From: Terracidiphilus sp.
GTDB lineage: Bacteria; Acidobacteriota; Terriglobia; Terriglobales; Acidobacteriaceae
Length of the DNA: 64,000 bases
Assembly: GCA_052147235.1 (NCBI GenBank)
Contig: JBKQLG010000313.1
Span: 82 to 64,081 of the forward strand
Direction: 5' to 3'
The notes below the pieces were generated by a model that saw nothing but the letters and a program-made list of their open reading frames with translations, made no database searches and had not been told where the DNA came from. Of the stretch, positions 1 to 64,000 are shown in pieces. Made by a program: the position numbers and the translations under genes. Numbering within the stretch: position 1 is the first letter of the stretch; each line of letters begins with the position of its first letter.

Positions 1-349
1 AGGATGCGGCATCCCATGCGGAGTCGCGAAGAATAACGCTGGTCCACGTGAAGCCGCCAATGGGCCTTTGCGGACGGCCATGCTGCGCATCGTCTACCAG
101 GCTGAGAATCTGATCCAGACGCTTCTCGTCAGCAGGCAGCGCGTTCAGTTGCCTTTCCACATCCTGCTGGTTGGCGCGCATTTCTTGAAAGATATTCTCC
201 CTGGCATCTCGCGCCTGATGGCGGTGATGCAACCACGCGACCGAAGCCTCCAGGCCAAGCGCGATCAGCAGACCGATGGTGATGGCCAGCAGGTGAACCA
301 TGAATTCCTTGACCGAGTGGATGGGTTTATGAGGGGGATGAACTTCCAT
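1..349 (-). CDS. hypothetical membrane protein; the gene continues past the window start
   Basis: Open at the window edge, so absent from the ORF track. Minus-strand ATG at 349-347 is preceded by GGAGGAG (complement of 354-360). Translation MEVHPPHKPIHSVKEFMVHLLAITIGLLIALGLEASVAW... contains one hydrophobic helix. Confidence 0.5.
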   Translation of the reverse strand, partial: MEVHPPHKPIHSVKEFMVHLLAITIGLLIALGLEASVAWLHHRHQARDARENIFQEMRANQQDVERQLNALPADEKRLDQILSLVDDAQHGRPQRPIGGFTWTSVILRDSAWDAAS

Positions 350-471
350 GACTCTCCTCCTTCGAGGTTTCACCGGACTTGGCGGCTGAATTTACCCGTG
401 ACAGGAATTGTAATTGGGACCAGTTTGGATTTGAAAGCCATACGCGCCGCAGCAACCATCCGGAAGATCCG

Positions 472-1089
472 TTAGTCTTCCAGCTTCACGGTGCTCTTCT
501 TGCGCATCCACCACCAGGCAAAGCCAATTACCGCCAGTCCGCCGACGATGGCCAGCAGCGCCAATCCGTGGTGTTGGACAAGTCCCACCGCGCCCGGCCC
601 CAGCTTGAGCACCAGTAACGATAGAACCAGCCAGCGAACCATCCTGCCGCAAAAGACCGACAGCATAAAAGGGACGACGCGCATCTCAAAGACGCCAGCG
701 GTGAAGACGCATGCCTTCCACGGGGTGGGCGGAGGCAGCATGGAGGGAATCATCATGGCCAGGAACTCCTGGCGCTCGAAGCGGGCGCGAATCTTCTCGT
801 AGCGCTCGCGGTTGACGCGCTTGAGCAGGAAGAGTTCGCCGCCGGCCCGGCCCAGTCCGTAGGGCAACAGGCCGCCAATGGCCGAACCCGCGGCGGCGAG
901 CAGGCAATAAAGCCAGAAGTGGCTCTTGTCATTCCAGACATAAACGGCCAGAATCGCATCCATGGGGACGGGGATGGTGGACGAGTCCAGCAGTGCCCAC
1001 GCGCCCACGCCCCAAAAGCCCAACTTGGCAAGGATGGGCATCAGCACAAACTTCCATTTGGCCATTAAATGAAGAAATGCTGCTTTCAA
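472..1089 (-). CDS. YqaA/DedA-like (VTT/SNARE-associated domain) inner-membrane protein
   Basis: 205 aa multi-helix protein. The N-terminal segment LLDSSTIPVPMDAILAVYV and the overall layout resemble the YqaA/DedA family. Confidence 0.6.
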   Translation of the reverse strand: MKAAFLHLMAKWKFVLMPILAKLGFWGVGAWALLDSSTIPVPMDAILAVYVWNDKSHFWLYCLLAAAGSAIGGLLPYGLGRAGGELFLLKRVNRERYEKIRARFERQEFLAMMIPSMLPPPTPWKACVFTAGVFEMRVVPFMLSVFCGRMVRWLVLSLLVLKLGPGAVGLVQHHGLALLAIVGGLAVIGFAWWWMRKKSTVKLED

Positions 1090-1206
1090 ACCGGGTTCCC
1101 TTCCGCCGGATCGTCCGTCTTACTATCATACGGGCCGCGGCGATGGGCAGGATTTTTACCGGGATGAGAGAATAGAAGGAAAGGACTCGAAACGGAGCGG
1201 CTGAGC

Positions 1207-2292
1207 GTGTGTGCGCTCATGCTGGCTTCTTTGGAACGAATGCTCACCGACGAATCGCCCACAGAAGTAAACGAATCCAACGAGCCAGCGAAATCCACCC
1301 CCGCTGCGGACGCACCGGCATTGGGTGAGGCGCCGCGCTCGGTAGCCTCCCCGGTAGTTCACGGTTCGCGCTGGGTGGACTACGACACCCACGAACTGCT
1401 GGAGTTGATCAGCGACCTTGAGGATGAGCGGCGCTGGGCGCGCTTCCGCGAGGGCGTCTGGATCGCCATCCTCGTCCATGCGGCGCTGTTTGCCGCAGTT
1501 CTGCTGCTTCCGCAGTACGTCTTCAAAGTGCCGGTGGTGGTCGATTCCAGCAAGGCGATCCAGGAGCCCAGGGAATTTACTTATCTGGATACGCCGAAAT
1601 GGCAGCCCAAGGTTGAGATCAAGCCGGTTCCAACGCCGCATCCCCAAATTGACAAGAAGACGCTGGAGGAGATGAACAAGGCCGCTCCGCCGCCGCCCGC
1701 CCCGGAGCCAGCGCCGCAAGCGGCCGCGCCAGCCCCCCCGCCGCCGCCCATTCCGCCTAGTCAGCAGTCGCCGGTCGAAGCGCCTCGTCCAGTGGCCGTG
1801 CCGGCGCGTCCCAATTTTGCTATGAATTCACAGAATCCGGCCGACGCCTTGCGCGAGGCCATGAAGGGTGTATCGCGGAACCCCGGCATGGGCGCGGGCA
1901 ATCTTCCCTCCGAAGGCGGCCTCAGAATGCATCCCGGCGCCGGTTCGGGCGGCATCGAGGTGCTCTCCGACACCCAGGGCGTGGACTTCGAGAGCTGGCT
2001 GCAGCGCTGGCACCGGGAGACGGAGCGAACCTGGGATCCGTTGATTCCCGACGAGGTCAACCCGCCGATTCTGAAGTCGGGGATGGTGGCGATCCGCTTT
2101 AAGGTTTTGCCCAACGGGCGGCTGATGGACGGCAGCCTGGTACTGGAGGGCCGCAGCGGCGACGTGGCGCTGGACCGCGCCGCCTGGGGGGCGCTGACCG
2201 GCTCAAATTACCCGCCGCTGCCCAGGGACTTCCACGGGCCGTACCTGGAGCTGCGAGCGTTCTTCCTCTATAACATGGAGGAGCAGCGGTAG
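1207..2292 (+). CDS. TonB family energy-transducer protein
   Basis: N-terminal anchor helix (WIAILVHAALFAAVLLL), a Pro/Ala-rich spacer (PPPPAPEPAPQAAAPAPPPPPIPP) and a C-terminal TonB-like domain (GMVAIRFKVLPNGRL...ALDRAAWGAL). The start is uncertain: GTG 1207, or ATG 1219 or 1240. Confidence 0.75.
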   Translation: MCALMLASLERMLTDESPTEVNESNEPAKSTPAADAPALGEAPRSVASPVVHGSRWVDYDTHELLELISDLEDERRWARFREGVWIAILVHAALFAAVLLLPQYVFKVPVVVDSSKAIQEPREFTYLDTPKWQPKVEIKPVPTPHPQIDKKTLEEMNKAAPPPPAPEPAPQAAAPAPPPPPIPPSQQSPVEAPRPVAVPARPNFAMNSQNPADALREAMKGVSRNPGMGAGNLPSEGGLRMHPGAGSGGIEVLSDTQGVDFESWLQRWHRETERTWDPLIPDEVNPPILKSGMVAIRFKVLPNGRLMDGSLVLEGRSGDVALDRAAWGALTGSNYPPLPRDFHGPYLELRAFFLYNMEEQR

Positions 2293-2339
2293 TGTGGCAG
2301 GAAAAACAGGCTCATATTGTCTTATACGTAGAATAGAAC

Positions 2340-2368
2340 TTGCTTTTATGTAACCTTTGGGTTACAAT
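2340..2368 (+). promoter_or_regulatory. sigma-70-like promoter with an overlapping perfect palindromic operator upstream of the toxin-antitoxin pair
   Basis: TTGCTT (2340-2345), a 17 nt spacer, then TACAAT (2363-2368). The inverted repeat TGTAACC-TTTG-GGTTACA (2349-2366) spans the spacer and the -10 box. A GGGAG Shine-Dalgarno lies at 2381-2385 before the TTG start at 2389. Confidence 0.6.
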
Positions 2369-2388
2369 ATATTGAGATTTGGGAGCGA

Positions 2389-2697
2389 TTGAAGAACGTG
2401 CAAATCCTTCGCACCAAAGAATTCGCCATCTGGCTAAACGACCTGCAAGACCGGCAGGGACGCGCGAAGATCATGGCGCGGATTGATCGACTGGAAGAGG
2501 GAAATCCCGGCATAACACGAAGCGTTGGGGCTGGCGTCGTCGAAATGAAGATCGACTTTGGACCAGGCTATCGCGTTTATTTCATTCAGCGCGGCTCGGT
2601 CGTTATCATTTTGCTATGCGGTGGAGACAAGAGCAGCCAGAAGAAAGACATACAGCGGGCAAAAGCCTTGGCCGGCCTGCTGACAGAAGTGGAGTGA
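2389..2697 (+). CDS. type II toxin, 'addiction module killer protein' (RelE/ParE/HigB superfamily)
   Basis: 102 aa. The pattern F..WL..L.D...RAKI..RI.RL..GNPG....VG.GV.E.KIDFGPGYRVYF...G..II.LLCGGDKSSQ..DI..A matches the TIGR02683-type killer family. It sits 4 nt upstream of the cognate antidote gene. Confidence 0.85.
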   Translation: MKNVQILRTKEFAIWLNDLQDRQGRAKIMARIDRLEEGNPGITRSVGAGVVEMKIDFGPGYRVYFIQRGSVVIILLCGGDKSSQKKDIQRAKALAGLLTEVE

Positions 2698-2701
2698 GAA
2701 T

Positions 2702-2992
2702 ATGGCAATCGAAACGATGCCCTACGATGCGGCCGAGTTTCTTACCGATGAAGAAACCATTTCGGCCTACCTGACCGAGGCGCTGGAGAGCGACGATCCG
2801 CGCTACATTGCCAAGGCGCTGGGCGCCGTGGCCCGGGCCCGTGGCGGAATGGCGCAGCTCGCGCGGGAGACCGGCATTGCCCGCGAGGCACTTTACCGCG
2901 CACTGAGCGACGCAGGAAATCCTGAGTTGGGGACGGCGCTCAAGGTCATGCACGCACTTGGCGTGCGGCTTTCCGCCTCGGTGATGGCCTGA
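2702..2992 (+). CDS. type II antitoxin, 'addiction module antidote protein' (HigA-like HTH)
   Basis: 96 aa. YDAAEFL.DEETISAYL.EALESDDP..IAKALG.VARARGM.QLA.ETG..REALY.ALS..GNP.L.T..KV..ALG..L is the typical TIGR02684 pattern. Confidence 0.85.
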   Translation: MAIETMPYDAAEFLTDEETISAYLTEALESDDPRYIAKALGAVARARGGMAQLARETGIAREALYRALSDAGNPELGTALKVMHALGVRLSASVMA

Positions 2993-2994
2993 AC

Positions 2995-4602
2995 TCAATC
3001 ACCGCCGACGCCGGGCCTGACACCGGTTTCCACCGCGTCGCCCACGGGCAGGAAAACGGAGAAGGCTGTCCCGCAGCCTGACTCGCGCTGCCAGCTCCAG
3101 GCGCGCACATCGCCGTGGCGCCGTTCCACCAATTGCGCTACAACCCACAAGCCAAGCCCGGTTCCGGTCTCTGTTTTGGTAGTGAAAAACGGCTCGAAGA
3201 TGCGCCGCATCGTCGCCCGGCTCATGCCCGCGCCGGTATCGCAAAAGGTCACTCGCATCCCCGACGTCTGGCCGTCTCGCCAGTCACGCGAGGGCCGCAG
3301 CCGGACCACCAGCCGTCCGCCGCGCGGCATGGCGTCGATCGAGTTTGACACCAGGTTGGCGAAGATCTGGTGCGTCTCACTAGGCATACAGGCGACCGCA
3401 GTCTCCCGCTCCGCAAGCACTTCGATTGTGATCCCGGCGCTCTGCAGCTTGCCGCGAAACAGAGCCAGTACCGAGGCCACAACCTCCGAGAGCCTGGTGA
3501 CGGCCGGCGCGCCGGGCTGGCGGTGGAACTGCAGCGTCTGCTGGGTAATCAGCGAGATGCGCATCAGTTCGTCAAGCGCCTGGCTGGCCTGCGACCGCGC
3601 TGCTTCAACGGACTCGGCGCGGGAGATGAGGTAGAGCAGGTTGCCCACCGCCTCCAGCGGGTTGTTGATCTCGTGCGCCACCGAGGCCGCCAGCCGTCCG
3701 GCGACAGCCAGCTTTTCCGTGCGCAGCATCGCCTCTTCGGTCAGTTTGCGGTGGGTAATGTCGGTCAGCACGCCCACAACGCGTATTGCCCGGCCTTCGC
3801 TGTTGCGCTGGCATTTGCCTTGCGATTCCAGCCAGTGCACCGACCCATCCGGCCACGGCACGCGGTATTGAATCTGATAATCCTTGCCGGTCGCGCGGGT
3901 CTCCGCCCAGGCGTTCCTAACGCTCTCCGCATCCTCCGGGTGAACCAATTGCAACCACGCCTCGGGGACCGGATCAATGGAGCCGGCTTCGCGGCCGGCG
4001 ATGCGGTACATCTGGCCGGACCTGTAAGCCGTGCCTTCCAGCAAATCCCACACCCACAGCCCCATCCCGTTGACCTCAAGCGCGATCCTGAGAAGGTCGT
4101 CGCGCTGCTGCAACTCCTCGCTGATGCGGGTGCGCTGCTCTGCCAGTTGGCCTTCCGCCTGAGCCAGCATCAGCCGCTGTTGCAGCTCCTGGGTTCGCAG
4201 TTGTGTGCGCTGTTGCGCCAGCCGCCGCATTCCCCAGCTGAAAACAATCAGGATCAGGAGAAAAACCGTCAGCCGCACGCCTTCCTTTACGTTTCCGTTG
4301 GGGATTAGCGCCGCTGTCTTGGCCAGATACAAGTTAATCAGAATGGCTTCGGTAACAGCGCAGGACACGCCGCCCCACATTCCCAGGAACCAAGCGCTCA
4401 GAATGACAGCGGGAAAGGCCGGCAGCATGGGAAACTCGCGCAGCGGCACAATCCAGTAGGTCATCAGCGCGGCAAGGAAGGCCGCGCCGCAGCCCAGCAG
4501 AGCGCACACAGCGTAGGGCCATCGTTCCATCTCAGCGGCGGTGGGAATTTTCATGATACTCATCGGCAGGCCCGCTGGCCGCGGCGTAATGTCGCGGGTC
4601 AT
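2995..4602 (-). CDS. PAS-domain sensor histidine kinase with an N-terminal membrane domain
   Basis: Several N-terminal hydrophobic helices, a coiled-coil and a PAS-like region (GMGLWVWDL...WLQLVHPEDA). HisKA H-box VAHEINNPL. HATPase motifs include GTGLGL. Confidence 0.85.
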   Translation of the reverse strand: MTRDITPRPAGLPMSIMKIPTAAEMERWPYAVCALLGCGAAFLAALMTYWIVPLREFPMLPAFPAVILSAWFLGMWGGVSCAVTEAILINLYLAKTAALIPNGNVKEGVRLTVFLLILIVFSWGMRRLAQQRTQLRTQELQQRLMLAQAEGQLAEQRTRISEELQQRDDLLRIALEVNGMGLWVWDLLEGTAYRSGQMYRIAGREAGSIDPVPEAWLQLVHPEDAESVRNAWAETRATGKDYQIQYRVPWPDGSVHWLESQGKCQRNSEGRAIRVVGVLTDITHRKLTEEAMLRTEKLAVAGRLAASVAHEINNPLEAVGNLLYLISRAESVEAARSQASQALDELMRISLITQQTLQFHRQPGAPAVTRLSEVVASVLALFRGKLQSAGITIEVLAERETAVACMPSETHQIFANLVSNSIDAMPRGGRLVVRLRPSRDWRDGQTSGMRVTFCDTGAGMSRATMRRIFEPFFTTKTETGTGLGLWVVAQLVERRHGDVRAWSWQRESGCGTAFSVFLPVGDAVETGVRPGVGGD

Positions 4603-4640
4603 ATGTTCAAATCCTAATTCCGCGGCAGCTCAACAACGAG

Positions 4641-5951
4641 CTAACCGTCGCTGGCGGTGATGGTCTCCAGGCCATGCCCGTGCGGGCCCATCTCTCTTTG
4701 CCGCAGCAGGAAAGCGAAGAGCATCCCCAGCAGGCCCAGGATGGAGAAAATCCACATCCCCAGGTGGTAGCCGGCGGGATTCTCTGCGCTGGCGTGGCCG
4801 TGGTCGTTGGCCCAGCCGATGGCCAGATTGAAGCCGAAGAACCCCATGTTCTGAACCACGGTCATCAGTCCGTAGGCCGTACCCAGCTTGTTCTGCTCTA
4901 CGATGTAGGCCACCGAGGGCCAGATCACCGCCGGAACCAGCGAGAAGGCGATGCCCATCATAGCCATGGGGGCATAGAGCGATGCCTGGGTATGGGTATA
5001 GGCCATCATCAGATAGACGGGGACCAGCAGCACCGAACCGATCATCATCAGCAGGGCGCGCTTACCGATCTTGTCGACAAACAAGCCGAGCAGCGGCGTG
5101 CCAACCATAGTGGCAATGGTTAGATTGCCGACAATTGTACCTGCCATCTCGCGGGTCGTGCCGTGCGCATCCATGAAGAATTTGTAGGAGAAGGTTTCAA
5201 AGGGAAAGATCGCTGAATAGAAGACCACGCACAGCGCGACGATATACCAGAAAGAAACGCCGAAATGGAAGAGATCTTTGAAAACCACCTTGTCGGTCGG
5301 CCCGGCCTGAGCAAGATCAAAGGTCTTTTCCGCATAGACCTCCATTCCCCAATAGATCAGCGCCCCGATCACGCAGAAAGTGGCGATCCCCACGGAAATC
5401 AAAAGTGGCGTGCGCCAATTGGTGTAGGCCTGCTTGACCCACTCCGGCATAAAAGTGAATTCGGTCCAAGTGGGCGAACGCTGCGCCAGCAATGTGCCGC
5501 CGCGCGCGATCATCAGGTTGATGCCGAAGGCGAAGCTTAACTCCTTGCCGCGGAACCATTTGGCGATGGCGGTGGTGACGGCGACGACGAGGGATTCCGC
5601 GCCGATGCCGAAGATGAGACGCCCGGTCGCCATCAGCGCAAGATGGCCGGAAAGAACAGTGACGATCGCACCGATCAGGCAGGTCGTTCCGAAGAGAAAG
5701 ATGGCCTTGCGCGCGCCGATGCGGTCGACTAGATAGCCGCCGACCAGCACCATGATCAGATTCGGAAAGCTGTAGATGGCCTGGAGCAGTCCGATATTGG
5801 AGTCGGAAAAGCCAAGCTGCTTGGAGAGCAGGTCTGCGACCGGCGCAATGCAGTCGTAGACGTAGTAGTTGCCGAACATGGCCAGGCTGACAAAAACCAG
5901 CACAGCCCAGCGGAAGAAGGGGGACGGCGGACGGCGGGACAGCTCTGGCAT
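4641..5951 (-). CDS. MFS transporter
   Basis: About 12 predicted helices. MFS-like loop motif GGYLVDRIGARKAI. The likely start is the ATG at 5951 (MPELSRRPP...), not the ORF-track start at 6050. Confidence 0.8.
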   Translation of the reverse strand: MPELSRRPPSPFFRWAVLVFVSLAMFGNYYVYDCIAPVADLLSKQLGFSDSNIGLLQAIYSFPNLIMVLVGGYLVDRIGARKAIFLFGTTCLIGAIVTVLSGHLALMATGRLIFGIGAESLVVAVTTAIAKWFRGKELSFAFGINLMIARGGTLLAQRSPTWTEFTFMPEWVKQAYTNWRTPLLISVGIATFCVIGALIYWGMEVYAEKTFDLAQAGPTDKVVFKDLFHFGVSFWYIVALCVVFYSAIFPFETFSYKFFMDAHGTTREMAGTIVGNLTIATMVGTPLLGLFVDKIGKRALLMMIGSVLLVPVYLMMAYTHTQASLYAPMAMMGIAFSLVPAVIWPSVAYIVEQNKLGTAYGLMTVVQNMGFFGFNLAIGWANDHGHASAENPAGYHLGMWIFSILGLLGMLFAFLLRQREMGPHGHGLETITASDG

Positions 5952-6214
5952 AAGCGCGATGAACCTCGGCTCGGCGGGGATGTTGGGGCAAAAAACTCGT
6001 AACCTGTGAAGATAGCAGATTGAGGCTGGACTTGGCAGGCTGCTCCACATCCGGCTCCGTCTTCCCGCTTGATTCGAAGCCCTGGGAAACCGCGCATGTT
6101 CCCTGTTATTCTGGAGTTTCAGTAAGCCTCAACTGAGGACGTAATTGGGAAGTCGCAAATCTGCCGGCTGAACAATCCTTAACAGGACATTCTCACCAAT
6201 GGGCGCAGGGACAA

Positions 6215-7849
6215 ATGAAGGAAATACACGGTAGAAAAGTCGAGCTCTTCGATACCAGCCTTCGCGACGGGATGCAGCAGCCGAACATCGACATCTCCGT
6301 GCCGAATGCCGTCAGCCTGCTGGAGCGCATGGCAACCTTCGGCTTTCGCTATGCCGAAATCGGCTTTGCCGGCGCAAATCAATTTGTAAGCGATTTATCC
6401 AGTGCCCTAGAATCGGTCGATACGGGCACCATGAAACTGGCGTTGTTTGGCAGAACGCGAGGCCGCGGCGCCAAGGTTCAGGAATGGCCGGACGTGCAAT
6501 TCATCGTCAGCCGCAGGAAGCGCATTCCCGTAGCGGTCATTGTCGTCAAATCCAGGCTGCTCGATGTGAAGAGGTCCCTGGAGACAACGCCGGAAGAAAA
6601 CCTGCTGATGGCGAACGATACCGTTGCGTGCCTGCAAGACAGCGGCCTGGAAGTGATCGTGGACCTGGAGCATGCCATGGACGCGGCATGCGGCCGCCGG
6701 GAAAACGGCGAACTGTGCGACGCCGATTTCAGCCGGCGCACCCTGGATTATTTTCACCAGATGATTGCGCAGTGCACCCGTCAGCAAGTAAGCCGGATCA
6801 TTGTTTGCGACACCACCGGCGGCGCCAATCCAGAAGAAGTCGCTCAGGTCATTGGCGGCCTGGCGCAGAGTTATCCCGGAGCTAACTTCGGATTTCATGG
6901 CCACACCGATCGCGGCTTTGGGATTGCCAATACGCGAGCCGCTATTCTTGCCGGTGCGATTCAGGTTCAAGGCACTCTGCTGGGAACGGGCGAACGCTGC
7001 GGCAATGTAAACCTTACGACTGTCATCGGCAGCATGCAACTCAGAGGCGAAGCTGAGTTTGTAGCTCCTGAATCGCTCGCAGGGCTTACCAGCCTCGCGC
7101 ATTCGGCTTATGAAGACTTCGGGATTGAGCCGCCGCACGGCGCTCCGATCGTCGGCCCGGGTGCTTTCGGCACCTGGGCCGGAATGCATGGCAGCAGCGA
7201 ACGCAAGAATCCTGGGGCTTACCTGTGGTGCGATCCCGCCAAAGTCGGCGCCATCCCTGTTATCGGAGTGAACGGCCAATCGGGGAAGGCCAACATTATT
7301 CTGCTATCGAAGGCGATTGGTGTTCCTCTTGACTCCGCGCAGGCTCAGGAGTTCATGGACTCCAACCAGGCAATGATCGAAGGCGATGGCTACACGGCCA
7401 GTGAAGTTTCCTTCAAACTGGCTTGCATGAAGGTGCTGAATACCCTGAAGAATCGCTTCAGCGTGAAAAGCTGGAGAGTGATCGACGAATCCGACGAAAC
7501 CGGAGGCAGGTACGTTCAGGCGTCCATGTCATTATGCCTGGGCGACTCCAATGTTACTGTAACTCGAGCCGAGGGCGCCGGGCCGGTGGATGCTTTGACC
7601 AAAGCCATGCGGCGCGAATTGGAAAAATGGCACCCAGCCATCGCGCGCATGCACTTGGGCAGATTCAGTGTTACGGCCATTGATGTATCCGCGCAGGACA
7701 CCGCGGCTCACGTTCGCGTCACTGTCAGCTTCCACGCCGACGGCCACGAACCCTGGACCACCGCGGGAGTCAGCAGCGACCTGAACCAGGCGGCGCTGAT
7801 GGCCATCGTAGACGGATTTCACTATTGGCTGCAGAAAGATCCTGACTAA
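6215..7849 (+). CDS. cimA: citramalate synthase / 2-isopropylmalate synthase family enzyme (long CimA-like form)
   Basis: HMGL-like N-terminus (VELFDTSLRDGMQQ...) plus a C-terminal LeuA-dimer-type regulatory domain. The 544 aa length fits the CimA-type family. Substrate specificity cannot be read from sequence. Confidence 0.7.
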   Translation: MKEIHGRKVELFDTSLRDGMQQPNIDISVPNAVSLLERMATFGFRYAEIGFAGANQFVSDLSSALESVDTGTMKLALFGRTRGRGAKVQEWPDVQFIVSRRKRIPVAVIVVKSRLLDVKRSLETTPEENLLMANDTVACLQDSGLEVIVDLEHAMDAACGRRENGELCDADFSRRTLDYFHQMIAQCTRQQVSRIIVCDTTGGANPEEVAQVIGGLAQSYPGANFGFHGHTDRGFGIANTRAAILAGAIQVQGTLLGTGERCGNVNLTTVIGSMQLRGEAEFVAPESLAGLTSLAHSAYEDFGIEPPHGAPIVGPGAFGTWAGMHGSSERKNPGAYLWCDPAKVGAIPVIGVNGQSGKANIILLSKAIGVPLDSAQAQEFMDSNQAMIEGDGYTASEVSFKLACMKVLNTLKNRFSVKSWRVIDESDETGGRYVQASMSLCLGDSNVTVTRAEGAGPVDALTKAMRRELEKWHPAIARMHLGRFSVTAIDVSAQDTAAHVRVTVSFHADGHEPWTTAGVSSDLNQAALMAIVDGFHYWLQKDPD

Positions 7850-7900
7850 CTTGGAATTGAAACAGTTTCCGCCCACGCGCGGAAGAAAGGTCCTTCCCCA

Positions 7901-10666
7901 ATGAATAGTTTTGACAGCAAGGCAACACTTGTCTCCGGCAACCGCAGTTACACGATTTACAGATTGCCGGCACTGGCCGCGCGCGGCTTCGACCTGAACC
8001 GCCTGCCTTTCAGCCTGAAGATACTGCTGGAGAACTTGCTGCGCCGCGAGGATGGCGTCAATGTGACGGCCGCGGAGATTGAATTTCTGGCTAACTGGGA
8101 AGCCAAGGCCGAGCCGAGCCGGGAGATTGCTTTTATGCCGGCGCGGGTGCTGATGCAGGACTTTACCGGCGTGCCCGCGATAGTTGATCTGGCTGCGATG
8201 CGCGACGCGATCCGGACGCTGGGCGTCGATCCGGAACAAGTGAATCCGCTGGTTCCCGCCGAGTTAGTCATCGACCATTCGCTGCAGGTGGACGAGTATG
8301 GGAGCGCGGGAGCTTACGACGCCAACGCGCTGCTCGAATTTGAGCGCAACCGCGAGCGCTATGCGTTTTTGAAATGGGGGCAGACAGCCTTCCATAACTT
8401 CAGCGCCGTGCCGCCAGGGATGGGCATCTGCCACCAGGTGAATCTGGAATATCTGGCGCGCGTAGTCTTCACGGCAGAAAACAACGGTGAGTTAGTTGCC
8501 TACCCGGACACGCTGGTGGGCACCGACTCGCACACCACGATGATCAATGGCCTGGGAGTTTTGGGCTGGGGCGTGGGCGGCATTGAGGCCGAGGCGGCAA
8601 TGCTCGGCCAGGCTATCTCGATGCTGGTTCCGCAGGTGGTGGGCTTCCGCCTAACCGGCAAACTGCGCGAGGGAGCTACGGCGACGGACTTAGTGCTGAC
8701 AGTAACTCAGACGCTGCGCAAGCTGGGCGTAGTGGGAAAGTTTGTTGAGTTCTTTGGCCCCGGCGTGGCCGCGCTGCCGCTGGCCGATCGCGCGACGATC
8801 AGTAACATGGCTCCCGAGTACGGCGCGACCTGCGGCATCTTCCCGGTGGATGCCGAGACGCTGCGCTATCTGCGACTTACAGGCCGCAGCGAGGAGCAGA
8901 TTATGTTGGTTGAGGATTATTACAAGGAGCAGGGAATATTCCAAACCGCTGACTCGCCGGAGGCTGAATACACGCAGACTCTGGAGCTGGATCTTGCTAC
9001 CGTCGAACCCAGCGTTGCCGGTCCCAAGCGTCCACAGGACCGTGTGCTACTCAAGGATGCGGCGGCCAACTTTGCCGGGCAACTGCCCACGCTGCTCTCG
9101 CCTACCACCAAGCCTCTTGGCACGCGCAGCGCGGCTAACTGGGAGCGTGGCGCGGTGACCGACAATGGAGTTATCGGAGCTTATTCTGCCACGACCGTGC
9201 ATGGCCGCTTCGGCATCGATCCTGACCTGTATCTCGATCATGGCTCGGTGGTGATTGCTGCTATCACCAGTTGCACTAATACCTCGAACCCTTCGGTGAT
9301 GATGGCTGCAGGAATCCTGGCAAAAAAGGCTGTCGAAAAGGGACTTACAGTGCCGCCGTGGGTAAAGACTTCACTGGCGCCCGGTTCGCGGGTGGTTACG
9401 GATTACTACGCCAAGGCCGGCTTGCTGCCTTATCTTGAAAAGCTGCGCTTCAACGTGGTGGGTTACGGATGCACCACCTGCATCGGTAACTCCGGACCGC
9501 TGCCTGCCGACGTTTCCAGGAGCATCGACGAGCATGGACTGGTCGCGGTGAGCGTGCTGAGCGGCAACCGCAACTTCGAGGGACGTGTCAATGTGGATGT
9601 GCGGGCTAACTATCTGATGAGTCCGCCGCTGGTGGTGGCCTATGCTTTGGCAGGCAAGATCGGTCATAACTTCGAGACAGATTCGCTAGGGTCAGACGGG
9701 GCAGGACAGCCTGTCTATCTCAAAGACATTTGGCCTACGCAAGCCGAGGTGGCAGAGGCAATCGATAAGGGAGTCTCCAGCGAGGGCTTCCGGCGAGAGT
9801 ACGCTACGGTGAGCCTGGGCGACGCCAACTGGCAGGGACTCAAGTTTCCCACCGGCGGCGTATATAAGTGGGAGCCGGATTCGACATATATTCGCAAGGC
9901 TCCCTATTTCGATGGAATTACCAGGATGCCCGCGCCAGTTACAGAGATACTGGGCGCGCGCGTGCTGGCCGTGCTGGGCGACTCGATAACTACCGATCAT
10001 ATCTCGCCTGCCGGCAGCATCAAGGCCAGCGGGCCGGCGGGCAAATATCTTGCAGAGCATGGCGTAAAGCAGACGGAGTTTAATAGTTACGGCTCTCGGC
10101 GCGGTAATCATGAAGTGATGGTGCGCGGAGCGTTTGCCAATGTTCGGCTACGCAACAAGCTGGCTCCGGGCACCGAGGGCGGTGTAACTCGGCTTTTACC
10201 CGAAGGCGAGGGAATGCCGATCTTCGACGCCAGCGTGAAGTACGCTGAGCGGGGCGTGCCGCTGATTATTCTGGCAGGAAAAGAGTACGGCTCCGGAAGC
10301 TCGCGCGACTGGGCGGCCAAGGGGCCGAAGTTACTGGGAGTTAGAGCGGTTATTGCCGAGAGCTTCGAGCGCATTCATCGCTCCAACTTAGTAGGCATGG
10401 GGATTCTGCCGTTGCAATTCGAGGCCGGCCAGAACGCGGAGTCGCTCGGCCTGAGCGGCGAAGAGGTCTACGACTTCCCTGCCCTGACGGCGCTGCTCGC
10501 CAGTAATTTCGCTAACGGCAACACGGTTAGAGTCAAGGCCACGGCAGCCAATGGTGGAGTGAAGGAGTTTTCTGCCAAAGTGCGCATCGACACGCCGCGG
10601 GAGATCGAGTACTTCGAGCACGGTGGTATTTTACAATATGTTCTGCGGCAGTTAGTGGCGAAGTGA
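7901..10666 (+). CDS. acnA: aconitate hydratase A
   Basis: 921 aa with canonical AcnA/IRP motifs: [76 protein letters not shown]. Confidence 0.97.
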
Positions 10667-10723
10667 GTGGATTCTATATCTTTTCGTCAGAAGTGTAGCT
10701 GGATTGGATTAACAATTCGCGAG

Positions 10724-11719
10724 TTAGCCCCGCTTCGCGGGATCGCGAGTTAGCGAGTTAGCAGCAGTTTCTATCAGCCGGAAGTACTGCTTCGCCTTGG
10801 CCACATCCCGGAAGATCTGCGCCTTGAGCGCCACGGGAGTCGGCCATTCTCGCTCACCGCGCAGGCGAAACATGAACTCCAGCGTAATCGGTGTCTCCTC
10901 GTCCATCTCTACCGGCTCAAAGTCGAGGATGTGCGACTCGACGGCAAAGGAGGCCGCGCCGAAAGTAGGCCGGTTGCCCACGTTGGTCACCGCCTGAAAG
11001 CTGCGCCCGGCCACCGTGAGCCGCGTAACGTAGACCCCGAAGGCGGGAAGCAGACCTCCGTATGGCGCCAGGTTCACCGTGGGCACCAGCAGCCGTGTGC
11101 CGATGCCGCGCCCGCGCGCCTGGGTGGAGCGCACCTCGAAGGGCCGTCCCAGCATCCAGCGCGCGCGGATCATGTCGCCGGCAGCCACGAAATCGCGGAT
11201 CGCCGAGCTGGAAACCTCCAGGCCACGCGCCGGCACCGGAGGATGCACGTGGACGGCAAAGCCAAACTCCGCGCCAAGTTGCTTCAGTTCGGCGACGCCG
11301 GCCTCGGCGTGATGGCCGAAGCGGAAGTTGCCACCCTCATGGAGGCTGCGCAGGCCCAGAGCTTCCACCAGAATGCCGCGCACAAACTCCCGCGCCGCGA
11401 GCGAGGCCAGCGCCTCATCGAAGGGCAGCACCACCACCGCGTCAATGCCGGTGAGGGACAGCAGGCGCAGGCGCTCCTCAACCGGCGTGAGCAGCCGCGG
11501 CGCCTGGGCGGGGCGCAGAAATTGCTCCGGGTGGGGGTCGAAGGTAATAGCCACAGCTTGCGCGCCATGCTCCCGGACTTCGCGCACCACCGCCGAAAGA
11601 ATCTGCTGGTGGCCCAGATGCACGCCGTCGAAGTTGCCAATGGAGGCGACGCTGGGGCCAAAGCCCGCCGGAATCTCCGCAACCGAATGAAAGACAGAAA
11701 TCACATGGCCCTCGGTCAT
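10724..11719 (-). CDS. ribF: bifunctional riboflavin kinase / FAD synthetase
   Basis: The start ATG at 11719-11717 gives MTEGHVISVF...SIGNFDGVHLGHQQIL (the nucleotidyltransferase motif) and a C-terminal riboflavin kinase domain (GRPF...GIGTRLLVPTVNL). TGATG overlap with the upstream gene. The 648-aa track ORF is an artefactual N-terminal extension. Confidence 0.9.
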   Translation of the reverse strand: MTEGHVISVFHSVAEIPAGFGPSVASIGNFDGVHLGHQQILSAVVREVREHGAQAVAITFDPHPEQFLRPAQAPRLLTPVEERLRLLSLTGIDAVVVLPFDEALASLAAREFVRGILVEALGLRSLHEGGNFRFGHHAEAGVAELKQLGAEFGFAVHVHPPVPARGLEVSSSAIRDFVAAGDMIRARWMLGRPFEVRSTQARGRGIGTRLLVPTVNLAPYGGLLPAFGVYVTRLTVAGRSFQAVTNVGNRPTFGAASFAVESHILDFEPVEMDEETPITLEFMFRLRGEREWPTPVALKAQIFRDVAKAKQYFRLIETAANSLTRDPAKRG

Positions 11720-12525
11720 CAATGCATGGTCCCCAGATTCACGGGCAGGCTGAGGCCGTCGTAAGCCAGCCGAATGCCGCCGGGCAGCAAGTGGTTGGTT
11801 TGTTCGTGACCCAGTTCGTGGGCGATGTGTGTGAGCCAGGTCTGGCGCGCGCCGATGCGCGTGGCCCAGCCGATCGCCTGCTCCACGGTGGCGTGGCTGG
11901 GGTGTGGCTTGTGGCGCAGCGCGGAGACGACCAGAAGGTCCAGCCCTTCGAGCAGCGCAAAACTCGATTCGGGGATGGCGCTCACGTCGGTCAGGTAGGC
12001 GGCGCGGCCAAAGCGAAAACCGGCAATCTCCATCTCGCCGTGCAGCAGCGGCACGCGCAGGAAGTCGACGCCGTACACCGGAGTCCGCTCGGCCAGCGGA
12101 TGCAGTTGGACGCGGGCGCGGGTGGGATAAGTGGCGCGCGGCGAAAAAGTGTACTCGAAGATGTGCTCCATTACTGAGGTGGTTTCCGGCGTGGCGTAGA
12201 GCGGAATGGGCGCGCCTTCGCGAAAGGCGGCGAAGCTGAGCGGGCGCAGGTCGTCCATGCCCAGGATGTGATCGGCGTGAGAGTGGGTGTAAAAGACAGC
12301 GTCTACGCGGGTGAGGCCGTTGCGCAGCGCCTGCTCGCGAAAGTCCGGGCCGGTGTCGATGACCACCACACGCTCGCGCGCGTCCGCATCGCGCCAGCGC
12401 AGGAGCAGCGATGGCCGCAGCCGCCGGTCGCGCGGGTCGACCGAGGTGCAGACTGCGCAGCCACAGCCCAGCGTCGGAACCCCCATCGAGGTTCCCGTGC
12501 CGAGAAATGTGAGCAGTCCGTCCAT
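11719..12525 (-). CDS. MBL-fold metallo-hydrolase (PhnP/GPMB-like)
   Basis: The likely start is MDGLLTFLGTGTSMGVPTLGCGC. HxHxDH motif YTHSHADHILG. Its stop overlaps the ribF start by 1 nt. Confidence 0.85.
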   Translation of the reverse strand: MDGLLTFLGTGTSMGVPTLGCGCAVCTSVDPRDRRLRPSLLLRWRDADARERVVVIDTGPDFREQALRNGLTRVDAVFYTHSHADHILGMDDLRPLSFAAFREGAPIPLYATPETTSVMEHIFEYTFSPRATYPTRARVQLHPLAERTPVYGVDFLRVPLLHGEMEIAGFRFGRAAYLTDVSAIPESSFALLEGLDLLVVSALRHKPHPSHATVEQAIGWATRIGARQTWLTHIAHELGHEQTNHLLPGGIRLAYDGLSLPVNLGTMH

Positions 12526-12601
12526 GCACGTCCAATGAACAAAATTGGTTGAGAGTTGAGGTATCCCACCCTTGGCACATAAACGCGCCAAAGATGTGGC
12601 A

Positions 12602-12634
12602 CCCAGCATCTGATCCCTGGCCCCTGATCCCTGG
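12602..12634 (-). repeat. direct 10-mer repeat / G-run cluster in an intercistronic spacer
   Basis: Plus strand: TGATCCCTGG (12611-12620), CCCC, TGATCCCTGG (12625-12634). Minus (sense) strand: CCAGGGATCAGGGGCCAGGGATCAGATGCTGGG, with four runs of at least 3 G. Confidence 0.6.
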
Positions 12635-12635
12635 T

Positions 12636-13232
12636 TTAATGCTTGCCCGGCGGTGGAGGCGGCTGCACACCCTGCAAGGTGATCATCCTGGTCAGTTCCA
12701 GGAAGGCCATGCGCAGCTCAAAGAGCACCGTCTCCAGAGTGTTGCTTTCACTCTCAGTCAAGTTGCCGCGGGTCTTCTCGGCCAGTACGGCCAGCAGGTC
12801 GATGGTCGTCCGCGCCCCCAGAATGTCCACTCTGGGACGTTGGCCCTCCTGTGTGCCCGCGCCCATCTGGATCATCGCGGAGACGTAAAACTGCTGCACG
12901 AGATGCTCGAAGCTGATGGGCGGCTGCGGACCAGCTGCGGGGTTCTGCGCACGCACCATATCTTCCAGCCGCTGGGCAGAGGCGTCGTATGCTTTTTTCT
13001 GTTCGCGGCTCTCCTGAGCGGTGGGCGCGACGGGTATCTCGCCTTCCGCCTCGGCTTCGGGCTTCGGCTCGTTGACCACCAGCCGCGGACCTCCGCTCTT
13101 ATCAGGCGGCGGCGATGCCGCTTCAACCGATGCTGCTTCCACCGGAGATGCGGACGGCTGCTGGTTCTCCTGCTCTTCTTCCGCCTTCATCTTGCGGCGG
13201 TCAATGACTTCAAACTTCGGCTTATCGCTCAT
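12636..13232 (-). CDS. DUF1844 domain protein
   Basis: The start MSDKPKFEVIDRRK is followed by an acidic low-complexity stretch. The conserved C-terminus is FEHLVQQFYVSAMIQMG...IDLLAVLAEKTRGNLT..E...LE.VLFELRMAFLE. Confidence 0.75.
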   Translation of the reverse strand: MSDKPKFEVIDRRKMKAEEEQENQQPSASPVEAASVEAASPPPDKSGGPRLVVNEPKPEAEAEGEIPVAPTAQESREQKKAYDASAQRLEDMVRAQNPAAGPQPPISFEHLVQQFYVSAMIQMGAGTQEGQRPRVDILGARTTIDLLAVLAEKTRGNLTESESNTLETVLFELRMAFLELTRMITLQGVQPPPPPGKH

Positions 13233-13290
13233 GGTTTTCTGCTTTCCAATCTGTCTTGCTGATTGACGAATTCGCTCAGTCGTAACACTG

Positions 13291-14502
13291 CTATTCAGCT
13301 TCGAGTTCTGGCGGCATGGCCAGGATGCGGGCCGTGCCCGTCGCCGTTCCTGCCGTGTATGTGAAGGGCTGATTGCGAGCTTCGGACTCTGCACGCATCA
13401 TTCCCAAGGCGAAGACGCGGCTGCCGGTGTGCAACGGCAGTTCCGCCGCGCTGGTGATCTGGCCGGCAACCGCTCCGCCCTCCAATGTTAACGCAGTTCC
13501 AGTGGCGGGTACTGTTCCAAACAACTCCAGCGAACGCAAATGCCGGTGAACGCTGCCGCGCGAGCGGATGCGCTCCACGATCTCCTGGCCCAAATAGCAA
13601 CCCTTGTTAAAGCTGAGCGCCACCTGCGGTGGGGCAGTCTGCTCGCGATTTATTTGCATAGATTTCGTCGTCCCTGAATAAGTCTCCACCAGCGGTACGG
13701 CTTCCTGGGGCAGGTCGCGCTCGGCAATATCGATGCCGTAGGCGGGTATCCCCTCGGCAACGCGCAAGGCCTCCAGCGAAGCCGTTCCTACCGGGCGAGC
13801 GCCCGCCTCAACCAGCGCCTGCCAGAGCGCGGGAATCTTGTGCACGGGCACCCACAGCTCGTAGTGCGGCGCGAGCAGACCATAGGACCGCGCCACGAGC
13901 ATTTCCTGGCCGTTCCAGGCAGCGCGGGCGCTGGTCAGCGGCTCCTGCGGCGCGGGCAGGCCCAGTTGCGCCAGTAAATCGGCGGCCATAGGGCCGGCAA
14001 GCCCCAGCGCCGTCTCGCCGGTCAGCCCGCCATCTGCGTCCAGACTCAACGGCGCAAGTTCTACGTCGTCCATGATGATGAAACGCTCCAGATGAGCCAG
14101 CAGTTTTACATACTGATCGGCGGCAATGACCAAAGTGAGTTCGTCGCCCTCGCGCCAGACGTACAGGTCGCCCTGTATGCGTCCCTGCGCATTGAGCACC
14201 AGGTTCCATGCGCCGGCGTTTGTGGCCAGATCGTTCACTGTGTTGGTGACCATGCCGCTCAACCAGCGGAAGCGATCTTCACCACGCACTGACACGCGCC
14301 GCAGCCAGCCCAGGTCGTGAACCGCGACTCCGGTTAGCAGCGCCGCTGTTTCCTTCTCTGCCGCGTCCAACCTCAGAGGGGTCAGCCCGCCGCGATAGGC
14401 TTGAAGCAGCGGCGGCGCAGCGGCTTGAGCCAGCATGAGCGCAAGCGGGGTCGCGATGGGTTCAGTGGCCTCGAGGGCTGGGGGGATGGCCGTTTCAGTC
14501 AT
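13291..14502 (-). CDS. YgfZ/GcvT-family folate-binding protein (aminomethyltransferase fold)
   Basis: GcvT-like N-terminal domain and the KGCYLGQE motif (NKGCYLGQEIVERIRSRG) characteristic of YgfZ-type proteins. Confidence 0.8.
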   Translation of the reverse strand: MTETAIPPALEATEPIATPLALMLAQAAAPPLLQAYRGGLTPLRLDAAEKETAALLTGVAVHDLGWLRRVSVRGEDRFRWLSGMVTNTVNDLATNAGAWNLVLNAQGRIQGDLYVWREGDELTLVIAADQYVKLLAHLERFIIMDDVELAPLSLDADGGLTGETALGLAGPMAADLLAQLGLPAPQEPLTSARAAWNGQEMLVARSYGLLAPHYELWVPVHKIPALWQALVEAGARPVGTASLEALRVAEGIPAYGIDIAERDLPQEAVPLVETYSGTTKSMQINREQTAPPQVALSFNKGCYLGQEIVERIRSRGSVHRHLRSLELFGTVPATGTALTLEGGAVAGQITSAAELPLHTGSRVFALGMMRAESEARNQPFTYTAGTATGTARILAMPPELEAE

Positions 14503-14600
14503 AGGGGATAGTTTTTGCCAATTCGGGCGCGGTTTTTCAGCGGTTTTTTCTCGCCCGGCCGCATCTTGATTATAGCCTTGGAAGTAGATAGGGAGAATCG

Positions 14601-16292
14601 ATGAGCAAGCAGCACGGATGGTTTCGCGGTTGGACTTTGGTAGTGGCGTTGTGTTTTACGGCATCCATTGCGCCAGGTCAGCAGCCGCCTGTTGTGGCCG
14701 CTCCTCCTGCCGCAGCCGCGCCGCAGGCGCAGTTGGCCGCTCCGCAGGTGCCCGCCAAGATCACTCCCGAACAGGCGCGCCAGCTCTTCTCGCTGGTCGA
14801 TGAGCTGATCAAATTCTCCTCTGACGAGACCGGGCTGCCCATCAAGAGACAGGTCAAGCGCCAGATCACCTCCCGCGCCATTGTCGAAAGCGATTTGAAA
14901 GAGAAGTTCGACGAAGACGAAAGCGCCCGGCGTATGCAGCAAAGCGAAATCGTGCTGAAGAAGTTCGGCCTGCTGGATCGCGATTTCGCCCTCAAGCCCT
15001 TTCTGCTGCAGCTTCTCAAAGAGCAGATCGAGGCCTACTACGACTTCAAGACCAAGACCGTCTATATGCTCGACTGGGTGGGCATTGAGGAGCAGAAGCC
15101 GGTGCTGGCCCACGAGCTGACCCATGCGCTGCAGGACCAGCACACCGACCTGGAAAAGTGGAGCGACCAGACCCCCGATGACGTCTCGCTCAACTCAGCC
15201 GGCGACACCGACCACCTGGCCAAGGACGAGATGGACACGGCCCGCCAGGCCATCGTCGAGGGCCAGGCCACAGCCGTGATGATGGATTACATTCTCAAGC
15301 CGATGGGGAAGAGTCTGGTGAAAGACCCGGAGGTGATGGACTTCGTCCAGCAGCAGATGTCGTCCTCGCAGGGCTCGCCCATGCTGGCGCGCGCACCGCT
15401 GCTGCTCAGTGAGTCGCTGATCTTCCCTTATCGCGAGGGCCTCAGCTTCGAGCAGGATGTGTGGATGGACCAGGGCCAGACGGCGGCCTTTACCGGAACC
15501 CTCGATCATCCGCCCACCTCAAGTTGGGAGATCCTCAACCCGCGCGAGTACGAAGCGCGACACACGCCGGCCATACCCCTGCTGCCCAACATTCATCCGC
15601 TGGTGGACCCGCTATACAAGCCTTACGACATCGGCCAGATGGGCCAGCTTGACGTGCGCATTCTTACCGAGCTCTTCGGCGGCGAGCAGGCCGCCAGCGA
15701 CCTGACGCCGGCCTGGGACGGCGGCCTCTACTGGGCCGGCCAGCGGCTCAGTGCCAAGACTCCCGCCGACAAGGCCAAGACGGATTCCATCGCCATCTTT
15801 TATCTTTCAGCGTGGAAGAACGCGGCCTCCGCGGAGGACTTTGCCGAGCTCTATGCGGATGAGCTGGGCCGTAAATACTCCAGTGTCCGGCTCGAATCGG
15901 ACTCCCAGAGCGCAGCCCCGGCCAGCCACTCTTCCGGATTCAAAGTCTTCCCGCCCGCCGCATCGCCGCCGGATGAATCTTCCGAAGCGACAAACTCCGC
16001 TCCAGCAGCATTGCCCGGGGAGCAGGTCTACTCCACCAGCGAAGGCCCGGTGGTCATCACCACGCGCGGCAAGCTGGTCTTCGTCGCCGAGAGCTTCCCG
16101 CTCGACCTGGCCCGCAAACTCACCGCTTTGATTCTCGACGCGCAAGGCACCGGCGAGATGAAGATGGCAGGCACACCGGAGCCGGGGGCGGCGATCGGCG
16201 AGCCGCTCACCGCCAGCTTCATCCGCTTTTTCTCCAACTGCGGCGTGATGAAGGCCGCCGTGGATGCTGACGTCAAGGCTGCGGCACAGTAG
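14601..16292 (+). CDS. secreted HExxH protein (putative zinc metallopeptidase of unassigned family)
   Basis: Signal peptide (WTLVVALCFTASIAPGQQ), a Pro/Ala-rich linker and an HELTHALQDQH motif. I did not recognise a family. Confidence 0.55.
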   Translation: MSKQHGWFRGWTLVVALCFTASIAPGQQPPVVAAPPAAAAPQAQLAAPQVPAKITPEQARQLFSLVDELIKFSSDETGLPIKRQVKRQITSRAIVESDLKEKFDEDESARRMQQSEIVLKKFGLLDRDFALKPFLLQLLKEQIEAYYDFKTKTVYMLDWVGIEEQKPVLAHELTHALQDQHTDLEKWSDQTPDDVSLNSAGDTDHLAKDEMDTARQAIVEGQATAVMMDYILKPMGKSLVKDPEVMDFVQQQMSSSQGSPMLARAPLLLSESLIFPYREGLSFEQDVWMDQGQTAAFTGTLDHPPTSSWEILNPREYEARHTPAIPLLPNIHPLVDPLYKPYDIGQMGQLDVRILTELFGGEQAASDLTPAWDGGLYWAGQRLSAKTPADKAKTDSIAIFYLSAWKNAASAEDFAELYADELGRKYSSVRLESDSQSAAPASHSSGFKVFPPAASPPDESSEATNSAPAALPGEQVYSTSEGPVVITTRGKLVFVAESFPLDLARKLTALILDAQGTGEMKMAGTPEPGAAIGEPLTASFIRFFSNCGVMKAAVDADVKAAAQ

Positions 16293-16322
16293 CTCAGCGT
16301 CTCCCAGATACTGTTTTCCGTC

Positions 16323-17090
16323 CTACCGCTCCCCGCTCAGGATCGACCCGACGATCCCGCCCAGCAGCGCGCCGCCGGCGGCCGGTCCTACCTGGCGGTT
16401 CTCGGTGTGGGGCAGGTACTCGGCAATCTGGTGAGCCAGCCGCGAGATGGGCAGCGTCTGCAGCCACACCGCGCCCGGCCCCCTCATCTCGGCCAGAAAG
16501 ATTCCGTCGCCGCCGAAGATCATGTTCTTGATGCCCGGCACGGTGGTGATCTGAAATGCCACCGAGGACTGGAAGGCGCCCACGTGGCCGGGATGCACGC
16601 GCAGCAGCTCGCCCGGCGCCAGGTTCTTCACAACCAGCTCGCCGCTCAGCTCCAGCCACGCCGTGCCCTGGCCGGCGACCCGTTGCAACAGGAATCCGTC
16701 ACCGCCAAAGATGCCCGCTCCCAGAGACTGCTGGAAGCCGACGCCGATGGTGACTTGCGTAGTGGCGCAGAGAAAGCCATGGCGGTGGACCATGTACTCC
16801 GCGCCTGGCCCAATCTCGACGGGCACGATGTGGCCCGGCACCTTGGTGGCAAATGAGACAACGCCAGGAGCGCCGTAGGCACGGTATTCGGTCATGAACA
16901 AGCTGCCGCCGCCGGCCACGCGCTTGAGCACGCCGAAGAGGCCGCCGCCTCCGCCCATCTGCGTGTGGGTGGTCATCTGGATGGAAGCGGTCATCCAGGA
17001 GAGCTCGCCGCTCTCGCTGAAAACGCTCTCGTTGGGTTCAAGCTGGACATCGAGCACGGGCATGGTCGTGCCCTGAATTTTGGTCTGCAT
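16323..17090 (-). CDS. AIM24 / TIGR00266 (DUF124) family protein
   Basis: The start MQTKIQGTTMPVLDVQLEPNESVFSESGELSWM..., the GGGGLFGVLKR loop and the beta-rich layout are typical of the family. The C-terminus is a Gly-rich hydrophobic tail. Confidence 0.75.
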   Translation of the reverse strand: MQTKIQGTTMPVLDVQLEPNESVFSESGELSWMTASIQMTTHTQMGGGGGLFGVLKRVAGGGSLFMTEYRAYGAPGVVSFATKVPGHIVPVEIGPGAEYMVHRHGFLCATTQVTIGVGFQQSLGAGIFGGDGFLLQRVAGQGTAWLELSGELVVKNLAPGELLRVHPGHVGAFQSSVAFQITTVPGIKNMIFGGDGIFLAEMRGPGAVWLQTLPISRLAHQIAEYLPHTENRQVGPAAGGALLGGIVGSILSGER

Positions 17091-17143
17091 GGTGTGATCT
17101 CCGTTTCTTTGAAAATGTAGTATTTGATCCGTGGTTTCCTTCC

Positions 17144-19540
17144 CTACTCGACCACCTTCAAGCTGGTTTCCGCCGTGGCCAGGGAGCTGCCGCCTACCCA
17201 AATCTTATAAGTTGTTGGCTCGACGGCGCGCTTGACGTCGGCGTTATAGAAGTTCAACTCGTCGAAGCCCAGCGGAAACTCCACGTGTTTCGTCTCGCCG
17301 GGATTGAGCGCCACGCGGGCAAAACCCTTCAGCTCGCGCACCGGCTGGGAGACGATGGCTGCGGTGTTGCGGATATAGAGCTGAACGACTTCGGTTCCGG
17401 CTACGCTGCCCGCGTTCTTCACATCCACGCCAACGGTGACGACCGGCTTGTGCCCGCTGGCCAGCACTTCGCGCAGCGTAACTTCGGCGCGGCTGACGGT
17501 GGGCTGCGCGTAGCTGAAGCGGGTGTAGCTGAGGCCCCAGCCGAAGGGGTAGAGCGCGGAGTTCTCTTCATCCATATAGCGGGAAACGAACTTCTCGCCG
17601 GCGTCCCGGGGAAAGTGGCTCAGGTCGCCCTGCGCTGGCCGGCCGGTGGGCAGTTGCGCATAATAGAGCGGCTCCTGACCCACGGCGCGGGGCAGGCTCA
17701 CGGGCAGCTTGCCGGAGGGGTTCACATCGCCGAAGAGCACATCGGCGACGGCAGGTCCAGCTTCGATGCCGGGGCTCCAGGCTTCGAGAATCGCCGGCAC
17801 GTGCGCGGCAGCCCACTTCAACTCCAGCGGACGCCCGGCCAGAACCACCAGAACAACCGGCTTGCCAGTGGCGACCACAGCCTCCAGAAGCTGCTCTTGC
17901 GCGCCGGTAAAACCAAGAGTCGCGCGGCTGGAGGCTTCGCCCTCCATCCAGTCTGTCGGCTCTCCGAGGGCAAGGATGGCGACGTCGGCCTGCTTTGCGG
18001 TCTCGACGGCTGCGGCGATGGTCTTGGCATCGTCGGAGATGGAGAGAGGAACTTCCGGCGTGTCTCCGCCACCGCCGAAGTGTACACGCTTGAGGATGTT
18101 GGCGTCCTCGCCGGAGAGCAGATCGCAGCCCTGCGCATAGAGCAGGCGGTCGCCCAGGCGCTCCTGAAGCGCGGTTCTCAGCGTGACCACAAACCGGGGG
18201 TTTCCACTGACGGCCCATGCGCCCAGCATCTCGCGCTGGTTGTCGGCAAGCGGGCCGATCAGCGCCACCTTCCCGGCCTTCGCAGTGAGCGGCAAGAGAG
18301 CGCTAACGCCCGCGACGGGATCGTTCTTGAGCAGCACCATGGTCTCATCGGCCACTCTCCGGGCAGCCGCTCGGCGCTCCGGCGTGGCTTCGTAGGCCGG
18401 CGCCTCGACCGTGTAGGGGTGGTCGAAGAGCCCCAGCGCAAACTTGACGCGCAGAATGCGGCGCACCGCCTCGTCCACCACGCTCATGGGGATCTTGCCT
18501 GCGCGCACCTGGGGAGCGATGACGGTTCCGAAGAGCTCGCCCACCATGTCCATGTCCACGCCCGCTTCCAGCGCCTTGCGGGCCACGGTGGGGCCGTCCG
18601 CTCCGATCGAGTGGTTGAGCAGCTCGGCCACCGCGCCCCAGTCGGAGACCACGAATCCGTCGAATCCCCACTCGTTGCGCAAAACCTGTGTCAGCGTAAA
18701 GGGATTGGCCGAGCCGGGAACGCCGTTGATGGTGTTGAAGGAGCTCATCACCGTGGCCGCGCCGGCCTCGACCGCGACGCGATACGGCTCCAGATAGACC
18801 TGGCGCAGTGTGATCTCGCTCATATCCACGGCGTTGTAGTCGCGGCCGGCGATGGGCGCGCCGTAAGCCGCATAGTGTTTTACGCTGACGGCGACCGAGT
18901 CAGGCCGGGATAGATCGTCCTGCTGATAGCCCTTCACCCAGGCGCGGGCCATCGCCGAACCCAGGTAGGGGTCCTCGCCCGCTGATTCGACGATGCGCCC
19001 CCAGCGCGCGTCGCGGCTGATGTCCACCATGGGCGAAAAGACCCATGGAATGCCGTCGGCGCGGGCTTCCGTTGCGCCGGTACGCGCCACGAACTCCACC
19101 GCCGCCGGGTCAAAGCTGGCCGCCAGCGCCAGCGGCACCGGGAAGGTGGTGCGGTGGCCGTGAATCACGTCCAGCCCAAAGAGAATGGGAATGTGCAGTC
19201 GAGTCTTCTCCACGGCAAGGTGCTGGTAGTGATTGGTGGCTTCCGCGCTCGCCAGGTTCAGAAACGATCCAGCCAGGCCTTTGGCCGCCAGTTCGTCATT
19301 TTGGCTATTGTTGGCGCCCGGCCCGGTGGCAAAGCCGGCGTTGAACTGCGCCAATTGCCCGACCTTTTCGTCGAGGGTCATCTGTTGCAAGAGCGCTTCG
19401 ACGCGCGCGTTGATTTCCTTTGAAGCCAACTGGGGGTTGGGAACGGGCCTGGACTGAGCTGTGGCGGGGAACCAGCCGGGAGCGGCGATCGACAGGAGAA
19501 AAATCAGAATCAGCAAGGGGCGATACGAAGGATTTTTCAT
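17144..19540 (-). CDS. bglX: glycoside hydrolase family 3 beta-glucosidase (periplasmic, BglX-like)
   Basis: Signal peptide from the ATG at 19540 (MKNPSYRPLLILIFLLSIAAPG...). GH3 motifs: LDEKVGQL, the catalytic region GFVVSDWGA, and a C-terminal fibronectin-like domain. Confidence 0.9.
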   Translation of the reverse strand: MKNPSYRPLLILIFLLSIAAPGWFPATAQSRPVPNPQLASKEINARVEALLQQMTLDEKVGQLAQFNAGFATGPGANNSQNDELAAKGLAGSFLNLASAEATNHYQHLAVEKTRLHIPILFGLDVIHGHRTTFPVPLALAASFDPAAVEFVARTGATEARADGIPWVFSPMVDISRDARWGRIVESAGEDPYLGSAMARAWVKGYQQDDLSRPDSVAVSVKHYAAYGAPIAGRDYNAVDMSEITLRQVYLEPYRVAVEAGAATVMSSFNTINGVPGSANPFTLTQVLRNEWGFDGFVVSDWGAVAELLNHSIGADGPTVARKALEAGVDMDMVGELFGTVIAPQVRAGKIPMSVVDEAVRRILRVKFALGLFDHPYTVEAPAYEATPERRAAARRVADETMVLLKNDPVAGVSALLPLTAKAGKVALIGPLADNQREMLGAWAVSGNPRFVVTLRTALQERLGDRLLYAQGCDLLSGEDANILKRVHFGGGGDTPEVPLSISDDAKTIAAAVETAKQADVAILALGEPTDWMEGEASSRATLGFTGAQEQLLEAVVATGKPVVLVVLAGRPLELKWAAAHVPAILEAWSPGIEAGPAVADVLFGDVNPSGKLPVSLPRAVGQEPLYYAQLPTGRPAQGDLSHFPRDAGEKFVSRYMDEENSALYPFGWGLSYTRFSYAQPTVSRAEVTLREVLASGHKPVVTVGVDVKNAGSVAGTEVVQLYIRNTAAIVSQPVRELKGFARVALNPGETKHVEFPLGFDELNFYNADVKRAVEPTTYKIWVGGSSLATAETSLKVVE

Positions 19541-19655
19541 GGCCAAGCCAGAATACACTGTAGCGGCTGGAGTGGTCAGGCGCCTCCCGTGCCGCAAAAT
19601 CTCTTGCGCACAGGAAGCACTCGCTCAAAACCGCAGTTATCGGCTACTCTAGCCT

Positions 19656-20543
19656 GTGAGGCGTATGGCCCGGTTGATACGACATTTCCGCGAAGCCCTC
19701 TGGCTGGCGATTGAGCACGATATGCTCAACACGGCCAAAGCCGCCGCCTATTCGGGGATGCTGGCTCTGTTTCCCGCGCTGGTGGTCTTCACTGCTCTGC
19801 TGGCCCGGGTGCCGGAGGGAACCACGCTGGTGGGAGAGATTCGCGCCTCCTTCGAGCAGTTTTTGCCCGTTGATTCGATGTCCTTGTTACAGTCCGCGAT
19901 GGAGACCCGCCGCTTTTACTCCACGCAGTTGATCGCATCCGCCGCCTTTCTCTCGGTCTTTGCCGCTCTGGGCCTGATGCTCTCGCTGATGGATGGCTTT
20001 CGGCGCGCCTATCGCCAGCCGCGCGACAACTGGGGCTTCTGGCAGCGGAGGAAGCGCGCCCTGCTACTGGTGCCCATCGTGCTGCTTCCGTTGGCGCTGG
20101 CATCCCTGGTGCTGGTCTTCGGACGCCAGTTCGAGGCATGGATGATTGAGAACGCCGGCCACCAGTTGCGCCACTTGGTGCTCTTCTCGTGGCGCTTGGC
20201 GCGTTGGGCCATCGCGCTCGTCACCAGCGTCACCGTCCTGGGCGCACTCTATCACTTCGGCACCCGTCGCAAGGAGCACTGGGCCTGGGTGGGGCCCGGC
20301 GCGCTGGCCGCCACGCTGCTTTGGTTCCCGGTTACGCTGGCCTTCGGCTGGTATGTGACGCGCATTGCCGACTACTCGATGTTCTACGGATCCTTCGGCG
20401 CCGGCATCGCCACGCTGATTTGGCTCTACATCACCTCATTCAGCACGCTGTTGGGCGCGGAGCTGAATGGTGTCCTCTTTCGTGAACGCCAGGAGCGGGC
20501 TTCCGCCGCCGCCAGCCAGGAGCCGGATAACTCAAGTCTGTAA
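19656..20543 (+). CDS. YihY/BrkB (ribonuclease BN-like) family membrane protein
   Basis: NTAKAAAYSGMLALFPALVV plus six hydrophobic segments and the typical C-terminus YGSFGAGIATLIWLYITSFSTLLGAELN. Confidence 0.85.
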   Translation: MRRMARLIRHFREALWLAIEHDMLNTAKAAAYSGMLALFPALVVFTALLARVPEGTTLVGEIRASFEQFLPVDSMSLLQSAMETRRFYSTQLIASAAFLSVFAALGLMLSLMDGFRRAYRQPRDNWGFWQRRKRALLLVPIVLLPLALASLVLVFGRQFEAWMIENAGHQLRHLVLFSWRLARWAIALVTSVTVLGALYHFGTRRKEHWAWVGPGALAATLLWFPVTLAFGWYVTRIADYSMFYGSFGAGIATLIWLYITSFSTLLGAELNGVLFRERQERASAAASQEPDNSSL

Positions 20544-20670
20544 CTGCTGACCAGCGTCCTTGAATTCGCGCTCAGCCCGGTGCGGCTGCCCGGCTGTTCA
20601 TAATCGGACAGTACATTCCAGAAACGGCCACTCCCGCGCACGTTTTCAGCTTATATTCTTCGATAAGTAA

Positions 20671-20695
20671 ATTGTTTTCAATAAGTTAAAACAAT
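20671..20695. promoter_or_regulatory. perfect 8-bp inverted repeat in an AT-rich tract just upstream of the sigma-54 element
   Basis: ATTGTTTT (20671-20678), a 9 nt spacer, then AAAACAAT (20688-20695). It lies inside the only strongly AT-rich stretch of this intergenic region. Confidence 0.4.
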
Positions 20696-20697
20696 CA

Positions 20698-21999
20698 ATG
20701 TCTGGCACGGCAATTGCTGTCACTCAGGGTATGGATATCGCTCGCCCAGACTTGTTGCTCAAGAAGAAGCGCCGCCTTGCGGCCTATATCGCCGCCGCGC
20801 TGGTTGTCCTGGCGGTGGGAGTGGTCGTTGTGATGCGGCTCAAGCCGGCTGCGCCTACGGTGGATCGCTCGACCATCTGGCCGGACACGGTCAAGAGGGG
20901 TCCAATGATCCGCCAGGTGCGCGGATCGACCGGCAGCCTTGTGCCGCGCGAGGACTCGATCGAGCTCATTCCCGCGCAGACCGACGCCACCGTCGTTCGT
21001 ATCCGCGTCTTGCCCGGCGCCAAGGTCACTCCGGATACCATCCTGATGGACTTGGCAGACCCGCAACTCGAGCAACAGCTTCTCAGCGCGCAGTTAGCGC
21101 TGAGGGGCGCACAGGCCGACTACAAGAGTCTTCAGGCTACGCTCGAAAGCACATTGATGGACAAAAAAACCGCCGCCGCGCAGATCAATGCCGCCTATAC
21201 CCAGGACCAGTTGCAGGCGAAGACCGACAAGGCTCTCTATGACCTTGGCGTGATTGCCGGCATTGCCTATAGCAATTCAAAGAATACAGCCGACCAATTG
21301 ACCGCTCAGCACAAGCTCAGCCAGGAGCAGCTCGACGTCAACCAGAAGGCGATCGAGGTCCAGCTCGCTTCCCAACAAACGAAAATCGACCAGGCCAAGG
21401 CCCAGCTCGACCTCTATCAGAAGCAGTCGGCGGCGCTTCAGGTCAGGGCTGGGATCTCCGGCGTTCTCGCACAGCTTCCCATTCCGTTGCAGGTGGGACA
21501 GCACGTCACCGCGGGAACCTCGGTGGCTCAAGTGATTCAGCTTGACAAACTCAAGGCCGCTCTTCAGATCGCCGAGACCCAGGCGCGCGACATCCAGATC
21601 GGCCAACCCGCCTCCATTGACACCCACAACGGCATCATTCCCGGTCACGTGATCCGAATCGATCCTTCTGTGCTGAACGGAACGGTCACCGTAGACGTAG
21701 CACTGGATGGACCTTTGCCGCCGGGCGCGCGTCCCGCCCTGAGCGTGGACGGAACCATCGATCTGGAGCGCATGACCGACGTGCTCTACGTGGGCCGGCC
21801 TGCGCTGGGCAACGAGAACTCGACACTCAGCCTCTTTAAGATCGACCCCGATGGCAAGGGCGCGACGCGCGTTCCGGTCAAGGTGGGCCGCGCCTCGGTC
21901 AACAGCATTCAAGTGCTCGAAGGATTGAAGGAGGGTGACACCGTGATTCTCTCCGATATGTCGCGCTGGGACAATGTGGATCGCATCAGCCTGGAATAA
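20698..21999 (+). CDS. HlyD/MacA-type periplasmic adaptor (membrane fusion protein)
   Basis: N-terminal anchor (KKKRRLAAYIAAALVVLAVGVVVV), a long coiled-coil hairpin (QLEQQLLSAQLALRGAQADYKSLQ...) and beta-barrel/lipoyl-like segments. If the sigma-54 element is functional, the real start is the ATG at 20731 (MDIARPDLL...). Confidence 0.85.
   Translation: MSGTAIAVTQGMDIARPDLLLKKKRRLAAYIAAALVVLAVGVVVVMRLKPAAPTVDRSTIWPDTVKRGPMIRQVRGSTGSLVPREDSIELIPAQTDATVVRIRVLPGAKVTPDTILMDLADPQLEQQLLSAQLALRGAQADYKSLQATLESTLMDKKTAAAQINAAYTQDQLQAKTDKALYDLGVIAGIAYSNSKNTADQLTAQHKLSQEQLDVNQKAIEVQLASQQTKIDQAKAQLDLYQKQSAALQVRAGISGVLAQLPIPLQVGQHVTAGTSVAQVIQLDKLKAALQIAETQARDIQIGQPASIDTHNGIIPGHVIRIDPSVLNGTVTVDVALDGPLPPGARPALSVDGTIDLERMTDVLYVGRPALGNENSTLSLFKIDPDGKGATRVPVKVGRASVNSIQVLEGLKEGDTVILSDMSRWDNVDRISLE
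20703..20718 (+). promoter_or_regulatory. sigma-54 (RpoN) -24/-12 promoter at the head of the efflux operon
   Basis: TGGCAC (20703-20708), GGCAA, then TTGCT (20714-20718), an exact match to TGGCAC-N5-TTGCW. It was the only exact match among the TGGCAC/GTGCCA sites I checked by eye. A sigma-54 enhancer-binding regulator is encoded at the 3' end of the same gene train. Confidence 0.6.
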
Positions 22000-22027
22000 C
22001 AGGGACCAGGGACCAGGGACTAGGGAC
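22000..22027 (+). repeat. tandem heptamer repeat (CAGGGAC x3 + TAGGGAC) forming a G3-N4-G3-N4-G3-N4-G3 motif
   Basis: Read directly: CAGGGAC CAGGGAC CAGGGAC TAGGGAC, immediately after the adaptor stop codon (21997-21999) and on the sense strand of the operon. Confidence 0.9.
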
Positions 22028-22067
22028 TATGAAACAGGGAATAACAATCATTTGGAAAGGAGATGAA

Positions 22068-22745
22068 ATGAACAAGAACCGCAGAAATTTTCTTTGCATG
22101 GCCGCAGCCGGCAGCGCATTGTGCGCAACCGGGACCGCCACCGCCTTCTCCGCGCCCAGCAGCGATTCCGGCTTGCTCGACCTCTTTGCAAAACGGCAGT
22201 CGGTGCGGCGCTACAAATCCGACCCAGTTCCGGAGGAGCATCTACGACAGATTCTCGACGCGGCGCGCCGTCCTCCCACCTCGGGCAATCAGCAGCCGTG
22301 GAAGTTCCTGGTCGTCCGAAACAAGGCCACCATCGAGCGTTTACGCGCGCGTAGCCTGCAAGTGTATGAATCGAATTGGCCCAAGGATTTGTCTCCTGTG
22401 GAAAAGGCATCGCGCACAGAACAAGCCACAAAACATTTGGCCGGCTACTTCTCCGCTCCACTCTTCATCGTCGTGCTTACCGATTCGCAATCCATGTATC
22501 CCTCTTACAACCATCACGACGGCCCCTTGGCGGCGGGCTATTTGTGTCTGGCGGCGCGGGCGCTTGGTTATGGAACGGTCTATGTGACCGACGCAATCCC
22601 AGAACAGGCCACGCGAGAAGTGCTGAGTATTCCCGAACGCTACGAGCGCGTCTGCATCACGCCGCTCGGCATCCCCGACGGATGGCCCGAACCGATGCCG
22701 AAGAAGAAGTTTGAGGAATTTGTCGTCTTCGAATCGTTTGCATAG
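22068..22745 (+). CDS. nitroreductase-family flavoprotein with a twin-arginine (Tat) signal peptide
   Basis: The ATG at 22068 follows AAGGAG. MNKNRRNFLCMAAAGSALCATGTATAFSA looks like a Tat signal. The nitroreductase core is RQSVRRYKSDPVPEEHLRQILDAARRPPTSGNQQPWKFLVV. Confidence 0.8.
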   Translation: MNKNRRNFLCMAAAGSALCATGTATAFSAPSSDSGLLDLFAKRQSVRRYKSDPVPEEHLRQILDAARRPPTSGNQQPWKFLVVRNKATIERLRARSLQVYESNWPKDLSPVEKASRTEQATKHLAGYFSAPLFIVVLTDSQSMYPSYNHHDGPLAAGYLCLAARALGYGTVYVTDAIPEQATREVLSIPERYERVCITPLGIPDGWPEPMPKKKFEEFVVFESFA

Positions 22746-22838
22746 GAGTAGATGAGCTTTGCAGCCAGGAGATCGAGTCCCATGCAAAGCGAAAATGGCA
22801 ACCTGTCTGACCACGAACCACGAAATAGGAGAGAGCAA

Positions 22839-23561
<723 letters not shown>

Positions 23562-23563
23562 CC

Positions 23564-26008
23564 TTGTTGCTCCAAAGCACATTTCAGGACTTGCGTTATG
23601 CGTTACGCCAGTTGCGCAAGTCGCCGGGCTTCGCTGCGCTGGTAGTGGGTACGCTGGCCTTGGGCATCGCGGCCAATAGCACTGTCTTCAGTTGGATCAA
23701 CTCAACGCTCTTCAATCCCATTCCCGGTGTTCGTGGCACGGGAAAGATGATCACGCTCCAGCGCGGAGAGAGGAGCGAGCACGCGACCCCGCCCTTCTCT
23801 TACCTGGATTATGTGGACCTGCGCGATGGCTCAAAAACTCTGACCGGTTTGCTTGCCTATCACGATGACTTCGTGGCCATCACCGGCGACGGAAGGCCGC
23901 AGCGCATTTACGCAGCGCTGACCTCCGCGAATTATTTTGAGGTGCTGGGCATCAAGCCCATTCTCGGAAGAACCCTTTTTTCTTCGCAGGCAAACGAACG
24001 CGCCGGCTCAGCGGATGCTGTGCTGGGCTACGATTTGTGGCAGAGCCGTTTTTCCGGCGATCCGGCCATCGTCGGCAAGACGATGCAGATCAACCTTCAC
24101 ACCTACACCATTGTGGGCGTTGTGCCGCGCGGCTTTCAGGGATGCAAAAGCGGACTCCGCACCGAGCTTTGGATTCCTTTGGGCATGGACCGCCAGATCT
24201 GGGGATCGTCGCGCATCGGCGACCGCGGCGTCTCCTGGCTCAATGTGCTGGGCGTGATGCGCCCCGGCATTGACCACCGTCAAGTGGAAAATGAATTCAA
24301 TCTGATGATGCAGCGCATTGCCGATGCCTACCCGGTTTCACATCAAGGCAACAACCTGATTAGCACCGACCCGCTCTGGCGCTCGCCCTTCGGCGCCAAC
24401 GTTTACCTCTATGGAACCTTGTCGATCTTGGTCGCCCTGGCGGCCGTGTTATTGCTGCTGGCCTGCGCCAACGTGGCGAACCTGCTTCTTGTGCACTCGG
24501 TCTCGCGCCGCCGCGAATACGCCATTCGCCTTTCGATGGGTGCAAAGCGCTGGAGGCTGGTCCGCCAGCTTATGGTTGAAAATCTCCTGCTCGCCATGGC
24601 CGGTGGCGGCGTTGCTCTGGCAATCACCTTCTGGACGGCCCGTTCACTGGGTTATTTCCTGACTGGCTCCTCGCTTCCCATCAGTATCAATGGTAGTGTC
24701 GATGGGACTGTCACGCTGGTCACATTCCTCGTTGCCGCGCTCACATCCGTTGTGGCGGGCGTGGTTCCGGCGCTGCGTGCCTCCGCTCTGTCTCCGGCGA
24801 CGGTGCTCAAGGATGAGGCGCTCAACACCTCCGGCGGCCTGCACAAATCGCGCCTTGCCTCCGGACTCGTAGTCCTGCAGGTTGCACTCTCGCTGACCCT
24901 GCTGGTTTGCGCCGGATTGTTCGTCCGCAGCCTCAACAAGGCCCAGGATTCCAATCTGGGCTTCGATGCCAATCATGTCTACTTGGCCTCATTCGATCTC
25001 GATCCGCTGGGATACACCGATGCCAAGGCGCTTGAGCTCGACCGCCAGATTTTGGCGCGTGTCAAGGCGCTGCCCGGCGTTGAATCCGCGACTCTGGCCG
25101 ACTTTTCGCCCCTCAGTTTCAGCATCCACTCCGAGGGTGTAATGCCCGAAGGCTACATTCCCCGTCCGCATGAATCCATAGAAGCGGACCGGGGAATCGT
25201 GGGACCCGGCTATCTTGAAACTCTTCGAACTCCTCTGATTGCAGGGCGCGACTTCACCGATGCGGACAATGAATCGACGCAGCCCGTGGCCATCGTCAAT
25301 CAGGCCTTTGTCAATCGCTACTGGCCGGGCCAGGATGCTATCGGCAAGCGCGTTCAGATTGCCGGCCAGTGGCGCACCGTTGCGGGCATGGCCGCAAACG
25401 GCAAATACCGGCGTCTGACTTACGATGCGGCGCCCCTTGTGCTTGTGCCACTGGCGCAGCGTTACGAGGATCTGCTGACTCTCCATGTGCGTGTCATTGG
25501 CAATCCGACGGCGTACGCCTCATCCATTGACCAGGCGGTCCACGACCTCAGCCCCGAACTTCCCTTGTTCAACGTCACCACTCTCAAGAACAATATGCGG
25601 ATCGGCAATGTTTTTGAGCGCATCGTCGTAGTCTTCGCTGGTTCCTTTGGGCTGCTGGCCTTGTTTCTGGCCGCAGTTGGAATCTATGGAGTGGTTTCCT
25701 ACTCGACCAGGCAGCGCACGCACGAGATCGGCATTCGCATGGCTTTGGGCGCTGCGCGTGGCGACGTCTTCCGCCAGATATTGCGCCAGGGGCTGCGACT
25801 TACCCTGATTGGCCTCACCGCCGGAATCGCCGTCTCGCTGGCCTTTACCCGTTTGCTGCGCGGCCTCCTCTTTGGCGTAGGATCTGCCGACTGGATCACC
25901 TTTGCATCCGTCTCGATTTTGCTCTCTGTCGTCGCGCTGCTGGCTTGCTACGTCCCCGCCCGCCGCGCCGCATCCATTGAACCCATGCAGGCCTTGCGCG
26001 CCGAGTGA
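23564..26008 (+). CDS. ADOP-family duplicated FtsX/MacB-type permease (paralog 1 of 6)
   Basis: 814 aa. N-terminal [19 protein letters not shown] hallmark, two large extracytoplasmic domains each followed by FtsX-type helices, and a C-terminal [17 protein letters not shown] tag. TTG start 2 nt after the NBD1 stop. Confidence 0.9.
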
Positions 26009-26034
26009 TTCTTAATAGTCAAGGAGAGAGAACG

Positions 26035-28482
26035 ATGAACACGCTGCTTCATGACCTTCGCTACGCGCTGCGCCAGTTGCGTAAGTCGCCCGGCTTCACG
26101 CTGACCGCGGTCGTCACGTTGGCTTTGGGCATCGGCGCAAACACCGCGATCTTCACCGTCGTCAATGCAGTTCTGCTCAAGCCGCTCGCGTATCCGGACG
26201 CGGATCGCATCGTACAGATCAGCACCACCTACTCCGGCGGCAGTACTTCCGTCGCTTCCATCCCCAAATTTCACAACTGGCATCAGCAGACCAGCATCTT
26301 TAAAGATATGGCCGCCTACGATTTCGCCGGTCCCGGCTTCAACCTCACCGGCGACCGCCCGGAGCAGGTCCACGGCCTCCACGTAACCGAGGGATACTTC
26401 CGCCTCTTCGGCGCTCCCGTCATGCTGGGCCGCACCTTCACTCCACAAGAGGATCTGCCCAACGGCGGCAACGTGGTGGTGTTGAGCTATGGCTTGTGGC
26501 AGCGCAATTTCGGCGGCGATCCAAAGATCGTCGGCAGTTCACTCTCGCTCGGCAATGAGCCTTATACGATCGTCGGAGTTTTGGCGAAGTCCTTCCAATC
26601 CGATCCCGAGGCGGAGATCTGGCTGCCCTTCCAATTCGAGCCCAACAGCACCAATCAGGGCGACTATTTTGAGGTTGCGGGAATGCTCAAGCCCGGCATC
26701 ACGCTGGCCCAGGCAAACGCGCAAATGAAACTAGCTGCCCAGCAGTTCCACCGGGACTGGCCAGCCCGCTCAGAGAAATTCAACGTCGAGCCTCTGCGCG
26801 ACACCATCGTCGGCAATGTGCGCGCCTCGCTGCTTGTTCTGCTTGGCGCGGTGGGCCTGGTGCTTCTCATCGCCTGCGCCAATGTCGCCAACCTACTGCT
26901 CGCCCGCGCCACGGGACGCAAACGCGAGTTCGCCATCCGCTCCGCCCTTGGCGCAGGCCGCGCGCGCATTCTCCGGCAACTGCTCACTGAAAGCGTCCTG
27001 CTTTCCGTCGCGGGAGGCGTGCTTGGCCTCATCCTCGGCTACGAAGGTCTCCGCGCCTTACTCGCCGTCAGTCCTGCCGGCCTTCCTCGCATTGGTGAAA
27101 ATGGCGCCGCGGTGGGGATCGATTGGCGCGTTCTCACGTTTATACTCGCCGTATCGCTCTTCACCGGCATTCTCTTTGGTCTCTTTCCCGCCTTGAATAC
27201 CTCGCGCCTCGATCCCAATTCCGCATTGAAGGAGACAAGCAACCGTTCCGGCACGGGATTCCGACAGAGCAAGGCTCGCTCGCTGCTGGTCATCAGCGAA
27301 GTTTCTCTTGCCATGGTGCTGCTCATCGGCTCCGCGCTGCTGATCCGCACATTCATCGCCCTGCGCGCGGTCAATCCCGGCTGCGATCCCCACAACGTGC
27401 TCACGCTCCAAATGTCGCTCACCGGCGACCGCTATCAGAAGACGGCGGGCGTAGCTCAGCTCTCGCGCGATGGCCGCGAACGCCTCAATTCCATCCCTGG
27501 CGTCGAAGCCTCCGCCTCCGCCTGCTGCCTGCCGCTCGGAGGCGCCTTCACTCTGCCCTTCACTATTGTTGGGCGGCCGCTCGGCAAGGAGACGCAAACC
27601 GGTTTCGCCGGCTGGATGAATGCCTCGCCGGGCTACTTCAACGTCTTCAAGACTCCCATTCTGCGAGGCCGCGACTTAACCGATAGTGATGTTGCCGGCG
27701 CGCCCGGCGTAGTCCTCATCAACCAGGCCATGGCGAAACAGCTCTGGCCCAACCAGAACCCGGTGGGACAGCAAATGATCCTCGGCAAGGGCTTGGGTCC
27801 TCAGTTTGATGAGCCCGCGCGCCAGATCGTAGGCGTTGTTGGAGATATCCACGACGGCGGCCTCAATCGCGATCCGCGCCCCATGATGATTATTCCCGAA
27901 GCCCAGGTGACCGATGGAATGACAGCGATGAATAGCAGCATGGGTCCGGTTGATTGGATCGTGCGCACCCACGGCGATCCGCATCGGCTTATCGCCGCCG
28001 TCACCGAACATTTGCGCCTGGCCAGCGGCGGATTTCCGGTGGCGCACGTTCGGCTCATGGACGAAATCGTAGTCCTCTCTACCGCCCGCGACAGCTTCAA
28101 TATGCTTCTGCTCGCCATCTTCGGCGCTGTTGCGCTAGTTCTGGCCGCCATCGGCATCTACGGCCTCATGGCCTACTCTGTCGAGCAGCGCAAACAGGAG
28201 ATGGGCATCCGCCTGGCTCTCGGCGCGGACCGCAACACGATTCGAAACCTCGTCGTCTGGCATGGCATGAGGCTGGCCATCGCGGGAGCATTTCTGGGTA
28301 TCGGCGCGGCCTTCGGACTCACCCGCCTGATTGCCAGCTTCCTCTTCGGCGTCAAGCCATGGGATCCGATCGTCTTTTGCACGGTGCCGGTGATTCTGAC
28401 CGTCGTGGCCCTGCTTGCCGTATGGCTCCCCGCAACCCGAGCCTCCAGGCTCGATCCCATGCAAGCACTGCGCGCCGAGTGA
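26035..28482 (+). CDS. ADOP-family duplicated FtsX/MacB-type permease (paralog 2)
   Basis: The start [27 protein letters not shown] follows AGGAGAGAG. Same two-module architecture. C-terminus [16 protein letters not shown]. Confidence 0.9.
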
Positions 28483-28508
28483 TTCTCAACATTTGAGGAG
28501 AGAGAACG

Positions 28509-31067
28509 ATGAACACGCTGCTTCAGGACATCCGTTACGCGCTGCGCCAGTTGCGCAAGTCGCCGGGATTCACGCTGACTGTAGTGCTTACGCTGGGGCT
28601 GGGCATCGGCGCCAACACGGCCATCTTCACGCTGATTCACGGCATTCTGCTGCGTTCGCTCCCGGTCGCTAATCCCGCGCAACTCTACCGCATCGGCGAC
28701 ACGAACAACTGCTGCGTGGACACCGGATTCCAGAACAGCAATGGCGACTTCTCGATTTTTTCTTACGACCTCTATCTCTATCTGAAGAACGCAGCACCGG
28801 AGTTCGAGCAACTAGCCGCCGTGGAGGCGGGCATGGGAAGCTATAGCGTGCGCCGCGGAGAAGCGCCGGCGAACTCTTTGCGCGGCGAGTTCGTCTCCGG
28901 CAACTACTTCGCCACGCTGGGCCTGGGCGCATACGCGGGGCGCGTCATCGGCGAAAGCGACGACCGGTCTGGCGCAGCGCCAGTCGCGGTGCTCAGCTAT
29001 CGCGCGTGGCAAACCGAGTTCGGCGGCGATCCGTCGATTGTCGGCACCACCCTATCCATCCAAAGCAAACCGTTCACGATCGCCGGCATCGCGCCGCCAG
29101 GCTTCTACGGCGACCGTCTCGAGGCTTCGCCCCCGGCTCTCTGGATGCCGCTCTCCACCGAGCCTCTTGTTCACGGCGGCGAGGAGACGGCGATTCTGCA
29201 TCGCGCCGACTCGAACTGGCTTTATCCGCTGGGGCGCGTGCGCCCGGGTACGAACATCGTCGCTTTGCAGAGCAAGCTTTCGACGGTATTGCGCCAGTGG
29301 CTGATTACGCGTCCGGAATATACCGAAAACGGCCAGTCGGTGGAGATTCCCAAACAGCACGTGGTATTCGAAGCTGCCGGCGGAGGAATTCAGACGATGC
29401 AGCGGAATGCCGGCAATGCGCTCAGGATATTGATGATACTGGCCTCGGTTGTTCTGCTGATTGCCTGCGCGAACGTGGCCAATCTGATGCTGGCGCGGAG
29501 CGCCGGGCGGCGTGGCGAAATTGCCGTGCGCGTGGCTCTGGGCGCTGGCCGGCGCCGCGTCATGCGCCAGATTGTCACCGAGAGCATCCTGCTGAGTTGC
29601 ATGGGCGGCCTGGCCGGATTGGCCGTCGCCTATGGCGGTGCGCGCCTGATCCTGGCCCTCGCATATTCCGGTGCAAAGGATTGGCCCATCAGCTCCAGTC
29701 CGTCGCTGCCGGTTCTGGGTTTCGCGTTCCTGGTGTCGTTGCTGACAGGCCTGCTCTTCGGCTTGGCGCCGGCGGTGATCTCATCCCGCGCACAGCCGGC
29801 CGATGTACTGCGAGGCACGAACCGCGGCGACGGCTCCGCGCGTGACCGCTCCCTGCTGCCGCAGAAATCGCTCGTTGTGCTACAGGCCGCGCTCTCGCTG
29901 GCGCTGCTGGCTGTGGCCATGCTCGTCACCCGTTCGCTGATCAACCTCGAACGGCAGGACCTCGGAGTTGCCACGGCGAATCGCTATGTCTTCGAGATGG
30001 ACCCGTCCGGCGCTGGGTACACCCTCGACCGGCTGCCTGCACTCGATCGCCAGATCGAGGATCGCTTCTCGGCACTGCCCGGCGTGGAGAACGTTGGGTA
30101 TGCCCTTTACAGCCCTCTCTATGATATGTGGGGTTCTCTAGTGGTTCCGCAGGGACATTCCGCTCCCAGGCGGCACGCCGGCTTCGTATCCGCGTGGAAC
30201 CGCGCCAGCACGCATCTTCTCGACTCCATTGGCGTCCCCATCGTGCACGGCCGCGGATTCACCAGCCAGGATACAGCCGCTTCTCCTTTGGTTGCGATCG
30301 TGAATGAGGCTTTCGCCAGGAAGTTCTTCCCGAACCAGGATCCGATTGGCAAGCGCTTCGGCCTCGACGATCCGCGCTACTCGAGCAGTTTTGAGATTAT
30401 CGGCGTCTTCCGCGACTTCAAGACCAACCCGCGCGATACAGCAGGTCCGGTGTTTCTGCGCCCCTTCTCGCAGCAATTCACCGGATACAAGGAATCGGGA
30501 AACATCTCCGCGGAGAATCGCTCCGAGTTTGCCGGAGCGATGGTGATCAGCTTCAAACGCCCGGAGCCGAACGCCGAGACGCTGGTCCGCCGTACCATGG
30601 CCGGCATCGATCCCAACCTGACCGTCACCGGTTTCCGCACGATGCAGATGCAGGTGGATGACAACTATGGAATGTACCGATTGATGGCCCGGCTCACCGG
30701 AATCTTTGGCGTTCTGGCGTTGATGCTAGCCTCGGTCGGTCTCTACGGCGTAATGTCCTACTTCGTCGCCCGTCGCACCGGCGAGATCGGCATTCGCATG
30801 GCGCTGGGCGCAACCCGCGCCAGCGTGGTCAGCATGGTGATGCGCGGCGCGCTCTGGCAAGTTCTCATCGGCTTGGCGTTGGGCCTTCCGGCGGCAATTC
30901 TGGCCGGCCGCCTGCTCGCCAGCGAACTCTATGAAGTAAGCGCCTACGATCCGCTGGTGCTGATCGGCGACACATTGCTGCTCGGGCTTTGCGCTGCCGC
31001 GGCCGGCTACATCCCAGCCCGCCGCGCCGCTTCCATTGAACCTATGCAGGCATTGCGCTCTGAATAG
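28509..31067 (+). CDS. ADOP-family duplicated FtsX/MacB-type permease (paralog 3)
   Basis: 852 aa. [24 protein letters not shown]... C-terminus [17 protein letters not shown]. Confidence 0.9.
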   Translation: MNTLLQDIRYALRQLRKSPGFTLTVVLTLGLGIGANTAIFTLIHGILLRSLPVANPAQLYRIGDTNNCCVDTGFQNSNGDFSIFSYDLYLYLKNAAPEFEQLAAVEAGMGSYSVRRGEAPANSLRGEFVSGNYFATLGLGAYAGRVIGESDDRSGAAPVAVLSYRAWQTEFGGDPSIVGTTLSIQSKPFTIAGIAPPGFYGDRLEASPPALWMPLSTEPLVHGGEETAILHRADSNWLYPLGRVRPGTNIVALQSKLSTVLRQWLITRPEYTENGQSVEIPKQHVVFEAAGGGIQTMQRNAGNALRILMILASVVLLIACANVANLMLARSAGRRGEIAVRVALGAGRRRVMRQIVTESILLSCMGGLAGLAVAYGGARLILALAYSGAKDWPISSSPSLPVLGFAFLVSLLTGLLFGLAPAVISSRAQPADVLRGTNRGDGSARDRSLLPQKSLVVLQAALSLALLAVAMLVTRSLINLERQDLGVATANRYVFEMDPSGAGYTLDRLPALDRQIEDRFSALPGVENVGYALYSPLYDMWGSLVVPQGHSAPRRHAGFVSAWNRASTHLLDSIGVPIVHGRGFTSQDTAASPLVAIVNEAFARKFFPNQDPIGKRFGLDDPRYSSSFEIIGVFRDFKTNPRDTAGPVFLRPFSQQFTGYKESGNISAENRSEFAGAMVISFKRPEPNAETLVRRTMAGIDPNLTVTGFRTMQMQVDDNYGMYRLMARLTGIFGVLALMLASVGLYGVMSYFVARRTGEIGIRMALGATRASVVSMVMRGALWQVLIGLALGLPAAILAGRLLASELYEVSAYDPLVLIGDTLLLGLCAAAAGYIPARRAASIEPMQALRSE

Positions 31068-31095
31068 ACTATTCGCACCTCCGAGGAGAAGAGGA

Positions 31096-33618
31096 ATGAA
31101 CACACTGCTTCAGGACATCCGTTACGCGCTGCGCCAGTTGCGTAAGTCGCCCGGCTTCACGCTGACCGTGATCGTCACGCTGGCGCTGGGCATCGGCGCA
31201 AACGCAGCCGTCTTCACGCTCTTCGATCGTGTGCTGCTGCGCATGTTGCCCGTCGAGCGGCCGAAAGAGCTGGTGCGCTTCGAGTGGAGCGGCGGCTTCT
31301 CCGGTTCCATGAGCAGCTTCGGCGGCGATACCGACAACTATTTCTCTTATCCCATGTACAAGGACCTGCGCGACCAGAGCCAGGTTTTTCAAGGCGTGCT
31401 GGCCGCGGACAAAACCAATGTCGGCGTCAGTTGGCGCAACCAGGCCGAAAGTCAGGACGCCGAAGTCGTCACCGGTAACTACTTCCAGCTTCTAGGCCTC
31501 AAGCCCGCCGTGGGCCGCTTGCTCACCCAGCAGGATGACACCGCAAAGAACGCCAACTCTGTCGCGGTCCTCAGCTATAACTACTGGCGTACACGCTTCG
31601 GCGCTGCGCGCGACATTGTAGGCCAAACGGTGCTCATCAATGGCCACTCCTTCACCATCCTCGGCGTGGCGCCGGAGAACTTCGACTCCGCCATCGGCGG
31701 ATACAAGCCCGGCCTCTTCATCCCCATCAGCATGGTCGAGATCGCGATGCCGTGGATGGCGCCGCGCGATAACCTGAACCGTCACGATTCCGTCTGGCTC
31801 ACGCTGGTGGCGCGCCTCAAGCCCGGCGTGTCCATCCGGCAGGCAGAGGCCAGCCTCGGTCCGCTCTGGCATTCGCTGCGGGCGTATGAATTGACTCTTT
31901 ATAAAGGGAGATCGGAACGCTTCAAGAAAAATTTCCTCGACAATTCGAGCCTTAAAGTCTTCGACGACTCCAAGGGATTCTCCCCCAACCGCACGGACCT
32001 GCAGACGCCCCTCATCATCCTTATGAGCATGGCCGGATTGCTGGTAGCCATGTGCGCCATCAACGTGGCCACACTGCTGCTGCTGCGCGCCGCGGGCCGG
32101 GCGCGCGAAATGTCCATGCGCTACGCACTCGGCGCAAAGCGCAGCCGCATCGTTTCGCAGTTGCTAGTCGAAGGCGGACTACTCGGCATCGCCGGCGCGG
32201 CGGCGGGGCTTACGCTTGCGCCGATGGTTGCCACCACTCTCGTTCGCTTGATGACCAGCGCCGATCCAGGCAGCGAGCCATACTCAGCTTCCATCGATGC
32301 GCGCGTGCTGCTGTTCACGCTGGCGATTTCAGTGGTGGTGAGCCTGCTGTTCAGCATTGCGCCGGTCTTTCACTTTCTACGTCCCGATCTGGCCAATGCG
32401 CTGCGCCAGAACGCAGGCACCGCATCGAAGAACACACAGCGCTTCCGCAAAGTCGCCGTGGGCGCGCAGATTGCGCTCAGTGTGATCTTGCTGGGCGGCG
32501 CGGGCCTGTTCGTGCGCACGCTAGATAATCTCCGCCATCAGGATGTCGGCTTCCAGACTTCAAGTCTGGCCGTCTTCTCTCTCGATCCCACCATCTCCGG
32601 CTACGGCGATGACCGCACGGCGCAGATCGTCACCAATGCGCTTGAGGCGCTGCGCCGTATTCCCGGCGTCGTTACCGTTGCCGCCACCACCGACCCCGAG
32701 CTTTCAGGCGATACGAACAGTTCCCACTTCTCCGTGCAGGGCTATAAACCTTCGGAAGAAGAGAACATGAACTTCGAGGAGCCTTGGATCACTCCCGGCT
32801 ACTTTGCCACGCTGCGGCAGCCGCTTCTGGTAGGCAGGGAATTCAACGCTTCAGATGCGAAAGGTCAACCCAGTGTCGCCGTCGTCAATCTGGCCTTCGC
32901 CAAGCGATTTTTCGGCTCGCCGCAGAATGCGCTGGGCCGCGCCATCGTCGAGGGTGGCGGCAGCGACGGTAAATTCGATACGACCATTGTCGGTGTCGTC
33001 GGCGACATCAAACATGCCGATCTGCGCACGGAGATTGGCCCCGCGGTCTACGAGCCCTATCTACAGCGAAAGCATCCAGGCGGAGTCGAGGTTTACGCGC
33101 GCGCCGCGCAAGCGCCCCAGGCAGTTGAAGCCGCAATTCGCCAGGCCATTCATCAACTTGACCCCACGCTGGTTGTCGATAGCCTGCGCACCATGGAGCA
33201 GCAAGTGGACCGCATCTCTTCCGATGAACGCGCACTGGCCTTTCTCGCCATCGGCTTCTCCGCGCTGGCGATGCTGCTGGCCGCCGTCGGCCTCTACGGC
33301 GTGCTGGCCTACTCCACCGAGCAGCGCACGCGCGAGATCGGTGTACGGTTGGCGCTGGGCGCGCAACGGTCGAATGTCGTCGTGCTGATCGTCCGCGAGA
33401 TGGCCATCATTGCGGCCTTCGCCACGGCGATTGCGCTGCCTTCCATTGTTGCCCTGGCACGCCTCTTCCGCAGCCAGTTGTACGGCGTCACCAACTTTGA
33501 TCCGATTACATTGTCAGTAACAGTTACTCTCACCGCGGTAATGGCAGTGCTGGCCGCCGCACTGCCCGCCCGCCGCGCCGCGACCATTGAACCCATACAG
33601 GCACTACGCACTGAGTAG
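31096..33618 (+). CDS. ADOP-family duplicated FtsX/MacB-type permease (paralog 4)
   Basis: The ATG at 31096 follows [37 protein letters not shown]... C-terminus PARRAATIEPIQALRTE. Confidence 0.9.
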   Translation: MNTLLQDIRYALRQLRKSPGFTLTVIVTLALGIGANAAVFTLFDRVLLRMLPVERPKELVRFEWSGGFSGSMSSFGGDTDNYFSYPMYKDLRDQSQVFQGVLAADKTNVGVSWRNQAESQDAEVVTGNYFQLLGLKPAVGRLLTQQDDTAKNANSVAVLSYNYWRTRFGAARDIVGQTVLINGHSFTILGVAPENFDSAIGGYKPGLFIPISMVEIAMPWMAPRDNLNRHDSVWLTLVARLKPGVSIRQAEASLGPLWHSLRAYELTLYKGRSERFKKNFLDNSSLKVFDDSKGFSPNRTDLQTPLIILMSMAGLLVAMCAINVATLLLLRAAGRAREMSMRYALGAKRSRIVSQLLVEGGLLGIAGAAAGLTLAPMVATTLVRLMTSADPGSEPYSASIDARVLLFTLAISVVVSLLFSIAPVFHFLRPDLANALRQNAGTASKNTQRFRKVAVGAQIALSVILLGGAGLFVRTLDNLRHQDVGFQTSSLAVFSLDPTISGYGDDRTAQIVTNALEALRRIPGVVTVAATTDPELSGDTNSSHFSVQGYKPSEEENMNFEEPWITPGYFATLRQPLLVGREFNASDAKGQPSVAVVNLAFAKRFFGSPQNALGRAIVEGGGSDGKFDTTIVGVVGDIKHADLRTEIGPAVYEPYLQRKHPGGVEVYARAAQAPQAVEAAIRQAIHQLDPTLVVDSLRTMEQQVDRISSDERALAFLAIGFSALAMLLAAVGLYGVLAYSTEQRTREIGVRLALGAQRSNVVVLIVREMAIIAAFATAIALPSIVALARLFRSQLYGVTNFDPITLSVTVTLTAVMAVLAAALPARRAATIEPIQALRTE

Positions 33619-33630
33619 GAAAGGAAACAA

Positions 33631-36057
33631 GTGATGCAGACGATCTTGCAAAACCTCCGCTACGCGCTGCGCCAGTTGCATAAGTCGCCGGTTTTCACTC
33701 TGACCGCGGTGCTCACGCTGGCGCTCGGCATCGGCGCCAACACCGCTATATTCACGGCGGTTTACGCCACGCTGCTGGCGCCCATGCCCTATCCCCAGCC
33801 CGACCAGCTCGTCATGGTCTGGTCCAAGATTCAGGGCTTTCACAACGGCATTGCGGCGCAGGACTTTGTTGACTGGAAGGATCAGAGCAAGTCTTTTCAG
33901 GACCTGAATGCATGGACTGGCGGCAGTTTCAATCTGGCCACCAAGGATCAGCCGGAGTATGTCGAAGGCCAGGCCACCACGCCAGGCTTCTACAAGATGA
34001 TGGGCGTCAAGTTTCTGTACGGGCGCGACTTTCTCCCCGAAGAAGGCGTGGCAGGCAGGGAACGCGTCGTGGTCCTGGTCAACAAGCTTTGGAAGCGCCT
34101 GGGCTCCGATCCAAAGATCATCGGCAAGCAAATCCAGATTGATGGCGCACCCTATACCGTGGTCGGAGTCATGGCTCCGGGCCAGCCCGATCGCCTCGAT
34201 CAGAATTTGATTGTGCCGCTTGTCTTCAAGCCAGAACAGTTGAATCACGACTTCCATTGGCTGCTGGCCATGGGCCGCTTGAAGCCCGGCGTCACCATCA
34301 AACAGGCACAGGCCGACATGGATACGGTCACCGCCAACATCGCACAGGCCTTTCCCAAAAGCAACAAGGGATGGGGCGCGTTCGTGGAGCCGCTGAAGAA
34401 TGACTTTCTGCCAAAAGAGCGTATCCAGACCCTGTGGATGCTGCTCGGCGCGGTGGGCTTTGTGCTTTTGATCGCCTGCGTGAATGTGGCCAACCTGCTG
34501 CTCTCCAAGGGAACCACACGCCACAAAGAAGTGGCCGTGCGCATCTCTCTTGGCGCTTCGCGCGCCAACATCTTTGCCCAGTTCCTGACGGAGAACCTCG
34601 TCCTGGCGCTCATCGGCGGCCTTCTCGGAGTTGGCGTGGGCGCGCTCTGCTTGCGCGGCCTCATCGCCATCATGCCTGCCGGCACGCTTCCATCCGAGGC
34701 TGACCTCAGCCTGAATCTGCCTATCCTGTTATTCTCGCTCGCCGCTTCCACTCTTGCAGGGTTGCTCTTCGGCTGCCTTCCCGCGTGGTACGCCACGCGC
34801 ATCGATCCCGGCGAAGCACTCAAGGAGGGCGGACGCGCTTCATCAGGCTCCGGCCGCCATCGCCTGCGCAAGGTATTGGTCATCGGCGAGTTCGCGCTGG
34901 CGCTTACGCTGCTCACCGGCGCGGGCTTGGCCATCCATAGCTTCTGGAATCTCACCCGCGTCGATCTCGGATTGAACACCCATCATGTGTACACCTTTTT
35001 CCTGCCCGTGCCCGACGCGCGCTCCAAGGATCCCGCACAGATCGCCGCCTACTACCAGCGAATGATCGAAAGCATCAAGTCGGTCCCGGGCGTCCTGGAT
35101 GTGTCGACAGGCACTGGCTTGCCACTCCACGGCATGGGATTTGGAATGCCCTTTACTATCGCCGGCCAACCCGACTTCGCCGACCCCTCGCAGCGGCCCG
35201 CCGCGGGCTTCGGGATGGTTACGCCTGGATACTTCAAAACCTTTGGCATTCAGGTCATCCGTGGCCGATCGTTCACTGACCAGGACAACGCAGCCAGCAT
35301 ACGCGTGGCCATGGTCAACGAAAACTTCGCGCAAAAGTACTTCAAGGACAAAGACCCACTTCAACAACGGCTCATCGTCGAAGAACTGATTCCCGGCGTC
35401 ACCAAGCTGGGCGCGCCCGTCTCCTGGCAGATCGTGGGTGTCTATCACAATGTGCGCAGCCGTGGCCTCCGCCAGGACAATCCGGAGATCGCCATTCCCT
35501 TTTGGCAAATCCCCTGGCCCAGCGCCAACATCGGAGTGCGCACCGCGGGCGACCCCGCACTGATGACCAAGAGCATCGCGGCGGCGGTCCATGCTGTCGA
35601 TCCGCAGATCGCGCTGGCTCAGCCAAGGACGATGGATGAAATTAAGAGCGACATACTCTCCGGCGATCGTTTCACCATGGTGCTCTACTTCAGCTTTGCC
35701 GTGCTGGCACTGCTGCTTGCCGCCGTCGGCATCTATGGCGTGATGGCCTTTACCGTGGCCCAGCGCGAACACGAGATTGGACTGCGCATGGCCCTCGGAG
35801 CCAGCCGCAACAACGTCGTCTCCCTGATTCTCAAGGAAGCCATACTCCTGGCGCTTCTCGGTCTCGGCCTGGGCCTGATCGGCGCTTTCTTCGTGGGCCG
35901 CGCCATGCACAGCACGCTCTACGGCATTGCCTCTATCGACTTTGCCGCCGTTTCCGTTGTCTCATTCGTTCTGCTGAGTGTGGCTTTGCTGGCCAGTTGG
36001 CTGCCTGCTCGCCGCGCCGCATCCGTCGAACCCATGCAGTCTTTGAGAGGCGAATAG
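33631..36057 (+). CDS. ADOP-family duplicated FtsX/MacB-type permease (paralog 5)
   Basis: GTG 33631 or ATG 33634. [24 protein letters not shown]... C-terminus PARRAASVEPMQSLRGE. Confidence 0.9.
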   Translation: MMQTILQNLRYALRQLHKSPVFTLTAVLTLALGIGANTAIFTAVYATLLAPMPYPQPDQLVMVWSKIQGFHNGIAAQDFVDWKDQSKSFQDLNAWTGGSFNLATKDQPEYVEGQATTPGFYKMMGVKFLYGRDFLPEEGVAGRERVVVLVNKLWKRLGSDPKIIGKQIQIDGAPYTVVGVMAPGQPDRLDQNLIVPLVFKPEQLNHDFHWLLAMGRLKPGVTIKQAQADMDTVTANIAQAFPKSNKGWGAFVEPLKNDFLPKERIQTLWMLLGAVGFVLLIACVNVANLLLSKGTTRHKEVAVRISLGASRANIFAQFLTENLVLALIGGLLGVGVGALCLRGLIAIMPAGTLPSEADLSLNLPILLFSLAASTLAGLLFGCLPAWYATRIDPGEALKEGGRASSGSGRHRLRKVLVIGEFALALTLLTGAGLAIHSFWNLTRVDLGLNTHHVYTFFLPVPDARSKDPAQIAAYYQRMIESIKSVPGVLDVSTGTGLPLHGMGFGMPFTIAGQPDFADPSQRPAAGFGMVTPGYFKTFGIQVIRGRSFTDQDNAASIRVAMVNENFAQKYFKDKDPLQQRLIVEELIPGVTKLGAPVSWQIVGVYHNVRSRGLRQDNPEIAIPFWQIPWPSANIGVRTAGDPALMTKSIAAAVHAVDPQIALAQPRTMDEIKSDILSGDRFTMVLYFSFAVLALLLAAVGIYGVMAFTVAQREHEIGLRMALGASRNNVVSLILKEAILLALLGLGLGLIGAFFVGRAMHSTLYGIASIDFAAVSVVSFVLLSVALLASWLPARRAASVEPMQSLRGE

Positions 36058-36074
36058 CAGAAAGGAACTGAATC

Positions 36075-38543
36075 ATGCGATCTATTCTTCATGATCTTCG
36101 CTACGCGCTGCGCCGGTTGCGCAAGTCGCCTGGATTTACGTTCACCGCAGTGACCGTGCTGGCGCTGGGGCTGGGCGCAAACATCGCCGTCTTCACTGTG
36201 CTGAACGGGATTCTGCTGCGCCCGCTGCCCTATGCGCAGCCTGATCGCATTGTCGAAATTAAAGGCGCGGGTTCCGAACCGTACTACATGATGAGCTACG
36301 CCAATATGCTCCAATTGCGCGACGCGGTAGGCGCAAAGGTGCGGATTGGCGCGCTATTGAACCAATCTATGGCCAGCATCGTCGCTCCCGGAGGCCGCTT
36401 CCAGGCGAAGAAGGTTGAGGTCACCGCCGGCCTGCCTGCCATGCTCGGCGTGCAACCCATCCTTGGCCGTTCCTTCCGCGACGAGGAGAACGATCCGGGC
36501 CGCAATCGCGTGGTGCTGATCGGTGAAGAGGTGTGGCGCAAGTTCTACGCCTCCGATCCTCAAATCGCAGGCAAGACGCTCACCATCAAGGGCCAGTCCT
36601 ACACCATTCTCGGCGTCATGCCTAAAGGTTTTTCATTTCCCTTTGAAGAGCAGATGCAGATATGGTCGCCCGCCGCGATCAATCCGGCCAGCCGCTCTTC
36701 AATGAGCGGCGATCAAGCGGGGTGGGGAGACCTCTACGCACGCCTGCCAGACGGCATGACAGTTGCTCAACTCACGGATCAACTGACGCGCACGCAGGCC
36801 GTCATCGCCAAGGAGGCCACCGACGGCCCATCCATACCCCCCAGAATCGTAGTCACGGAATACCAACAGTCGCTAAACCAGCAGGTTCGCAAACCGCTGA
36901 CGTTGCTCTATGCCGTGGTTCTAGGCATTTGGCTTCTGGCCTGCCTCAACGTCACCAGTCTGATGCTGGCGCGCGCCATTTCACGTACTCGTGAACAGGC
37001 CGTGCGTGCCGCGCTGGGCGCCAGCCGCGCCCGTCTGTTGCAACAAACCATCGTCGAGAGCCTTTTACTCAGTGGCATCGGCAGTGTCTTTGCGCTGCTT
37101 CTCGGCCAATCCGCCATCAAACTGCTTTGGCATCAAATCACCCGCAATTTGCCGCTCTCCAAAACCATTCATCTCGATTGGCGAGTCGTCGTCTGCCTCG
37201 CAGCGCTCACGCTCATCACGGCGATTCTTGTCGGCGTCTTCCCCGCGCTGCGCGCCACGCGCCGCGATGTTCAGGCCAGTCTGCACGGCGTGACGACGAC
37301 CGCATCCGCCAGCCAGAATCGCACCCGCGAAGCGCTGGTTATAGGCCAGCTTGCGCTTACGCTCGTATTCCTAGTCGGTGCAGGGCTTTTCTTGCGCACC
37401 ATTCATGCCCTGCGTTCGGTCCCGCTTGGTTTTTCTCAACAGAACGTGCTCACCGGCGGAATCATTCTCAATGGCGGCGGGAGACTGGAGCAGATGGAGG
37501 GCACGCAAGGAGACGCCAACATCGTGCGCACCGCCTATCTACCGCTGCTCGACCGGCTGCATGCGATTCCGGGCGTGAAAGTGGCGGCACTCAGTTCCGT
37601 GCTGCCCTTACGCGCAGAGTTTGCGGTAACCGTTTCAGGGAACGTCGACCACAAAGAAACTTCGCGTGGACAGGAACCGCGGGCCGATGGCCGCCTTGCT
37701 TCTCCGGGGCTTGTCGATGCAATGGGTATTCCCATGCTGCGCGGCCGCTTCTTCACGGAAGACGACACAGCCACCGAGCCTCCTGTGGTGGTCGTGAACC
37801 AGGCCTTCGCCAACAAATATCTGCCCGGCCAGGATCCTATCGGCCACACCTTCTACATGGGAAAAGGGCGTTATGCCAATATGCATATCGTGGGTGTGAT
37901 CGGCGATGTGAAGCAGCGCAAAGTCACCGATACCACCAGGCCGGAGATTTACTTCTGCCTGGCGCAGATTGAGCCAGGAACCCCTTTCTATGGCATCGCC
38001 ACGGCCTTCATGCAGGTGGCCATTCGCGGCGCGGTCCCCGCCGATTCGCTGCGAGCGCAATTCGACAAGGCGCTACATGAGGTTGCTCCAGACGCAACCA
38101 CCACCGATGTAAAAACCATTCACGAAGCGGTCGAAGATTCCTTCGGCAGCCAGACTTTGATTGCGCATTTGCTGGAGAGTTTCGCCGCGCTGGCGCTGCT
38201 GATTGCCTCGGTCGGACTCTATGGCCTGCTCTCATTCGCAGTGGCGCAGCGCACCCGCGAGATCGGCCTGCGCATCGCGCTGGGCGCGCCGCAAGCCAAC
38301 ATCCTCTCGCTCATTTTGCGCCGCGCGCTCTTGTTAGTGAGCGTCGGACTCGCCATCGGCGGTGTGCTTGCCTGGTTTGCTGTCATCCTTGCGCGCACAT
38401 ACATCTTTGGCGTGCAAGCCCACGACGCCCTCACCTTCACTGCGGTGGTTGTCGTGCTGGCCGCAGCCTCACTGATTGCGGCCTGGCTGCCGGCCCGCCG
38501 CGCAGCTTCCATTGATCCTAATCTTGCTTTGAGATCGGAGTAA
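36075..38543 (+). CDS. ADOP-family duplicated FtsX/MacB-type permease (paralog 6)
   Basis: 822 aa. [24 protein letters not shown]... C-terminus [17 protein letters not shown]. Confidence 0.9.
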   Translation: MRSILHDLRYALRRLRKSPGFTFTAVTVLALGLGANIAVFTVLNGILLRPLPYAQPDRIVEIKGAGSEPYYMMSYANMLQLRDAVGAKVRIGALLNQSMASIVAPGGRFQAKKVEVTAGLPAMLGVQPILGRSFRDEENDPGRNRVVLIGEEVWRKFYASDPQIAGKTLTIKGQSYTILGVMPKGFSFPFEEQMQIWSPAAINPASRSSMSGDQAGWGDLYARLPDGMTVAQLTDQLTRTQAVIAKEATDGPSIPPRIVVTEYQQSLNQQVRKPLTLLYAVVLGIWLLACLNVTSLMLARAISRTREQAVRAALGASRARLLQQTIVESLLLSGIGSVFALLLGQSAIKLLWHQITRNLPLSKTIHLDWRVVVCLAALTLITAILVGVFPALRATRRDVQASLHGVTTTASASQNRTREALVIGQLALTLVFLVGAGLFLRTIHALRSVPLGFSQQNVLTGGIILNGGGRLEQMEGTQGDANIVRTAYLPLLDRLHAIPGVKVAALSSVLPLRAEFAVTVSGNVDHKETSRGQEPRADGRLASPGLVDAMGIPMLRGRFFTEDDTATEPPVVVVNQAFANKYLPGQDPIGHTFYMGKGRYANMHIVGVIGDVKQRKVTDTTRPEIYFCLAQIEPGTPFYGIATAFMQVAIRGAVPADSLRAQFDKALHEVAPDATTTDVKTIHEAVEDSFGSQTLIAHLLESFAALALLIASVGLYGLLSFAVAQRTREIGLRIALGAPQANILSLILRRALLLVSVGLAIGGVLAWFAVILARTYIFGVQAHDALTFTAVVVVLAAASLIAAWLPARRAASIDPNLALRSE

Positions 38544-38547
38544 CACC

Positions 38548-39252
38548 ATGATCGAACTGAAAAACGTAGAACGCAGTTACCAGACCGGACCCACGGAAAC
38601 CTGGGTGCTGCGCCGCATCGGAATCACCATTCGCGAAGGCGAGTTCGTCACCGTGATGGGCCCGTCGGGCGCGGGGAAGTCGTCGCTGCTGAACATTCTT
38701 GCGCTGCTCGACGACGGCTGGAAGGGCGAATACTGGTTCGGCGAAACCGCCGCGCACAAGCTCAATCGCAAGCAGCGCGCCGATCTCGCCCGCCAGCGCA
38801 TCGGCATGGTCTTCCAGAGCTATCACCTGCTGGACGACCTGACCGTCGCCGAGAACATCGACCTGCCGCTCTCCTACAAGAACCTGCCCGCCAAAGAACG
38901 GCAGGGGATGGTGGCCGACATTCTCGACCGCTTCCAGATCGTCGCCAAGAAGGATTTGTTTCCCTCGCAGCTCTCCGGCGGGCAGCAGCAACTGGTGGGC
39001 ATTGCGCGCGCCGTGGTCCACGCGCCCGCGCTGCTGCTGGCCGACGAGCCAACCGGCAACCTGCACTCCACGCAGGCGCGCGAGATCATGAATCTCTTTT
39101 GCGAACTCAACCGCGCCGGTACGACGATTGTGCAGGTGACACATTCGGATGTGAACGCACGCTATGGCAAACGCATCATCGAGCTGCGCGACGGATGGCT
39201 CACGCGCGATGAAATGCTTCAGCCAGGAGCAACGGAGGCAGGCGCAAAGTGA
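38548..39252 (+). CDS. MacB/LolD-type ABC transporter ATP-binding protein (NBD 2, with deviant signature-flank and D-loop residues)
   Basis: Walker A GPSGAGKSS, Q-loop IGMVFQSYHL, signature LSGGQQQLVGIARAV (Leu where NBD1 has Arg), Walker B LLLADEPTGNLH (His where NBD1 has Asp), H-loop VTHS. Starts 4 nt after permease 6. Confidence 0.9.
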   Translation: MIELKNVERSYQTGPTETWVLRRIGITIREGEFVTVMGPSGAGKSSLLNILALLDDGWKGEYWFGETAAHKLNRKQRADLARQRIGMVFQSYHLLDDLTVAENIDLPLSYKNLPAKERQGMVADILDRFQIVAKKDLFPSQLSGGQQQLVGIARAVVHAPALLLADEPTGNLHSTQAREIMNLFCELNRAGTTIVQVTHSDVNARYGKRIIELRDGWLTRDEMLQPGATEAGAK

Positions 39253-41309
39253 ATCACTTCAAGTCTAATTCGGCTCGCGGCATGAAGGCCGGTGTTGCCA
39301 TTCTTCTCTTTCAAGCGAGTCTGGTGTTGGCTGCTTCACCGGCTGCCGCTCAGCTGCCGGCCCAGGCTCAAGCACAGAATCCGGGGCCGAATCAGCAGTC
39401 TCAAACCCCGTCGCCGACCACACAAACTGTGCCGGAGGCTCCTTTGCCCGCGACGAATGGCGCCACCACAGCGCCTGTTTCGTTGGCGCAACAGATTCAG
39501 CAGGTGCAGCAGCAGTCGTTTGCTCCGCCTCGACCGTTTCATGTGCCCATGCCCCACTCGCACAGACCGCTTGCGCCCTACATGCCCAGCACCGCGCCTG
39601 AACTGGACCTAAACAACTCACCGCGCATGGAGAACCTCATACGCAATGGCAAGATATATCTTTCACTGCGGGACGCTATCGCAGTGGCCATCGAGAACAA
39701 CCTCGATCTGGCCTACTTCCGCTATAACTTTCCCATCGCTCAAACCGATATCCTGCGCACCAAAGCGGGCAGCTCCGCCAACGGCGTCAACACCGCCGTC
39801 GTCCAGGGAACCCAGGGCGGGTTTGCCGCTTCCACCGGCGGCGGTGGCGGCTCATCCGGATCCGGATTCTCCGCCGGCACTGGCGGCATCGTCACCTCGA
39901 CCCTCGGTGCCGGCACCAGCGTTTCATCGTTCGATCCCTCCCTCACCTTCCAGGGCTACGTCGATCACAACGTCACCCAGGAAGCCAATGAGATTCTGAC
40001 CGGCGTGCCGAATCTGAAGACCAACACGATTGAGGTCCTGTCGACTTATTCCCAGTCGTTCCCCATCGGCACGGGCGTCCAGATCAATTATCTCGGCCAG
40101 CGTGTCGCCAGCAACACTCCTTACAACCTCATCAATCCTGAACTGTATTCCAATTTTCGAGTGCAAATCGCCCAGCCCATTCTAGCCGGCTTCGGAGTCG
40201 CCACCAACGAGCGCTTTATCCGCATTGCCAAGCGCAACTCCCAGATCACCGACCTTGCCTTCAAGGCACAGGTCATCGCCACCGTGACTCAGGTCGAGAA
40301 TATCTACTGGGATCTCGTGAATGCCTACGAGAGCGAGCAGATCAGCGAGCGCTCACTCGGCTTCGCCAACAAGAATCTCTCCGACGATCGGAAGCAGCTC
40401 GAACTCCAGGCCATCCCCGCGATGCAGGTCATGACGGATCAGTCTGCCGTGGCTCAAGCCGAAGGCAACCTCACGGTGGCGCGCGCCAGCCTTCGGCTGA
40501 ACGAGCTGCTGATGAAGAACGCGCTCACCAAGATCGACGATCCCACGATCGACGAGATGCCGGTCATTCCGCTCGATATGCATGGAGATCCCGATCCGAA
40601 TGCCGGCAAAACCATCGACGAACTCATCTCCGAAGCCGAGAAGAAGCGGCCCGAGGTCGCCATCTACCAGATGCAGGCCGAAGTCCAGAAGCAGGCCCTG
40701 AAGGACATCAACAGCGAGCTGTTGCCGACTCTCAACTTGTATGGCCTTTACGCCGGCGCAGGCACCGCCGGTCCCGTGAATCCCTTGTGCAACCCCAGCA
40801 CGCAGGATTGCTCCACCAGTCTGCCCACGGGCTTTCCCAGCATGTTCGTGAACACATTCAATTACTCGTCCCCGGAATACCAGGTCGGGATGACGCTTTC
40901 CATCAATCTGCGCAACCGCCAGGCCAAGGCCGATCAATTCCGCGCCGTGTTGCAGTACCGCCAGAGCCAGATCTCCTCCCAGCAGCAGCAGAAAGGCATT
41001 CGCTTCGACGTGCGCAACTCGAAGTTTGCTCTTGAACAGGCTCAGGCCCACGTCGTAGCAGCCCAGAAAGCGCGCGATCTTGCCCAGAAGACCTTCGACA
41101 TCACCAAACAGGAACGGTTGCTCGGCGCCAAATCCGGCCTCGATACGCTGAACGCGGAAAGCGTGCTGGCCCAAGCCGAGTCCGCTTTGGACACTGCACA
41201 AACGGCCTACGAGAAGGCGAAGGTGGATATCGACCGCGCCATCGGGGAGACGCTGGAGCGGACAGGAGTCTCCATCGACGACGCAAAATTGGGCGTAGTG
41301 ACTCACTAG
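39249..41309 (+). CDS. TolC-family outer-membrane efflux protein
   Basis: GTGA overlap with the NBD2 stop (alternative ATG at 39282). Signal peptide ...ASLVLAASPAAAQ and a Gln/Pro-rich linker. Two TolC repeats: LSLRDAIAVAIENNLDLA...Y.P.L.. and ...AQ.A..AA..A...A...F..G.....LD.L.A...L..AE. Confidence 0.85.
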   Translation: MNHFKSNSARGMKAGVAILLFQASLVLAASPAAAQLPAQAQAQNPGPNQQSQTPSPTTQTVPEAPLPATNGATTAPVSLAQQIQQVQQQSFAPPRPFHVPMPHSHRPLAPYMPSTAPELDLNNSPRMENLIRNGKIYLSLRDAIAVAIENNLDLAYFRYNFPIAQTDILRTKAGSSANGVNTAVVQGTQGGFAASTGGGGGSSGSGFSAGTGGIVTSTLGAGTSVSSFDPSLTFQGYVDHNVTQEANEILTGVPNLKTNTIEVLSTYSQSFPIGTGVQINYLGQRVASNTPYNLINPELYSNFRVQIAQPILAGFGVATNERFIRIAKRNSQITDLAFKAQVIATVTQVENIYWDLVNAYESEQISERSLGFANKNLSDDRKQLELQAIPAMQVMTDQSAVAQAEGNLTVARASLRLNELLMKNALTKIDDPTIDEMPVIPLDMHGDPDPNAGKTIDELISEAEKKRPEVAIYQMQAEVQKQALKDINSELLPTLNLYGLYAGAGTAGPVNPLCNPSTQDCSTSLPTGFPSMFVNTFNYSSPEYQVGMTLSINLRNRQAKADQFRAVLQYRQSQISSQQQQKGIRFDVRNSKFALEQAQAHVVAAQKARDLAQKTFDITKQERLLGAKSGLDTLNAESVLAQAESALDTAQTAYEKAKVDIDRAIGETLERTGVSIDDAKLGVVTH

Positions 41310-41332
41310 CCGTAGAATCACGGAGAGGGACT

Positions 41333-41515
41333 ATGCACGCCTCGACACAACCAGTATTGCATCGCGCCGCCGCGCCGATCGTTGCAGCCGCTGGGTTCAC
41401 GGGCGAAGACTGCCGCATCGGTCGCCGGTACGCAACCGGCTCGCTGCTCCAGGCGCACGGAATCTCGATTGCCGACGCCAAATCATGCGTAGTGGAGGCA
41501 GACCATCACGAGTAA
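41333..41515 (+). CDS. possible small ORF (60 aa) between the TolC-like and regulator genes
   Basis: The ATG follows GGAGAGGGA, and third codon positions are mostly G/C. I found no recognisable family. It may equally be non-coding leader. Confidence 0.25.
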   Translation: MHASTQPVLHRAAAPIVAAAGFTGEDCRIGRRYATGSLLQAHGISIADAKSCVVEADHHE

Positions 41516-41576
41516 GCTAGAGCCAATTCGCGTTCTGGTTGCCGACGATCAGCCGCATATTCTGGAGGCCGTCGAA

Positions 41577-42872
41577 TTGCTGCTGGTGCCGCAGGGCTTC
41601 GCCGTGGACTGCGTGCGCTCGCCCCAACTGCTGCTGGAAGCTCTGGGCGAACGCGACTACGATGTGCTGCTGATCGACCTCAACTACACCCGCGACACCA
41701 CCTCCGGCCAGGAAGGCCTGAACCTGCTGGCTCGCATCCGGGAGTTCGACGCGCGGCTGCCAGTCATCGTGATGACCGCCTGGGGCAACATAAGCCTGGC
41801 CGTCGAAAGCATCAAGCGCGGCGCGCGCGACTTCATCCAGAAGCCCTGGGAGAACGAGCGGCTGCTCTCGCTGATCCGCGTCCACGCCGAGCTGCACCAG
41901 GCACTGCGCCGCGCCCGCCAGCTGGAGATGGAAAACCGCCTGTTGCGCTCCGAAGGGATGCCGGAGTTTGTCGCCGGCGCGCCCTCCATGCAGCCGGTCC
42001 TGGAATTGATCGCTCAGGTCGGCCCTTCCGACGCCAACGTTCTCATCACTGGCGAGCACGGCACGGGCAAAGAGATCGTCGCCAAACTGCTGCATGCCGC
42101 CTCGCAGCGCTCGCGCATGGCGCTGGTCGCGGTCAATGCCGGCGGATTGCCGGAGGGAACCTTCGAGAGCGAGATCTTCGGCCACGTGAAGGGCGCTTTC
42201 ACTGATGCCCGCAGCGACCGCATCGGACGCTTCGAGCTGGCCAACGGCGGATCGCTCTTTCTCGACGAGATCGCCAACGTCCCGCTGCGCCAGCAGGCCA
42301 AACTGCTGCGCGTTCTGGAGACGGGAGAACTGGAGCGCGTCGGCTCCTCGCAGACCCGCCGCGTCGATGTGCGCCTGCTCTCCGCCACCAACGCCGATTT
42401 GCACGCCGAGGCCAAGGCAGGCAACTTCCGCGAAGACCTGCTCTTCCGCATCAACACTGTGGAAATCCATCTGCCTGCCCTGCGCGACCGGCGCGAGGAC
42501 ATCCCGCTGCTGGCCCAGCACTTCCTGAGCCGCAACCGCGCGCGCTATCGCAAGCAGGTTGACGGCTTCTCGCCAGACGCGATGCAGCAGATGATGCAGT
42601 ATGCGTGGCCGGGCAACGTGCGCGAGCTGGAACACACGGTGGAGCGCGCCGTGCTGCTCTGCCGCGGCGGCGAGATCGAGCCGGTCAGCCTGGCCATCGC
42701 CCCCGCGCGCTCCCCCGCTACCTCGTATGAGAACATGAGTATCGACGAGGTCGAAGCCCTGCTCATCCGCAAGGTTCTGCGCCGCTGCGACGGCAACATC
42801 TCCAAGGCCGCCGAGGCGCTGGGCCTGAGCCGCGCAGCGCTCTATCGCCGCATCGAGAAATATGGGCTCTGA
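41577..42872 (+). CDS. sigma-54-dependent response regulator (NtrC/AtoC family: receiver + AAA+ + Fis-type HTH)
   Basis: Receiver residues (LLIDLNY, VIVMTAWG, FIQKPW). AAA+ Walker A GEHGTGKE, GAFTDA (the GAFTGA-type sigma-54 contact loop), Walker B LFLDEI. C-terminal HTH ISKAAEALGLSRAALYRRI. Receiver-like sequence continues upstream of the TTG at 41577 (see findings). Confidence 0.9.
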   Translation: MLLVPQGFAVDCVRSPQLLLEALGERDYDVLLIDLNYTRDTTSGQEGLNLLARIREFDARLPVIVMTAWGNISLAVESIKRGARDFIQKPWENERLLSLIRVHAELHQALRRARQLEMENRLLRSEGMPEFVAGAPSMQPVLELIAQVGPSDANVLITGEHGTGKEIVAKLLHAASQRSRMALVAVNAGGLPEGTFESEIFGHVKGAFTDARSDRIGRFELANGGSLFLDEIANVPLRQQAKLLRVLETGELERVGSSQTRRVDVRLLSATNADLHAEAKAGNFREDLLFRINTVEIHLPALRDRREDIPLLAQHFLSRNRARYRKQVDGFSPDAMQQMMQYAWPGNVRELEHTVERAVLLCRGGEIEPVSLAIAPARSPATSYENMSIDEVEALLIRKVLRRCDGNISKAAEALGLSRAALYRRIEKYGL

Positions 42873-44217
42873 GAGGAAGGCGCGCCGCGTCAGCTCGGCC
42901 ATCCGCCGGGTGTGGCGTTTCTGTCTGTTGCTGTCGCTGCCCGCGCTGATCTTTGTTGGCATCTTTCTCTACCAGCAGAAAATCTCTTTTGCTCCCGCGA
43001 TTCTGCTCATCGTCTGCCTGCTTCTCTATCTGCTGCTGGTGGCCGCGGCGCTGATCGAAGGCATGGTCCGGCCCTTGCAGACGCTCTCCAACGTCGTCGC
43101 TTCGCTGCGCGAGGGCGACTACTCCTTCCGCGCGCGCGGAGCCGGCTCTGAAGACGCGCTGGGCGAGCTGGCAACCGAGATCAACGCTCTCGCCGATCTG
43201 CTGCAAAAGCAGCGCGTCCGTTCGCTGGAGGCCACGGCTCTGCTGGCGCGCATCCTTGAAGTGATGCACACGCCTCTGTTTGCCTTTGACCGTCATGACC
43301 GGCTGCAACTGGCGAGCAATTCAGGCGCTCAGTTGCTGGGCAGGCCTCTGGCCCGCTGCTACAACCAGAGCGCGCGCGAACTCGGCCTGCAAGAGCTGCT
43401 GGCCGCGCCCGATCAGACCACTCACTCCTTCGGCGCAAAGCCTACGCGCTGGCTGCTGCGCAAAGCGGCCTTCCGCCAGGACGGCGCGCCCCATACACTG
43501 CTCCTGTTGGCCGATGTAAGCCTCCCGCTCCAGGAAGAAGAGCAGATGGCATGGAAGCGGCTGATCCGGGTTCTCGGCCATGAGCTTTCCAACTCGCTGG
43601 CTCCCATCAAATCCATTGCCGGCAGCTTGCTGGAGCGGGTGGATTCCCTGCCTGGCGACGAAGCAACGCTGCGCGACTTCCGCCGCGGCCTGGGCGTGGT
43701 GGAGAGCCGCGCCGACGCGCTGCATCGCTTTGTGCAGTCCTATCGAAAGCTCGCCCAGCTGCCCCCGCCACAGCTCCGGCCGGTTTCGCTTGGGCCGCTG
43801 CTGGAGCGAGTGGTGCATCTGGAACAGCGCCTGGCAATCCAGTATGAACCGGGAGCGCCGGTCGTGCTCAACGCCGATCCGGATCAGTTGGAGCAGATGT
43901 TCATCAACCTGCTGGCCAATGCCGTGGACGCTTCGCTTGCCAATGGCGCGCAGGGTGCGCGTGTCAGTTGGCGCGTGGCCGGCGGCGCAGCGCTGGTCTC
44001 GATAGAAGACCGCGGCCTGGGCATCGCCAACGCCGAAAATCTCTTCGTTCCCTTCTACACCACCAAGCCCGCCGGCAGCGGCGTTGGCTTGGCCCTGGCA
44101 CAGCAGATCGCCCGCGCCCACGGCGGCGAAATCCGCCTCCTCAATCGCGAAGACGGCCCCGGCGCGCGCGCCACCGTCCGCCTGCCAGCTGCGCAGAGTG
44201 AAGGGACGACGGAATAA
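42862..44217 (+). CDS. sensor histidine kinase (2 TM with a minimal loop, HAMP, PAS-like, HisKA, HATPase; NtrY/AtoS-like)
   Basis: Overlaps the regulator gene by 11 nt. TM1 and TM2 are separated only by about QQKISF. HAMP-like MVRPLQTLSNVVASLREGDYSF...ELATEINALADLL. H-box LGHELSNSLAPI. N/G boxes NLLANAVDA, DRGLGI, GSGVGLALAQQIA. Confidence 0.9.
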   Translation: MGSERKARRVSSAIRRVWRFCLLLSLPALIFVGIFLYQQKISFAPAILLIVCLLLYLLLVAAALIEGMVRPLQTLSNVVASLREGDYSFRARGAGSEDALGELATEINALADLLQKQRVRSLEATALLARILEVMHTPLFAFDRHDRLQLASNSGAQLLGRPLARCYNQSARELGLQELLAAPDQTTHSFGAKPTRWLLRKAAFRQDGAPHTLLLLADVSLPLQEEEQMAWKRLIRVLGHELSNSLAPIKSIAGSLLERVDSLPGDEATLRDFRRGLGVVESRADALHRFVQSYRKLAQLPPPQLRPVSLGPLLERVVHLEQRLAIQYEPGAPVVLNADPDQLEQMFINLLANAVDASLANGAQGARVSWRVAGGAALVSIEDRGLGIANAENLFVPFYTTKPAGSGVGLALAQQIARAHGGEIRLLNREDGPGARATVRLPAAQSEGTTE

Positions 44218-44318
44218 GCCGCCACTTCACCCCCAAACAACCACGCTTGCTATCATCGACACAGGCTCCCGGCAGCAATCTTCTCCCGGCGCAAACCCTG
44301 AGGTTTTGACTCGTCCCA

Positions 44319-45314
44319 ATGACTCACGCCACTCAGCCAGAATTCGTCGCGACCGCCACAGACAGCGCCCGGCAGGCCTTCGGTCCGGCGCACATTCACG
44401 CGCCCAGCCCCGGCGCAACGGCCACGCTCATCCACGACCTGCGCGAGCTCTTCAAGGTCAAGGTCGTCGGCCTGGTGCTGGTCACCGGCTGGGGCGGCTT
44501 TTATCTGGGCTCCATGCAGTCGGGCATCACCAGCATGCAGCGCGGCCTGCTCGACACGCTGCTTGGCATCGGCCTGGTCTCGGCTGGAGCCGGTGCGCTG
44601 AACGAGGCTCTGGAGCGCAAGATTGACGCGCGCATGAAGCGCACCGCCGACCGGCCAATGGCCGCGGGCCGCTTCTCTCTGCCGCAGGGCGTGCTGGCTG
44701 GCCTGGCTGCACTGGCGTTCGGCGCGGTGTGGCTGGCGCTCACCACCAACCTGCTCACCGTGGCGCTGGCGCTGCTGACGGCCTTCACGTACGTGGCCAT
44801 CTACACTCCTCTCAAACGCTTCACCGCGCTGGCCACCTTCATCGGCGCATTCCCCGGCGCGATGGGCCCCATGCTGGGCTGGACCGCCGCTCGCGGTCAG
44901 ATCGAATGGCCGGCCGTGGCCCTCTTCGCCATCCTCTTTGTCTGGCAGTTTCCACACTTCATGTCGATTGCCTGGCTCTACCGCGACGACTACGCCCGCG
45001 CCGGGATTCGCATGTTGCCGGTCGTCCAGCCCGACGGCTGGTCCACCGTGGCCGAGGCGCTCTTCTTTGCGGTCGTGATGATCCCCGTCAGCCTTGCGCC
45101 CTGGCTGTTGGGAATGGCCAACTTGACCTATGCGATTCTGGCCGGCGCGCTGGGCCTGTTTTACCTGGCCTACACCATCCGCTTCGCCCGCATCCTGCGC
45201 ATAAAGGATGAAGACCAAAGCCGCAGTATCGCCCGCGATCTCCTCAAAGTCAGCGTCCTCTATCTGCCCCTGCTCTTTACCGCGTTGATGCTCTGCGCCG
45301 TTGCGAAAGTCTAA
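44319..45314 (+). CDS. ctaB: protoheme IX farnesyltransferase (heme O synthase)
   Basis: UbiA-family prenyltransferase with the typical CtaB/CyoE motifs: NEALERKIDARMKRTADRPMAAGR, FIGAFPGAMGPMLGW, WQFPHFMSIAW. Confidence 0.9.
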   Translation: MTHATQPEFVATATDSARQAFGPAHIHAPSPGATATLIHDLRELFKVKVVGLVLVTGWGGFYLGSMQSGITSMQRGLLDTLLGIGLVSAGAGALNEALERKIDARMKRTADRPMAAGRFSLPQGVLAGLAALAFGAVWLALTTNLLTVALALLTAFTYVAIYTPLKRFTALATFIGAFPGAMGPMLGWTAARGQIEWPAVALFAILFVWQFPHFMSIAWLYRDDYARAGIRMLPVVQPDGWSTVAEALFFAVVMIPVSLAPWLLGMANLTYAILAGALGLFYLAYTIRFARILRIKDEDQSRSIARDLLKVSVLYLPLLFTALMLCAVAKV

Positions 45315-45321
45315 GGAAGCC

Positions 45322-45864
45322 ATGACGACCGAACTCCCATCGTCGAATACCCAATCCGCCATCGCCTTAATTCTTGCCGTCAGCGCGGCGGCTTGCCTAT
45401 TCATTTTGTGGCTGATCTATGTCCATCCGGCCGCGGCGTCCACTAGCCGGTACGCCTTTTTGCCCGCTCTGAATGCCACATTGAACGGCCTGAGCGCAAC
45501 GGCGCTGCTGATTGGTTACACCTTCATCAATGCACGACGCGTCAATGCGCATCGTGCGGCCATGATCTCGGCCTTCGCCTTCTCCAGCTTGTTTCTGATG
45601 AGCTATCTTCTGCATCACTACATGCACGCTGAAGTGAAATATCCAGCAAGCGGCAAACTAGGTCTCATTTATTACCCCCTGCTCATCAGTCACATTGTAT
45701 TGGCAGCCGTGGCGCTGCCGTTGATTCTGGTCACGTTTTTCTTTTCGCTTAGCGGGCGGATTCCGCAGCACCGCAAGGTCGCCCGCTGGACCTTCCCGCT
45801 CTGGCTCTACGTCTCCATCACTGGCGTGGTGACCTGGGCGATGTTGCGCCTCGCGCAAGGATAG
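45322..45864 (+). CDS. DUF420 membrane protein (CtaM-like, associated with heme-copper oxidase)
   Basis: The ATG at 45322 follows AAGGAAG. Four helices with LNATLNGLSATALLIGYTFI..RRV.AHR.AM..AFA.S.LFL.SYLLHH typical of DUF420. Adjacent to ctaB. Confidence 0.75.
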   Translation: MTTELPSSNTQSAIALILAVSAAACLFILWLIYVHPAAASTSRYAFLPALNATLNGLSATALLIGYTFINARRVNAHRAAMISAFAFSSLFLMSYLLHHYMHAEVKYPASGKLGLIYYPLLISHIVLAAVALPLILVTFFFSLSGRIPQHRKVARWTFPLWLYVSITGVVTWAMLRLAQG

Positions 45865-45872
45865 GAGCGACA

Positions 45873-46133
45873 ATGCCTACAGTCAACCCGAACCCGCCCA
45901 ATGACGGCACCCGCCAACTGCTGCAATGGGGCGCGTCGATGCTCGCAGCGGGGCTATTGGCCGTGATGCTGTTGCAAACCCTGCTGGGCGGCTACTCGCC
46001 CACCGGCGCCCACACCAACGCCGGCTGGTTCGCCCTGATCGTCGCGCTAATGTGCATTCCCTTTGGCGGCCTGCTGACGGCGCTGGGGGCGGCCAAGGCT
46101 CTGCGCAACCGCGCCAATTCCCGCAGACGCTGA
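45873..46133 (+). CDS. small hypothetical membrane protein (2 predicted helices)
   Basis: 86 aa. The ATG follows AGGAG. It has two hydrophobic segments and a basic tail. I did not recognise a family. Confidence 0.5.
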   Translation: MPTVNPNPPNDGTRQLLQWGASMLAAGLLAVMLLQTLLGGYSPTGAHTNAGWFALIVALMCIPFGGLLTALGAAKALRNRANSRRR

Positions 46134-46169
46134 TCGTCTGCTATGCTTTTCGATGACTGGAGAATCAAC

Positions 46170-46664
46170 ATGGCAAGAAGCATCAACAAAGTCACTCTCT
46201 TGGGAAATGTGGGCAAGGACCCGGAGATTCGCTCCACCCCCAGCGGCGTCATGGTCGCCAGCTTCGGCTTGGCCACCAGCGACCGCTACCAGGATGCGCA
46301 GGGCAACTGGCAGGACCGCACCGAATGGCACAACCTGAAAGCCTTCAAGCGCACCGCCGAGATCGTCCGCGACTACGTGAAGAAGGGCTCCAAGCTGTAC
46401 ATCGAGGGCAAGATTTCGACCAACAGTTGGGACGACAAGGAGACCGGCGTAAAGAAGTATCGCACCGAAATTCTCGTCAATGAGCTGGTGCTGCTCTCCG
46501 GCCGCGACGAAGGCTCGGGCGGCGCGAGCGCGGGCGGCTACAGCCGGCCGGCAAGCACATCGAGTTCGGCGGCCAGCTTTGACCAGCGCCCCCCGGCAGC
46601 CGCCGGAGCTCCGGACGATTACACCCAGCAAACCGAAATCTCCGACGACGATATACCGTTCTAA
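46170..46664 (+). CDS. ssb: single-stranded DNA-binding protein
   Basis: MARSINKVTLLGNVGKDPEIR...TEWH OB-fold, a Gly/Ser/Ala-rich linker and the acidic tip DDDIPF. Confidence 0.95.
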   Translation: MARSINKVTLLGNVGKDPEIRSTPSGVMVASFGLATSDRYQDAQGNWQDRTEWHNLKAFKRTAEIVRDYVKKGSKLYIEGKISTNSWDDKETGVKKYRTEILVNELVLLSGRDEGSGGASAGGYSRPASTSSSAASFDQRPPAAAGAPDDYTQQTEISDDDIPF

Positions 46665-46667
46665 CAA

Positions 46668-46717
46668 CAGTGGACAGCCGTCAGCGGAAAACTGACCACT
46701 GTTCACTGTCCACTGTC
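46668..46717. terminator. hairpin plus tandem heptamers between convergent genes (possible bidirectional terminator)
   Basis: CAGTGGACAG (46668-46677) pairs with CTGTCCACTG (46706-46715). The right arm lies in three tandem heptamers CACTGTT/CACTGTC/CACTGTC (46697-46717), which also encode the last residues and the stop of the minus-strand permease. There is no U-tract. Confidence 0.3.
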
Positions 46718-48454
46718 CTTCATCAGCGTGGCCAGCAGCGTGTCCCTGCGCTGGTTGGCGAGCCTGTCTACGTTGCCCAGCCCGCGCAGCCAGGCGAAGA
46801 CCGAGGCCCCGGCCAGTGCGAGAAAGACCGGCACGGCCATCCACGGAGAAGCAAAGAACCAGGACAGCCAGAAGACCGCCGCGCCCACAGCCATGATCAC
46901 CAGCATCAGCAGCATACTGGAGAGCGCGTTGGCCTGCGATCCGCGCTGCCGCGTCATCCGCCCCGGATTGATGCGAAAGGGCATTCTGAGCGAAAAGATG
47001 TTGCCCACGGCCAGGCAAAAGGGCAGGGCAAAGAGAATCCAGGCCGCTGTGGCCGCCACGGTCACGCCTTGCGGCCATCCCAGGCGCAGAGTAGTCAGAA
47101 TGCCGACCAACAGCGCATCCAGCCAGAAAAGCAGGAAATGAAAGAGATTTTTGGCCAGAAAAACGGTACGGATGGGCGTAGGAGAAAGAAACAGCAACTG
47201 AATACCCGCTCCCTCTGCGCCCAGATTGTTGGAAAACATCTGCGTGAAGCCCATCAGCGCGAAGGCGACGTAAAACGGCAGCGCGAATGAAAATGAATTC
47301 CCGGCGGCGTTGCTGCGATAGATGCTGGCCAGCACCAGCACCATCAACAGGGGCGCGCCTATCGCCCATAGCAGCGGCAATGTGCGCATTAAACTGCGCG
47401 CCTCCTTTTCCATCAGCGCGGCAATGGGGCTGGAACCGCCCAGCCGCCAGCCGCCCTCGCGCCGATCAAGAGTGGCTCGCACCGGGGAAGCCTTAGCCGA
47501 GCTCGTTTCCCTTCTTGGCGCCGAACCCAGGTTTTCGCCGCGATACTCGGCCCTCAAACGACGGGCCAGTACGCTCCCCGCGGCCAGCGCCCACATCCCC
47601 AGCACGCCCAGCGACGTCAATGCCCCCACAGGCTGCCGATTGCCGGCCTGCAGGAGCGCTTGCGCGGCCAGCCCTGGCGGCAGAGCCTGTTGCACGACGT
47701 TGGCAGTCTTTATCCAGGGCGCATACTCGGTCCTCATCCTGCGAAAATTCTCGACACGCTCCTGTGTAGTTTGCGGGTGCTGATGGCGCTTCTGGTGCAG
47801 CGCCGGATTCAGCAGTTGCAGGCTCAACAGGAAGATCATGAACAGCGCGCCCACAATCTCCCGCGTCTTGCGCTGCGAGAGCCAGCGGTCGATCCAGGCA
47901 AAGACGGCGCGCACCAGCAGGATGTTGAAGGCCGCAAAAGCCGTCAGCGACAGCGCCGTCCAGGCAAAGAGCTCCGGCCGCGCCATCGTAACGCCCGTCA
48001 AGATACCCAGGCAGCACATCGCGCCGATGATGGTGGAGATATCCGCCAGCCCAAAGACCACGTACAACAGATAGTACGATCTGAAGCGCACCGGGAAGCG
48101 CAGCAAGATGCCCAGATCAAACTGTTCCTGAAACGAGGCCAGCATCACCGGACCCACCTGCCAGAGAATGCACACCGCCCAAAAGACGGCCGGCAAGAAC
48201 TGCCACTTTTTATCGGAAGCCAGTGCATAAGCGCTCGCACCCATGATGGTGCCCAGCGCCAGCCCCATGAAGGCATAAACAACAAACGAGACGGTGCGCG
48301 CGCCCAGCTCAAACGCGCCTTGTTTGGTGCGCAGTCCGTTTACGAAGATATGCCAGCGCAGGGCGGCCATGGCTGCATACTGCGCCCGCGCCGTAGCGCT
48401 CAGCGCGCCCAGACTTTGGCTGGAGCCTGGGGCAACCCCATTCAAGCCAGCCAT
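46703..48454 (-). CDS. multi-pass ABC-2-type exporter permease (uncharacterised)
   Basis: About 583 aa from the ATG at 48454 (MAGLNGVAP...) with many hydrophobic helices. It overlaps the stop of the upstream ABC ATPase gene by 13 nt. Confidence 0.65.
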   Translation of the reverse strand: MAGLNGVAPGSSQSLGALSATARAQYAAMAALRWHIFVNGLRTKQGAFELGARTVSFVVYAFMGLALGTIMGASAYALASDKKWQFLPAVFWAVCILWQVGPVMLASFQEQFDLGILLRFPVRFRSYYLLYVVFGLADISTIIGAMCCLGILTGVTMARPELFAWTALSLTAFAAFNILLVRAVFAWIDRWLSQRKTREIVGALFMIFLLSLQLLNPALHQKRHQHPQTTQERVENFRRMRTEYAPWIKTANVVQQALPPGLAAQALLQAGNRQPVGALTSLGVLGMWALAAGSVLARRLRAEYRGENLGSAPRRETSSAKASPVRATLDRREGGWRLGGSSPIAALMEKEARSLMRTLPLLWAIGAPLLMVLVLASIYRSNAAGNSFSFALPFYVAFALMGFTQMFSNNLGAEGAGIQLLFLSPTPIRTVFLAKNLFHFLLFWLDALLVGILTTLRLGWPQGVTVAATAAWILFALPFCLAVGNIFSLRMPFRINPGRMTRQRGSQANALSSMLLMLVIMAVGAAVFWLSWFFASPWMAVPVFLALAGASVFAWLRGLGNVDRLANQRRDTLLATLMKDSGQ

Positions 48455-49239
48455 GACAGCTCCTGCGCCGGCTCCAGCCCGCCCGCGCCCACAATCGAGA
48501 GAAAGATCTCTTCGAGAGTCAGCCGCTGCTCCTTCTCGGCCTCCGGCTGTGTGGAAACCACTCCGGCGTGCAGTTCGGCCAGCGAGCCATTGGCCACCAG
48601 CCGGCCCTTGCTGATGATGGCCACATGGCTGCACAGTCGCTCCACAATCTCCAGCACGTGCGTGGTCAAAAAGATCGTCGCGCCGCGGTTGAGCATCCCC
48701 TGCAGCATACTCTTCAGCATCCCCGCCGCAATCGCGTCCACGCCCTCGAAGGGCTCGTCGAGAAAGAGCACCTTGGGCCCGTGAATTACCGCCGCGGCCA
48801 TGGCCAGCTTGCGCTGCATTCCGTGCGAGAAGTCGGTCACCAGCTTGCGGCTCTCATTGGCCAGTTGCATAAACTCCAACAGCTCCTGCGTACGCTGGCG
48901 CGTGGTCTCGCGGTCCAGCCCGTACATGCGGCCTACAAAATGCAGATATTCTAGAGCGGTCAGCCGGCCCAGCAGCGCCATTCCCTCCGGCACCACGCCA
49001 ATCTGCCGCTTCAGCTCCAGCGCGCCGGCCCCAAAGGGCTGGCCCAGAATTTCCACCGTCCCCGCCGTCGGCTCCAGCAACCCGGTGAGCATCTTGATGG
49101 TGGTGGACTTGCCCGCCCCGTTCGGCCCCAGAAAGCCGAAGAACTGCCCCTGGGCCACGCTCAGTGTGACATCCTCAACGGCCGCCAGCGCACCGAAGCG
49201 CCGGGTGAGGCCATGCGTTTGAATCGCCGCAATTTCCAT
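48442..49239 (-). CDS. ABC transporter ATP-binding protein (ABC-2/CcmA-like)
   Basis: Start MEIAAIQTHGLTRRFG. Walker A GPNGAGKST, signature the degenerate SHGMQRKLAMAAA, Walker B LFLDEPFEGVD, H-loop TTH. Confidence 0.9.
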   Translation of the reverse strand: MEIAAIQTHGLTRRFGALAAVEDVTLSVAQGQFFGFLGPNGAGKSTTIKMLTGLLEPTAGTVEILGQPFGAGALELKRQIGVVPEGMALLGRLTALEYLHFVGRMYGLDRETTRQRTQELLEFMQLANESRKLVTDFSHGMQRKLAMAAAVIHGPKVLFLDEPFEGVDAIAAGMLKSMLQGMLNRGATIFLTTHVLEIVERLCSHVAIISKGRLVANGSLAELHAGVVSTQPEAEKEQRLTLEEIFLSIVGAGGLEPAQELSWLA

Positions 49240-49421
49240 TTGCCAGCAAGCATAACAAGGTTGGCTGATAAAACAAAGCGGTTCGGCAACCCACGGCATG
49301 CGGAATACCATTTGCCGTTGCCAGGATCGACCGGCCCAGAAGAGGAATGGACCGTATTCGGGATAGGTTCCGATGCAATGAATTGCTCGGCAGACTAATC
49401 CGTGTGTGCTCGAGAACCCTT

Positions 49422-49997
49422 CTAATTCAGTCCCTCTCCATCGAGAATTTTCTGCATATTCTTTTCAATCCTTGACACACGGGTTATGGATTGCTTGGGC
49501 GCAGAAAAATAAAGAATGTAGGCTTTTTGCCGTCCTGGAGTCAAAGCATAAAATGCAGTTTTGAAGGCCGGATTTTCATCCAGTTTATTTTGAAGCTCTT
49601 CAGGTATTTTGTATTCCGAATGCTTTTTTAATATCACTTTCAAACCGGATTTTTCCACTTCAATAGCTTTATGAATGTAGGCTTTCAAGATGGCTTCCAT
49701 CTCAATGATTTCTTGAACACTGGTCAGCCGGATCAAACGCCCGGCTTGCGTATGCTCCCCAGGCCTTTTCAAAATCCCATGATCGTCCTTCAATAAGGCG
49801 CCTTTGAAAAACAATAGCGAGCAATATTCTTTGAATTTACCGATTAATACAACGTTTTTATTCTGAAACGTGTAACAAGGCTGACCCCATTTCAATTCTT
49901 CGGTCAGTTGGCAGTTAAGAATGATCCTCCTCAATTCCTCAGACTCTTCCCGCCACTTTTTGGTCTTACTCAAATGTTCATCAACCTTGGGATTCAT
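49422..49997 (-). CDS. YdeI/OmpD-associated family protein (DUF1801 + YdeI C-terminal region)
   Basis: MNPKVDEHLSKTKKWREE..LR.I.L...L.EE.KWG.PCYT...KNVV.I..FKEY..L.FFKGALL.D and C-terminal F..LTPG.QK.Y..YF..AKQ..TR..RI.K. Its base composition is markedly AT-rich relative to the flanks. Confidence 0.7.
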   Translation of the reverse strand: MNPKVDEHLSKTKKWREESEELRRIILNCQLTEELKWGQPCYTFQNKNVVLIGKFKEYCSLLFFKGALLKDDHGILKRPGEHTQAGRLIRLTSVQEIIEMEAILKAYIHKAIEVEKSGLKVILKKHSEYKIPEELQNKLDENPAFKTAFYALTPGRQKAYILYFSAPKQSITRVSRIEKNMQKILDGEGLN

Positions 49998-50135
49998 CCG
50001 GATTCTCCTTTTCGTCATCGGCTACGCGGCGATTCCTATCGCGAAAACACCCTCACTGCGCTAATGCCCTCATCAACATAGACGTTTCAGACAATCCGGG
50101 GATTCAGAATCATTCACCGCCGTCGGCAATACCGG

Positions 50136-50200
50136 ATCACTTGTGCCGCGCAAGCGGCGTCTGCCCCACCGCAGGTGGCTGCCGCACCGCAGGTGGCTGC
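50136..50200 (+). repeat. dispersed GC-rich intergenic repeat, copy A
   Basis: ATCAC-TTGTGCCGCGCAAGCGGCGTCTGCC core, including the hairpin GCCGC-GCAA-GCGGC (50145-50158). It is followed by two 18-nt sub-repeats (TGCC[C/G]CACCGCAGGTGGC). Confidence 0.85.
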
Positions 50201-50247
50201 AAGCGCTATCCTAGAGTGTCTGGCCAGATAGGCCACTGAGGAACTCC

Positions 50248-51666
50248 ATGCCCGATGATCCAATCACTCCTGCCGCGCAAGCGGCGTCTGCCGCACTGCA
50301 GGTGCCGTCCGCCGCACTGCAGGTGCCGTCCGCCGCACCGCAGGTGCCGCAGGTGGTCACTATCGCCACCATCGGCCGCCACGAAGGCCAGTCCGTCACC
50401 CTGCGCGGGTGGCTCTACAACCTCCGCGAGAGCGGCAAGCTGCTCTTCCCCATCTTCCGCGACGGCACCGGAACCATCCAGGGCGTGGCCCACATCAAGA
50501 GCGTGCCGGCTGAAGTCTTCGAGACGCTTAAAGGCCTGACGCAGGAGTCCAGCGTCATTGTCACCGGCAAGGTCCGCGCCGACAAGCGCGCGCCGGGAGG
50601 CTACGAGCTCGATGTCGAAGGCCTCCAGGTCGTCCAGCGCGTGCCGGAGGCCGACCCCTACCCCATCACCCTCAAGGAGCACGGCGTCGACTTCCTGATG
50701 GACCATCGCCACCTCTGGGTGCGCTCGCCTCGCCAGTCCGCAATCCTGCGCATCCGCGCCGAGATCATGAGAGCGGCGGCCGAGTATTTCGACAGCAACG
50801 GATTTATCAGGACCGACCCGCCAATCCTGACTCCGGCGGCCTGCGAGGGCACATCCACGCTCTTTCCGGTCGATTACTTCGGCGACCCGGCTTTTCTAAC
50901 TCAATCCGGGCAGTTATACATTGAATCCACCGCGCTGGCGCTGGGAAAGGTTTATAGCTTCGGCCCCACCTTCCGCGCCGAAAAATCCAAAACCCGCCGC
51001 CACCTCACCGAGTTCTGGATGATCGAGCCGGAGGTCGCCTTCATGGACCTCGACGGGCTGCTCGAGTTAGCCGAAAACTTCTTGTCGCATATCGTCCAAA
51101 GTGTCCTCAAGAATCGCGCCGCGGAGTTAGTTGTTATTGGCCGCGACCCCGCCAAGCTCGCATCCATCTGTCCGCCCTTTCCGCGTCTGCGCTATGACGA
51201 AGCCGCCGCAATGCTCAACCAGGCCTACAAGGACGGCCAGTTAGAAGCTCCCTTTGAATACGGCAACGACTTTGGCTCCCCGGATGAAACCTGGCTTAGC
51301 TCGCAATACGACCGCCCGGTGATGGTCCATCGCTACCCCGCCAACGTGAAGGCCTTTTACATGGAACCCGACCCCGCCGACGCGCGCTACGCCCTCTGCG
51401 TCGATGTGCTCGCCCCCGAAGGCTACGGCGAAATCATCGGCGGCTCGCAGCGTGTCTCGAGTTATGAGTTATTAAACTCCCGCATCGAGCAGCATAACCT
51501 GCCCAGGGAAGCCTTCCAGTGGTACCTGGACCTGCGCCGCTACGGCAGCGTCCCCCACAGCGGCTTCGGCATGGGCATCGAGCGCGCGGTCGCCTGGATC
51601 TGCGGCCTGGACCACGTCCGCGAAACCATCCCTTTCGCCCGCACCTTGCACCGCATCTACCCCTGA
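50248..51666 (+). CDS. asnS: asparagine--tRNA ligase
   Basis: Class IIb aaRS: OB-fold N-domain ([26 protein letters not shown]), motif 2 region [24 protein letters not shown], motif 3 [13 protein letters not shown]. The first ~35 codons are the repeat element. In-frame GTG codons at 50344 and 50353 are alternative starts. Confidence 0.9.
50263..50360 (+). repeat. dispersed GC-rich repeat, copy B (inside the 5' end of the asnS ORF)
   Basis: ATCACTCC-TGCCGCGCAAGCGGCGTCTGCC core (hairpin 50272-50285). It is followed by 21-nt units GCCGCACTGCAGGTGCCGTCC at 50290-50310 and 50311-50331, plus a partial third. Confidence 0.85.
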
Positions 51667-51726
51667 TCTCACCCTTCAGACGGATACACCGGCTCTCGTC
51701 TTTGCAGCCCTGGTACCCGCCAATAG

Positions 51727-53454
51727 GTGATGCAGATCACAGTCCGACGGCTGCCTAAGCGCGAATCATCGATCATGTACGGTAAGCATCCGCGCGTGTG
51801 GAGGCATTGCTTGAGTCCGTCCCGATTGCCCAGGTTACGTAGAATCTCGCAGATCGTTTTCCTGATGCTCTTTCTCGGGTTGCTGTTCTTCACCTCGTGG
51901 AGCCTCTTTCCCGGAGGCACGACGGAGATACACCTGAGCGCGCCGGTGCGGTTGTTCTTCGAGTGGGATCCGCTGGTGGCGCTGGTCAATGCGCTGGCCG
52001 GACACGCGCTCTATCGCGGCCTCATCTGGTGCCTTGTCATCCTCGTGCCCACGCTCTTTCTGGGCCGCTTCTTCTGCGGTTGGATCTGCCCGATGGGCAC
52101 GCTGCAGCACTTCGTCGGCAATTTTCCCTCGGAGGCCAAGCGGGGTAAGCAGCGCATCGAGGCCAACCGCTACAAGCGCTGGCAGACCTGGAAGTATCTT
52201 GTCCTGATCGCCGGGCTCGTCGCGGCCTGCTTCGGCTCGGCGGCGCTGGGCTGGCTTGATCCCTTCAGTTTGCTGGTGCGATCCTTCGGCCTGTCATTTC
52301 TGCCGGCGATCAACGCCGCCGCGCGCGCTATCTTCACCCCGCTCGAACACAGCCACATTGCGGCGATCAAAGCGACCGGCGGGACGCTGCACTCAATTCT
52401 GCAAGTTCTGGTACTCGATCTGCGCCAGCCGCACTACCAGCAAGGGTTGGTGCTGGGGATTCTGTTTATCGCGATTCTTGCGGCCAGCTTGCGCGTGACA
52501 CGGTTCTGGTGCCGCGCGATTTGCCCGCTGGGGGCGCTGCTGGGAGCGGTCTCGCGCTGGTCGATTCTGGGGCTGCACAAAGACCCTGCCGCCTGCGACA
52601 AATGCAATCGCTGCCTGCTCCACTGCCAGGGCGGCGACGATCCCATCGGCGGCGCGCCGTGGCGCAAGGCCGAGTGCTTGATGTGCATGAACTGTGTGGA
52701 CAGTTGCCCGCACGACAGCCTGCAATTCAAGTTCTTTCGCAACGAAGCCGAAGTCGCATCGCCCGACCTGGGCCGTCGCCGCACGTTCGCCGGCGTTGCC
52801 GCCGGAGCCGCGATTGTTCCGCTGATGCGCGCGAACACCGGCCTGGGCAAGAGCCGCCATGAACGGCTGCTGCGCCCGCCCGGCTCGCTCGACGAGCCTG
52901 ACTTCCTCTCCCGCTGCATTCGTTGCGGCGAGTGCATGAAGGCCTGCCCCAACAACGCGCTGCATCCCACGCTCGATCAGGCCGGCCTGGAGGGATTGTG
53001 GTCGCCCACACTGGTGCCGCGCATCGGCTACTGCGAGCCGAGTTGCGTGCTCTGCTCGGAGGTTTGCCCCACCGGCGCAATCTGGCAGATCACGCCCAGG
53101 GAAAAAGGCTGGGTCGTCGGCGTAGGCGCACAGCAGCAGAACCAGCCGATCCGATTGGGCACTGCGTTTTATGACCGCGGCCGTTGCCTGCCGTGGGCGT
53201 TGGCCACCGAGTGCATCGTCTGCGAGGAGTGGTGCCCGGTCTCGCCCAAGGCGATTTATGTGCAGGAGGCGCAGGTCATCGATTCCGCGGGCAACACTAA
53301 GACGCTGAAGCAGCCGCGCGTCGATCCCAGCCGCTGCGTGGGCTGCGGCGCTTGCGAGTATGCCTGCCCGTTGCAGGAGCACCCCGCCGTCTACGTCACC
53401 AGTATCGGCGAAAGCCGCTCACCAAGCAGTCAAATTTTGCTCAACAGAAAATAA
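51727..53454 (+). CDS. NapH/MauN/NosR-like membrane polyferredoxin (multiple 4Fe-4S motifs)
   Basis: N-terminal helices carry two CxxxCP motifs (FFCGWICPMG, WCRAICPLG). At least six Cys-cluster motifs follow: CDKCNRCLLHC, CLMCMNCVDSCP, CIRCGECMKACP, CVLCSEVCP, CIVCEEWCP, CVGCGACEYACP. Confidence 0.8.
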   Translation: MMQITVRRLPKRESSIMYGKHPRVWRHCLSPSRLPRLRRISQIVFLMLFLGLLFFTSWSLFPGGTTEIHLSAPVRLFFEWDPLVALVNALAGHALYRGLIWCLVILVPTLFLGRFFCGWICPMGTLQHFVGNFPSEAKRGKQRIEANRYKRWQTWKYLVLIAGLVAACFGSAALGWLDPFSLLVRSFGLSFLPAINAAARAIFTPLEHSHIAAIKATGGTLHSILQVLVLDLRQPHYQQGLVLGILFIAILAASLRVTRFWCRAICPLGALLGAVSRWSILGLHKDPAACDKCNRCLLHCQGGDDPIGGAPWRKAECLMCMNCVDSCPHDSLQFKFFRNEAEVASPDLGRRRTFAGVAAGAAIVPLMRANTGLGKSRHERLLRPPGSLDEPDFLSRCIRCGECMKACPNNALHPTLDQAGLEGLWSPTLVPRIGYCEPSCVLCSEVCPTGAIWQITPREKGWVVGVGAQQQNQPIRLGTAFYDRGRCLPWALATECIVCEEWCPVSPKAIYVQEAQVIDSAGNTKTLKQPRVDPSRCVGCGACEYACPLQEHPAVYVTSIGESRSPSSQILLNRK

Positions 53455-53467
53455 AGGAGACTTTTCT

Positions 53468-53965
53468 ATGAAATATTACTCAATGAAATTGATGCTGGCC
53501 GTCGCGGCAATTATTATTGTCGCTGCTGCGGCCGGTACAGGATGCAAGAAGAAGATCGTCGATCCCTTCCCCGCGTCGGGCGCTGTTGCCGGCTGGGAAA
53601 AAACCAGCGAGACCCGCGTCTTTGCCGCCAAGGACTTGTGGCAGTACATCGACGGCGATGCCGAGCAGTACCTCTCGGCCGGAGTGATCTCCACATCCAC
53701 ATCCGACTACAAGTATCAAGGTCTGTTGGAGGCGACCGTGGACGTGTACACGATGAAGGATGCGGCCGGAGCGAGCAAGATCATGGAGAAAGGGCAGTCC
53801 AAGGAGGCGCAGACGGTGCAACTGGGCGATGCGGGTTTGGCCTATGCGCAGAGCATCACCTTCCGCAAAGGCCCAACGCTGGTGCGCATCACGGCTTACG
53901 AGTCCGCGCCCAACGCGCAAGCTGTTCTGCTGGCCCTGGCGCATGGCGTGGAAGCGAAACTGTAA
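53468..53965 (+). CDS. hypothetical lipoprotein
   Basis: The ATG at 53468 gives MKYYSMKLMLAVAAIIIVAAAAGTGC with a lipobox-like AGTGC. 165 aa, no family recognised. It sits between the polyferredoxin and the DUF362 genes. Confidence 0.6.
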   Translation: MKYYSMKLMLAVAAIIIVAAAAGTGCKKKIVDPFPASGAVAGWEKTSETRVFAAKDLWQYIDGDAEQYLSAGVISTSTSDYKYQGLLEATVDVYTMKDAAGASKIMEKGQSKEAQTVQLGDAGLAYAQSITFRKGPTLVRITAYESAPNAQAVLLALAHGVEAKL

Positions 53966-54006
53966 ATGAAAACATTGATATTCAACGCAGAGAAGCGAGG
54001 ATTACG

Positions 54007-55002
54007 ATGAATAACCGCCGTGATTTCATGAAGACCGCAGCCGCGGGAGCCGTGCTGCTCAGTTCGAACAGCAAGCTGGGCCTGGCCGCAACGCTCGACA
54101 CGCATGCCGAGAGCGGCAAATCCAAAGTCGTGGTGGCGCGCGACCCTGCACTGCATGATGCCAGCGGGCAATTGGATGAGAAGCGCGTGCAGGCTCTGCT
54201 CGACCGCGCCATTGCCTCGTACACGGGCCGCAACAAGCCCATCGAGGCATGGAAGCAAATTGTCCCGGTCGGCAAGGTGATCGGCCTCAAGGTCAACGGC
54301 CTGGGCGGCAAGGGCATCTCGACTCATGCTGCACTGGTGATGGCCATCTGCGAGCGGCTGCAGCAGGCGGGCGTGAAACCGGGAGAGATTATCGTCTGGG
54401 AGCGGGATGCCCGCAGCCTTCAGGCCTGCGGACTCACCGTGAACACCGATCCCAGCCGCATTCGCGTCTTCGGCAATGATGTAGCCGGTTATGAAGATCA
54501 GCCAGTGGCGTTCGGCACAATCAGCGTCAAGCTGGCCAAGATTCTCACCCGCGAGTGCGCGATGGTGATCAATCTGCCCATTCTCAAGGACCACGAAATG
54601 GCAGGCGTCACCTTCTCAATGAAGAATATGTACGGCGTCGTGCAGAAGCCGTTTGAACTTCATGCGAACAACTGCAATCCCGCCGTCGCCGACCTGAATT
54701 GCATCTCCACCGTTCGCGAGAAGGTTCGCTTCACTATCGGAGACGCGATGTCGTCGGTCTATGATGGCGGGCCGGGCTTCCGCCCGGAGCGTCTCTGGCA
54801 GCCGAATGCGCTCATCGTTGGCGAGGATCGCGTCGCCGTCGATCACACCGCATGGCAGATGATCGCACGCAAGCGCGCCGAGGTGGGCATAGAGACGCTG
54901 GAAGCCGTGGGCCGTCCTCCGAGCTACATTGTAACTGCTGCTGACAAGGCTCACAATCTGGGCACGAATGATCCCCAGCGCATTCATTTGATTGAAGTCT
55001 GA
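54007..55002 (+). CDS. DUF362 domain protein with a Tat signal peptide
   Basis: MNNRRDFMKTAAAGAVLLSS looks like a Tat signal. The DUF362 core is VIGLKVNGLG...NLPILKDHEMAGVTFSMKNMYG. The track ORF starting at 53542 is an out-of-frame N-terminal artefact. Confidence 0.75.
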   Translation: MNNRRDFMKTAAAGAVLLSSNSKLGLAATLDTHAESGKSKVVVARDPALHDASGQLDEKRVQALLDRAIASYTGRNKPIEAWKQIVPVGKVIGLKVNGLGGKGISTHAALVMAICERLQQAGVKPGEIIVWERDARSLQACGLTVNTDPSRIRVFGNDVAGYEDQPVAFGTISVKLAKILTRECAMVINLPILKDHEMAGVTFSMKNMYGVVQKPFELHANNCNPAVADLNCISTVREKVRFTIGDAMSSVYDGGPGFRPERLWQPNALIVGEDRVAVDHTAWQMIARKRAEVGIETLEAVGRPPSYIVTAADKAHNLGTNDPQRIHLIEV

Positions 55003-55017
55003 CCGGGGAGGATCACC

Positions 55018-56037
55018 ATGGCCGCGGAAAACGATCGCAAGCCGGAAGAGATGCAAGGCGCAGCGCAAGGCCTCACGCGCCGCGAGGCTCTGCTGCAACT
55101 GCTGCGCGTAGGTGGTGTGGCGGCAGGCGCAACGGGTGCGGCCGTCTGGCTCAGCGAGCACAGCTTCCGTCCGCTCCCGGCGCAGGCCGAGCAGGCGCGT
55201 CGCGACCATCGCATCGCGTCCGATCCGCAATGGCCGCATCTCACCGTAGTCCAGAACGGCGAACCGCGCGCGCTGGTGGCTCAGGCGCTCGAAAATCTGG
55301 GCGGCATTCGTCGCTTCGTCAGCCGCCAGGACGTTGTCGTCATCAAGCCCAACATCGCCTGGGACCGCACCCCGGAGCAGGCCGCCAACACCAACCCCGA
55401 TCTGGTCGCCGAGATGGTCCGCCAGTGCTGGCAGGCCGGCGCCAAGCGCGTCATCGTCACCGACGTAAGTTGCAACGAGGCTCGACGCTGCTTCCATCGC
55501 TCCGGCATTCAGGCCGCGGCGCTCGCCGAGCACGCCGAGGTCATCCTGCCCGATCCCGAGCTCTTCCGCGAAGTGGAGGTGGGCGGCGTGGTGCTGAAGA
55601 GCTGGCCCATCTTCACGCCCTTCCTCGAAGCCGATAAAATCTTCAACCTGCCCATCGCCAAGCATCACGTCCTCACCGGCGCAACGCTGGGTATGAAGAA
55701 CTGGTACGGGATCCTCGGCGGCGAGCGCAACCGCCTGCACCAGCAGATTCATCAGAGCCTCGCCGATCTGGCCAGTTTCATGCTGCCCACGCTCACGATG
55801 CTCGACTGCTACCGCATTCTGCTGCGCAACGGCCCCACTGGCGGCAACCTCGAAGACGTAGCGACAAAGAAGACCATCATCGCCGGAACCGATCCGGTGG
55901 CCATCGACGCCTATGCAGCCAAGGCTTACTGGAATCTCGACCCCGCGCAGATGCCTTACCTGGAGATGGCCGCCGCGCGCGGCCTGGGCACCGTGGACTT
56001 CGATAAGTTGCAGGTGAAGGTCAGCCAGCTGGGGTAG
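55018..56037 (+). CDS. DUF362 domain protein (second paralog, Tat-like N-terminus)
   Basis: LTRREALLQLLRVGGVAAGATGAAVWL, then VVIKPNIAWDRTPEQAANTNPDLV...NLPIAKHHVLTGATLGMKNWYG, which parallels the upstream paralog. Confidence 0.75.
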   Translation: MAAENDRKPEEMQGAAQGLTRREALLQLLRVGGVAAGATGAAVWLSEHSFRPLPAQAEQARRDHRIASDPQWPHLTVVQNGEPRALVAQALENLGGIRRFVSRQDVVVIKPNIAWDRTPEQAANTNPDLVAEMVRQCWQAGAKRVIVTDVSCNEARRCFHRSGIQAAALAEHAEVILPDPELFREVEVGGVVLKSWPIFTPFLEADKIFNLPIAKHHVLTGATLGMKNWYGILGGERNRLHQQIHQSLADLASFMLPTLTMLDCYRILLRNGPTGGNLEDVATKKTIIAGTDPVAIDAYAAKAYWNLDPAQMPYLEMAAARGLGTVDFDKLQVKVSQLG

Positions 56038-56128
56038 CCACTTGCGGTGGGGCCAAGGGCTCGCTATTCGCTCGCATGGAGTTTATGGTTTCCAGCTTCG
56101 AAAATTCGGACCTGGGGCGCCCGGAGGC

Positions 56129-57628
56129 TCACTCCGTCCCAACAGGCGCTGTGAAGTCGCGCAGATCGAAGATTCTGAATTTTTCTTCGCCCGGCGCTTT
56201 AACCTGCAATATCAGAGCCACCGAGTCCGGAGGTCCCTGGAAATAGGGAACATGGATGGTGTGTTTGCCCGCAGTGAGCGTCATGTGACCGTCTTTGCTC
56301 AACGCCGCATGAACGCTATCCAGATCGATGACCGGTTGGTCGTCTATATAGAGCCGCGAACCATCATCGGAAGTCAATCTGAAATCGTATTCGCCCGGCG
56401 TGGCGACCCAGAATTCACCGTGATAATCGATGCCAAACCACGCGGTTCGGTTGGTGACTCCTGGAATGCCTTCGGTTCTTGTCACGACTTGATCCGGCAC
56501 AGCCAGCCAATCTGTGTAAAGCGAGCCAATCGGATCCAAATCCCAAAAGTCGGGCAGACCCCCTGTTAAAGTCGAAAGTTCATAGACATCGCCGCAGAAT
56601 GTCCCGGGCCGGGGCACAACGGATCCGAAGCCGCGAATGGAGCCATACGGCGGCTTCGTTTTCTTTTGTTTTACTCCATTGTTAACCGGCGGCAGCGGAC
56701 GAACAACGTCGAGCGAGCCCAGATTTCCCGTCACACGATCGCGCACCACAAAGCGTGTTAGAGTGGGCTGTTTCGCTCCCTGAATATCCAGCAGATTCGG
56801 CAAACCGTGCAGCAGAGCCCGTTCGTATTCCAACTGGTTCAGCACACGCTCCACCGATGTGTGCATATATTCCATCGGCGCTCCATCCTCATCGAAGGTG
56901 CAGATGCCGTAGTCGAGCTGCACGCGGCGCGTTTCGTCCGTCAATGCGATAAACGCCAGCGAGTCGCCCTGAATGACGAGAGAATAGCGCAGAGATGCTT
57001 TCTTTGGCGCTGGAACAAACCGGGCGATGAGCGAAATCGAAGAAGGGAGCGCGGAGTGGTAACACGCGGCATCCCGCAAGGAACCGCTGACATCGCCTTG
57101 ATGCTGTGGCTGCGCGGGTGCAGCGGTCTCGCCGACGTAGTACCGGCGGCGGAACGAAAGTGTTATATGCGGACGGCTGGTGGTGACAAGAATCTCGTGA
57201 TAGCCGCTCTCTGAGCTTGCCGGATAGACAAGCTCATAGTGCATTGTTGTGTTGACCGCGCATCCGCCTCCCGATGTGAGCCGGAAACCGGTCGAGGGCT
57301 GCTCGGCGCGCTCATTGGCCTTTGCCGGATCGATCACGTGAAAGGCCAGGATGCTCTTTGGCAGCTTATGTGAGTGCTTCCCGATCTCCATCACTTGCAA
57401 CTCGTCTTCCTTAAGGTCGTTGACGGGATGGTTGTGCCGGTCTCTGGCCACCACCTCGACTACCACTTCGCGCGTAGTCATTTTAAGGACATAGGGCGTG
57501 TCGGCTTGAGTTCCACTCTCGCTTGAAGGTTGTGTGACCTGACCAAGTGCGCAATCCGGCGCGAAAGCGAGAACCAGCAACAGGCCGGCAAACGACCCGC
57601 CGGCAAGTATGCGGCGCAGAGCATCCAT
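56129..57628 (-). CDS. secreted protein: 'VWFA-related acidobacterial' N-domain plus C-terminal PA14-like domain
   Basis: The probable start is the ATG at 57628 after GGAGA (the track start is 57685). Signal peptide ...LVLAFAPDCALGQ. The N-domain LKMTTREVVVEVVARDRHNHPVNDLKEDELQVMEIGK resembles the TIGR03436-type domain. The C-terminus GEYDFRLTSDDGSRLYIDDQPVIDLD...LTAGKHTIHVPYFQG is PA14/GLEYA-like. Confidence 0.7.
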   Translation of the reverse strand: MDALRRILAGGSFAGLLLVLAFAPDCALGQVTQPSSESGTQADTPYVLKMTTREVVVEVVARDRHNHPVNDLKEDELQVMEIGKHSHKLPKSILAFHVIDPAKANERAEQPSTGFRLTSGGGCAVNTTMHYELVYPASSESGYHEILVTTSRPHITLSFRRRYYVGETAAPAQPQHQGDVSGSLRDAACYHSALPSSISLIARFVPAPKKASLRYSLVIQGDSLAFIALTDETRRVQLDYGICTFDEDGAPMEYMHTSVERVLNQLEYERALLHGLPNLLDIQGAKQPTLTRFVVRDRVTGNLGSLDVVRPLPPVNNGVKQKKTKPPYGSIRGFGSVVPRPGTFCGDVYELSTLTGGLPDFWDLDPIGSLYTDWLAVPDQVVTRTEGIPGVTNRTAWFGIDYHGEFWVATPGEYDFRLTSDDGSRLYIDDQPVIDLDSVHAALSKDGHMTLTAGKHTIHVPYFQGPPDSVALILQVKAPGEEKFRIFDLRDFTAPVGTE

Positions 57629-57798
57629 GTAGGGTCTCCGGGAAACAGTGTTGACAGCGGCAATCTGAAATCGTATCGCCTTCAACTGACGTTTCGCAAT
57701 GTTGAGCTTGAAAGATTATTCCTGAAAGTGAAATACCATTGAATCAAATCCGGAAATCTGCGCTACAATGTTTACAAAAGCTACAAACAGAGGAAACG

Positions 57799-58245
57799 AT
57801 GGCTAAAGAAGCTGCTTCAATGGTTGTGAGTATGCGCCTGCCGACAGAGAGCGCAAAACGCCTGCGCCGCATGGCGAACCGGCATGGATGGACCCCCAGC
57901 GACGCCAGCGCAAGGCTGGTGGAGGAGGGCCTGCGCCGCACCGAGTTTGCCTTCATTGACTTTCGCGATACGCCGGCGGGTAGGCAAGCCTGCATCCAGG
58001 CCAGTTCGCTGGCGGTGTGGGAGATCATGCAACTGGTGCGCAGTTACAAAGGTGACGTTGCCGCCGTGGCCAAGCATCTCGGTTGGCCGTTGGTGAAGAT
58101 TCAGGCCGCGATCCACTACGCGGAAGCCTACCCCCAGGAGATCAACGAAGCGATCACCGAGAACAGCGAGACGGAATTTGCGGCTCTGAAACAGATGCTG
58201 CCGCAGACCGTCGAGTTCGTTCCCAAGAGGCCGGCGAAGCGCTAA
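57799..58245 (+). CDS. putative antitoxin (RHH-like N-terminus + DUF433-like domain)
   Basis: The ATG at 57799 gives MAKEAASMVVSMRLPTESAKRLRRMA (ribbon-helix-helix-like). A DUF433-like segment follows: GRQACIQASSLAVWEIMQLVRSYKGDVAAVAKHLGWPLVKIQAAIHYAEAYPQEI. It ends 1 nt before the partner gene. Confidence 0.6.
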   Translation: MAKEAASMVVSMRLPTESAKRLRRMANRHGWTPSDASARLVEEGLRRTEFAFIDFRDTPAGRQACIQASSLAVWEIMQLVRSYKGDVAAVAKHLGWPLVKIQAAIHYAEAYPQEINEAITENSETEFAALKQMLPQTVEFVPKRPAKR

Positions 58246-58246
58246 T

Positions 58247-58615
58247 ATGCTCAAACTGCTCCTCGATGAAGAGATCTCGCCAAGTGTGTCCGCCGGTTTG
58301 CGCCGCCGCGGTGGAGCGATCTCCGTCTTCGCGATGACGGAGTGGGAGGGTGGTAACTTTGTGGGCAAGGATGCATCCGATATCCTGCGCGAAGCCGCCG
58401 ATCAGGAATTGACGCTCGTCACCTATGAACGACTTACGATTCCTTCCATTCTCAAAGCCTGGTCGGAGGAAGAATGCCTGCATGGCGGGGTCATCTTTGT
58501 GGACGAGAAGGCCATTTCACCGGCGGAGACCGGCGAGTTGGTCACCGCTTTGGCCAGAGTGCAGGATGAGGCCGCTAGCTGGGAGTGGACCAACCGGGTG
58601 ACGTTACTGCGCTAG
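58247..58615 (+). CDS. DUF5615 (PIN-like) family putative toxin
   Basis: The MLKLLLDEEISPSV..GLRRRG N-terminus is typical of DUF5615 proteins that pair with DUF433 partners. Confidence 0.6.
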   Translation: MLKLLLDEEISPSVSAGLRRRGGAISVFAMTEWEGGNFVGKDASDILREAADQELTLVTYERLTIPSILKAWSEEECLHGGVIFVDEKAISPAETGELVTALARVQDEAASWEWTNRVTLLR

Positions 58616-58668
58616 CCATTAAGAGTGGGCAATCCCAGCTCTGAAAACCCAGACCTGGGCACCTATCA

Positions 58669-58745
58669 ATCACTCCTGCCAGCCCTGCCGCGCAAGCGGC
58701 GTCTGCCGCACCGCTGGTGCCGTCTGCAGCACCGCAGGTGGTTAC
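58669..58745 (+). repeat. dispersed GC-rich intergenic repeat, copy C
   Basis: ATCACTCCTGCC-AGCCC-TGCCGCGCAAGCGGCGTCTGCCGCACCGC..., with the hairpin GCCGC-GCAA-GCGGC at 58687-58700. It ends in ACCGCAGGTGGTTAC, like copy B. It lies between convergent genes. Confidence 0.85.
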
Positions 58746-59827
58746 GCGCGCTCGTAGAAGCGGAAGAAGAGCGAGGGCTTGGAGACCGGCTCGGCGCGCT
58801 TCACCAGCGCCTCTGCCTGGCTGTCGCTCAATGGTGTGAACTCCCGCGCCAGTTGCACGTTCTCTTCCAGTTGGGCAATCGAATCGCAGCCGATGATGAC
58901 CGTGCTCACCGGGCGAGACAAGGTGTAGTACATCGCCTCGCGCATGGTGATGGTGCCCGGCCCGGTGGCCTGCACCGACATGCCTTCCCAGGAGTGCTTC
59001 TGCTGCTCGATGGGCGGCGGCGTCCATGTGGAGAGAATGCGCCCGCGCGCCGGAATCTTCATTCCGATGATGCCCATCTGCCGCTCGACCGCCAGCGGCA
59101 ACAGCTCCTGGTTAAAGCTGTAGTGGTGCGGGTCGGCGGCGTTCATCGCCATCAGAATCGTATCGAAGGGATGGCGCCGGATGCACTCCATCAGCGCATC
59201 GGGCCGGTAGTGGCCGGTGATGCCGAGGTTGCGCACCACCTTCTGCTGCTGCATCTCCAGGAGCGCTTCCATCGCGCCGCCCTTGGCAAAAATGGCGTTC
59301 ACGTCGGTCATGGTGCCGACGTCGTGCAACTGCCAGAGGTCCACATGGTCGGTCTGGAGCAGTTCGAGCGATTTCTCGATCATGCGCATCGAATCGTCGC
59401 GCGTCCGCTCCTTGGTCTTGGTGGCCAGGAAGGCCTCGTTGCGACGGCGCGCCATCACTTTGCCGATGTACTGCTCGCTCCAGCGCGGCGGCCCGCCGTA
59501 GATCGACGAGGTGTCGATGTAGTTGACGCCCAGGTCCAGCGCGCGCTCGACAATGGGCACGGCCACATCGAAGTTGTCGGGCTTCTCCAGCGCGGCCTGG
59601 CCGCCCAGCGAGAAGATGCCCACGCGGTAGCCGGTCCTGCCCAGGTTGCGGGTGGGCATGGCCGCGGGCGTCCTGGGGTTCGACGGCAGCGCGGGAAGCG
59701 CTGAGAGCGCCTTGGGTGTTCCGGCCAGCGCCGAGGGCGCCAGCAATGCGGCGGTGATTGCGCCGCCCGCCTTCAGGAATTCACGGCGGCCCTGCTTGCG
59801 CGCCGCCAACGGTAGATTGTCGCTCAT
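58742..59827 (-). CDS. aldo/keto reductase with a Tat signal peptide
   Basis: The ATG at 59827 follows GGAGG. RREFLKAGGAITAALLAPSALAG looks like a Tat signal. The AKR core is LGRTGYRVGIFSLGG...GVNYIDTSSIYG... Confidence 0.85.
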   Translation of the reverse strand: MSDNLPLAARKQGRREFLKAGGAITAALLAPSALAGTPKALSALPALPSNPRTPAAMPTRNLGRTGYRVGIFSLGGQAALEKPDNFDVAVPIVERALDLGVNYIDTSSIYGGPPRWSEQYIGKVMARRRNEAFLATKTKERTRDDSMRMIEKSLELLQTDHVDLWQLHDVGTMTDVNAIFAKGGAMEALLEMQQQKVVRNLGITGHYRPDALMECIRRHPFDTILMAMNAADPHHYSFNQELLPLAVERQMGIIGMKIPARGRILSTWTPPPIEQQKHSWEGMSVQATGPGTITMREAMYYTLSRPVSTVIIGCDSIAQLEENVQLAREFTPLSDSQAEALVKRAEPVSKPSLFFRFYERA

Positions 59828-59983
59828 GATGACCTCCTCTCCGTTCTGCTTGCCTCGTAGGAGTTCATCATAGAACGGAAAAGGGGCGAATGGGAATAGA
59901 TTTCCAGAGCCCCGAGACGCCCCTCCCGTTATCGAATTCAAATCTTTACAATATTTTCGACGGCCGTTCGTCTTCAGAATTGG

Positions 59984-60559
59984 ATGGATGAGGCGCTGAT
60001 GATCGCTTCAATGATAGAGCAGAACCGGCAAATCTCCGAAGTCATTGCGGAAGAGCGATCCCGGCTGCGCAATTTCATCCGCAAGCGGGTGCCCAACGAA
60101 GCCGACGTAGAGGAGCTTTTGCAAGAGGTCTTCTACGAACTGGTGGAAGCCAATCGCCTGCTGATGCCTATCGACTACGTGACCGGCTGGCTCTTCAGCG
60201 TCGCGCGCAATCGCATCACCGACCTCTTCCGCAAGAAGAGGCCGGAGAACTTCACCGACGCCGCGGTCACGGACGAAGACGGCACAGTGCTGCGGATCGA
60301 AGATCTGCTGCCATCGCCCGATGCCGGACCGGAGGCTCTTTACCTGCGCAACCGGCTGCTGGAAGAACTGGAATCCGCGCTCGATGAATTGCCCGCCGAG
60401 CAGCGCGCGGTCTTTGTGGCGCACGAACTGGAGGGGCGCAGCTTCAATGAGCTGTCGGCGATGAGCGGCGTCAACGTTAACACATTGCTCGCGCGCAAGC
60501 GCTATGCGGTGCTTCATCTGCGCCGGCGATTGCAGAGCTTTCACGACGAATTCTTGTAG
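59984..60559 (+). CDS. ECF-type RNA polymerase sigma-70 family factor
   Basis: Region 2 (EELLQEVFYELVEA...WLFSVARNRITDLFRKK) and region 4 (LPAEQRAVFVAHELEGRSFNELSAMSGVNVNTLLARKRYAV). Confidence 0.85.
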   Translation: MDEALMIASMIEQNRQISEVIAEERSRLRNFIRKRVPNEADVEELLQEVFYELVEANRLLMPIDYVTGWLFSVARNRITDLFRKKRPENFTDAAVTDEDGTVLRIEDLLPSPDAGPEALYLRNRLLEELESALDELPAEQRAVFVAHELEGRSFNELSAMSGVNVNTLLARKRYAVLHLRRRLQSFHDEFL

Positions 60560-60575
60560 AAATGAGGAACACATC

Positions 60576-60932
60576 ATGGAACACGGCTGGGTTAAAAGAA
60601 ACAAGTGGATCTTTCTTGCAGCTCCGGTGGCGCTCGCGGCTTTCATCTGGATTGGCGGCGAAATCGTTATGCATCTCTGGAACTGGCTGCTGCCGGTGTT
60701 GTTCGGAGTGCGGCTGATCACCTTTTGGCAGGCTCTCGGACTGCTGGCTCTCTGCAGGATTCTCTTCGGAGGCTTTGGTGGCCGCGGCCACGATCACTCC
60801 AAATGGCAAGGCATGTCGGCTGAACGCTGGGAGAAAATGACGCCCGAGGAGCGCGAGAAGTTCCGTCATAGTATGCGTTCGCGCTGGTGCGGTTCTGCGG
60901 AAACAACCGGCGGAACCGGCGAGCCGTCCTGA
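60576..60932 (+). CDS. small membrane protein downstream of the ECF sigma factor
   Basis: The ATG at 60576 follows GAGGAA. It has two hydrophobic helices, then a basic/His-rich tail (GGRGHDHSKWQGMSAERWEKMTPEEREKFRHSMRSRW). There is no zf-HC2 anti-sigma motif. Confidence 0.55.
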   Translation: MEHGWVKRNKWIFLAAPVALAAFIWIGGEIVMHLWNWLLPVLFGVRLITFWQALGLLALCRILFGGFGGRGHDHSKWQGMSAERWEKMTPEEREKFRHSMRSRWCGSAETTGGTGEPS

Positions 60933-61125
60933 CGGTGGATGCGCGCGGGAAGGTTTTCATCACCGTTGAAGATCAATGCTGACACGTGAATTGCCGCGCT
61001 CCGGCCCAGGCTGTAATCGCGTTCTCCATGGCGGGAGAATTTGCGACGCGGGATGGGCCTTGCGCGCGCCTCGTCTGGCTGAGTATCGTTGTGAAGCAGC
61101 GTGAACAATTCCCGAAAAGAGATTC

Positions 61126-62550
61126 ATGGACGTTCTCAAACGGCTTTTCGAGCAGCATTACCGGTTGCCGGCCGAAAGTGTGCAGCCGCTTCAGGGCCAG
61201 CTCGGCGGCTCGGGGCGGGCCATTGTGCGGCTCACCGGCGGAGGTTTCAGCGCCATCGGCATTGTGTATTCCGTGCGCGAGGAGAATCTCGCTTTCCTGG
61301 AGTATTCGCGGCATTTCCGCCGCCACGGATTGCCGGTGCCGGAAATTTACGCGGAGGATTTGAGCGCAGGCGCATACCTGGAAGAAGATTTGGGCGATAC
61401 GACGCTCTTCGAATTTCTTGGGCTTCATCGCTCGGGCGAGTCCATCGCTCCAGAGGTGATGGAAGCGTATCGCAAAGTGGTGTCCGTACTGCCGCGTTTT
61501 CAGGTCGAGGCGGGACGCGATCTGAATTACAAGGTGTGCTATCCGCGCTCCAGTTTTGATCGCCTGTCCATCGCCTGGGATCTGAATTATTTCAAGTATT
61601 ATTTTCTGCGGCTGGCCGGCGTGCCCTTCAACGAACAGGCGCTGGAGGTTGATTTCAGCCGCTTGACGAAGTTTCTGCTCAATGCGGAGCGCGATTATTT
61701 TCTTTATCGGGATTTTCAATCGCGCAATGTGATGCTGCGCTCGGGGCAACCCTTTTTTCTGGACTACCAGGGCGGACGCAAAGGTGCGCTGCAATACGAC
61801 ATTGCCTCTCTGCTCTTCGATGGCAAGGCCGATCTGCCGCCGCAGATGCGCCAGGAACTGCTCGACTACTATCTCGACTGTCTTGCCACTCACATCCCGG
61901 TGGACCGCGATGCATTCATGGAGCACTATTACGGGTACGTGTATGTGCGCATTTTGCAAGCGCTGGGGGCTTATGGCTTCCGCGGATTTTATGAGCGCAA
62001 GGCGCATTTTTTGCAGAGCGTGCCCTACGCACTGAAGAACCTGCGCTGGCTGGCTGAGCACGTCGAGCTGCCCATTGCGATGCCCGCGCTGATGGAAGCT
62101 CTCGATGGCATCGCGGCATCGGAGAAGTTGCAGGGCCTGGCTCCTTCCGCGGGTGCTTTGACGGTGCGGGTGTTCAGTTTTTCCTTCCATCGCGAGATGC
62201 CCACTGATGATTCCGGCAACGGTGGCGGATTTGTCTTCGATACGCGCAGCCTGCCGAATCCCGGGCGTGAAGAGCAGTTCCGATCCATGACCGGCAAGGA
62301 TGCTGCGGTGATCGACTATTTGAATCGCGAGGCAAGCGTGCATCAGTATCTTGCCAACGTTCTGGATCTGGTGAATGCAAGCGTGAACGAATACCGGCGG
62401 CGCGGCTTCAAGAACCTCATGGTCTCGTTCGGCTGCACCGGCGGCCAGCATCGCTCGGTTTATCTGGCCGAGCAGCTGGCCAAGCACCTGCACGGCGCTG
62501 GAGTTGACGTGATCGTGCGCCATATCGAATTGGAGAAGATGGGCCGATGA
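61126..62550 (+). CDS. fusion protein: APH-fold (AmgK-like) sugar kinase N-domain + RapZ C-terminal domain
   Basis: The N-terminal ~330 aa carry the kinase catalytic loop YRDFQSRNVML and the metal-binding FLDYQG. The C-terminal ~140 aa align to the RapZ C-domain: FDTRSLPNPGREEQFRSMTGKD..VIDYL, GCTGGQHRSVYLAEQLAKHL, RHIELEK. Confidence 0.8.
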   Translation: MDVLKRLFEQHYRLPAESVQPLQGQLGGSGRAIVRLTGGGFSAIGIVYSVREENLAFLEYSRHFRRHGLPVPEIYAEDLSAGAYLEEDLGDTTLFEFLGLHRSGESIAPEVMEAYRKVVSVLPRFQVEAGRDLNYKVCYPRSSFDRLSIAWDLNYFKYYFLRLAGVPFNEQALEVDFSRLTKFLLNAERDYFLYRDFQSRNVMLRSGQPFFLDYQGGRKGALQYDIASLLFDGKADLPPQMRQELLDYYLDCLATHIPVDRDAFMEHYYGYVYVRILQALGAYGFRGFYERKAHFLQSVPYALKNLRWLAEHVELPIAMPALMEALDGIAASEKLQGLAPSAGALTVRVFSFSFHREMPTDDSGNGGGFVFDTRSLPNPGREEQFRSMTGKDAAVIDYLNREASVHQYLANVLDLVNASVNEYRRRGFKNLMVSFGCTGGQHRSVYLAEQLAKHLHGAGVDVIVRHIELEKMGR

Positions 62551-63311
62551 AGGCAATGATTTTGGCCGCCGGCCTGGGCACGCGCCTGAGGCCGCTCACC
62601 GACGAATGCCCCAAGGCGCTGGTTACAGTTGCCGGCCGTACGCTGCTGGAGATCACGCTCGCGCGCATGCGCTCCTTTGGCGTGCGCGAGGTAATTGTCA
62701 ACGCGCATCATTACGCCGAGACGATCATTGAATACTTGAAGGCTAACGGCAACTTCGGAATGCGCATTGAAGTCTCATGCGAAGAGAAGTTGCTCAACAC
62801 CGGCGGCGGCTTGAAGAAGGCCGCGTATTTCTTTCGCGATTCGCAGGAGCCGTTCATCCTGCACAACGTCGATGTGATCAGCACGATCGATCTGGGGCGC
62901 ATGATGCGCTTTCACGCGGAAGAGAATGCCCTCGCCACGCTGGCGGTTCAGGAGCGGGAGAGTGTGCGTCAACTGCTCTTCGACGAGACGGGCCAGCTCT
63001 GCGGTCGGCGAGCCGGATGCGATGCGGAGGCTGAGTTAGCGCTGCCCGGCGCAGATGCGCTGGCGCTGGCCTTCTGCGGTATCCACGTCCTCTCTCCGCA
63101 AATCTTCGCGAAGATGAATGAGGAGGGAGCTTTCTCCATCATTACCTCGTATCTGCGGCTCGCGGCGCAGGGAGAAAAGATCATCGCCTTCCGCGCGGAT
63201 GATTGCTATTGGCGCGATCTCGGCCGGCCGGATAGCGTGCTGCAAGCCGCGCTGGATGCGAACGTTCTATCCCAGCTCTCATCATCGGAATCTGGTGCGC
63301 CCGGCCGCTAA
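62547..63311 (+). CDS. murU: sugar-1-phosphate nucleotidyltransferase (MurU-like)
   Basis: MKAMILAAGLGTRLRPLTDECPKALV..AG..LLE N-terminus. ATGA overlap with the kinase-fusion gene. The kinase + nucleotidyltransferase pairing matches the AmgK-MurU MurNAc salvage pair. Specificity is inferred only. Confidence 0.7.
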   Translation: MKAMILAAGLGTRLRPLTDECPKALVTVAGRTLLEITLARMRSFGVREVIVNAHHYAETIIEYLKANGNFGMRIEVSCEEKLLNTGGGLKKAAYFFRDSQEPFILHNVDVISTIDLGRMMRFHAEENALATLAVQERESVRQLLFDETGQLCGRRAGCDAEAELALPGADALALAFCGIHVLSPQIFAKMNEEGAFSIITSYLRLAAQGEKIIAFRADDCYWRDLGRPDSVLQAALDANVLSQLSSSESGAPGR

Positions 63312-63973
63312 TGGCGTCTCTCCAATTCCGCAGACTTCTTCGGCTCATTTAACGCAGTCAGTATTGCATCGGCAATCGCGGCCTCCGAGAGGCTGGATGC
63401 ATCCTTGCGCATTTGTGCCGTGAGATCGGAGAAGAGCGGGCAAATCCTGACCGCGAGCACGGCCAATTGAACGGGATTGGTGGGAATGCTCCATGGAGGA
63501 AAGAGTTCCCTGTTTTTATCGAGGAAGGCAGCCGCTTCTTTTAGAATCTTGTCTTCGTCGCGGTTTTCTATACTTTCATAATCGAATACCCACTCTTTGA
63601 CACGCTGCGCAATTTCAGGCTTGGTCTGCGGGTCAACAGAAATACCCGTCGCGGTAAAGATCCGGCAATCATAATCGCGGCAGGTCTGCGGGCGATCTTC
63701 ATAAATCGAGCATTGGTTGTCGATCAACACGGGGCAGTGCCCGTTGTCGTTATAGCCCATCAGCACGTGGCCCTTAGGCCGGCCGGGAGCGGGAAAGAGC
63801 AGCGCGCGCGGAATCCGGCGAAGGGTTTGCGTTTCCTCCGGCTTGATGTGGATGAACATCGAAGAGCGGCAACAGCCTCTGCACGCGCCGCAGGGCACAT
63901 TGGCCCCGCCGTTTCCCGATCGCAATGAAGCCTCTGTGCCGTGAAGCCATGCGGAGAAATCGCCGGCCGGCAC
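63308..63973 (-). CDS. YkgJ-family (UPF0153) Cys-cluster zinc/iron-chelating protein
   Basis: CGACRGCC...GHCPVLIDNQCSIYEDRPQTCRDYDCRIF is the CxxCxxCC plus C-terminal Cys pattern of YkgJ-type proteins. Confidence 0.75.
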   Translation of the reverse strand: MPAGDFSAWLHGTEASLRSGNGGANVPCGACRGCCRSSMFIHIKPEETQTLRRIPRALLFPAPGRPKGHVLMGYNDNGHCPVLIDNQCSIYEDRPQTCRDYDCRIFTATGISVDPQTKPEIAQRVKEWVFDYESIENRDEDKILKEAAAFLDKNRELFPPWSIPTNPVQLAVLAVRICPLFSDLTAQMRKDASSLSEAAIADAILTALNEPKKSAELERRH

Positions 63974-64000
63974 ACTGGAAGCACTCTTGTTGCTATAGTT

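What the first reader, a model, noticed from the sequence alone, without database searches (positions are those of the whole stretch)
20671..20735. Perfect sigma-54 promoter heads the efflux operon and its cognate-type activator sits at the tail; this implies a near-leaderless first gene
Seen in sequence:
- TGGCACGGCAATTGCT lies at 20703-20718 and is an exact TGGCAC-N5-TTGCW.
- All other TGGCAC/GTGCCA sites I checked by eye lack a correctly spaced TTGC.
- It is preceded by an AT-rich tract containing an 8-bp perfect inverted repeat (20671-20695).
- The element lies inside the ORF-track version of the adaptor gene (ATG 20698). The next in-frame ATG is 20731.

Established knowledge: sigma-54 promoters need an AAA+ enhancer-binding protein, and one (41577-42872) is the penultimate gene of the train. 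Transcription starts about 11-12 nt downstream of the -12 GC.

Inference: the operon would be positively autoregulated through its own two-component system. With a start site near 20729, the adaptor mRNA would begin only ~2 nt before the ATG at 20731, making it leaderless or near-leaderless.

Caveat: ten specified bases are expected by chance roughly 0.1 times in 128 kb of two-strand sequence. That makes a chance hit exactly here unlikely but not impossible.
Basis: partly seen in the sequence, partly recalled or inferred. Interest (0 to 1): 0.65.

Follow-up and report, generated by a model that had tools for sequence, protein, structure and literature searches.

The report
Conserved sigma-54 promoter abutting a start codon
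A textbook sigma-54 promoter, with its own upstream activator-binding site, sits so close to the first gene of a large efflux-pump operon in peat-soil Acidobacteria that the mRNA should begin only 1-5 bases before the start codon, and this layout is kept in more than 75 species.

Summary
TGGCACGGCAATTGCT lies at 20703-20718 and is the only exact TGGCAC-N5-TTGCW in the window (0.08 expected).

It is not chance. In the window and all 74 species-level relatives with usable upstream sequence (Terracidiphilus/Acidobacteriaceae), a TGG-N9-TGC motif lies at the same place. Five more distant operons have it too. Its -12 C is 13-17 nt (mode 15) from the conserved start codon ATG 20731 (MDIARPD...). The DNA around it is scrambled.

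Coding periodicity starts exactly at that ATG. No Shine-Dalgarno precedes it in 69 of 75 sequences, although downstream genes have strong ones. The leader is therefore predicted to be 1-5 nt.

The real upstream elements are:
- a 16-bp palindrome TGTYCG-N4-CGRACA (window 20595-20610), always about 110 nt upstream of the -24 GG;
- a degenerate second site 21 bp further on;
- an A/T-rich block.

An NtrC-type activator with an invariant GAFTDA loop and its kinase follow the outer-membrane gene in 71 of 71 informative loci.

Metatranscriptome contigs mostly start at or just inside the ORF, but three libraries have contigs spanning the promoter. The start site is still unmapped.

Verdict: a real sigma-54/enhancer module, probably giving a leaderless mRNA.

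The parts
20595..20610 (.). Candidate enhancer (UAS) site 1. It is the 16-bp palindrome TGTTCATAATCGGACA. The family consensus is TGTYCG-N4-CGRACA, a form of TGT-N10-ACA. Its centre is about -127 from the predicted start site.
   Evidence: It matches 12 of 12 specified bases in 70 of 75 sequences and 11 of 12 in 4, the window among them. Its first T lies 108-113 nt upstream of the -24 GG in 70 of 75. The one variable pair varies independently on the two sides (C.A 30, C.G 23, T.A 12, T.G 8). That fits a protein-binding DNA site, not an RNA hairpin. It is the only hit with one mismatch or fewer in the window.
20620..20632 (+). Second conserved block, AGAAACGGCCACT (family consensus GGAAnCGGTCAC). 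It reads as the right half of a degenerate second palindrome about 21 bp, two helical turns, downstream of site 1.
   Evidence: Seen in the conservation profile anchored on site 1 and in the anchored sequences. The reading as a second binding site is inference.
20665..20681 (.). Conserved A/T-rich block AAGTAAATTGTTTTCAA (consensus AAGnnnTTTRTTTTCAA), centred about -56. It is a candidate bending or IHF-like site.
   Evidence: The information peak lies at -39 to -24 from the -24 GG in 75 sequences. A match to the E. coli IHF consensus with one mismatch or fewer occurs in 28 of 75 sequences against 1 of 75 shuffled, mostly on the minus strand. The right arm, 20688-20695, is not conserved.
20703..20718 (+). 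Sigma-54 -24/-12 promoter TGGCACGGCAATTGCT.
   Evidence: Exact consensus, unique in the window. T-GG and T-GC are invariant in 75 of 75 sequences. It is also present in distant operons L086, L094, L149, L157 and L158.
20728..20730 (+). Predicted transcription start: G20728 or G20729, 1-3 nt before the ATG.
   Evidence: Rule: +1 lies 12 nt after the -12 C, which equals 19 bp downstream of the motif centre as used in PMC4591121. The G at -3 from the ATG is conserved in 64 of 75 sequences. The start has not been mapped.
20731..21999 (+). HlyD/MFP periplasmic adaptor, 422 aa. The true start is ATG 20731.
   Evidence: HlyD_3 and HlyD_D23 domains. Most gene calls are 422 aa. MDIARPD is invariant. 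Third-position entropy is 1.06 against 0.36 and 0.42 from the ATG on, with no periodicity upstream.
22029..22745 (+). Nitroreductase-family gene inserted between the adaptor and the ATPase. It is lineage-specific.
   Evidence: Pfam Nitroreductase. It is present only in the window and L001 among 80 loci.
22752..23561 (+). ABC ATPase 1 (MacB/DarD/LolD-like).
   Evidence: A strong SD (GAGGGGGA) precedes it in relatives.
23564..38543 (+). Six tandem ADOP-family duplicated MacB/FtsX permease genes.
   Evidence: MacB_PCD plus FtsX domains. Both permeases scanned against NCBIfam (the first and the sixth) score above the TIGR03434 ADOP cutoff: 847 and 778 bits against 622. ORF layout.
38548..39252 (+). 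ABC ATPase 2.
39249..41309 (+). TolC-like outer-membrane efflux protein (OEP).
   Evidence: Pfam OEP and TIGR01844, below its cutoff.
41505..42872 (+). NtrC-family sigma-54 activator (REC, AAA+, HTH_8) with a GAFTDA loop. The start codon is uncertain in this allele: ATC 41505 after GGAGG, or TTG 41577.
   Evidence: GAFTDA is present in 82 of 82 orthologues.
42862..44217 (+). Sensor histidine kinase (HAMP, HATPase_c).
   Evidence: It follows the EBP in the related loci.

Best explanation
The region 20595-20733 is the complete control region of a sigma-54-dependent operon. The operon encodes a MacAB-TolC-like tripartite ABC exporter built with ADOP permeases.

Proposed mechanism:
- The NtrC-type response regulator encoded at the 3' end of the operon, once phosphorylated by its kinase, binds the palindrome TGTYCG-N4-CGRACA (centre about -127) and a weaker site 21 bp downstream.
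- DNA bent at the A/T-rich block (about -56) brings the regulator to RNA polymerase-sigma-54, which is held at TGGCAC-N5-TTGC.
- ATP hydrolysis opens the promoter.
- Transcription starts at a G 1-3 nt before ATG 20731 (1-5 nt across species). The adaptor is therefore translated from a leaderless mRNA (leader of 5 nt or less) without a Shine-Dalgarno. All later genes use ordinary SD sites.
- Because the regulator genes lie in the same transcription unit, induction feeds back positively.

Shown here: the motifs, their conservation and spacing, the start codon, the lack of an SD, and the synteny.

Inferred: who binds what, the start site, the mode of translation, and the feedback.
For: - Unique exact consensus in the window.
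- 75 of 75 sequences carry TGG-N9-TGC with its first G 26-30 nt before the ATG, while the spacer and flanks vary.
- The same geometry holds in five more distant operons.
- The palindrome lies at a fixed 108-113 nt from the GG in 70 of 75 sequences and shows no RNA-type covariation.
- The start codon is fixed by invariant MDIARPD and by the onset of codon periodicity.
- An SD is absent in 69 of 75 sequences, although the organism uses GGAGG-type SDs for the other operon genes.
- Divergent ADOP genes in the same genomes have sigma-54-like promoters with normal 35-50 nt leaders and SDs, so the tight spacing is specific to this gene.
- ATPase2-OEP-EBP-HK order holds in 71 of 71 loci with upstream sequence. 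OEP and EBP abut in L081.
- No terminator-like or sigma-70-like site was found between OEP and EBP in the window.
- RNA-library contigs for two related strains begin at +1/+4, +26, +26, +29, +41 and +57 of the ORF, with zero depth over the promoter, in 6 of 12 libraries.
- GAFTDA is a natural variant listed as compatible with sigma-54 activation in Desulfovibrio (PMC4641369).
Against: - No start site has been mapped.
- Three of 12 RNA libraries have contigs spanning the promoter. X42 is continuous at flat depth, X23 starts at -91, and X67 covers -60 to +91 at low depth. Contigs from other relatives start at -17, -24 and -49. This could be read-through RNA or carried-over DNA.
- Contig ends are poor proxies for RNA ends.
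- rpoN was not looked for in this genome and is not in the window.
- The activator has GAFTDA, not GAFTGA. One paper leaves open whether that variant still contacts sigma-54 (PMC10714721).
- In the window's allele the activator frame used by the nearest relative is closed by TAG at 41490.
- A 2-5 nt leader can reduce leaderless translation in E. coli (my own knowledge).
Confidence: 0.65

Rival explanations
1. The sigma-54 promoter and enhancer are real, but the translated mRNA is not leaderless. Either a further promoter upstream, or read-through from the upstream gene, supplies a leadered transcript. Or sigma-54 polymerase starts at an unusual distance. The adaptor would then be translated by an SD-independent route on a leadered RNA.
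For: Promoter-spanning contigs occur in RNA libraries X23, X42 and X67 and for other relatives. G-rich bases at -6 to -3 could be a vestigial, too-close SD.
Against: No sigma-70-like promoter was found in 20300-21000. Nothing is conserved between the A/T block and the -24 element. The upstream genes differ between genomes, so read-through cannot be a conserved design. Six libraries show zero depth over the promoter. No well-spaced SD is present in 69 of 75 sequences.
Confidence: 0.2
2. The promoter is real, but it is driven by a different enhancer-binding protein encoded elsewhere. The tail two-component system would control something else.
For: Binding was not tested. L149 carries a second EBP, with canonical GAFTGA, just upstream of the adaptor. 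The window's tail EBP allele has an early TAG.
Against: The tail EBP-HK pair is the only regulator consistently linked to the operon, in 71 of 71 loci. Upstream neighbours vary. Whole short operons keep palindrome, promoter and tail EBP together across 59-99% adaptor identity.
Confidence: 0.1
3. The motif is a chance match, or is conserved because it is coding sequence: an N-terminal extension starting at ATG 20698.
For: About 0.08 exact matches are expected per window. The longest ORF includes the motif.
Against: The motif is present in 75 of 75 species at a fixed place. The spacing varies by 1-4 nt and so shifts the frame. No codon periodicity exists upstream. An in-frame upstream ATG exists in only 14 of 75 sequences, and the window's position is unique. 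Most gene calls are 422 aa.
Confidence: 0.01

Closest known systems
Classical enhancer-dependent sigma-54 promoters (glnAp2/NtrC, nifH/NifA with IHF)
   Same: It has a -24 GG and -12 GC with the canonical flanks, and a palindromic activator site about 100-130 bp upstream. That site fits the NifA-type pattern TGT-N10-ACA. There is a second adjacent site, an A/T-rich block in the position where IHF bends DNA, and an AAA+ activator with a Fis-type HTH.
   Different: The start codon lies at +2 to +6 instead of tens of nucleotides downstream. The activator loop is GAFTDA. The activator is not NifA or NtrC by NCBIfam cutoffs. The A/T block matches the E. coli IHF consensus only partly.
Leaderless mRNAs (leader of 5 nt or less; common in Actinobacteria, Deinococcus-Thermus and archaea)
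   Same: It has an AUG start, no SD, and a promoter element directly adjoining the ORF.
   Different: Known leaderless genes are described with sigma-70-type -10 or extended -10 elements next to the ORF (PMC12340547 title and abstract; PMC4842269). Here the adjoining element is a sigma-54 -12 box. My searches found no report of a sigma-54-driven leaderless mRNA. The predicted leader is mostly 3 nt rather than 0.
MacAB-TolC-type tripartite ABC exporters and ADOP permeases (TIGR03434)
   Same: The operon has an HlyD/MFP adaptor, a MacB-type ATPase, MacB_PCD/FtsX permeases and a TolC-like OEP. The two permeases tested (first and sixth) score above the ADOP cutoff.
   Different: There are two ATPases and zero to six or more tandem ADOP permeases per operon. 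The operon has its own sigma-54 two-component control. By my recollection, ADOP genes are usually described as orphans.

Membership tests
Sigma-54 (-24/-12) promoter | GG and GC doublets exactly 10 nt apart within TGGCAC-N5-TTGCW | tested here: met
   Exact match at 20703-20718, unique in the window.
Sigma-54 (-24/-12) promoter | Conservation of the element upstream of orthologous genes | tested here: met
   Present in 75 of 75 sequences, with the T before GG and the T before GC invariant. Also present in five distant operons.
Sigma-54 (-24/-12) promoter | An AAA+ enhancer-binding protein with a GAFTGA loop is available | tested here: inconclusive
   Sigma54_activat domain, E = 1.7e-61. The loop is GAFTDA in 82 of 82 orthologues. 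The variant is reported as tolerated (PMC4641369) and elsewhere as uncertain (PMC10714721).
Sigma-54 (-24/-12) promoter | Upstream activator sequence about 80-150 bp from the promoter | tested here: met
   Palindrome 108-113 nt upstream of the GG in 70 of 75 sequences. Binding itself was not tested.
Sigma-54 (-24/-12) promoter | rpoN present, and transcription dependent on rpoN and an EBP | not testable with these tools
   No rpoN in the window. The rest of the genome could not be searched. Genetics is needed.
Leaderless mRNA | Transcription start within 5 nt of the start codon (definition quoted in PMC12754779) | tested here: inconclusive
   Geometry predicts a 1-5 nt leader. RNA contigs begin at +1 to +57 in 6 of 12 libraries but span the promoter in 3.
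Leaderless mRNA | AUG start codon and no Shine-Dalgarno | tested here: met
   ATG in 75 of 75 sequences. No GGAG, GAGG or AGGA at -20 to -5 in 69 of 75.
NtrC-family two-component EBP | Receiver domain, sigma-54 AAA+ domain and Fis-type HTH | tested here: met
   Pfam Response_reg, Sigma54_activat, AAA_lid_14 and HTH_8.
NtrC / AtoC / ZraR / NifA equivalogs | Score above the curated NCBIfam cutoff | tested here: not met
   AtoC 363 against 714, NtrC 361 against 559, ZraR 358 against 760, NifA 312 against 529 bits.
ADOP duplicated permease (TIGR03434) | Score above the curated cutoff, with duplicated MacB_PCD/FtsX architecture | tested here: met
   The two permeases tested (first and sixth of six) score 847 and 778 bits against a cutoff of 622. 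Domain layout.
IHF binding site | WATCAANNNNTTR between enhancer and promoter | tested here: inconclusive
   One mismatch or fewer in 28 of 75 sequences against 1 of 75 shuffled. The consensus is only partly matched, and the IHF specificity of Acidobacteria is unknown.

The most novel reading that the evidence does not exclude
A whole clade of Acidobacteriaceae, at least 80 species, makes a leaderless mRNA from an enhancer-dependent sigma-54 promoter. The -12 box is kept 13-17 nt from the AUG of the first gene of an efflux operon, with a dedicated GAFTDA-loop activator. This would be the first described class of sigma-54-driven leaderless transcripts. It would tie an all-or-none promoter to SD-independent translation.
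Probability: 0.55. Interest if true: 0.6.

Novelty: new variant of a known kind. Interest (0 to 1): 0.5.

Why it matters
Sigma-54 promoters and leaderless mRNAs are both well studied, but as separate subjects. Leaderless genes are described with sigma-70-type -10 boxes next to the ORF. The phyla richest in leaderless genes lack sigma-54 (my own knowledge).

A sigma-54 -12 box held 13-17 nt from an AUG across about 80 species would show that the two can be combined. It would also give a natural system for asking how a transcript with a 1-5 nt leader, made by sigma-54 polymerase, is translated.

It also provides a complete, testable regulatory map for ADOP-type exporters in Acidobacteria: enhancer, bend, promoter and regulator. 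These are abundant peat and soil bacteria with almost no characterised promoters, and homologues of this operon's adaptor gene are seen in peat metatranscriptomes.

Tried and rejected
- **The 8-bp inverted repeat (20671-20695) as the regulator site.** Rejected: only its left arm, part of the A/T block, is conserved.
- **RNA element in the leader.** No Rfam match at E up to 1 in 20500-20800. The palindrome shows no compensatory variation.
- **Sigma-70 promoter or terminator near the site.** No sigma-70-like promoter. The single terminator-like hit lies on the minus strand inside the ORF.
- **Other copies of the palindrome in the window.** None with one mismatch or fewer. The GGAAnCGGTCA scan was uninformative.
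- **Mapping the start site from public RNA runs on the window itself.** Only divergent relatives are present and the contigs are fragmented. Laying contigs on L065, L053 and L072 gave a few promoter-overlapping contigs but no clear ends. Strain-matched runs on L056 and L039 were more useful but still use contigs, not reads.
- **Literature.** No paper was found linking sigma-54 with leaderless mRNAs, or with MacB/ADOP control in Acidobacteria. The Barrios 1999 promoter compilation is not held.
- **rpoN or IHF genes in the window.** None among the ORFs scanned.
Full report
**Observation.** The window carries TGGCACGGCAATTGCT at 20703-20718. It is the only exact TGGCAC-N5-TTGCW on either strand. 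Shuffles give 0.08 matches on average. With one mismatch allowed there are two sites, no more than chance. The 8-bp inverted repeat at 20671-20678 and 20688-20695 is real. The longest ORF starts at ATG 20698, and the next in-frame ATG is 20731.

**Gene content.** Reading from the site:
- a HlyD/MFP adaptor;
- a nitroreductase-family gene;
- a MacB-type ABC ATPase;
- six tandem permeases with MacB_PCD and FtsX domains; the two scanned against NCBIfam (first and sixth) score above the ADOP family cutoff;
- a second ATPase;
- a TolC-like outer-membrane protein;
- an NtrC-family sigma-54 activator;
- a histidine kinase.

Homologues name the organism as Terracidiphilus (Acidobacteriaceae) from peat and soil.

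**Start codon.** Most database gene calls for this adaptor are 422 aa, which corresponds to ATG 20731. In an alignment the shared sequence begins at MDIARPD, and the longer calls carry unrelated extensions. Across the window and 74 species-level genomes:
- MDIARPD is invariant apart from two Ser at residue 4;
- entropy at third codon positions is 1.06 bits, against 0.36 and 0.42 at positions 1 and 2, from the ATG onward;
- the 45 nt upstream show no periodicity (1.62-1.66 bits in all three phases);
- an in-frame upstream ATG exists in only 14 of 75 sequences, and the window's position is unique.

ATG 20731 is therefore the start codon, and the motif is non-coding.

**Conservation of the promoter.** A scan of one genome per species returned 80 loci with 77-99% adaptor identity. 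In all 75 sequences with enough upstream DNA, a GG-N10-GC lies with its first G 26-30 nt before the ATG.
- The T before GG and the T before GC were not part of the selection, yet both are invariant.
- The consensus is TTTGGCAcG-N4-aGTGCt, while the spacer and the stretch down to the ATG vary freely.
- The distance from the -12 C to the A of the ATG is 13 nt (2 sequences), 14 (5, the window among them), 15 (41), 16 (22) or 17 (5). These 1-4 nt differences change the reading frame, which again excludes a coding constraint.
- Five operons from metagenomes, with adaptors only 59-86% identical, keep the same geometry: first G 29-30 nt from the ATG.

**Upstream elements.** Only its left arm is, as part of an A/T-rich block AAGnnnTTTRTTTTCAA (window 20665-20681), 24-39 nt upstream of the GG.

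Further upstream lies a 16-bp palindrome, TGTYCG-N4-CGRACA (window 20595-20610, TGTTCATAATCGGACA).
- It matches all 12 specified bases in 70 of 75 sequences and 11 in 4.
- Its first T lies 108-113 nt from the GG in 70 of 75.
- Its only variable pair varies independently on the two sides (C.A 30, C.G 23, T.A 12, T.G 8). This is what a dimer-binding DNA site predicts, and it argues against an RNA hairpin.
- No Rfam family matches the region.

A second block, GGAAnCGGTCAC (window 20620-20632), follows. It reads as the right half of a degenerate second palindrome about 21 bp away.

With +1 taken as 12 nt after the -12 C, the centres lie near -127, -106 and -56. That is the usual layout of enhancer sites, a bend and a promoter. 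The A/T block matches the E. coli IHF consensus with one mismatch or fewer in 28 of 75 sequences, against 1 of 75 shuffled controls. The match is partial, so the IHF reading stays open.

**The activator.** The order ATPase2-OEP-EBP-HK holds in the window, in L081 and in L082. It also holds in all 71 metagenome loci that have more than about 500 nt upstream of the EBP.
- In L081 the OEP stop and the EBP start abut.
- In the window, no terminator-like or sigma-70-like site was found in the 195-nt gap.
- Short complete operons carry palindrome plus promoter at the head and the EBP-HK pair at the tail on one contig.
- Upstream neighbours differ between genomes, so this pair is the only regulator that travels with the operon.
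- All 82 orthologous EBPs have GAFTDA instead of GAFTGA. A second, unrelated EBP in L149 has GAFTGA.
- GAFTDA is listed among variants expected to keep activity in Desulfovibrio vulgaris (PMC4641369). Another study leaves its effect open (PMC10714721).

Cognate control and positive feedback are thus well supported by linkage, but they are not shown.

**Is the mRNA leaderless?**
- A published rule places the start 19 bp downstream of the motif centre (PMC4591121). That equals 12 nt after the -12 C. It gives G20729 in the window and a leader of 1-5 nt, mostly 3 nt, across species. This falls within the definition of leaderless as 5 nt or less (PMC12754779).
- A G at -3 from the ATG is conserved in 64 of 75 sequences. 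It is better conserved when the sequences are aligned on the ATG than on the promoter, which would fit a preferred initiating purine.
- No SD-type tetramer lies at -20 to -5 in 69 of 75 sequences. The ATPase gene that follows has GAGGGGGA in nearly every genome, and most other operon genes have GGAG-type sites.
- In four genomes with a divergently transcribed ADOP gene, that gene has its own sigma-54-like promoter with a 35-50 nt leader and a clear SD. Three of the four (L057, L075, L078) also have a second, partly degenerate palindrome-like copy. The tight spacing is therefore specific to the adaptor gene.

**RNA evidence.** Homologues of the adaptor gene appear in peat metatranscriptome assemblies. 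Only assembled contigs were available, not raw reads.

For the L056 strain (ATG at 3031), eight libraries were examined:

| Library | Where coverage of the ORF begins |
|---|---|
| X44 | 3031-3034 |
| X43, X45 | 3056 (adapter-joined ends in both) |
| X46 | 3059 |
| X47, X50 | further inside the gene |
| X23 | one contig starting at -91 |
| X42 | continuous at flat depth, which looks like DNA or read-through |

In X44, X45 and X46 nothing lies over the 350-480 nt upstream; in X43 a low-depth contig covers the 3' end of the upstream gene and the palindrome, and nothing lies over the last 140 nt before 3056, which include the promoter.

For the L039 strain (ATG at 4001), coverage begins at 4041 and 4057 in two libraries and at 4148 in a third. 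One library has a read-sized contig from -60 to +91 at lower depth.

Contigs of other relatives that overlap the promoter were also seen. The balance favours a 5' boundary at or just inside the ORF. It cannot exclude a minor leadered transcript.

**Comparison with what is known.** This is a standard enhancer-dependent sigma-54 system in every tested respect except two.
- The start codon lies at +2 to +6.
- The activator loop is GAFTDA.

The palindrome fits the NifA-type TGT-N10-ACA pattern. The activator, however, is not NifA, NtrC, AtoC or ZraR by curated cutoffs.

Leaderless genes are described with sigma-70-type -10 or extended -10 elements next to the ORF (PMC4842269). My searches found no report of a sigma-54-driven leaderless mRNA. 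The absence of such a report is not proof of novelty.

**Verdict.**
- The sigma-54 promoter and its enhancer are about as certain as comparative sequence analysis allows.
- The leaderless reading is probable, at roughly two in three.
- I rate it a new variant of a known kind, of moderate interest.

Noticed in passing
window 41469-41600: The activator's start is unclear in this genome. The closest relative (L082) opens the frame at TTG with ...A-S-W-R-Q. The window has TAG at 41490-41492 where L082 has TCG. No ATG, GTG or TTG follows before TTG 41577, which would cut off the first strand of the receiver domain. ATC 41505 sits 6 nt after GGAGG and aligns with the Met of more distant orthologues. 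Several close relatives are also called as truncated 422-aa proteins.
   Followed up: partly
window 42200-42220 (GAFTDA in the EBP); L081-L162: The sigma-54 contact loop is GAFTDA, not GAFTGA, in all 82 orthologous activators, including those only 67-70% identical. A second EBP in L149 has GAFTGA.
   Followed up: yes
window 22000-22028; spacer after the adaptor stop in L002-L079: The spacer after the adaptor gene holds tandem heptamers: CAGGGAC three times, then TAGGGAC, in the window. In many relatives there are arrays such as CAGTGGT/CAGTGAA or CAGGGAA/TAGGGAA, followed by arrays of the complementary heptamers (AACTGAC, CACTGAT). These could fold into a long imperfect hairpin between the first two genes.
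   Followed up: no
window 22029-22745: A nitroreductase-family gene is inserted between the adaptor and ATPase genes only in the window and its nearest relative (L001). The other loci go straight from adaptor to ATPase.
   Followed up: partly
window 23564-38543; L083-L162: The number of tandem ADOP permease genes between the two ATPase genes varies widely. It ranges from none detected (L149, L157, L158) through one or two (L086, L094, L144) to six in the window. The first permease is only about 30% identical to the window's in most genomes.
   Followed up: partly
window 41333-41515: A 60-codon ORF with a good SD lies between the OEP and the EBP and overlaps the EBP start. Its C-terminal half resembles the C-terminus of the OEP (12 of 30 identical, E = 0.003 for the single comparison), as if left by a partial duplication. 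It is also called in L082.
   Followed up: partly
L029, L057, L075, L078 (about 3550-4000, minus strand): Some genomes have a divergently transcribed ADOP permease gene upstream of the adaptor. It has its own sigma-54-like promoter and an ordinary leader with an SD. In L057, L075 and L078 there is also a second, partly degenerate palindrome-like copy. Together this suggests a shared bidirectional control region. L048, L059 and L074 instead share CTGCGTAAnGAAACTCAG before that gene.
   Followed up: partly
L039 3708-3810: A sequence of about 40 nt, roughly 250-290 nt upstream of the adaptor gene, has word depths of 1,600-15,000 in four RNA libraries and joins to many different flanks. Several of the flanks contain GGGCTTTAGCCCC-like hairpins. 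It is either a very abundant small RNA or a dispersed repeat.
   Followed up: no
window 50293-50349 (minus-strand matches): Three tandem copies of a 21-nt unit (CGGCACCTGCAGTGC core) lie inside the 5' end of the class II aminoacyl-tRNA synthetase ORF (50248-51666). They would encode a 7-residue tandem repeat.
   Followed up: no
window 56205-56220 (minus strand): This is the only other site within one mismatch of the sigma-54 consensus (TGGCTCTGATATTGCA). It lies near the 3' end of a PA14-domain ORF, about 450 nt upstream of the next minus-strand ORF.
   Followed up: no

Follow-up and report, generated by a model that had tools for sequence, protein, structure and literature searches.

A large operon in the window (the whole 64,000-nucleotide stretch of Terracidiphilus sp. 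DNA analysed here; all features described below lie on its + strand) probably encodes a tripartite efflux system of the cell envelope, of type VII ABC and resembling MacAB-TolC, in which a conserved chassis is combined with exchangeable permease cassettes of the ADOP family. The chassis comprises a membrane-anchored adaptor, the ATPases NBD1 and NBD2, a TolC-like duct, and an NtrC-type sigma-54 response regulator paired with a histidine kinase. The source organism is a soil acidobacterium. Comparison of this locus with its relatives suggests a power source for this large family of permeases, which supposedly lack ATPases.

In the mechanism that we propose, a histidine kinase and its response regulator would become activated, possibly on sensing transporter activity in the membrane, and would then direct sigma-54 transcription of a single long, nearly leaderless mRNA. 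Two ATPase subunits would dock on each ADOP, at its pair of conserved coupling helices and at the helices of both termini, most likely as one NBD1 and one NBD2, or as two copies of NBD1 where NBD2 is missing. An adaptor hexamer and the outer-membrane duct would bind the two periplasmic domains of the permease, and ATP-driven mechanotransmission would drive substrates out of the periplasm or outer leaflet. On this single chassis, the six permeases would form alternative complexes with separate substrate ranges, for which amphipathic antibiotics or peptides made by soil competitors are likely candidates. Cassettes would be gained and lost when conserved gene ends undergo homologous recombination.

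Organization of the operon

Open reading frame listing and scans with Pfam and NCBIfam profiles confirmed as real all eleven genes of the region 20698-41309, which occur in the order adaptor, nitroreductase, NBD1, permeases P1 to P6, NBD2 and outer-membrane factor (OMF). A sequence-only reading of the window had described these eleven same-strand genes with sizes and spacers that match the measured values, and its placement of ADOPs inside a complete adaptor/NBD/OMF operon is borne out. Its position for the adaptor start, 20698, did not hold; the most likely start is 20731, and positions 20703-20717 form a sigma-54 promoter. The region as it was delimited also missed the control region upstream and two genes, for a sigma-54 response regulator and a histidine kinase, by which the unit extends directly downstream of the OMF.

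The adaptor and nitroreductase genes are separated by 68 nt and the nitroreductase and NBD1 genes by 93 nt, and the spacers from NBD1 through to NBD2 measure, in order, 2, 26, 26, 28, 15, 17 and 4 nt. With the GTG at 39249 as its start, the OMF gene would overlap that of NBD2 by 4 nt, and the same overlap is found in the related loci L002 and L029. Terminator-like or sigma-70-like sites are not in excess inside the array, and no foreign-island signature is seen in the base composition.

Six permeases with two MacB-like halves

All six permeases are intact and full-length, and each matches the ADOP profile TIGR03434 from end to end, with 778-946 bits compared with a cut-off of 622.3. With their most likely start codons, they are P1 (23564-26008; 814 aa from a TTG start; 847 bits), P2 (26035-28482; 815 aa; 946 bits), P3 (28509-31067; 852 aa; 865 bits), P4 (31096-33618; 840 aa; 842 bits), P5 (33634-36057; 807 aa; 905 bits) and P6 (36075-38543; 822 aa; 778 bits). 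Each contains two MacB_PCD and two FtsX domains and no ATPase domain. The earlier assignment of the permeases as MacB-type ADOPs holds.

In each ADOP, a single chain contains two MacB-like halves that make up a pseudo-dimer, with four transmembrane (TM) helices and a periplasmic domain per half. An AlphaFold2 model of P2 (pLDDT 80, pTM 0.71) has eight TM helices, and a Foldseek search with this model returned YbbP first (E 1e-19) and MacB next, while in sequence the ADOP halves are closest to MacB. The N- and C-terminal tags that had been noticed previously are both present. The N-terminal tag is family-wide, and the C-terminal tag is the ordinary C-terminus of an FtsX/MacB permease domain that recurs mid-protein after TM4. 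Among themselves the six proteins are merely 34-41% identical, and they differ mainly in their periplasmic parts. Averaged over pairs, identity reaches 0.7 at the N-terminus and 0.70 at the C-terminus, is 0.5-0.58 in both coupling-helix regions and falls to 0.14-0.43 in the periplasmic domains.

Adaptor, outer-membrane duct and nitroreductase

The periplasmic adaptor (20731-21999; 422 aa) is a membrane fusion protein that matches HlyD_3, HlyD_D23 and TIGR01730 (97.4 bits; cut-off 94.9) and carries a single N-terminal TM helix and a long coiled-coil hairpin. Its start, ATGGATATC (ATG GAT ATC at 20731), is kept in ~80 loci with variation at third positions, and the protein is 50-88% identical between loci (median 64%). 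The TolC-like OMF (39249-41309; 686 aa) contains two OEP repeats (PF02321, E 1e-31), a signal peptide, a Q/P/T-rich low-complexity N-terminal region of ~110 aa and a Gly/Ser-rich insert, and is 43-67% identical between loci.

The nitroreductase-family protein (22068-22745; 225 aa; PF00881, E 1e-29) bears a twin-arginine signal peptide, MNKNRRNFLCMAAAG...AFSAP. It had been counted as a component of the operon, but no homologue was found in any of the 84 other loci, and the gene is a lineage-specific insertion outside the conserved system. Four tandem copies of CAGGGAC (22000-22027), identified with Tandem Repeats Finder, lie immediately 3′ of the adaptor stop codon and border this insertion.

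A conserved chassis surrounds a variable permease slot

Relatives of NBD1 occur in more than 597 species-level genomes, and gene order was compared in the best 80 of these, from Terriglobales. As the loci were anchored on NBD1, systems that lack this gene are invisible to the comparison. The order adaptor-NBD1-[0 to 6 ADOPs]-NBD2-OMF-response regulator-kinase is conserved in ~80 genomes. NBD1 is 81-98% identical in 81 loci (median 86%), and median identities across loci are 76% for NBD2 and 68% for the response regulator.

The slot between NBD1 and NBD2 or the OMF was initially scored as holding no permease in 14 loci, one in 13, two in 12, three in eight and at least four in ~24. On inspection, three of the zero-scored loci proved to carry a frameshifted ADOP (L046), ADOPs upstream of the adaptor (L075) and only a relic of an ADOP N-terminus (L029). 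There are also intact chassis whose slot is permease-free, for example in L042, L056, L063 and L079. At ≥55% identity, the 161 array permeases form 64 clusters, and even the closest relative of the locus studied here (L005, NBD1 98% identical) has a different permease set. The 6:2:1:1 ratio of permeases, NBDs, adaptor and OMF that had been put forward as an architecture is therefore one state of a variable array and is not fixed. Support has grown for interchangeable permease heads that share their machinery, both from the conserved chassis with its 0-6 cassettes of ~64 types and from the conserved cytoplasmic versus divergent periplasmic surfaces and the orthologues shared between arrays and orphan genes.

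Two ATPases flank the slot

Both NBD1 (22839-23561; 240 aa; PF00005, E 5e-35) and NBD2 (38548-39252; 234 aa; PF00005, E 5e-30) are MacB/LolD-type ABC ATPases, and they are 42% identical. The top NCBIfam matches of NBD1 are DarD, MacB and LolD, every one under the equivalog cut-off, and its closest PDB entry is 5xu1_A (E 5.5e-68). Its motifs, including the D-loop TGNLDS, are canonical and invariant in 84 of 84 sequences. NBD2, whose relatives form more than 100 clusters at 84-93% identity, has the D-loop TGNLHS, in which His replaces the canonical Asp. Among the sequences compared, this residue is Asp in all 84 NBD1 proteins, and His in 43 and Gln in one of 44 NBD2 proteins. Asymmetry of this kind is known from heterodimeric ABC ATPases.

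A heterodimer of NBD1 and NBD2 is a plausible engine for each pseudo-dimeric permease. A possible, if doubtful, alternative is that each ATPase forms a homodimer, the two homodimers driving different subsets of permeases or NBD1 acting as the general motor and NBD2 as a specialised alternative, with adaptor and duct still shared. In favour of homodimers, both proteins keep all catalytic motifs, and NBD2 orthologues have an intact Walker A, Walker B, signature and H-loop. In the solved structures of YbbAP, BceAB and LolCDE, two copies of a single ATPase serve each complex (PMC12646458; PDB list). Moreover, the two coupling helices within an ADOP closely resemble one another and do not alone demand two different ATPases. 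Against homodimers, NBD1 and NBD2 occur together in 44 of the 48 fully covered loci, always on either side of the permease slot and adjacent where the slot is empty; the His-for-Asp change is fixed solely in NBD2; and no permease subset follows the presence of NBD2. The remaining four loci (L039, L049, L057 and L070, the last being Terriglobus roseus DSM 18391) are otherwise intact, hold 0 to 2 permeases each and have NBD1 without NBD2. Because of these loci the heterodimer is not obligatory, and the earlier proposal of two separately encoded NBDs per pseudo-dimer stands as plausible but not as a requirement.

Array permeases and their orphan relatives

The cassettes differ in how widely they are shared. 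P3 is the most widespread, in a cluster with 16 array members at ≥55% identity, and array orthologues of P1 (62-90% identity) and P4 (65-75%) occur in eight and seven loci, whereas those of P5 (57-62%) and P6 (69-72%) occur in two loci each. P2 has an in-operon orthologue in L085 (88% identity), but its nearest relatives are mostly solitary genes (L088, 84%; L087, 77%; L089, 75%), none of which has an NBD, adaptor or OMF gene less than 10 kb away. No sigma-54 promoter was found at these orphan orthologues, and so they are not co-regulated with the chassis. On the strength of the permease-free intact chassis and of the array and solitary positions of P2 orthologues, we consider that the chassis probably also powers orphan ADOPs elsewhere in the genome, in trans; alternatively, these may be served by other ATPases.

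This distribution bears on a reading that we judge unlikely, in which only the core permeases (the P1, P3 and P4 types) form the tripartite pump, and the other array members and all orphans work on their own as inner-membrane extractors, like LolCDE or YbbAP, and borrow at most the ATPases. Between 7 and 16 other loci have P1, P3 and P4 orthologues in this operon setting, where P2, P5 and P6 are rare; the solitary relatives of P2 fit as well, and adaptor-less type VII systems are common (PMC5985334). However, the six genes are packed tightly between the NBD genes in one transcription unit, all six proteins have MacB_PCD matches in their periplasmic domains, and no feature marks out an adaptor-docking subset.

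Parts of this arrangement have been described before. YbbAP, whose structure is already solved, combines a duplicated type VII permease in one chain with separate ATPases (PMC12646458). In Psychroflexus torquis, ten ADOP paralogues clustered beside ATP-binding transporter genes were described in 2014 (PMC3914696). Given these two systems, the architecture, which had been thought undescribed, is novel only with respect to the acidobacterial chassis and its logic.

Probable exchange of cassettes at conserved gene ends

Nucleotides 1-90 of P2 share 83-100% identity with P4 and 40-67% with the orphan orthologue, and this relation flips past ~nt 90. P2 is thus a mosaic, in which the first ~90 nt resemble the array neighbours and not the gene's own orthologues, marking a recombination junction. 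The use of identical codons at identical residues is likewise raised at the N-terminal (0.67) and C-terminal ends (0.58) relative to the gene bodies (0.42-0.49). That the array is a mere landing pad, where conserved ADOP gene ends create a recombination hot spot beside functionally unrelated ATPases, adaptor and duct, is highly improbable: the mosaic P2, the raised synonymous identity at gene ends, the very high cassette turnover among close relatives and the frameshifted or relic ADOPs in the slots of L046 and L029 would fit, but the six genes here are undamaged, the array spacers are short (2-28 nt) and contain ribosome-binding sites, the slot lies exactly between two matching MacB/LolD-type ATPase genes in ~80 genomes, and the ABC chassis, which has no other membrane component, would be functionless unless ADOPs provide one.

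Predicted regulation by a sigma-54 two-component system

The gene that follows the OMF (41493-42872) encodes an NtrC-type response regulator with receiver, sigma-54 AAA+ and Fis-type HTH domains (Pfam Response_reg, Sigma54_activat and HTH_8), and a regulator is found at this position in ~35 of the 37 loci with sufficient sequence. No canonical start codon was found ahead of the DD pocket of the receiver, and translation probably begins at the ATC at 41505, which GGAGG precedes. The histidine kinase (42862-44217; 451 aa; HATPase_c and HAMP) also lies 3′ of the regulator in related loci. Sequence and hydropathy give it two TM helices with ~6 residues of periplasmic loop between them, followed by HAMP, a PAS-like stretch and HATPase_c; by this predicted topology it has no periplasmic sensor domain and is an intramembrane-sensing kinase.

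Upstream of the adaptor, the sigma-54 (-24/-12) promoter TGGCACGGCAATTGC (20703-20717) is the sole exact TGGCAC-N5-TTGC in the 64 kb, and it ends 13 nt before the start codon at 20731. A GG-N10-GC element at -28 to -31 from the adaptor ATG is found in ~68 of 82 loci and scores well over background. With the GC of the -12 element 13-16 nt ahead of the ATG, a leaderless or nearly leaderless transcript is predicted. The palindromic enhancer TGTTCATAATCGGACA (20595-20610; consensus TGTYCR-N4-YGRACA), the sole exact match in the window, is the presumed binding site for the operon's own sigma-54 response regulator; with at most one mismatch, 74 of 80 related loci have it, and 56 of these keep it at a constant distance from the adaptor ATG (offset -136 to -140). 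Both enhancer and promoter are missing from some permease-free loci (L075, L076, L078 and L080), which might be regulated otherwise or be in decay. Between the two elements, an AT-rich stretch read from the sequence (20659-20699) contains the inverted repeat TTGTTTT...AAAACAA and is possibly an IHF-type bending site, and its TTTTCAA core is kept in part across the upstream alignment.

Eleven consecutive genes, six of them for ADOP permeases

The sequence-only reading had traced eleven consecutive genes on the + strand from 20.7 to 41.3 kb, and this gene content is borne out by an ORF map together with Pfam and NCBIfam scans. The first gene encodes a HlyD-type adaptor (TIGR01730, 97.4 bits against a cut-off of 94.9; HlyD_3 and HlyD_D23 domains) with an N-terminal transmembrane (TM) helix and a long coiled coil. 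It is followed by a nitroreductase-family gene, an ABC ATPase (NBD1, 22839..23561), six permeases of 807–852 aa (P1 to P6 in gene order), a second ABC ATPase (NBD2, 38548..39252), and a TolC-like outer-membrane duct (OMF, 39249..41309) that has a signal peptide and two OEP repeats (PF02321, E 1e-31). All six permeases are ADOPs, as the sequence-only reading had proposed: they score 778–946 bits against TIGR03434 (cut-off 622.3) and cover the model from position 1 or 2 to position 803 of 803. Their internal duplication is also evident, as Pfam finds two MacB_PCD domains and two FtsX four-helix units in every chain, and the two halves of a chain are 23–28% identical to each other. Terminal tags had been noted as well. 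The N-terminal tag is family-wide and is tighter in arrays, whereas the C-terminal tag is the normal end of an FtsX domain, recurs mid-protein, and was discarded as an ADOP-specific signal.

Spacers of 68 and 93 nt flank the nitroreductase gene; from NBD1 onward, the likeliest start codons leave only 2–29 nt between genes. NBD2 and OMF overlap by 4 nt when OMF is started at the GTG at 39249, and the same overlap is seen in other loci. Terminator-like and sigma-70-like sites are not enriched within the array, the region shows no compositional anomaly of the kind that would mark a horizontal-transfer island, and an Rfam scan of the window gave no match. The two ATPases are 42% identical. Because P1–P6 share only 34–41% pairwise identity, and each cassette has its own orthologues elsewhere, recent tandem duplication was rejected as the origin of the array. 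OMF is ~200 aa longer than typical TolC proteins owing to two features in the stretch 39282–39700, a Q/P/T-rich low-complexity region of ~110 aa after the signal peptide and a Gly/Ser-rich insert (GGFAASTGGGGGSSGSGFSAGTGG); its counterparts in related loci are similar in length (628–671 aa).

A conserved chassis in Terriglobales

Relatives of NBD1 were found in at least 597 genomes in a scan of one genome per species, and the best 80 of these are all Terriglobales, with Terracidiphilus, Granulicella sp. L60, Terriglobus roseus DSM 18391, Paracidobacterium acidisoli and Ca. Sulfotelmatobacter represented. NBD2 matches more than 100 clusters at 84–93% identity. Loci were anchored on NBD1 with 10 kb on each side, and arrays of more than three permeases were thus counted as lower bounds; every ORF of the best 80 loci was then classified against the window proteins. 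This survey of acidobacterial genomes upheld the proposed neighbourhood. The order adaptor, NBD1, ADOPs, NBD2, OMF, sigma-54 response regulator (RR) and histidine kinase (HK) is recurrent, and it is the same in the gene calls of an independent collection. We refer to the six non-permease components as the chassis, and to the space between NBD1 and NBD2 as the slot. Identity to the window protein across the related loci is 81–98% for NBD1 (median 86) and 72–94% for NBD2 (median 76), with medians of 68 for RR, 64 for the adaptor, 49 for HK and 48 for OMF. Among the best 80, L031 and L080 (full acidobacterial chassis, NBD1 at 84–85% identity) belong to metagenome-assembled genomes labelled Verrucomicrobiia and Gammaproteobacteria; these contigs are most likely mis-binned.

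The nitroreductase does not belong to this conserved set. A homologue is absent from the other 84 loci and stands between the adaptor and NBD1 only in the window genome, and the gene was rejected as a system component on this ground. Four copies of CAGGGAC, detected with Tandem Repeats Finder, border the insertion directly upstream, and we regard the gene as a lineage-specific insertion. It carries a twin-arginine export signal (22000–22745 region; RRNFL; MNKNRRNFLCMAAAG...), which would make its product a periplasmic flavoenzyme.

A variable permease slot

The content of the slot, from NBD1 to NBD2 or OMF, varies widely. No ADOP was scored there in 14 loci, one in 13, two in 12, three in 8, and four or more in ~24, the last class being limited in its counts by the 10-kb flank; the window holds six. 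The 6:2:1:1 ratio of permeases, ATPases, adaptor and duct to which the sequence-only reading had drawn attention is therefore correct as a count for the window but is not a fixed property of the system, given a slot that holds from 0 to 6 ADOPs. Clustering of the 161 full-length array permeases at ≥55% identity gives 64 clusters, 33 of which are singletons. The commonest clusters include those of P3 (16 members), P1 (8) and P4 (7), and P5 and P6 have two array orthologues each. L005, the nearest locus by NBD1 (98% identity), carries a different set that comprises an unrelated ADOP, an orthologue of P1 (90%) and an orthologue of P6 (72%).

Nine loci (L042, L056, L063, L064, L076, L078, L079, L080 and L084) have no permease between the ATPase genes, and their chassis is intact and conserved. 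A set of adaptor, ATPases and duct that lacks a membrane subunit is sensible only if that subunit is encoded elsewhere. Inspection of other loci scored as empty gave three further situations. In L029 (Granulicella sp. L60), 587 nt separate NBD1 from NBD2 (10724–11309 of that locus), and this gap still codes for the decayed N-terminus of an ADOP (EDLRQAMREMPWFVAAVVLLIAMGVGINA), a scar left where the slot lost a permease. The slot of L046 contains a frameshifted ADOP. L075 (1–10000) arranges the same parts in another way: its three ADOP genes are located 5′ of the adaptor rather than between NBD1 and NBD2, and it lacks the usual enhancer and promoter.

To our knowledge, the original description of the family held that ADOP genes are essentially never adjacent to ABC ATPase genes. 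This does not apply to P1–P6, and the view that ADOPs are 'not orphan here' is supported by the position of all six between two ABC ATPase genes, an arrangement repeated in most of ~80 loci. True orphans of the same orthogroup exist too; being an 'orphan' is a matter of gene context and not a trait of the protein. Orthologues of P2 are numerous, at 74–91% identity. One of 88% identity occupies the same operon position (L085/L086), and those at 84% (L088), 77% (L087) and 75% (L089) are solitary, lacking any ATPase, adaptor or OMF neighbour within 10 kb. Co-regulation of these orphans with the chassis was considered and rejected, as they have no sigma-54 promoter upstream.

Comparison with the orphan orthologue reveals that P2 is a mosaic gene. 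Its first ~90 nt are 83–100% identical to the 5′ end of P4 and 70–90% identical to that of P3, but only 40–67% identical to the orphan orthologue. From approximately nt 91 onward the relationship is reversed, with 82–91% identity to the orphan orthologue and ~55% to P3 and P4. At the protein level, the orphan clade of P2 starts MGxLWNDIKHSLHMFIKNPGFTIA, and the in-operon clade has a different start. When the six genes are compared at identical residues, the use of identical codons is 0.67 at the N-terminus and 0.58 at the C-terminus, compared with 0.42–0.49 in the bodies. The mosaic structure of P2 and the raised codon identity at the gene ends point to homologous recombination or gene conversion at these conserved ends, which measure ~90 nt on the 5′ side and ~50 nt on the 3′ side, as the route by which cassettes would be exchanged. 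A further relative of P2, P0150 (82% identical), has an N-terminal extension of ~68 aa before the usual ADOP start, which we take to be similar to the 'permease prefix' of some orphan ADOPs.

Permease fold and conserved surfaces

An AlphaFold2 model of P2 (pLDDT 80, pTM 0.71) contains eight long TM helices, and both of its periplasmic domains are rich in beta structure. Short helices lie at residues 296–304 (between TM2 and TM3) and 720–728 (between TM6 and TM7), and a poorly ordered cytoplasmic linker is seen at residues 400–411. Foldseek searches with this model place YbbP first (9ge6_A, E 1.4e-19, over the whole length), followed by MacB, a MacB-like permease of S. pneumoniae, LolC/E, BceB and HrtB. 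By sequence, each ADOP half is closest to MacB (best PDB match, E 2e-23). The fold, the positions of the coupling helices and the MacB/LolD-type ATPases identify the system as a type VII ABC transporter of the MacB superfamily. P2 falls outside the YbbP family proper (NF041854), with 25.8 bits against a cut-off of 999 and eight TM helices rather than ten.

Conservation among the six paralogues is unevenly distributed along the chain. Mean pairwise identity is ~0.7 over P2 residues 1–40, 0.51–0.54 in the first coupling-helix segment (residues 281–320), 0.55–0.58 in the second (residues 701–740) and 0.70 over the last 15 residues, and it is 0.14–0.43 in the two periplasmic domains. Where type VII transporters have been solved, it is the ATPase-facing elements that are conserved (PMC12646458). 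The working end is formed by the periplasmic domains. A 2018 survey of MacB-family topologies lists fusions only of the ten-helix kind with two linker helices (PMC5985334), and YbbP and BceB likewise have ten; the eight-helix direct fusion of ADOPs is thus a further permutation, absent from that survey, that extends the type VII architecture.

Two kinds of ATPase

Both NBDs are closest to 5xu1_A, MacB, MJ0796 and LolD, and both retain the Walker A motif, Q-loop, LSGGQ signature, Walker B motif with its catalytic glutamate, and H-loop. They differ in the D-loop, which reads TGNLDS in 84 of 84 NBD1 sequences. In NBD2 the corresponding residue is histidine in 43 of 44 sequences (TGNLHS in 42 and TGNLHT in 1), and the other reads TGNLQS. 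Because this asymmetry is fixed and the pairing on either side of the slot is constant, an NBD1:NBD2 heterodimer seated on the asymmetric pseudo-dimer would fit. NBD1 and NBD2 occur together in 44 of the 48 loci covered. The four that lack NBD2 (L039, L049, L057 and L070, the last from T. roseus) count against a heterodimer, since NBD1 must suffice there. We judge the case for a heterodimer, as drawn from these sequence patterns, to be about evenly balanced.

A predicted sigma-54 control region

Downstream of OMF, the + strand encodes an NtrC-type sigma-54 RR (Response_reg, Sigma54_activat and HTH_8 domains) and then an HK with HAMP and HATPase_c domains. The two TM helices of HK are joined by approximately six residues, and the kinase therefore has no periplasmic sensor domain.

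The adaptor gene had been thought to start at 20698, but that start overlaps a sigma-54 element. The element, TGGCAC-N5-TTGC at 20703–20717, is the sole exact match to the sigma-54 consensus in the window and is a predicted promoter. We place the start instead at the ATG at 20731 (ATG GAT ATC), which is conserved in ~80 loci with variation at third positions. The exact sigma-54 pattern has no match in L001–L004, and L002–L004 show only a weak variant, recognized by eye (TGGTGC-N5-GTGC). Conservation elsewhere was seen after the pattern was relaxed to GG-N10-GC and scored by position: this element lies 28–31 nt 5′ of the adaptor ATG in ~68 of 82 loci, and scores far above the background from random segments. 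Further upstream, at 20595–20610, is an enhancer-like palindrome (TGTTCATAATCGGACA). A palindrome of the form TGTYCR-N4-YGRACA is present in 74 of 80 loci, and in 56 of these it is located at –136 to –140. At the level of sequence, the operon thus has the three hallmarks of sigma-54 operons: an exactly spaced –24 GG/–12 GC promoter, an enhancer site farther upstream and an activator of the NtrC type.

In the window and in ~80 related loci, the –12 GC is only 13–16 nt from the conserved adaptor ATG, which places the predicted transcription start 0–4 nt 5′ of the start codon. From this distance the mRNA is predicted to be leaderless or nearly leaderless. A leaderless mRNA from a sigma-54 promoter is an unusual combination. 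The conserved arrangement of enhancer, sigma-54 element and predicted leaderless start is of interest because the phylum has almost no promoter-level data.

The beginning of the RR gene is atypical. No ATG, GTG or TTG precedes the DD pocket of the receiver domain (41493–41580), and the first canonical start, a TTG at 41577, would remove this pocket. A perfect GGAGG stands 6 nt ahead of an ATC at 41505, and this points to translation from a non-canonical codon, although the gene may instead be damaged. A 60-codon ORF at 41333–41515 (MHASTQPVLHRAAAPIVAAAG...) fills most of the 230-nt gap between OMF and RR, and a 30-codon ORF is called at this place in L001; the ORF of the window is probably not a gene.

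Relationship to known transporters

At the gene level, the system resembles MacAB-TolC of E. coli (5nik). A cognate, membrane-anchored adaptor and a TolC-family duct with two OEP repeats are encoded alongside MacB/LolD-type ATPases. In each ADOP half, TM1 and TM2 enclose a MacB periplasmic core domain, and an FtsX four-helix unit follows. MacB, however, is a homodimer with a fused N-terminal ATPase, whereas an ADOP is one 8-TM chain with separate ATPase genes of two kinds. The window system also has up to six alternative permeases per operon and is predicted to be under sigma-54 two-component control. YbbAP-TesA of E. coli (9ge6–9ge8; PMC12646458) offers a precedent for the permease itself: YbbP, too, is a type VII permease duplicated within one chain, it has two periplasmic domains and two coupling helices, and the two ATPase subunits that serve it are encoded apart from it. 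In contrast, YbbP has ten TM helices including two linker helices, where the ADOP model has eight and a cytoplasmic linker; YbbA is one ATPase used twice with one permease only; and the partner of YbbP is a periplasmic lipase, with no adaptor or duct.

The darobactin exporter DarBCD (NF038008/NF038010/NF038007) pairs a separate ATPase with a duplicated FtsX-type permease of ~777 aa and also has a periplasmic adaptor. Both NBDs have DarD as their top NCBIfam match, and DarC aligns end to end with the adaptor. The window proteins are nevertheless not DarB, DarC or DarD equivalogs by score (NBDs, 242 and 239 against 375; adaptor, 54 against 450; permeases, 25–30 against 700), and DarBCD differs in having one permease, one ATPase and a tie to a biosynthetic cluster. 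BceAB-BceRS of Firmicutes (7tcg, 8g4c) is also a type VII system in which a single-chain permease is served by two ATPase subunits, and it is linked to an HK that lacks an extracytoplasmic sensor domain and senses transporter activity. BceB differs in its ten TM helices and its single extracellular domain, Bce systems have neither adaptor nor duct, and their regulator is OmpR-type rather than the sigma-54 NtrC-type found here. Flux sensing by the window HK is only an analogy with the Bce kinase.

The sharing of one ATPase module among many substrate-specific components, most of them encoded elsewhere and seemingly 'orphan', is known from group II ECF transporters (EcfA-EcfA′-EcfT with many S components) and from MsiK/MsmK, the multitask ATPases of sugar ABC importers, and the ECF module contains two different ATPases. 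These are importers of other folds that have neither a periplasmic adaptor nor an outer-membrane duct. We know of no description of such sharing for type VII or tripartite exporters.

The architecture had been thought undescribed, and our literature search is in agreement as far as the acidobacterial chassis is concerned. However, an ADOP cluster beside ATP-binding genes was noted in 2014: genomic island 43 of Psychroflexus torquis has ten ADOP-annotated paralogues, highly expressed and clustered with transporter genes, some of them ATP-binding (PMC3914696). This is prior notice that ADOP arrays can adjoin ATPases. The island differs from the loci described here in that it is from Bacteroidota, spans 42 kb, includes a thioesterase and is more YbbAP-TesA-like; it is without the adaptor, OMF and sigma-54 chassis, and neither a comparative analysis nor a mechanism was proposed (PMC3914696). 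ADOPs are annotated in other Bacteroidota too, with RAST calling 28–33 copies in Dyadobacter genomes (PMC11573002). The search found no paper on ADOP function, energy source or TIGR03434, and Granulicella omics studies mention only generic 'macB' copies. It likewise found no description of a chassis conserved across hundreds of species, of the 0-to-6 slot, of the link between array and orphans, of the two-ATPase asymmetry, or of the enhancer, sigma-54 and leaderless control region. The family assignments are secure and not new. YbbAP is already solved as a type VII system whose duplicated permease is one chain and whose ATPases are separate, and versions with a linked adaptor are annotated (DarBCD, DevBCA).

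A possible shared engine for ADOPs

Our functional statements are all based on sequence and context. The operon would be expressed as one sigma-54 transcript and would yield alternative ADOP–(NBD)2–adaptor–OMF complexes, each with another periplasmic specificity, in which MacB-like mechanotransmission would expel periplasmic or outer-leaflet substrates. Orphan ADOPs would be served in trans and, if BceS is a guide, HK may detect its signal within the membrane or by way of the transporter. For the substrates, our guess is amphipathic antibiotics or peptides from competitors, in line with the MacB, Bce and DarB relatives. It is possible, although somewhat doubtful, that one sigma-54-switched chassis per genome is the engine of the whole ADOP family, dozens of orphans included, with an ECF-like modularity in which cassettes recombine between orphan sites and the array and the kinase reads transporter activity.

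ADOPs are among the largest paralogous families of soil Acidobacteriota. A conserved single-copy chassis that takes many permeases would explain in concrete terms where these 'ATPase-less' permeases get their power, and it singles out two ATPase genes without which the entire ADOP family should fail at once. The locus suggests that module sharing, known from ECF and sugar importers, also occurs in tripartite exporters. Rapidly shuffled periplasmic 'heads' on one pump would constitute a flexible defence against the diversity of soil antibiotics and peptides.

Elsewhere in the window, related tandem repeats of 18–21 nt with GCACYGCAGGTG are present at three places ~8 kb apart (50161–50200, 50285–50349 and 58700–58740).
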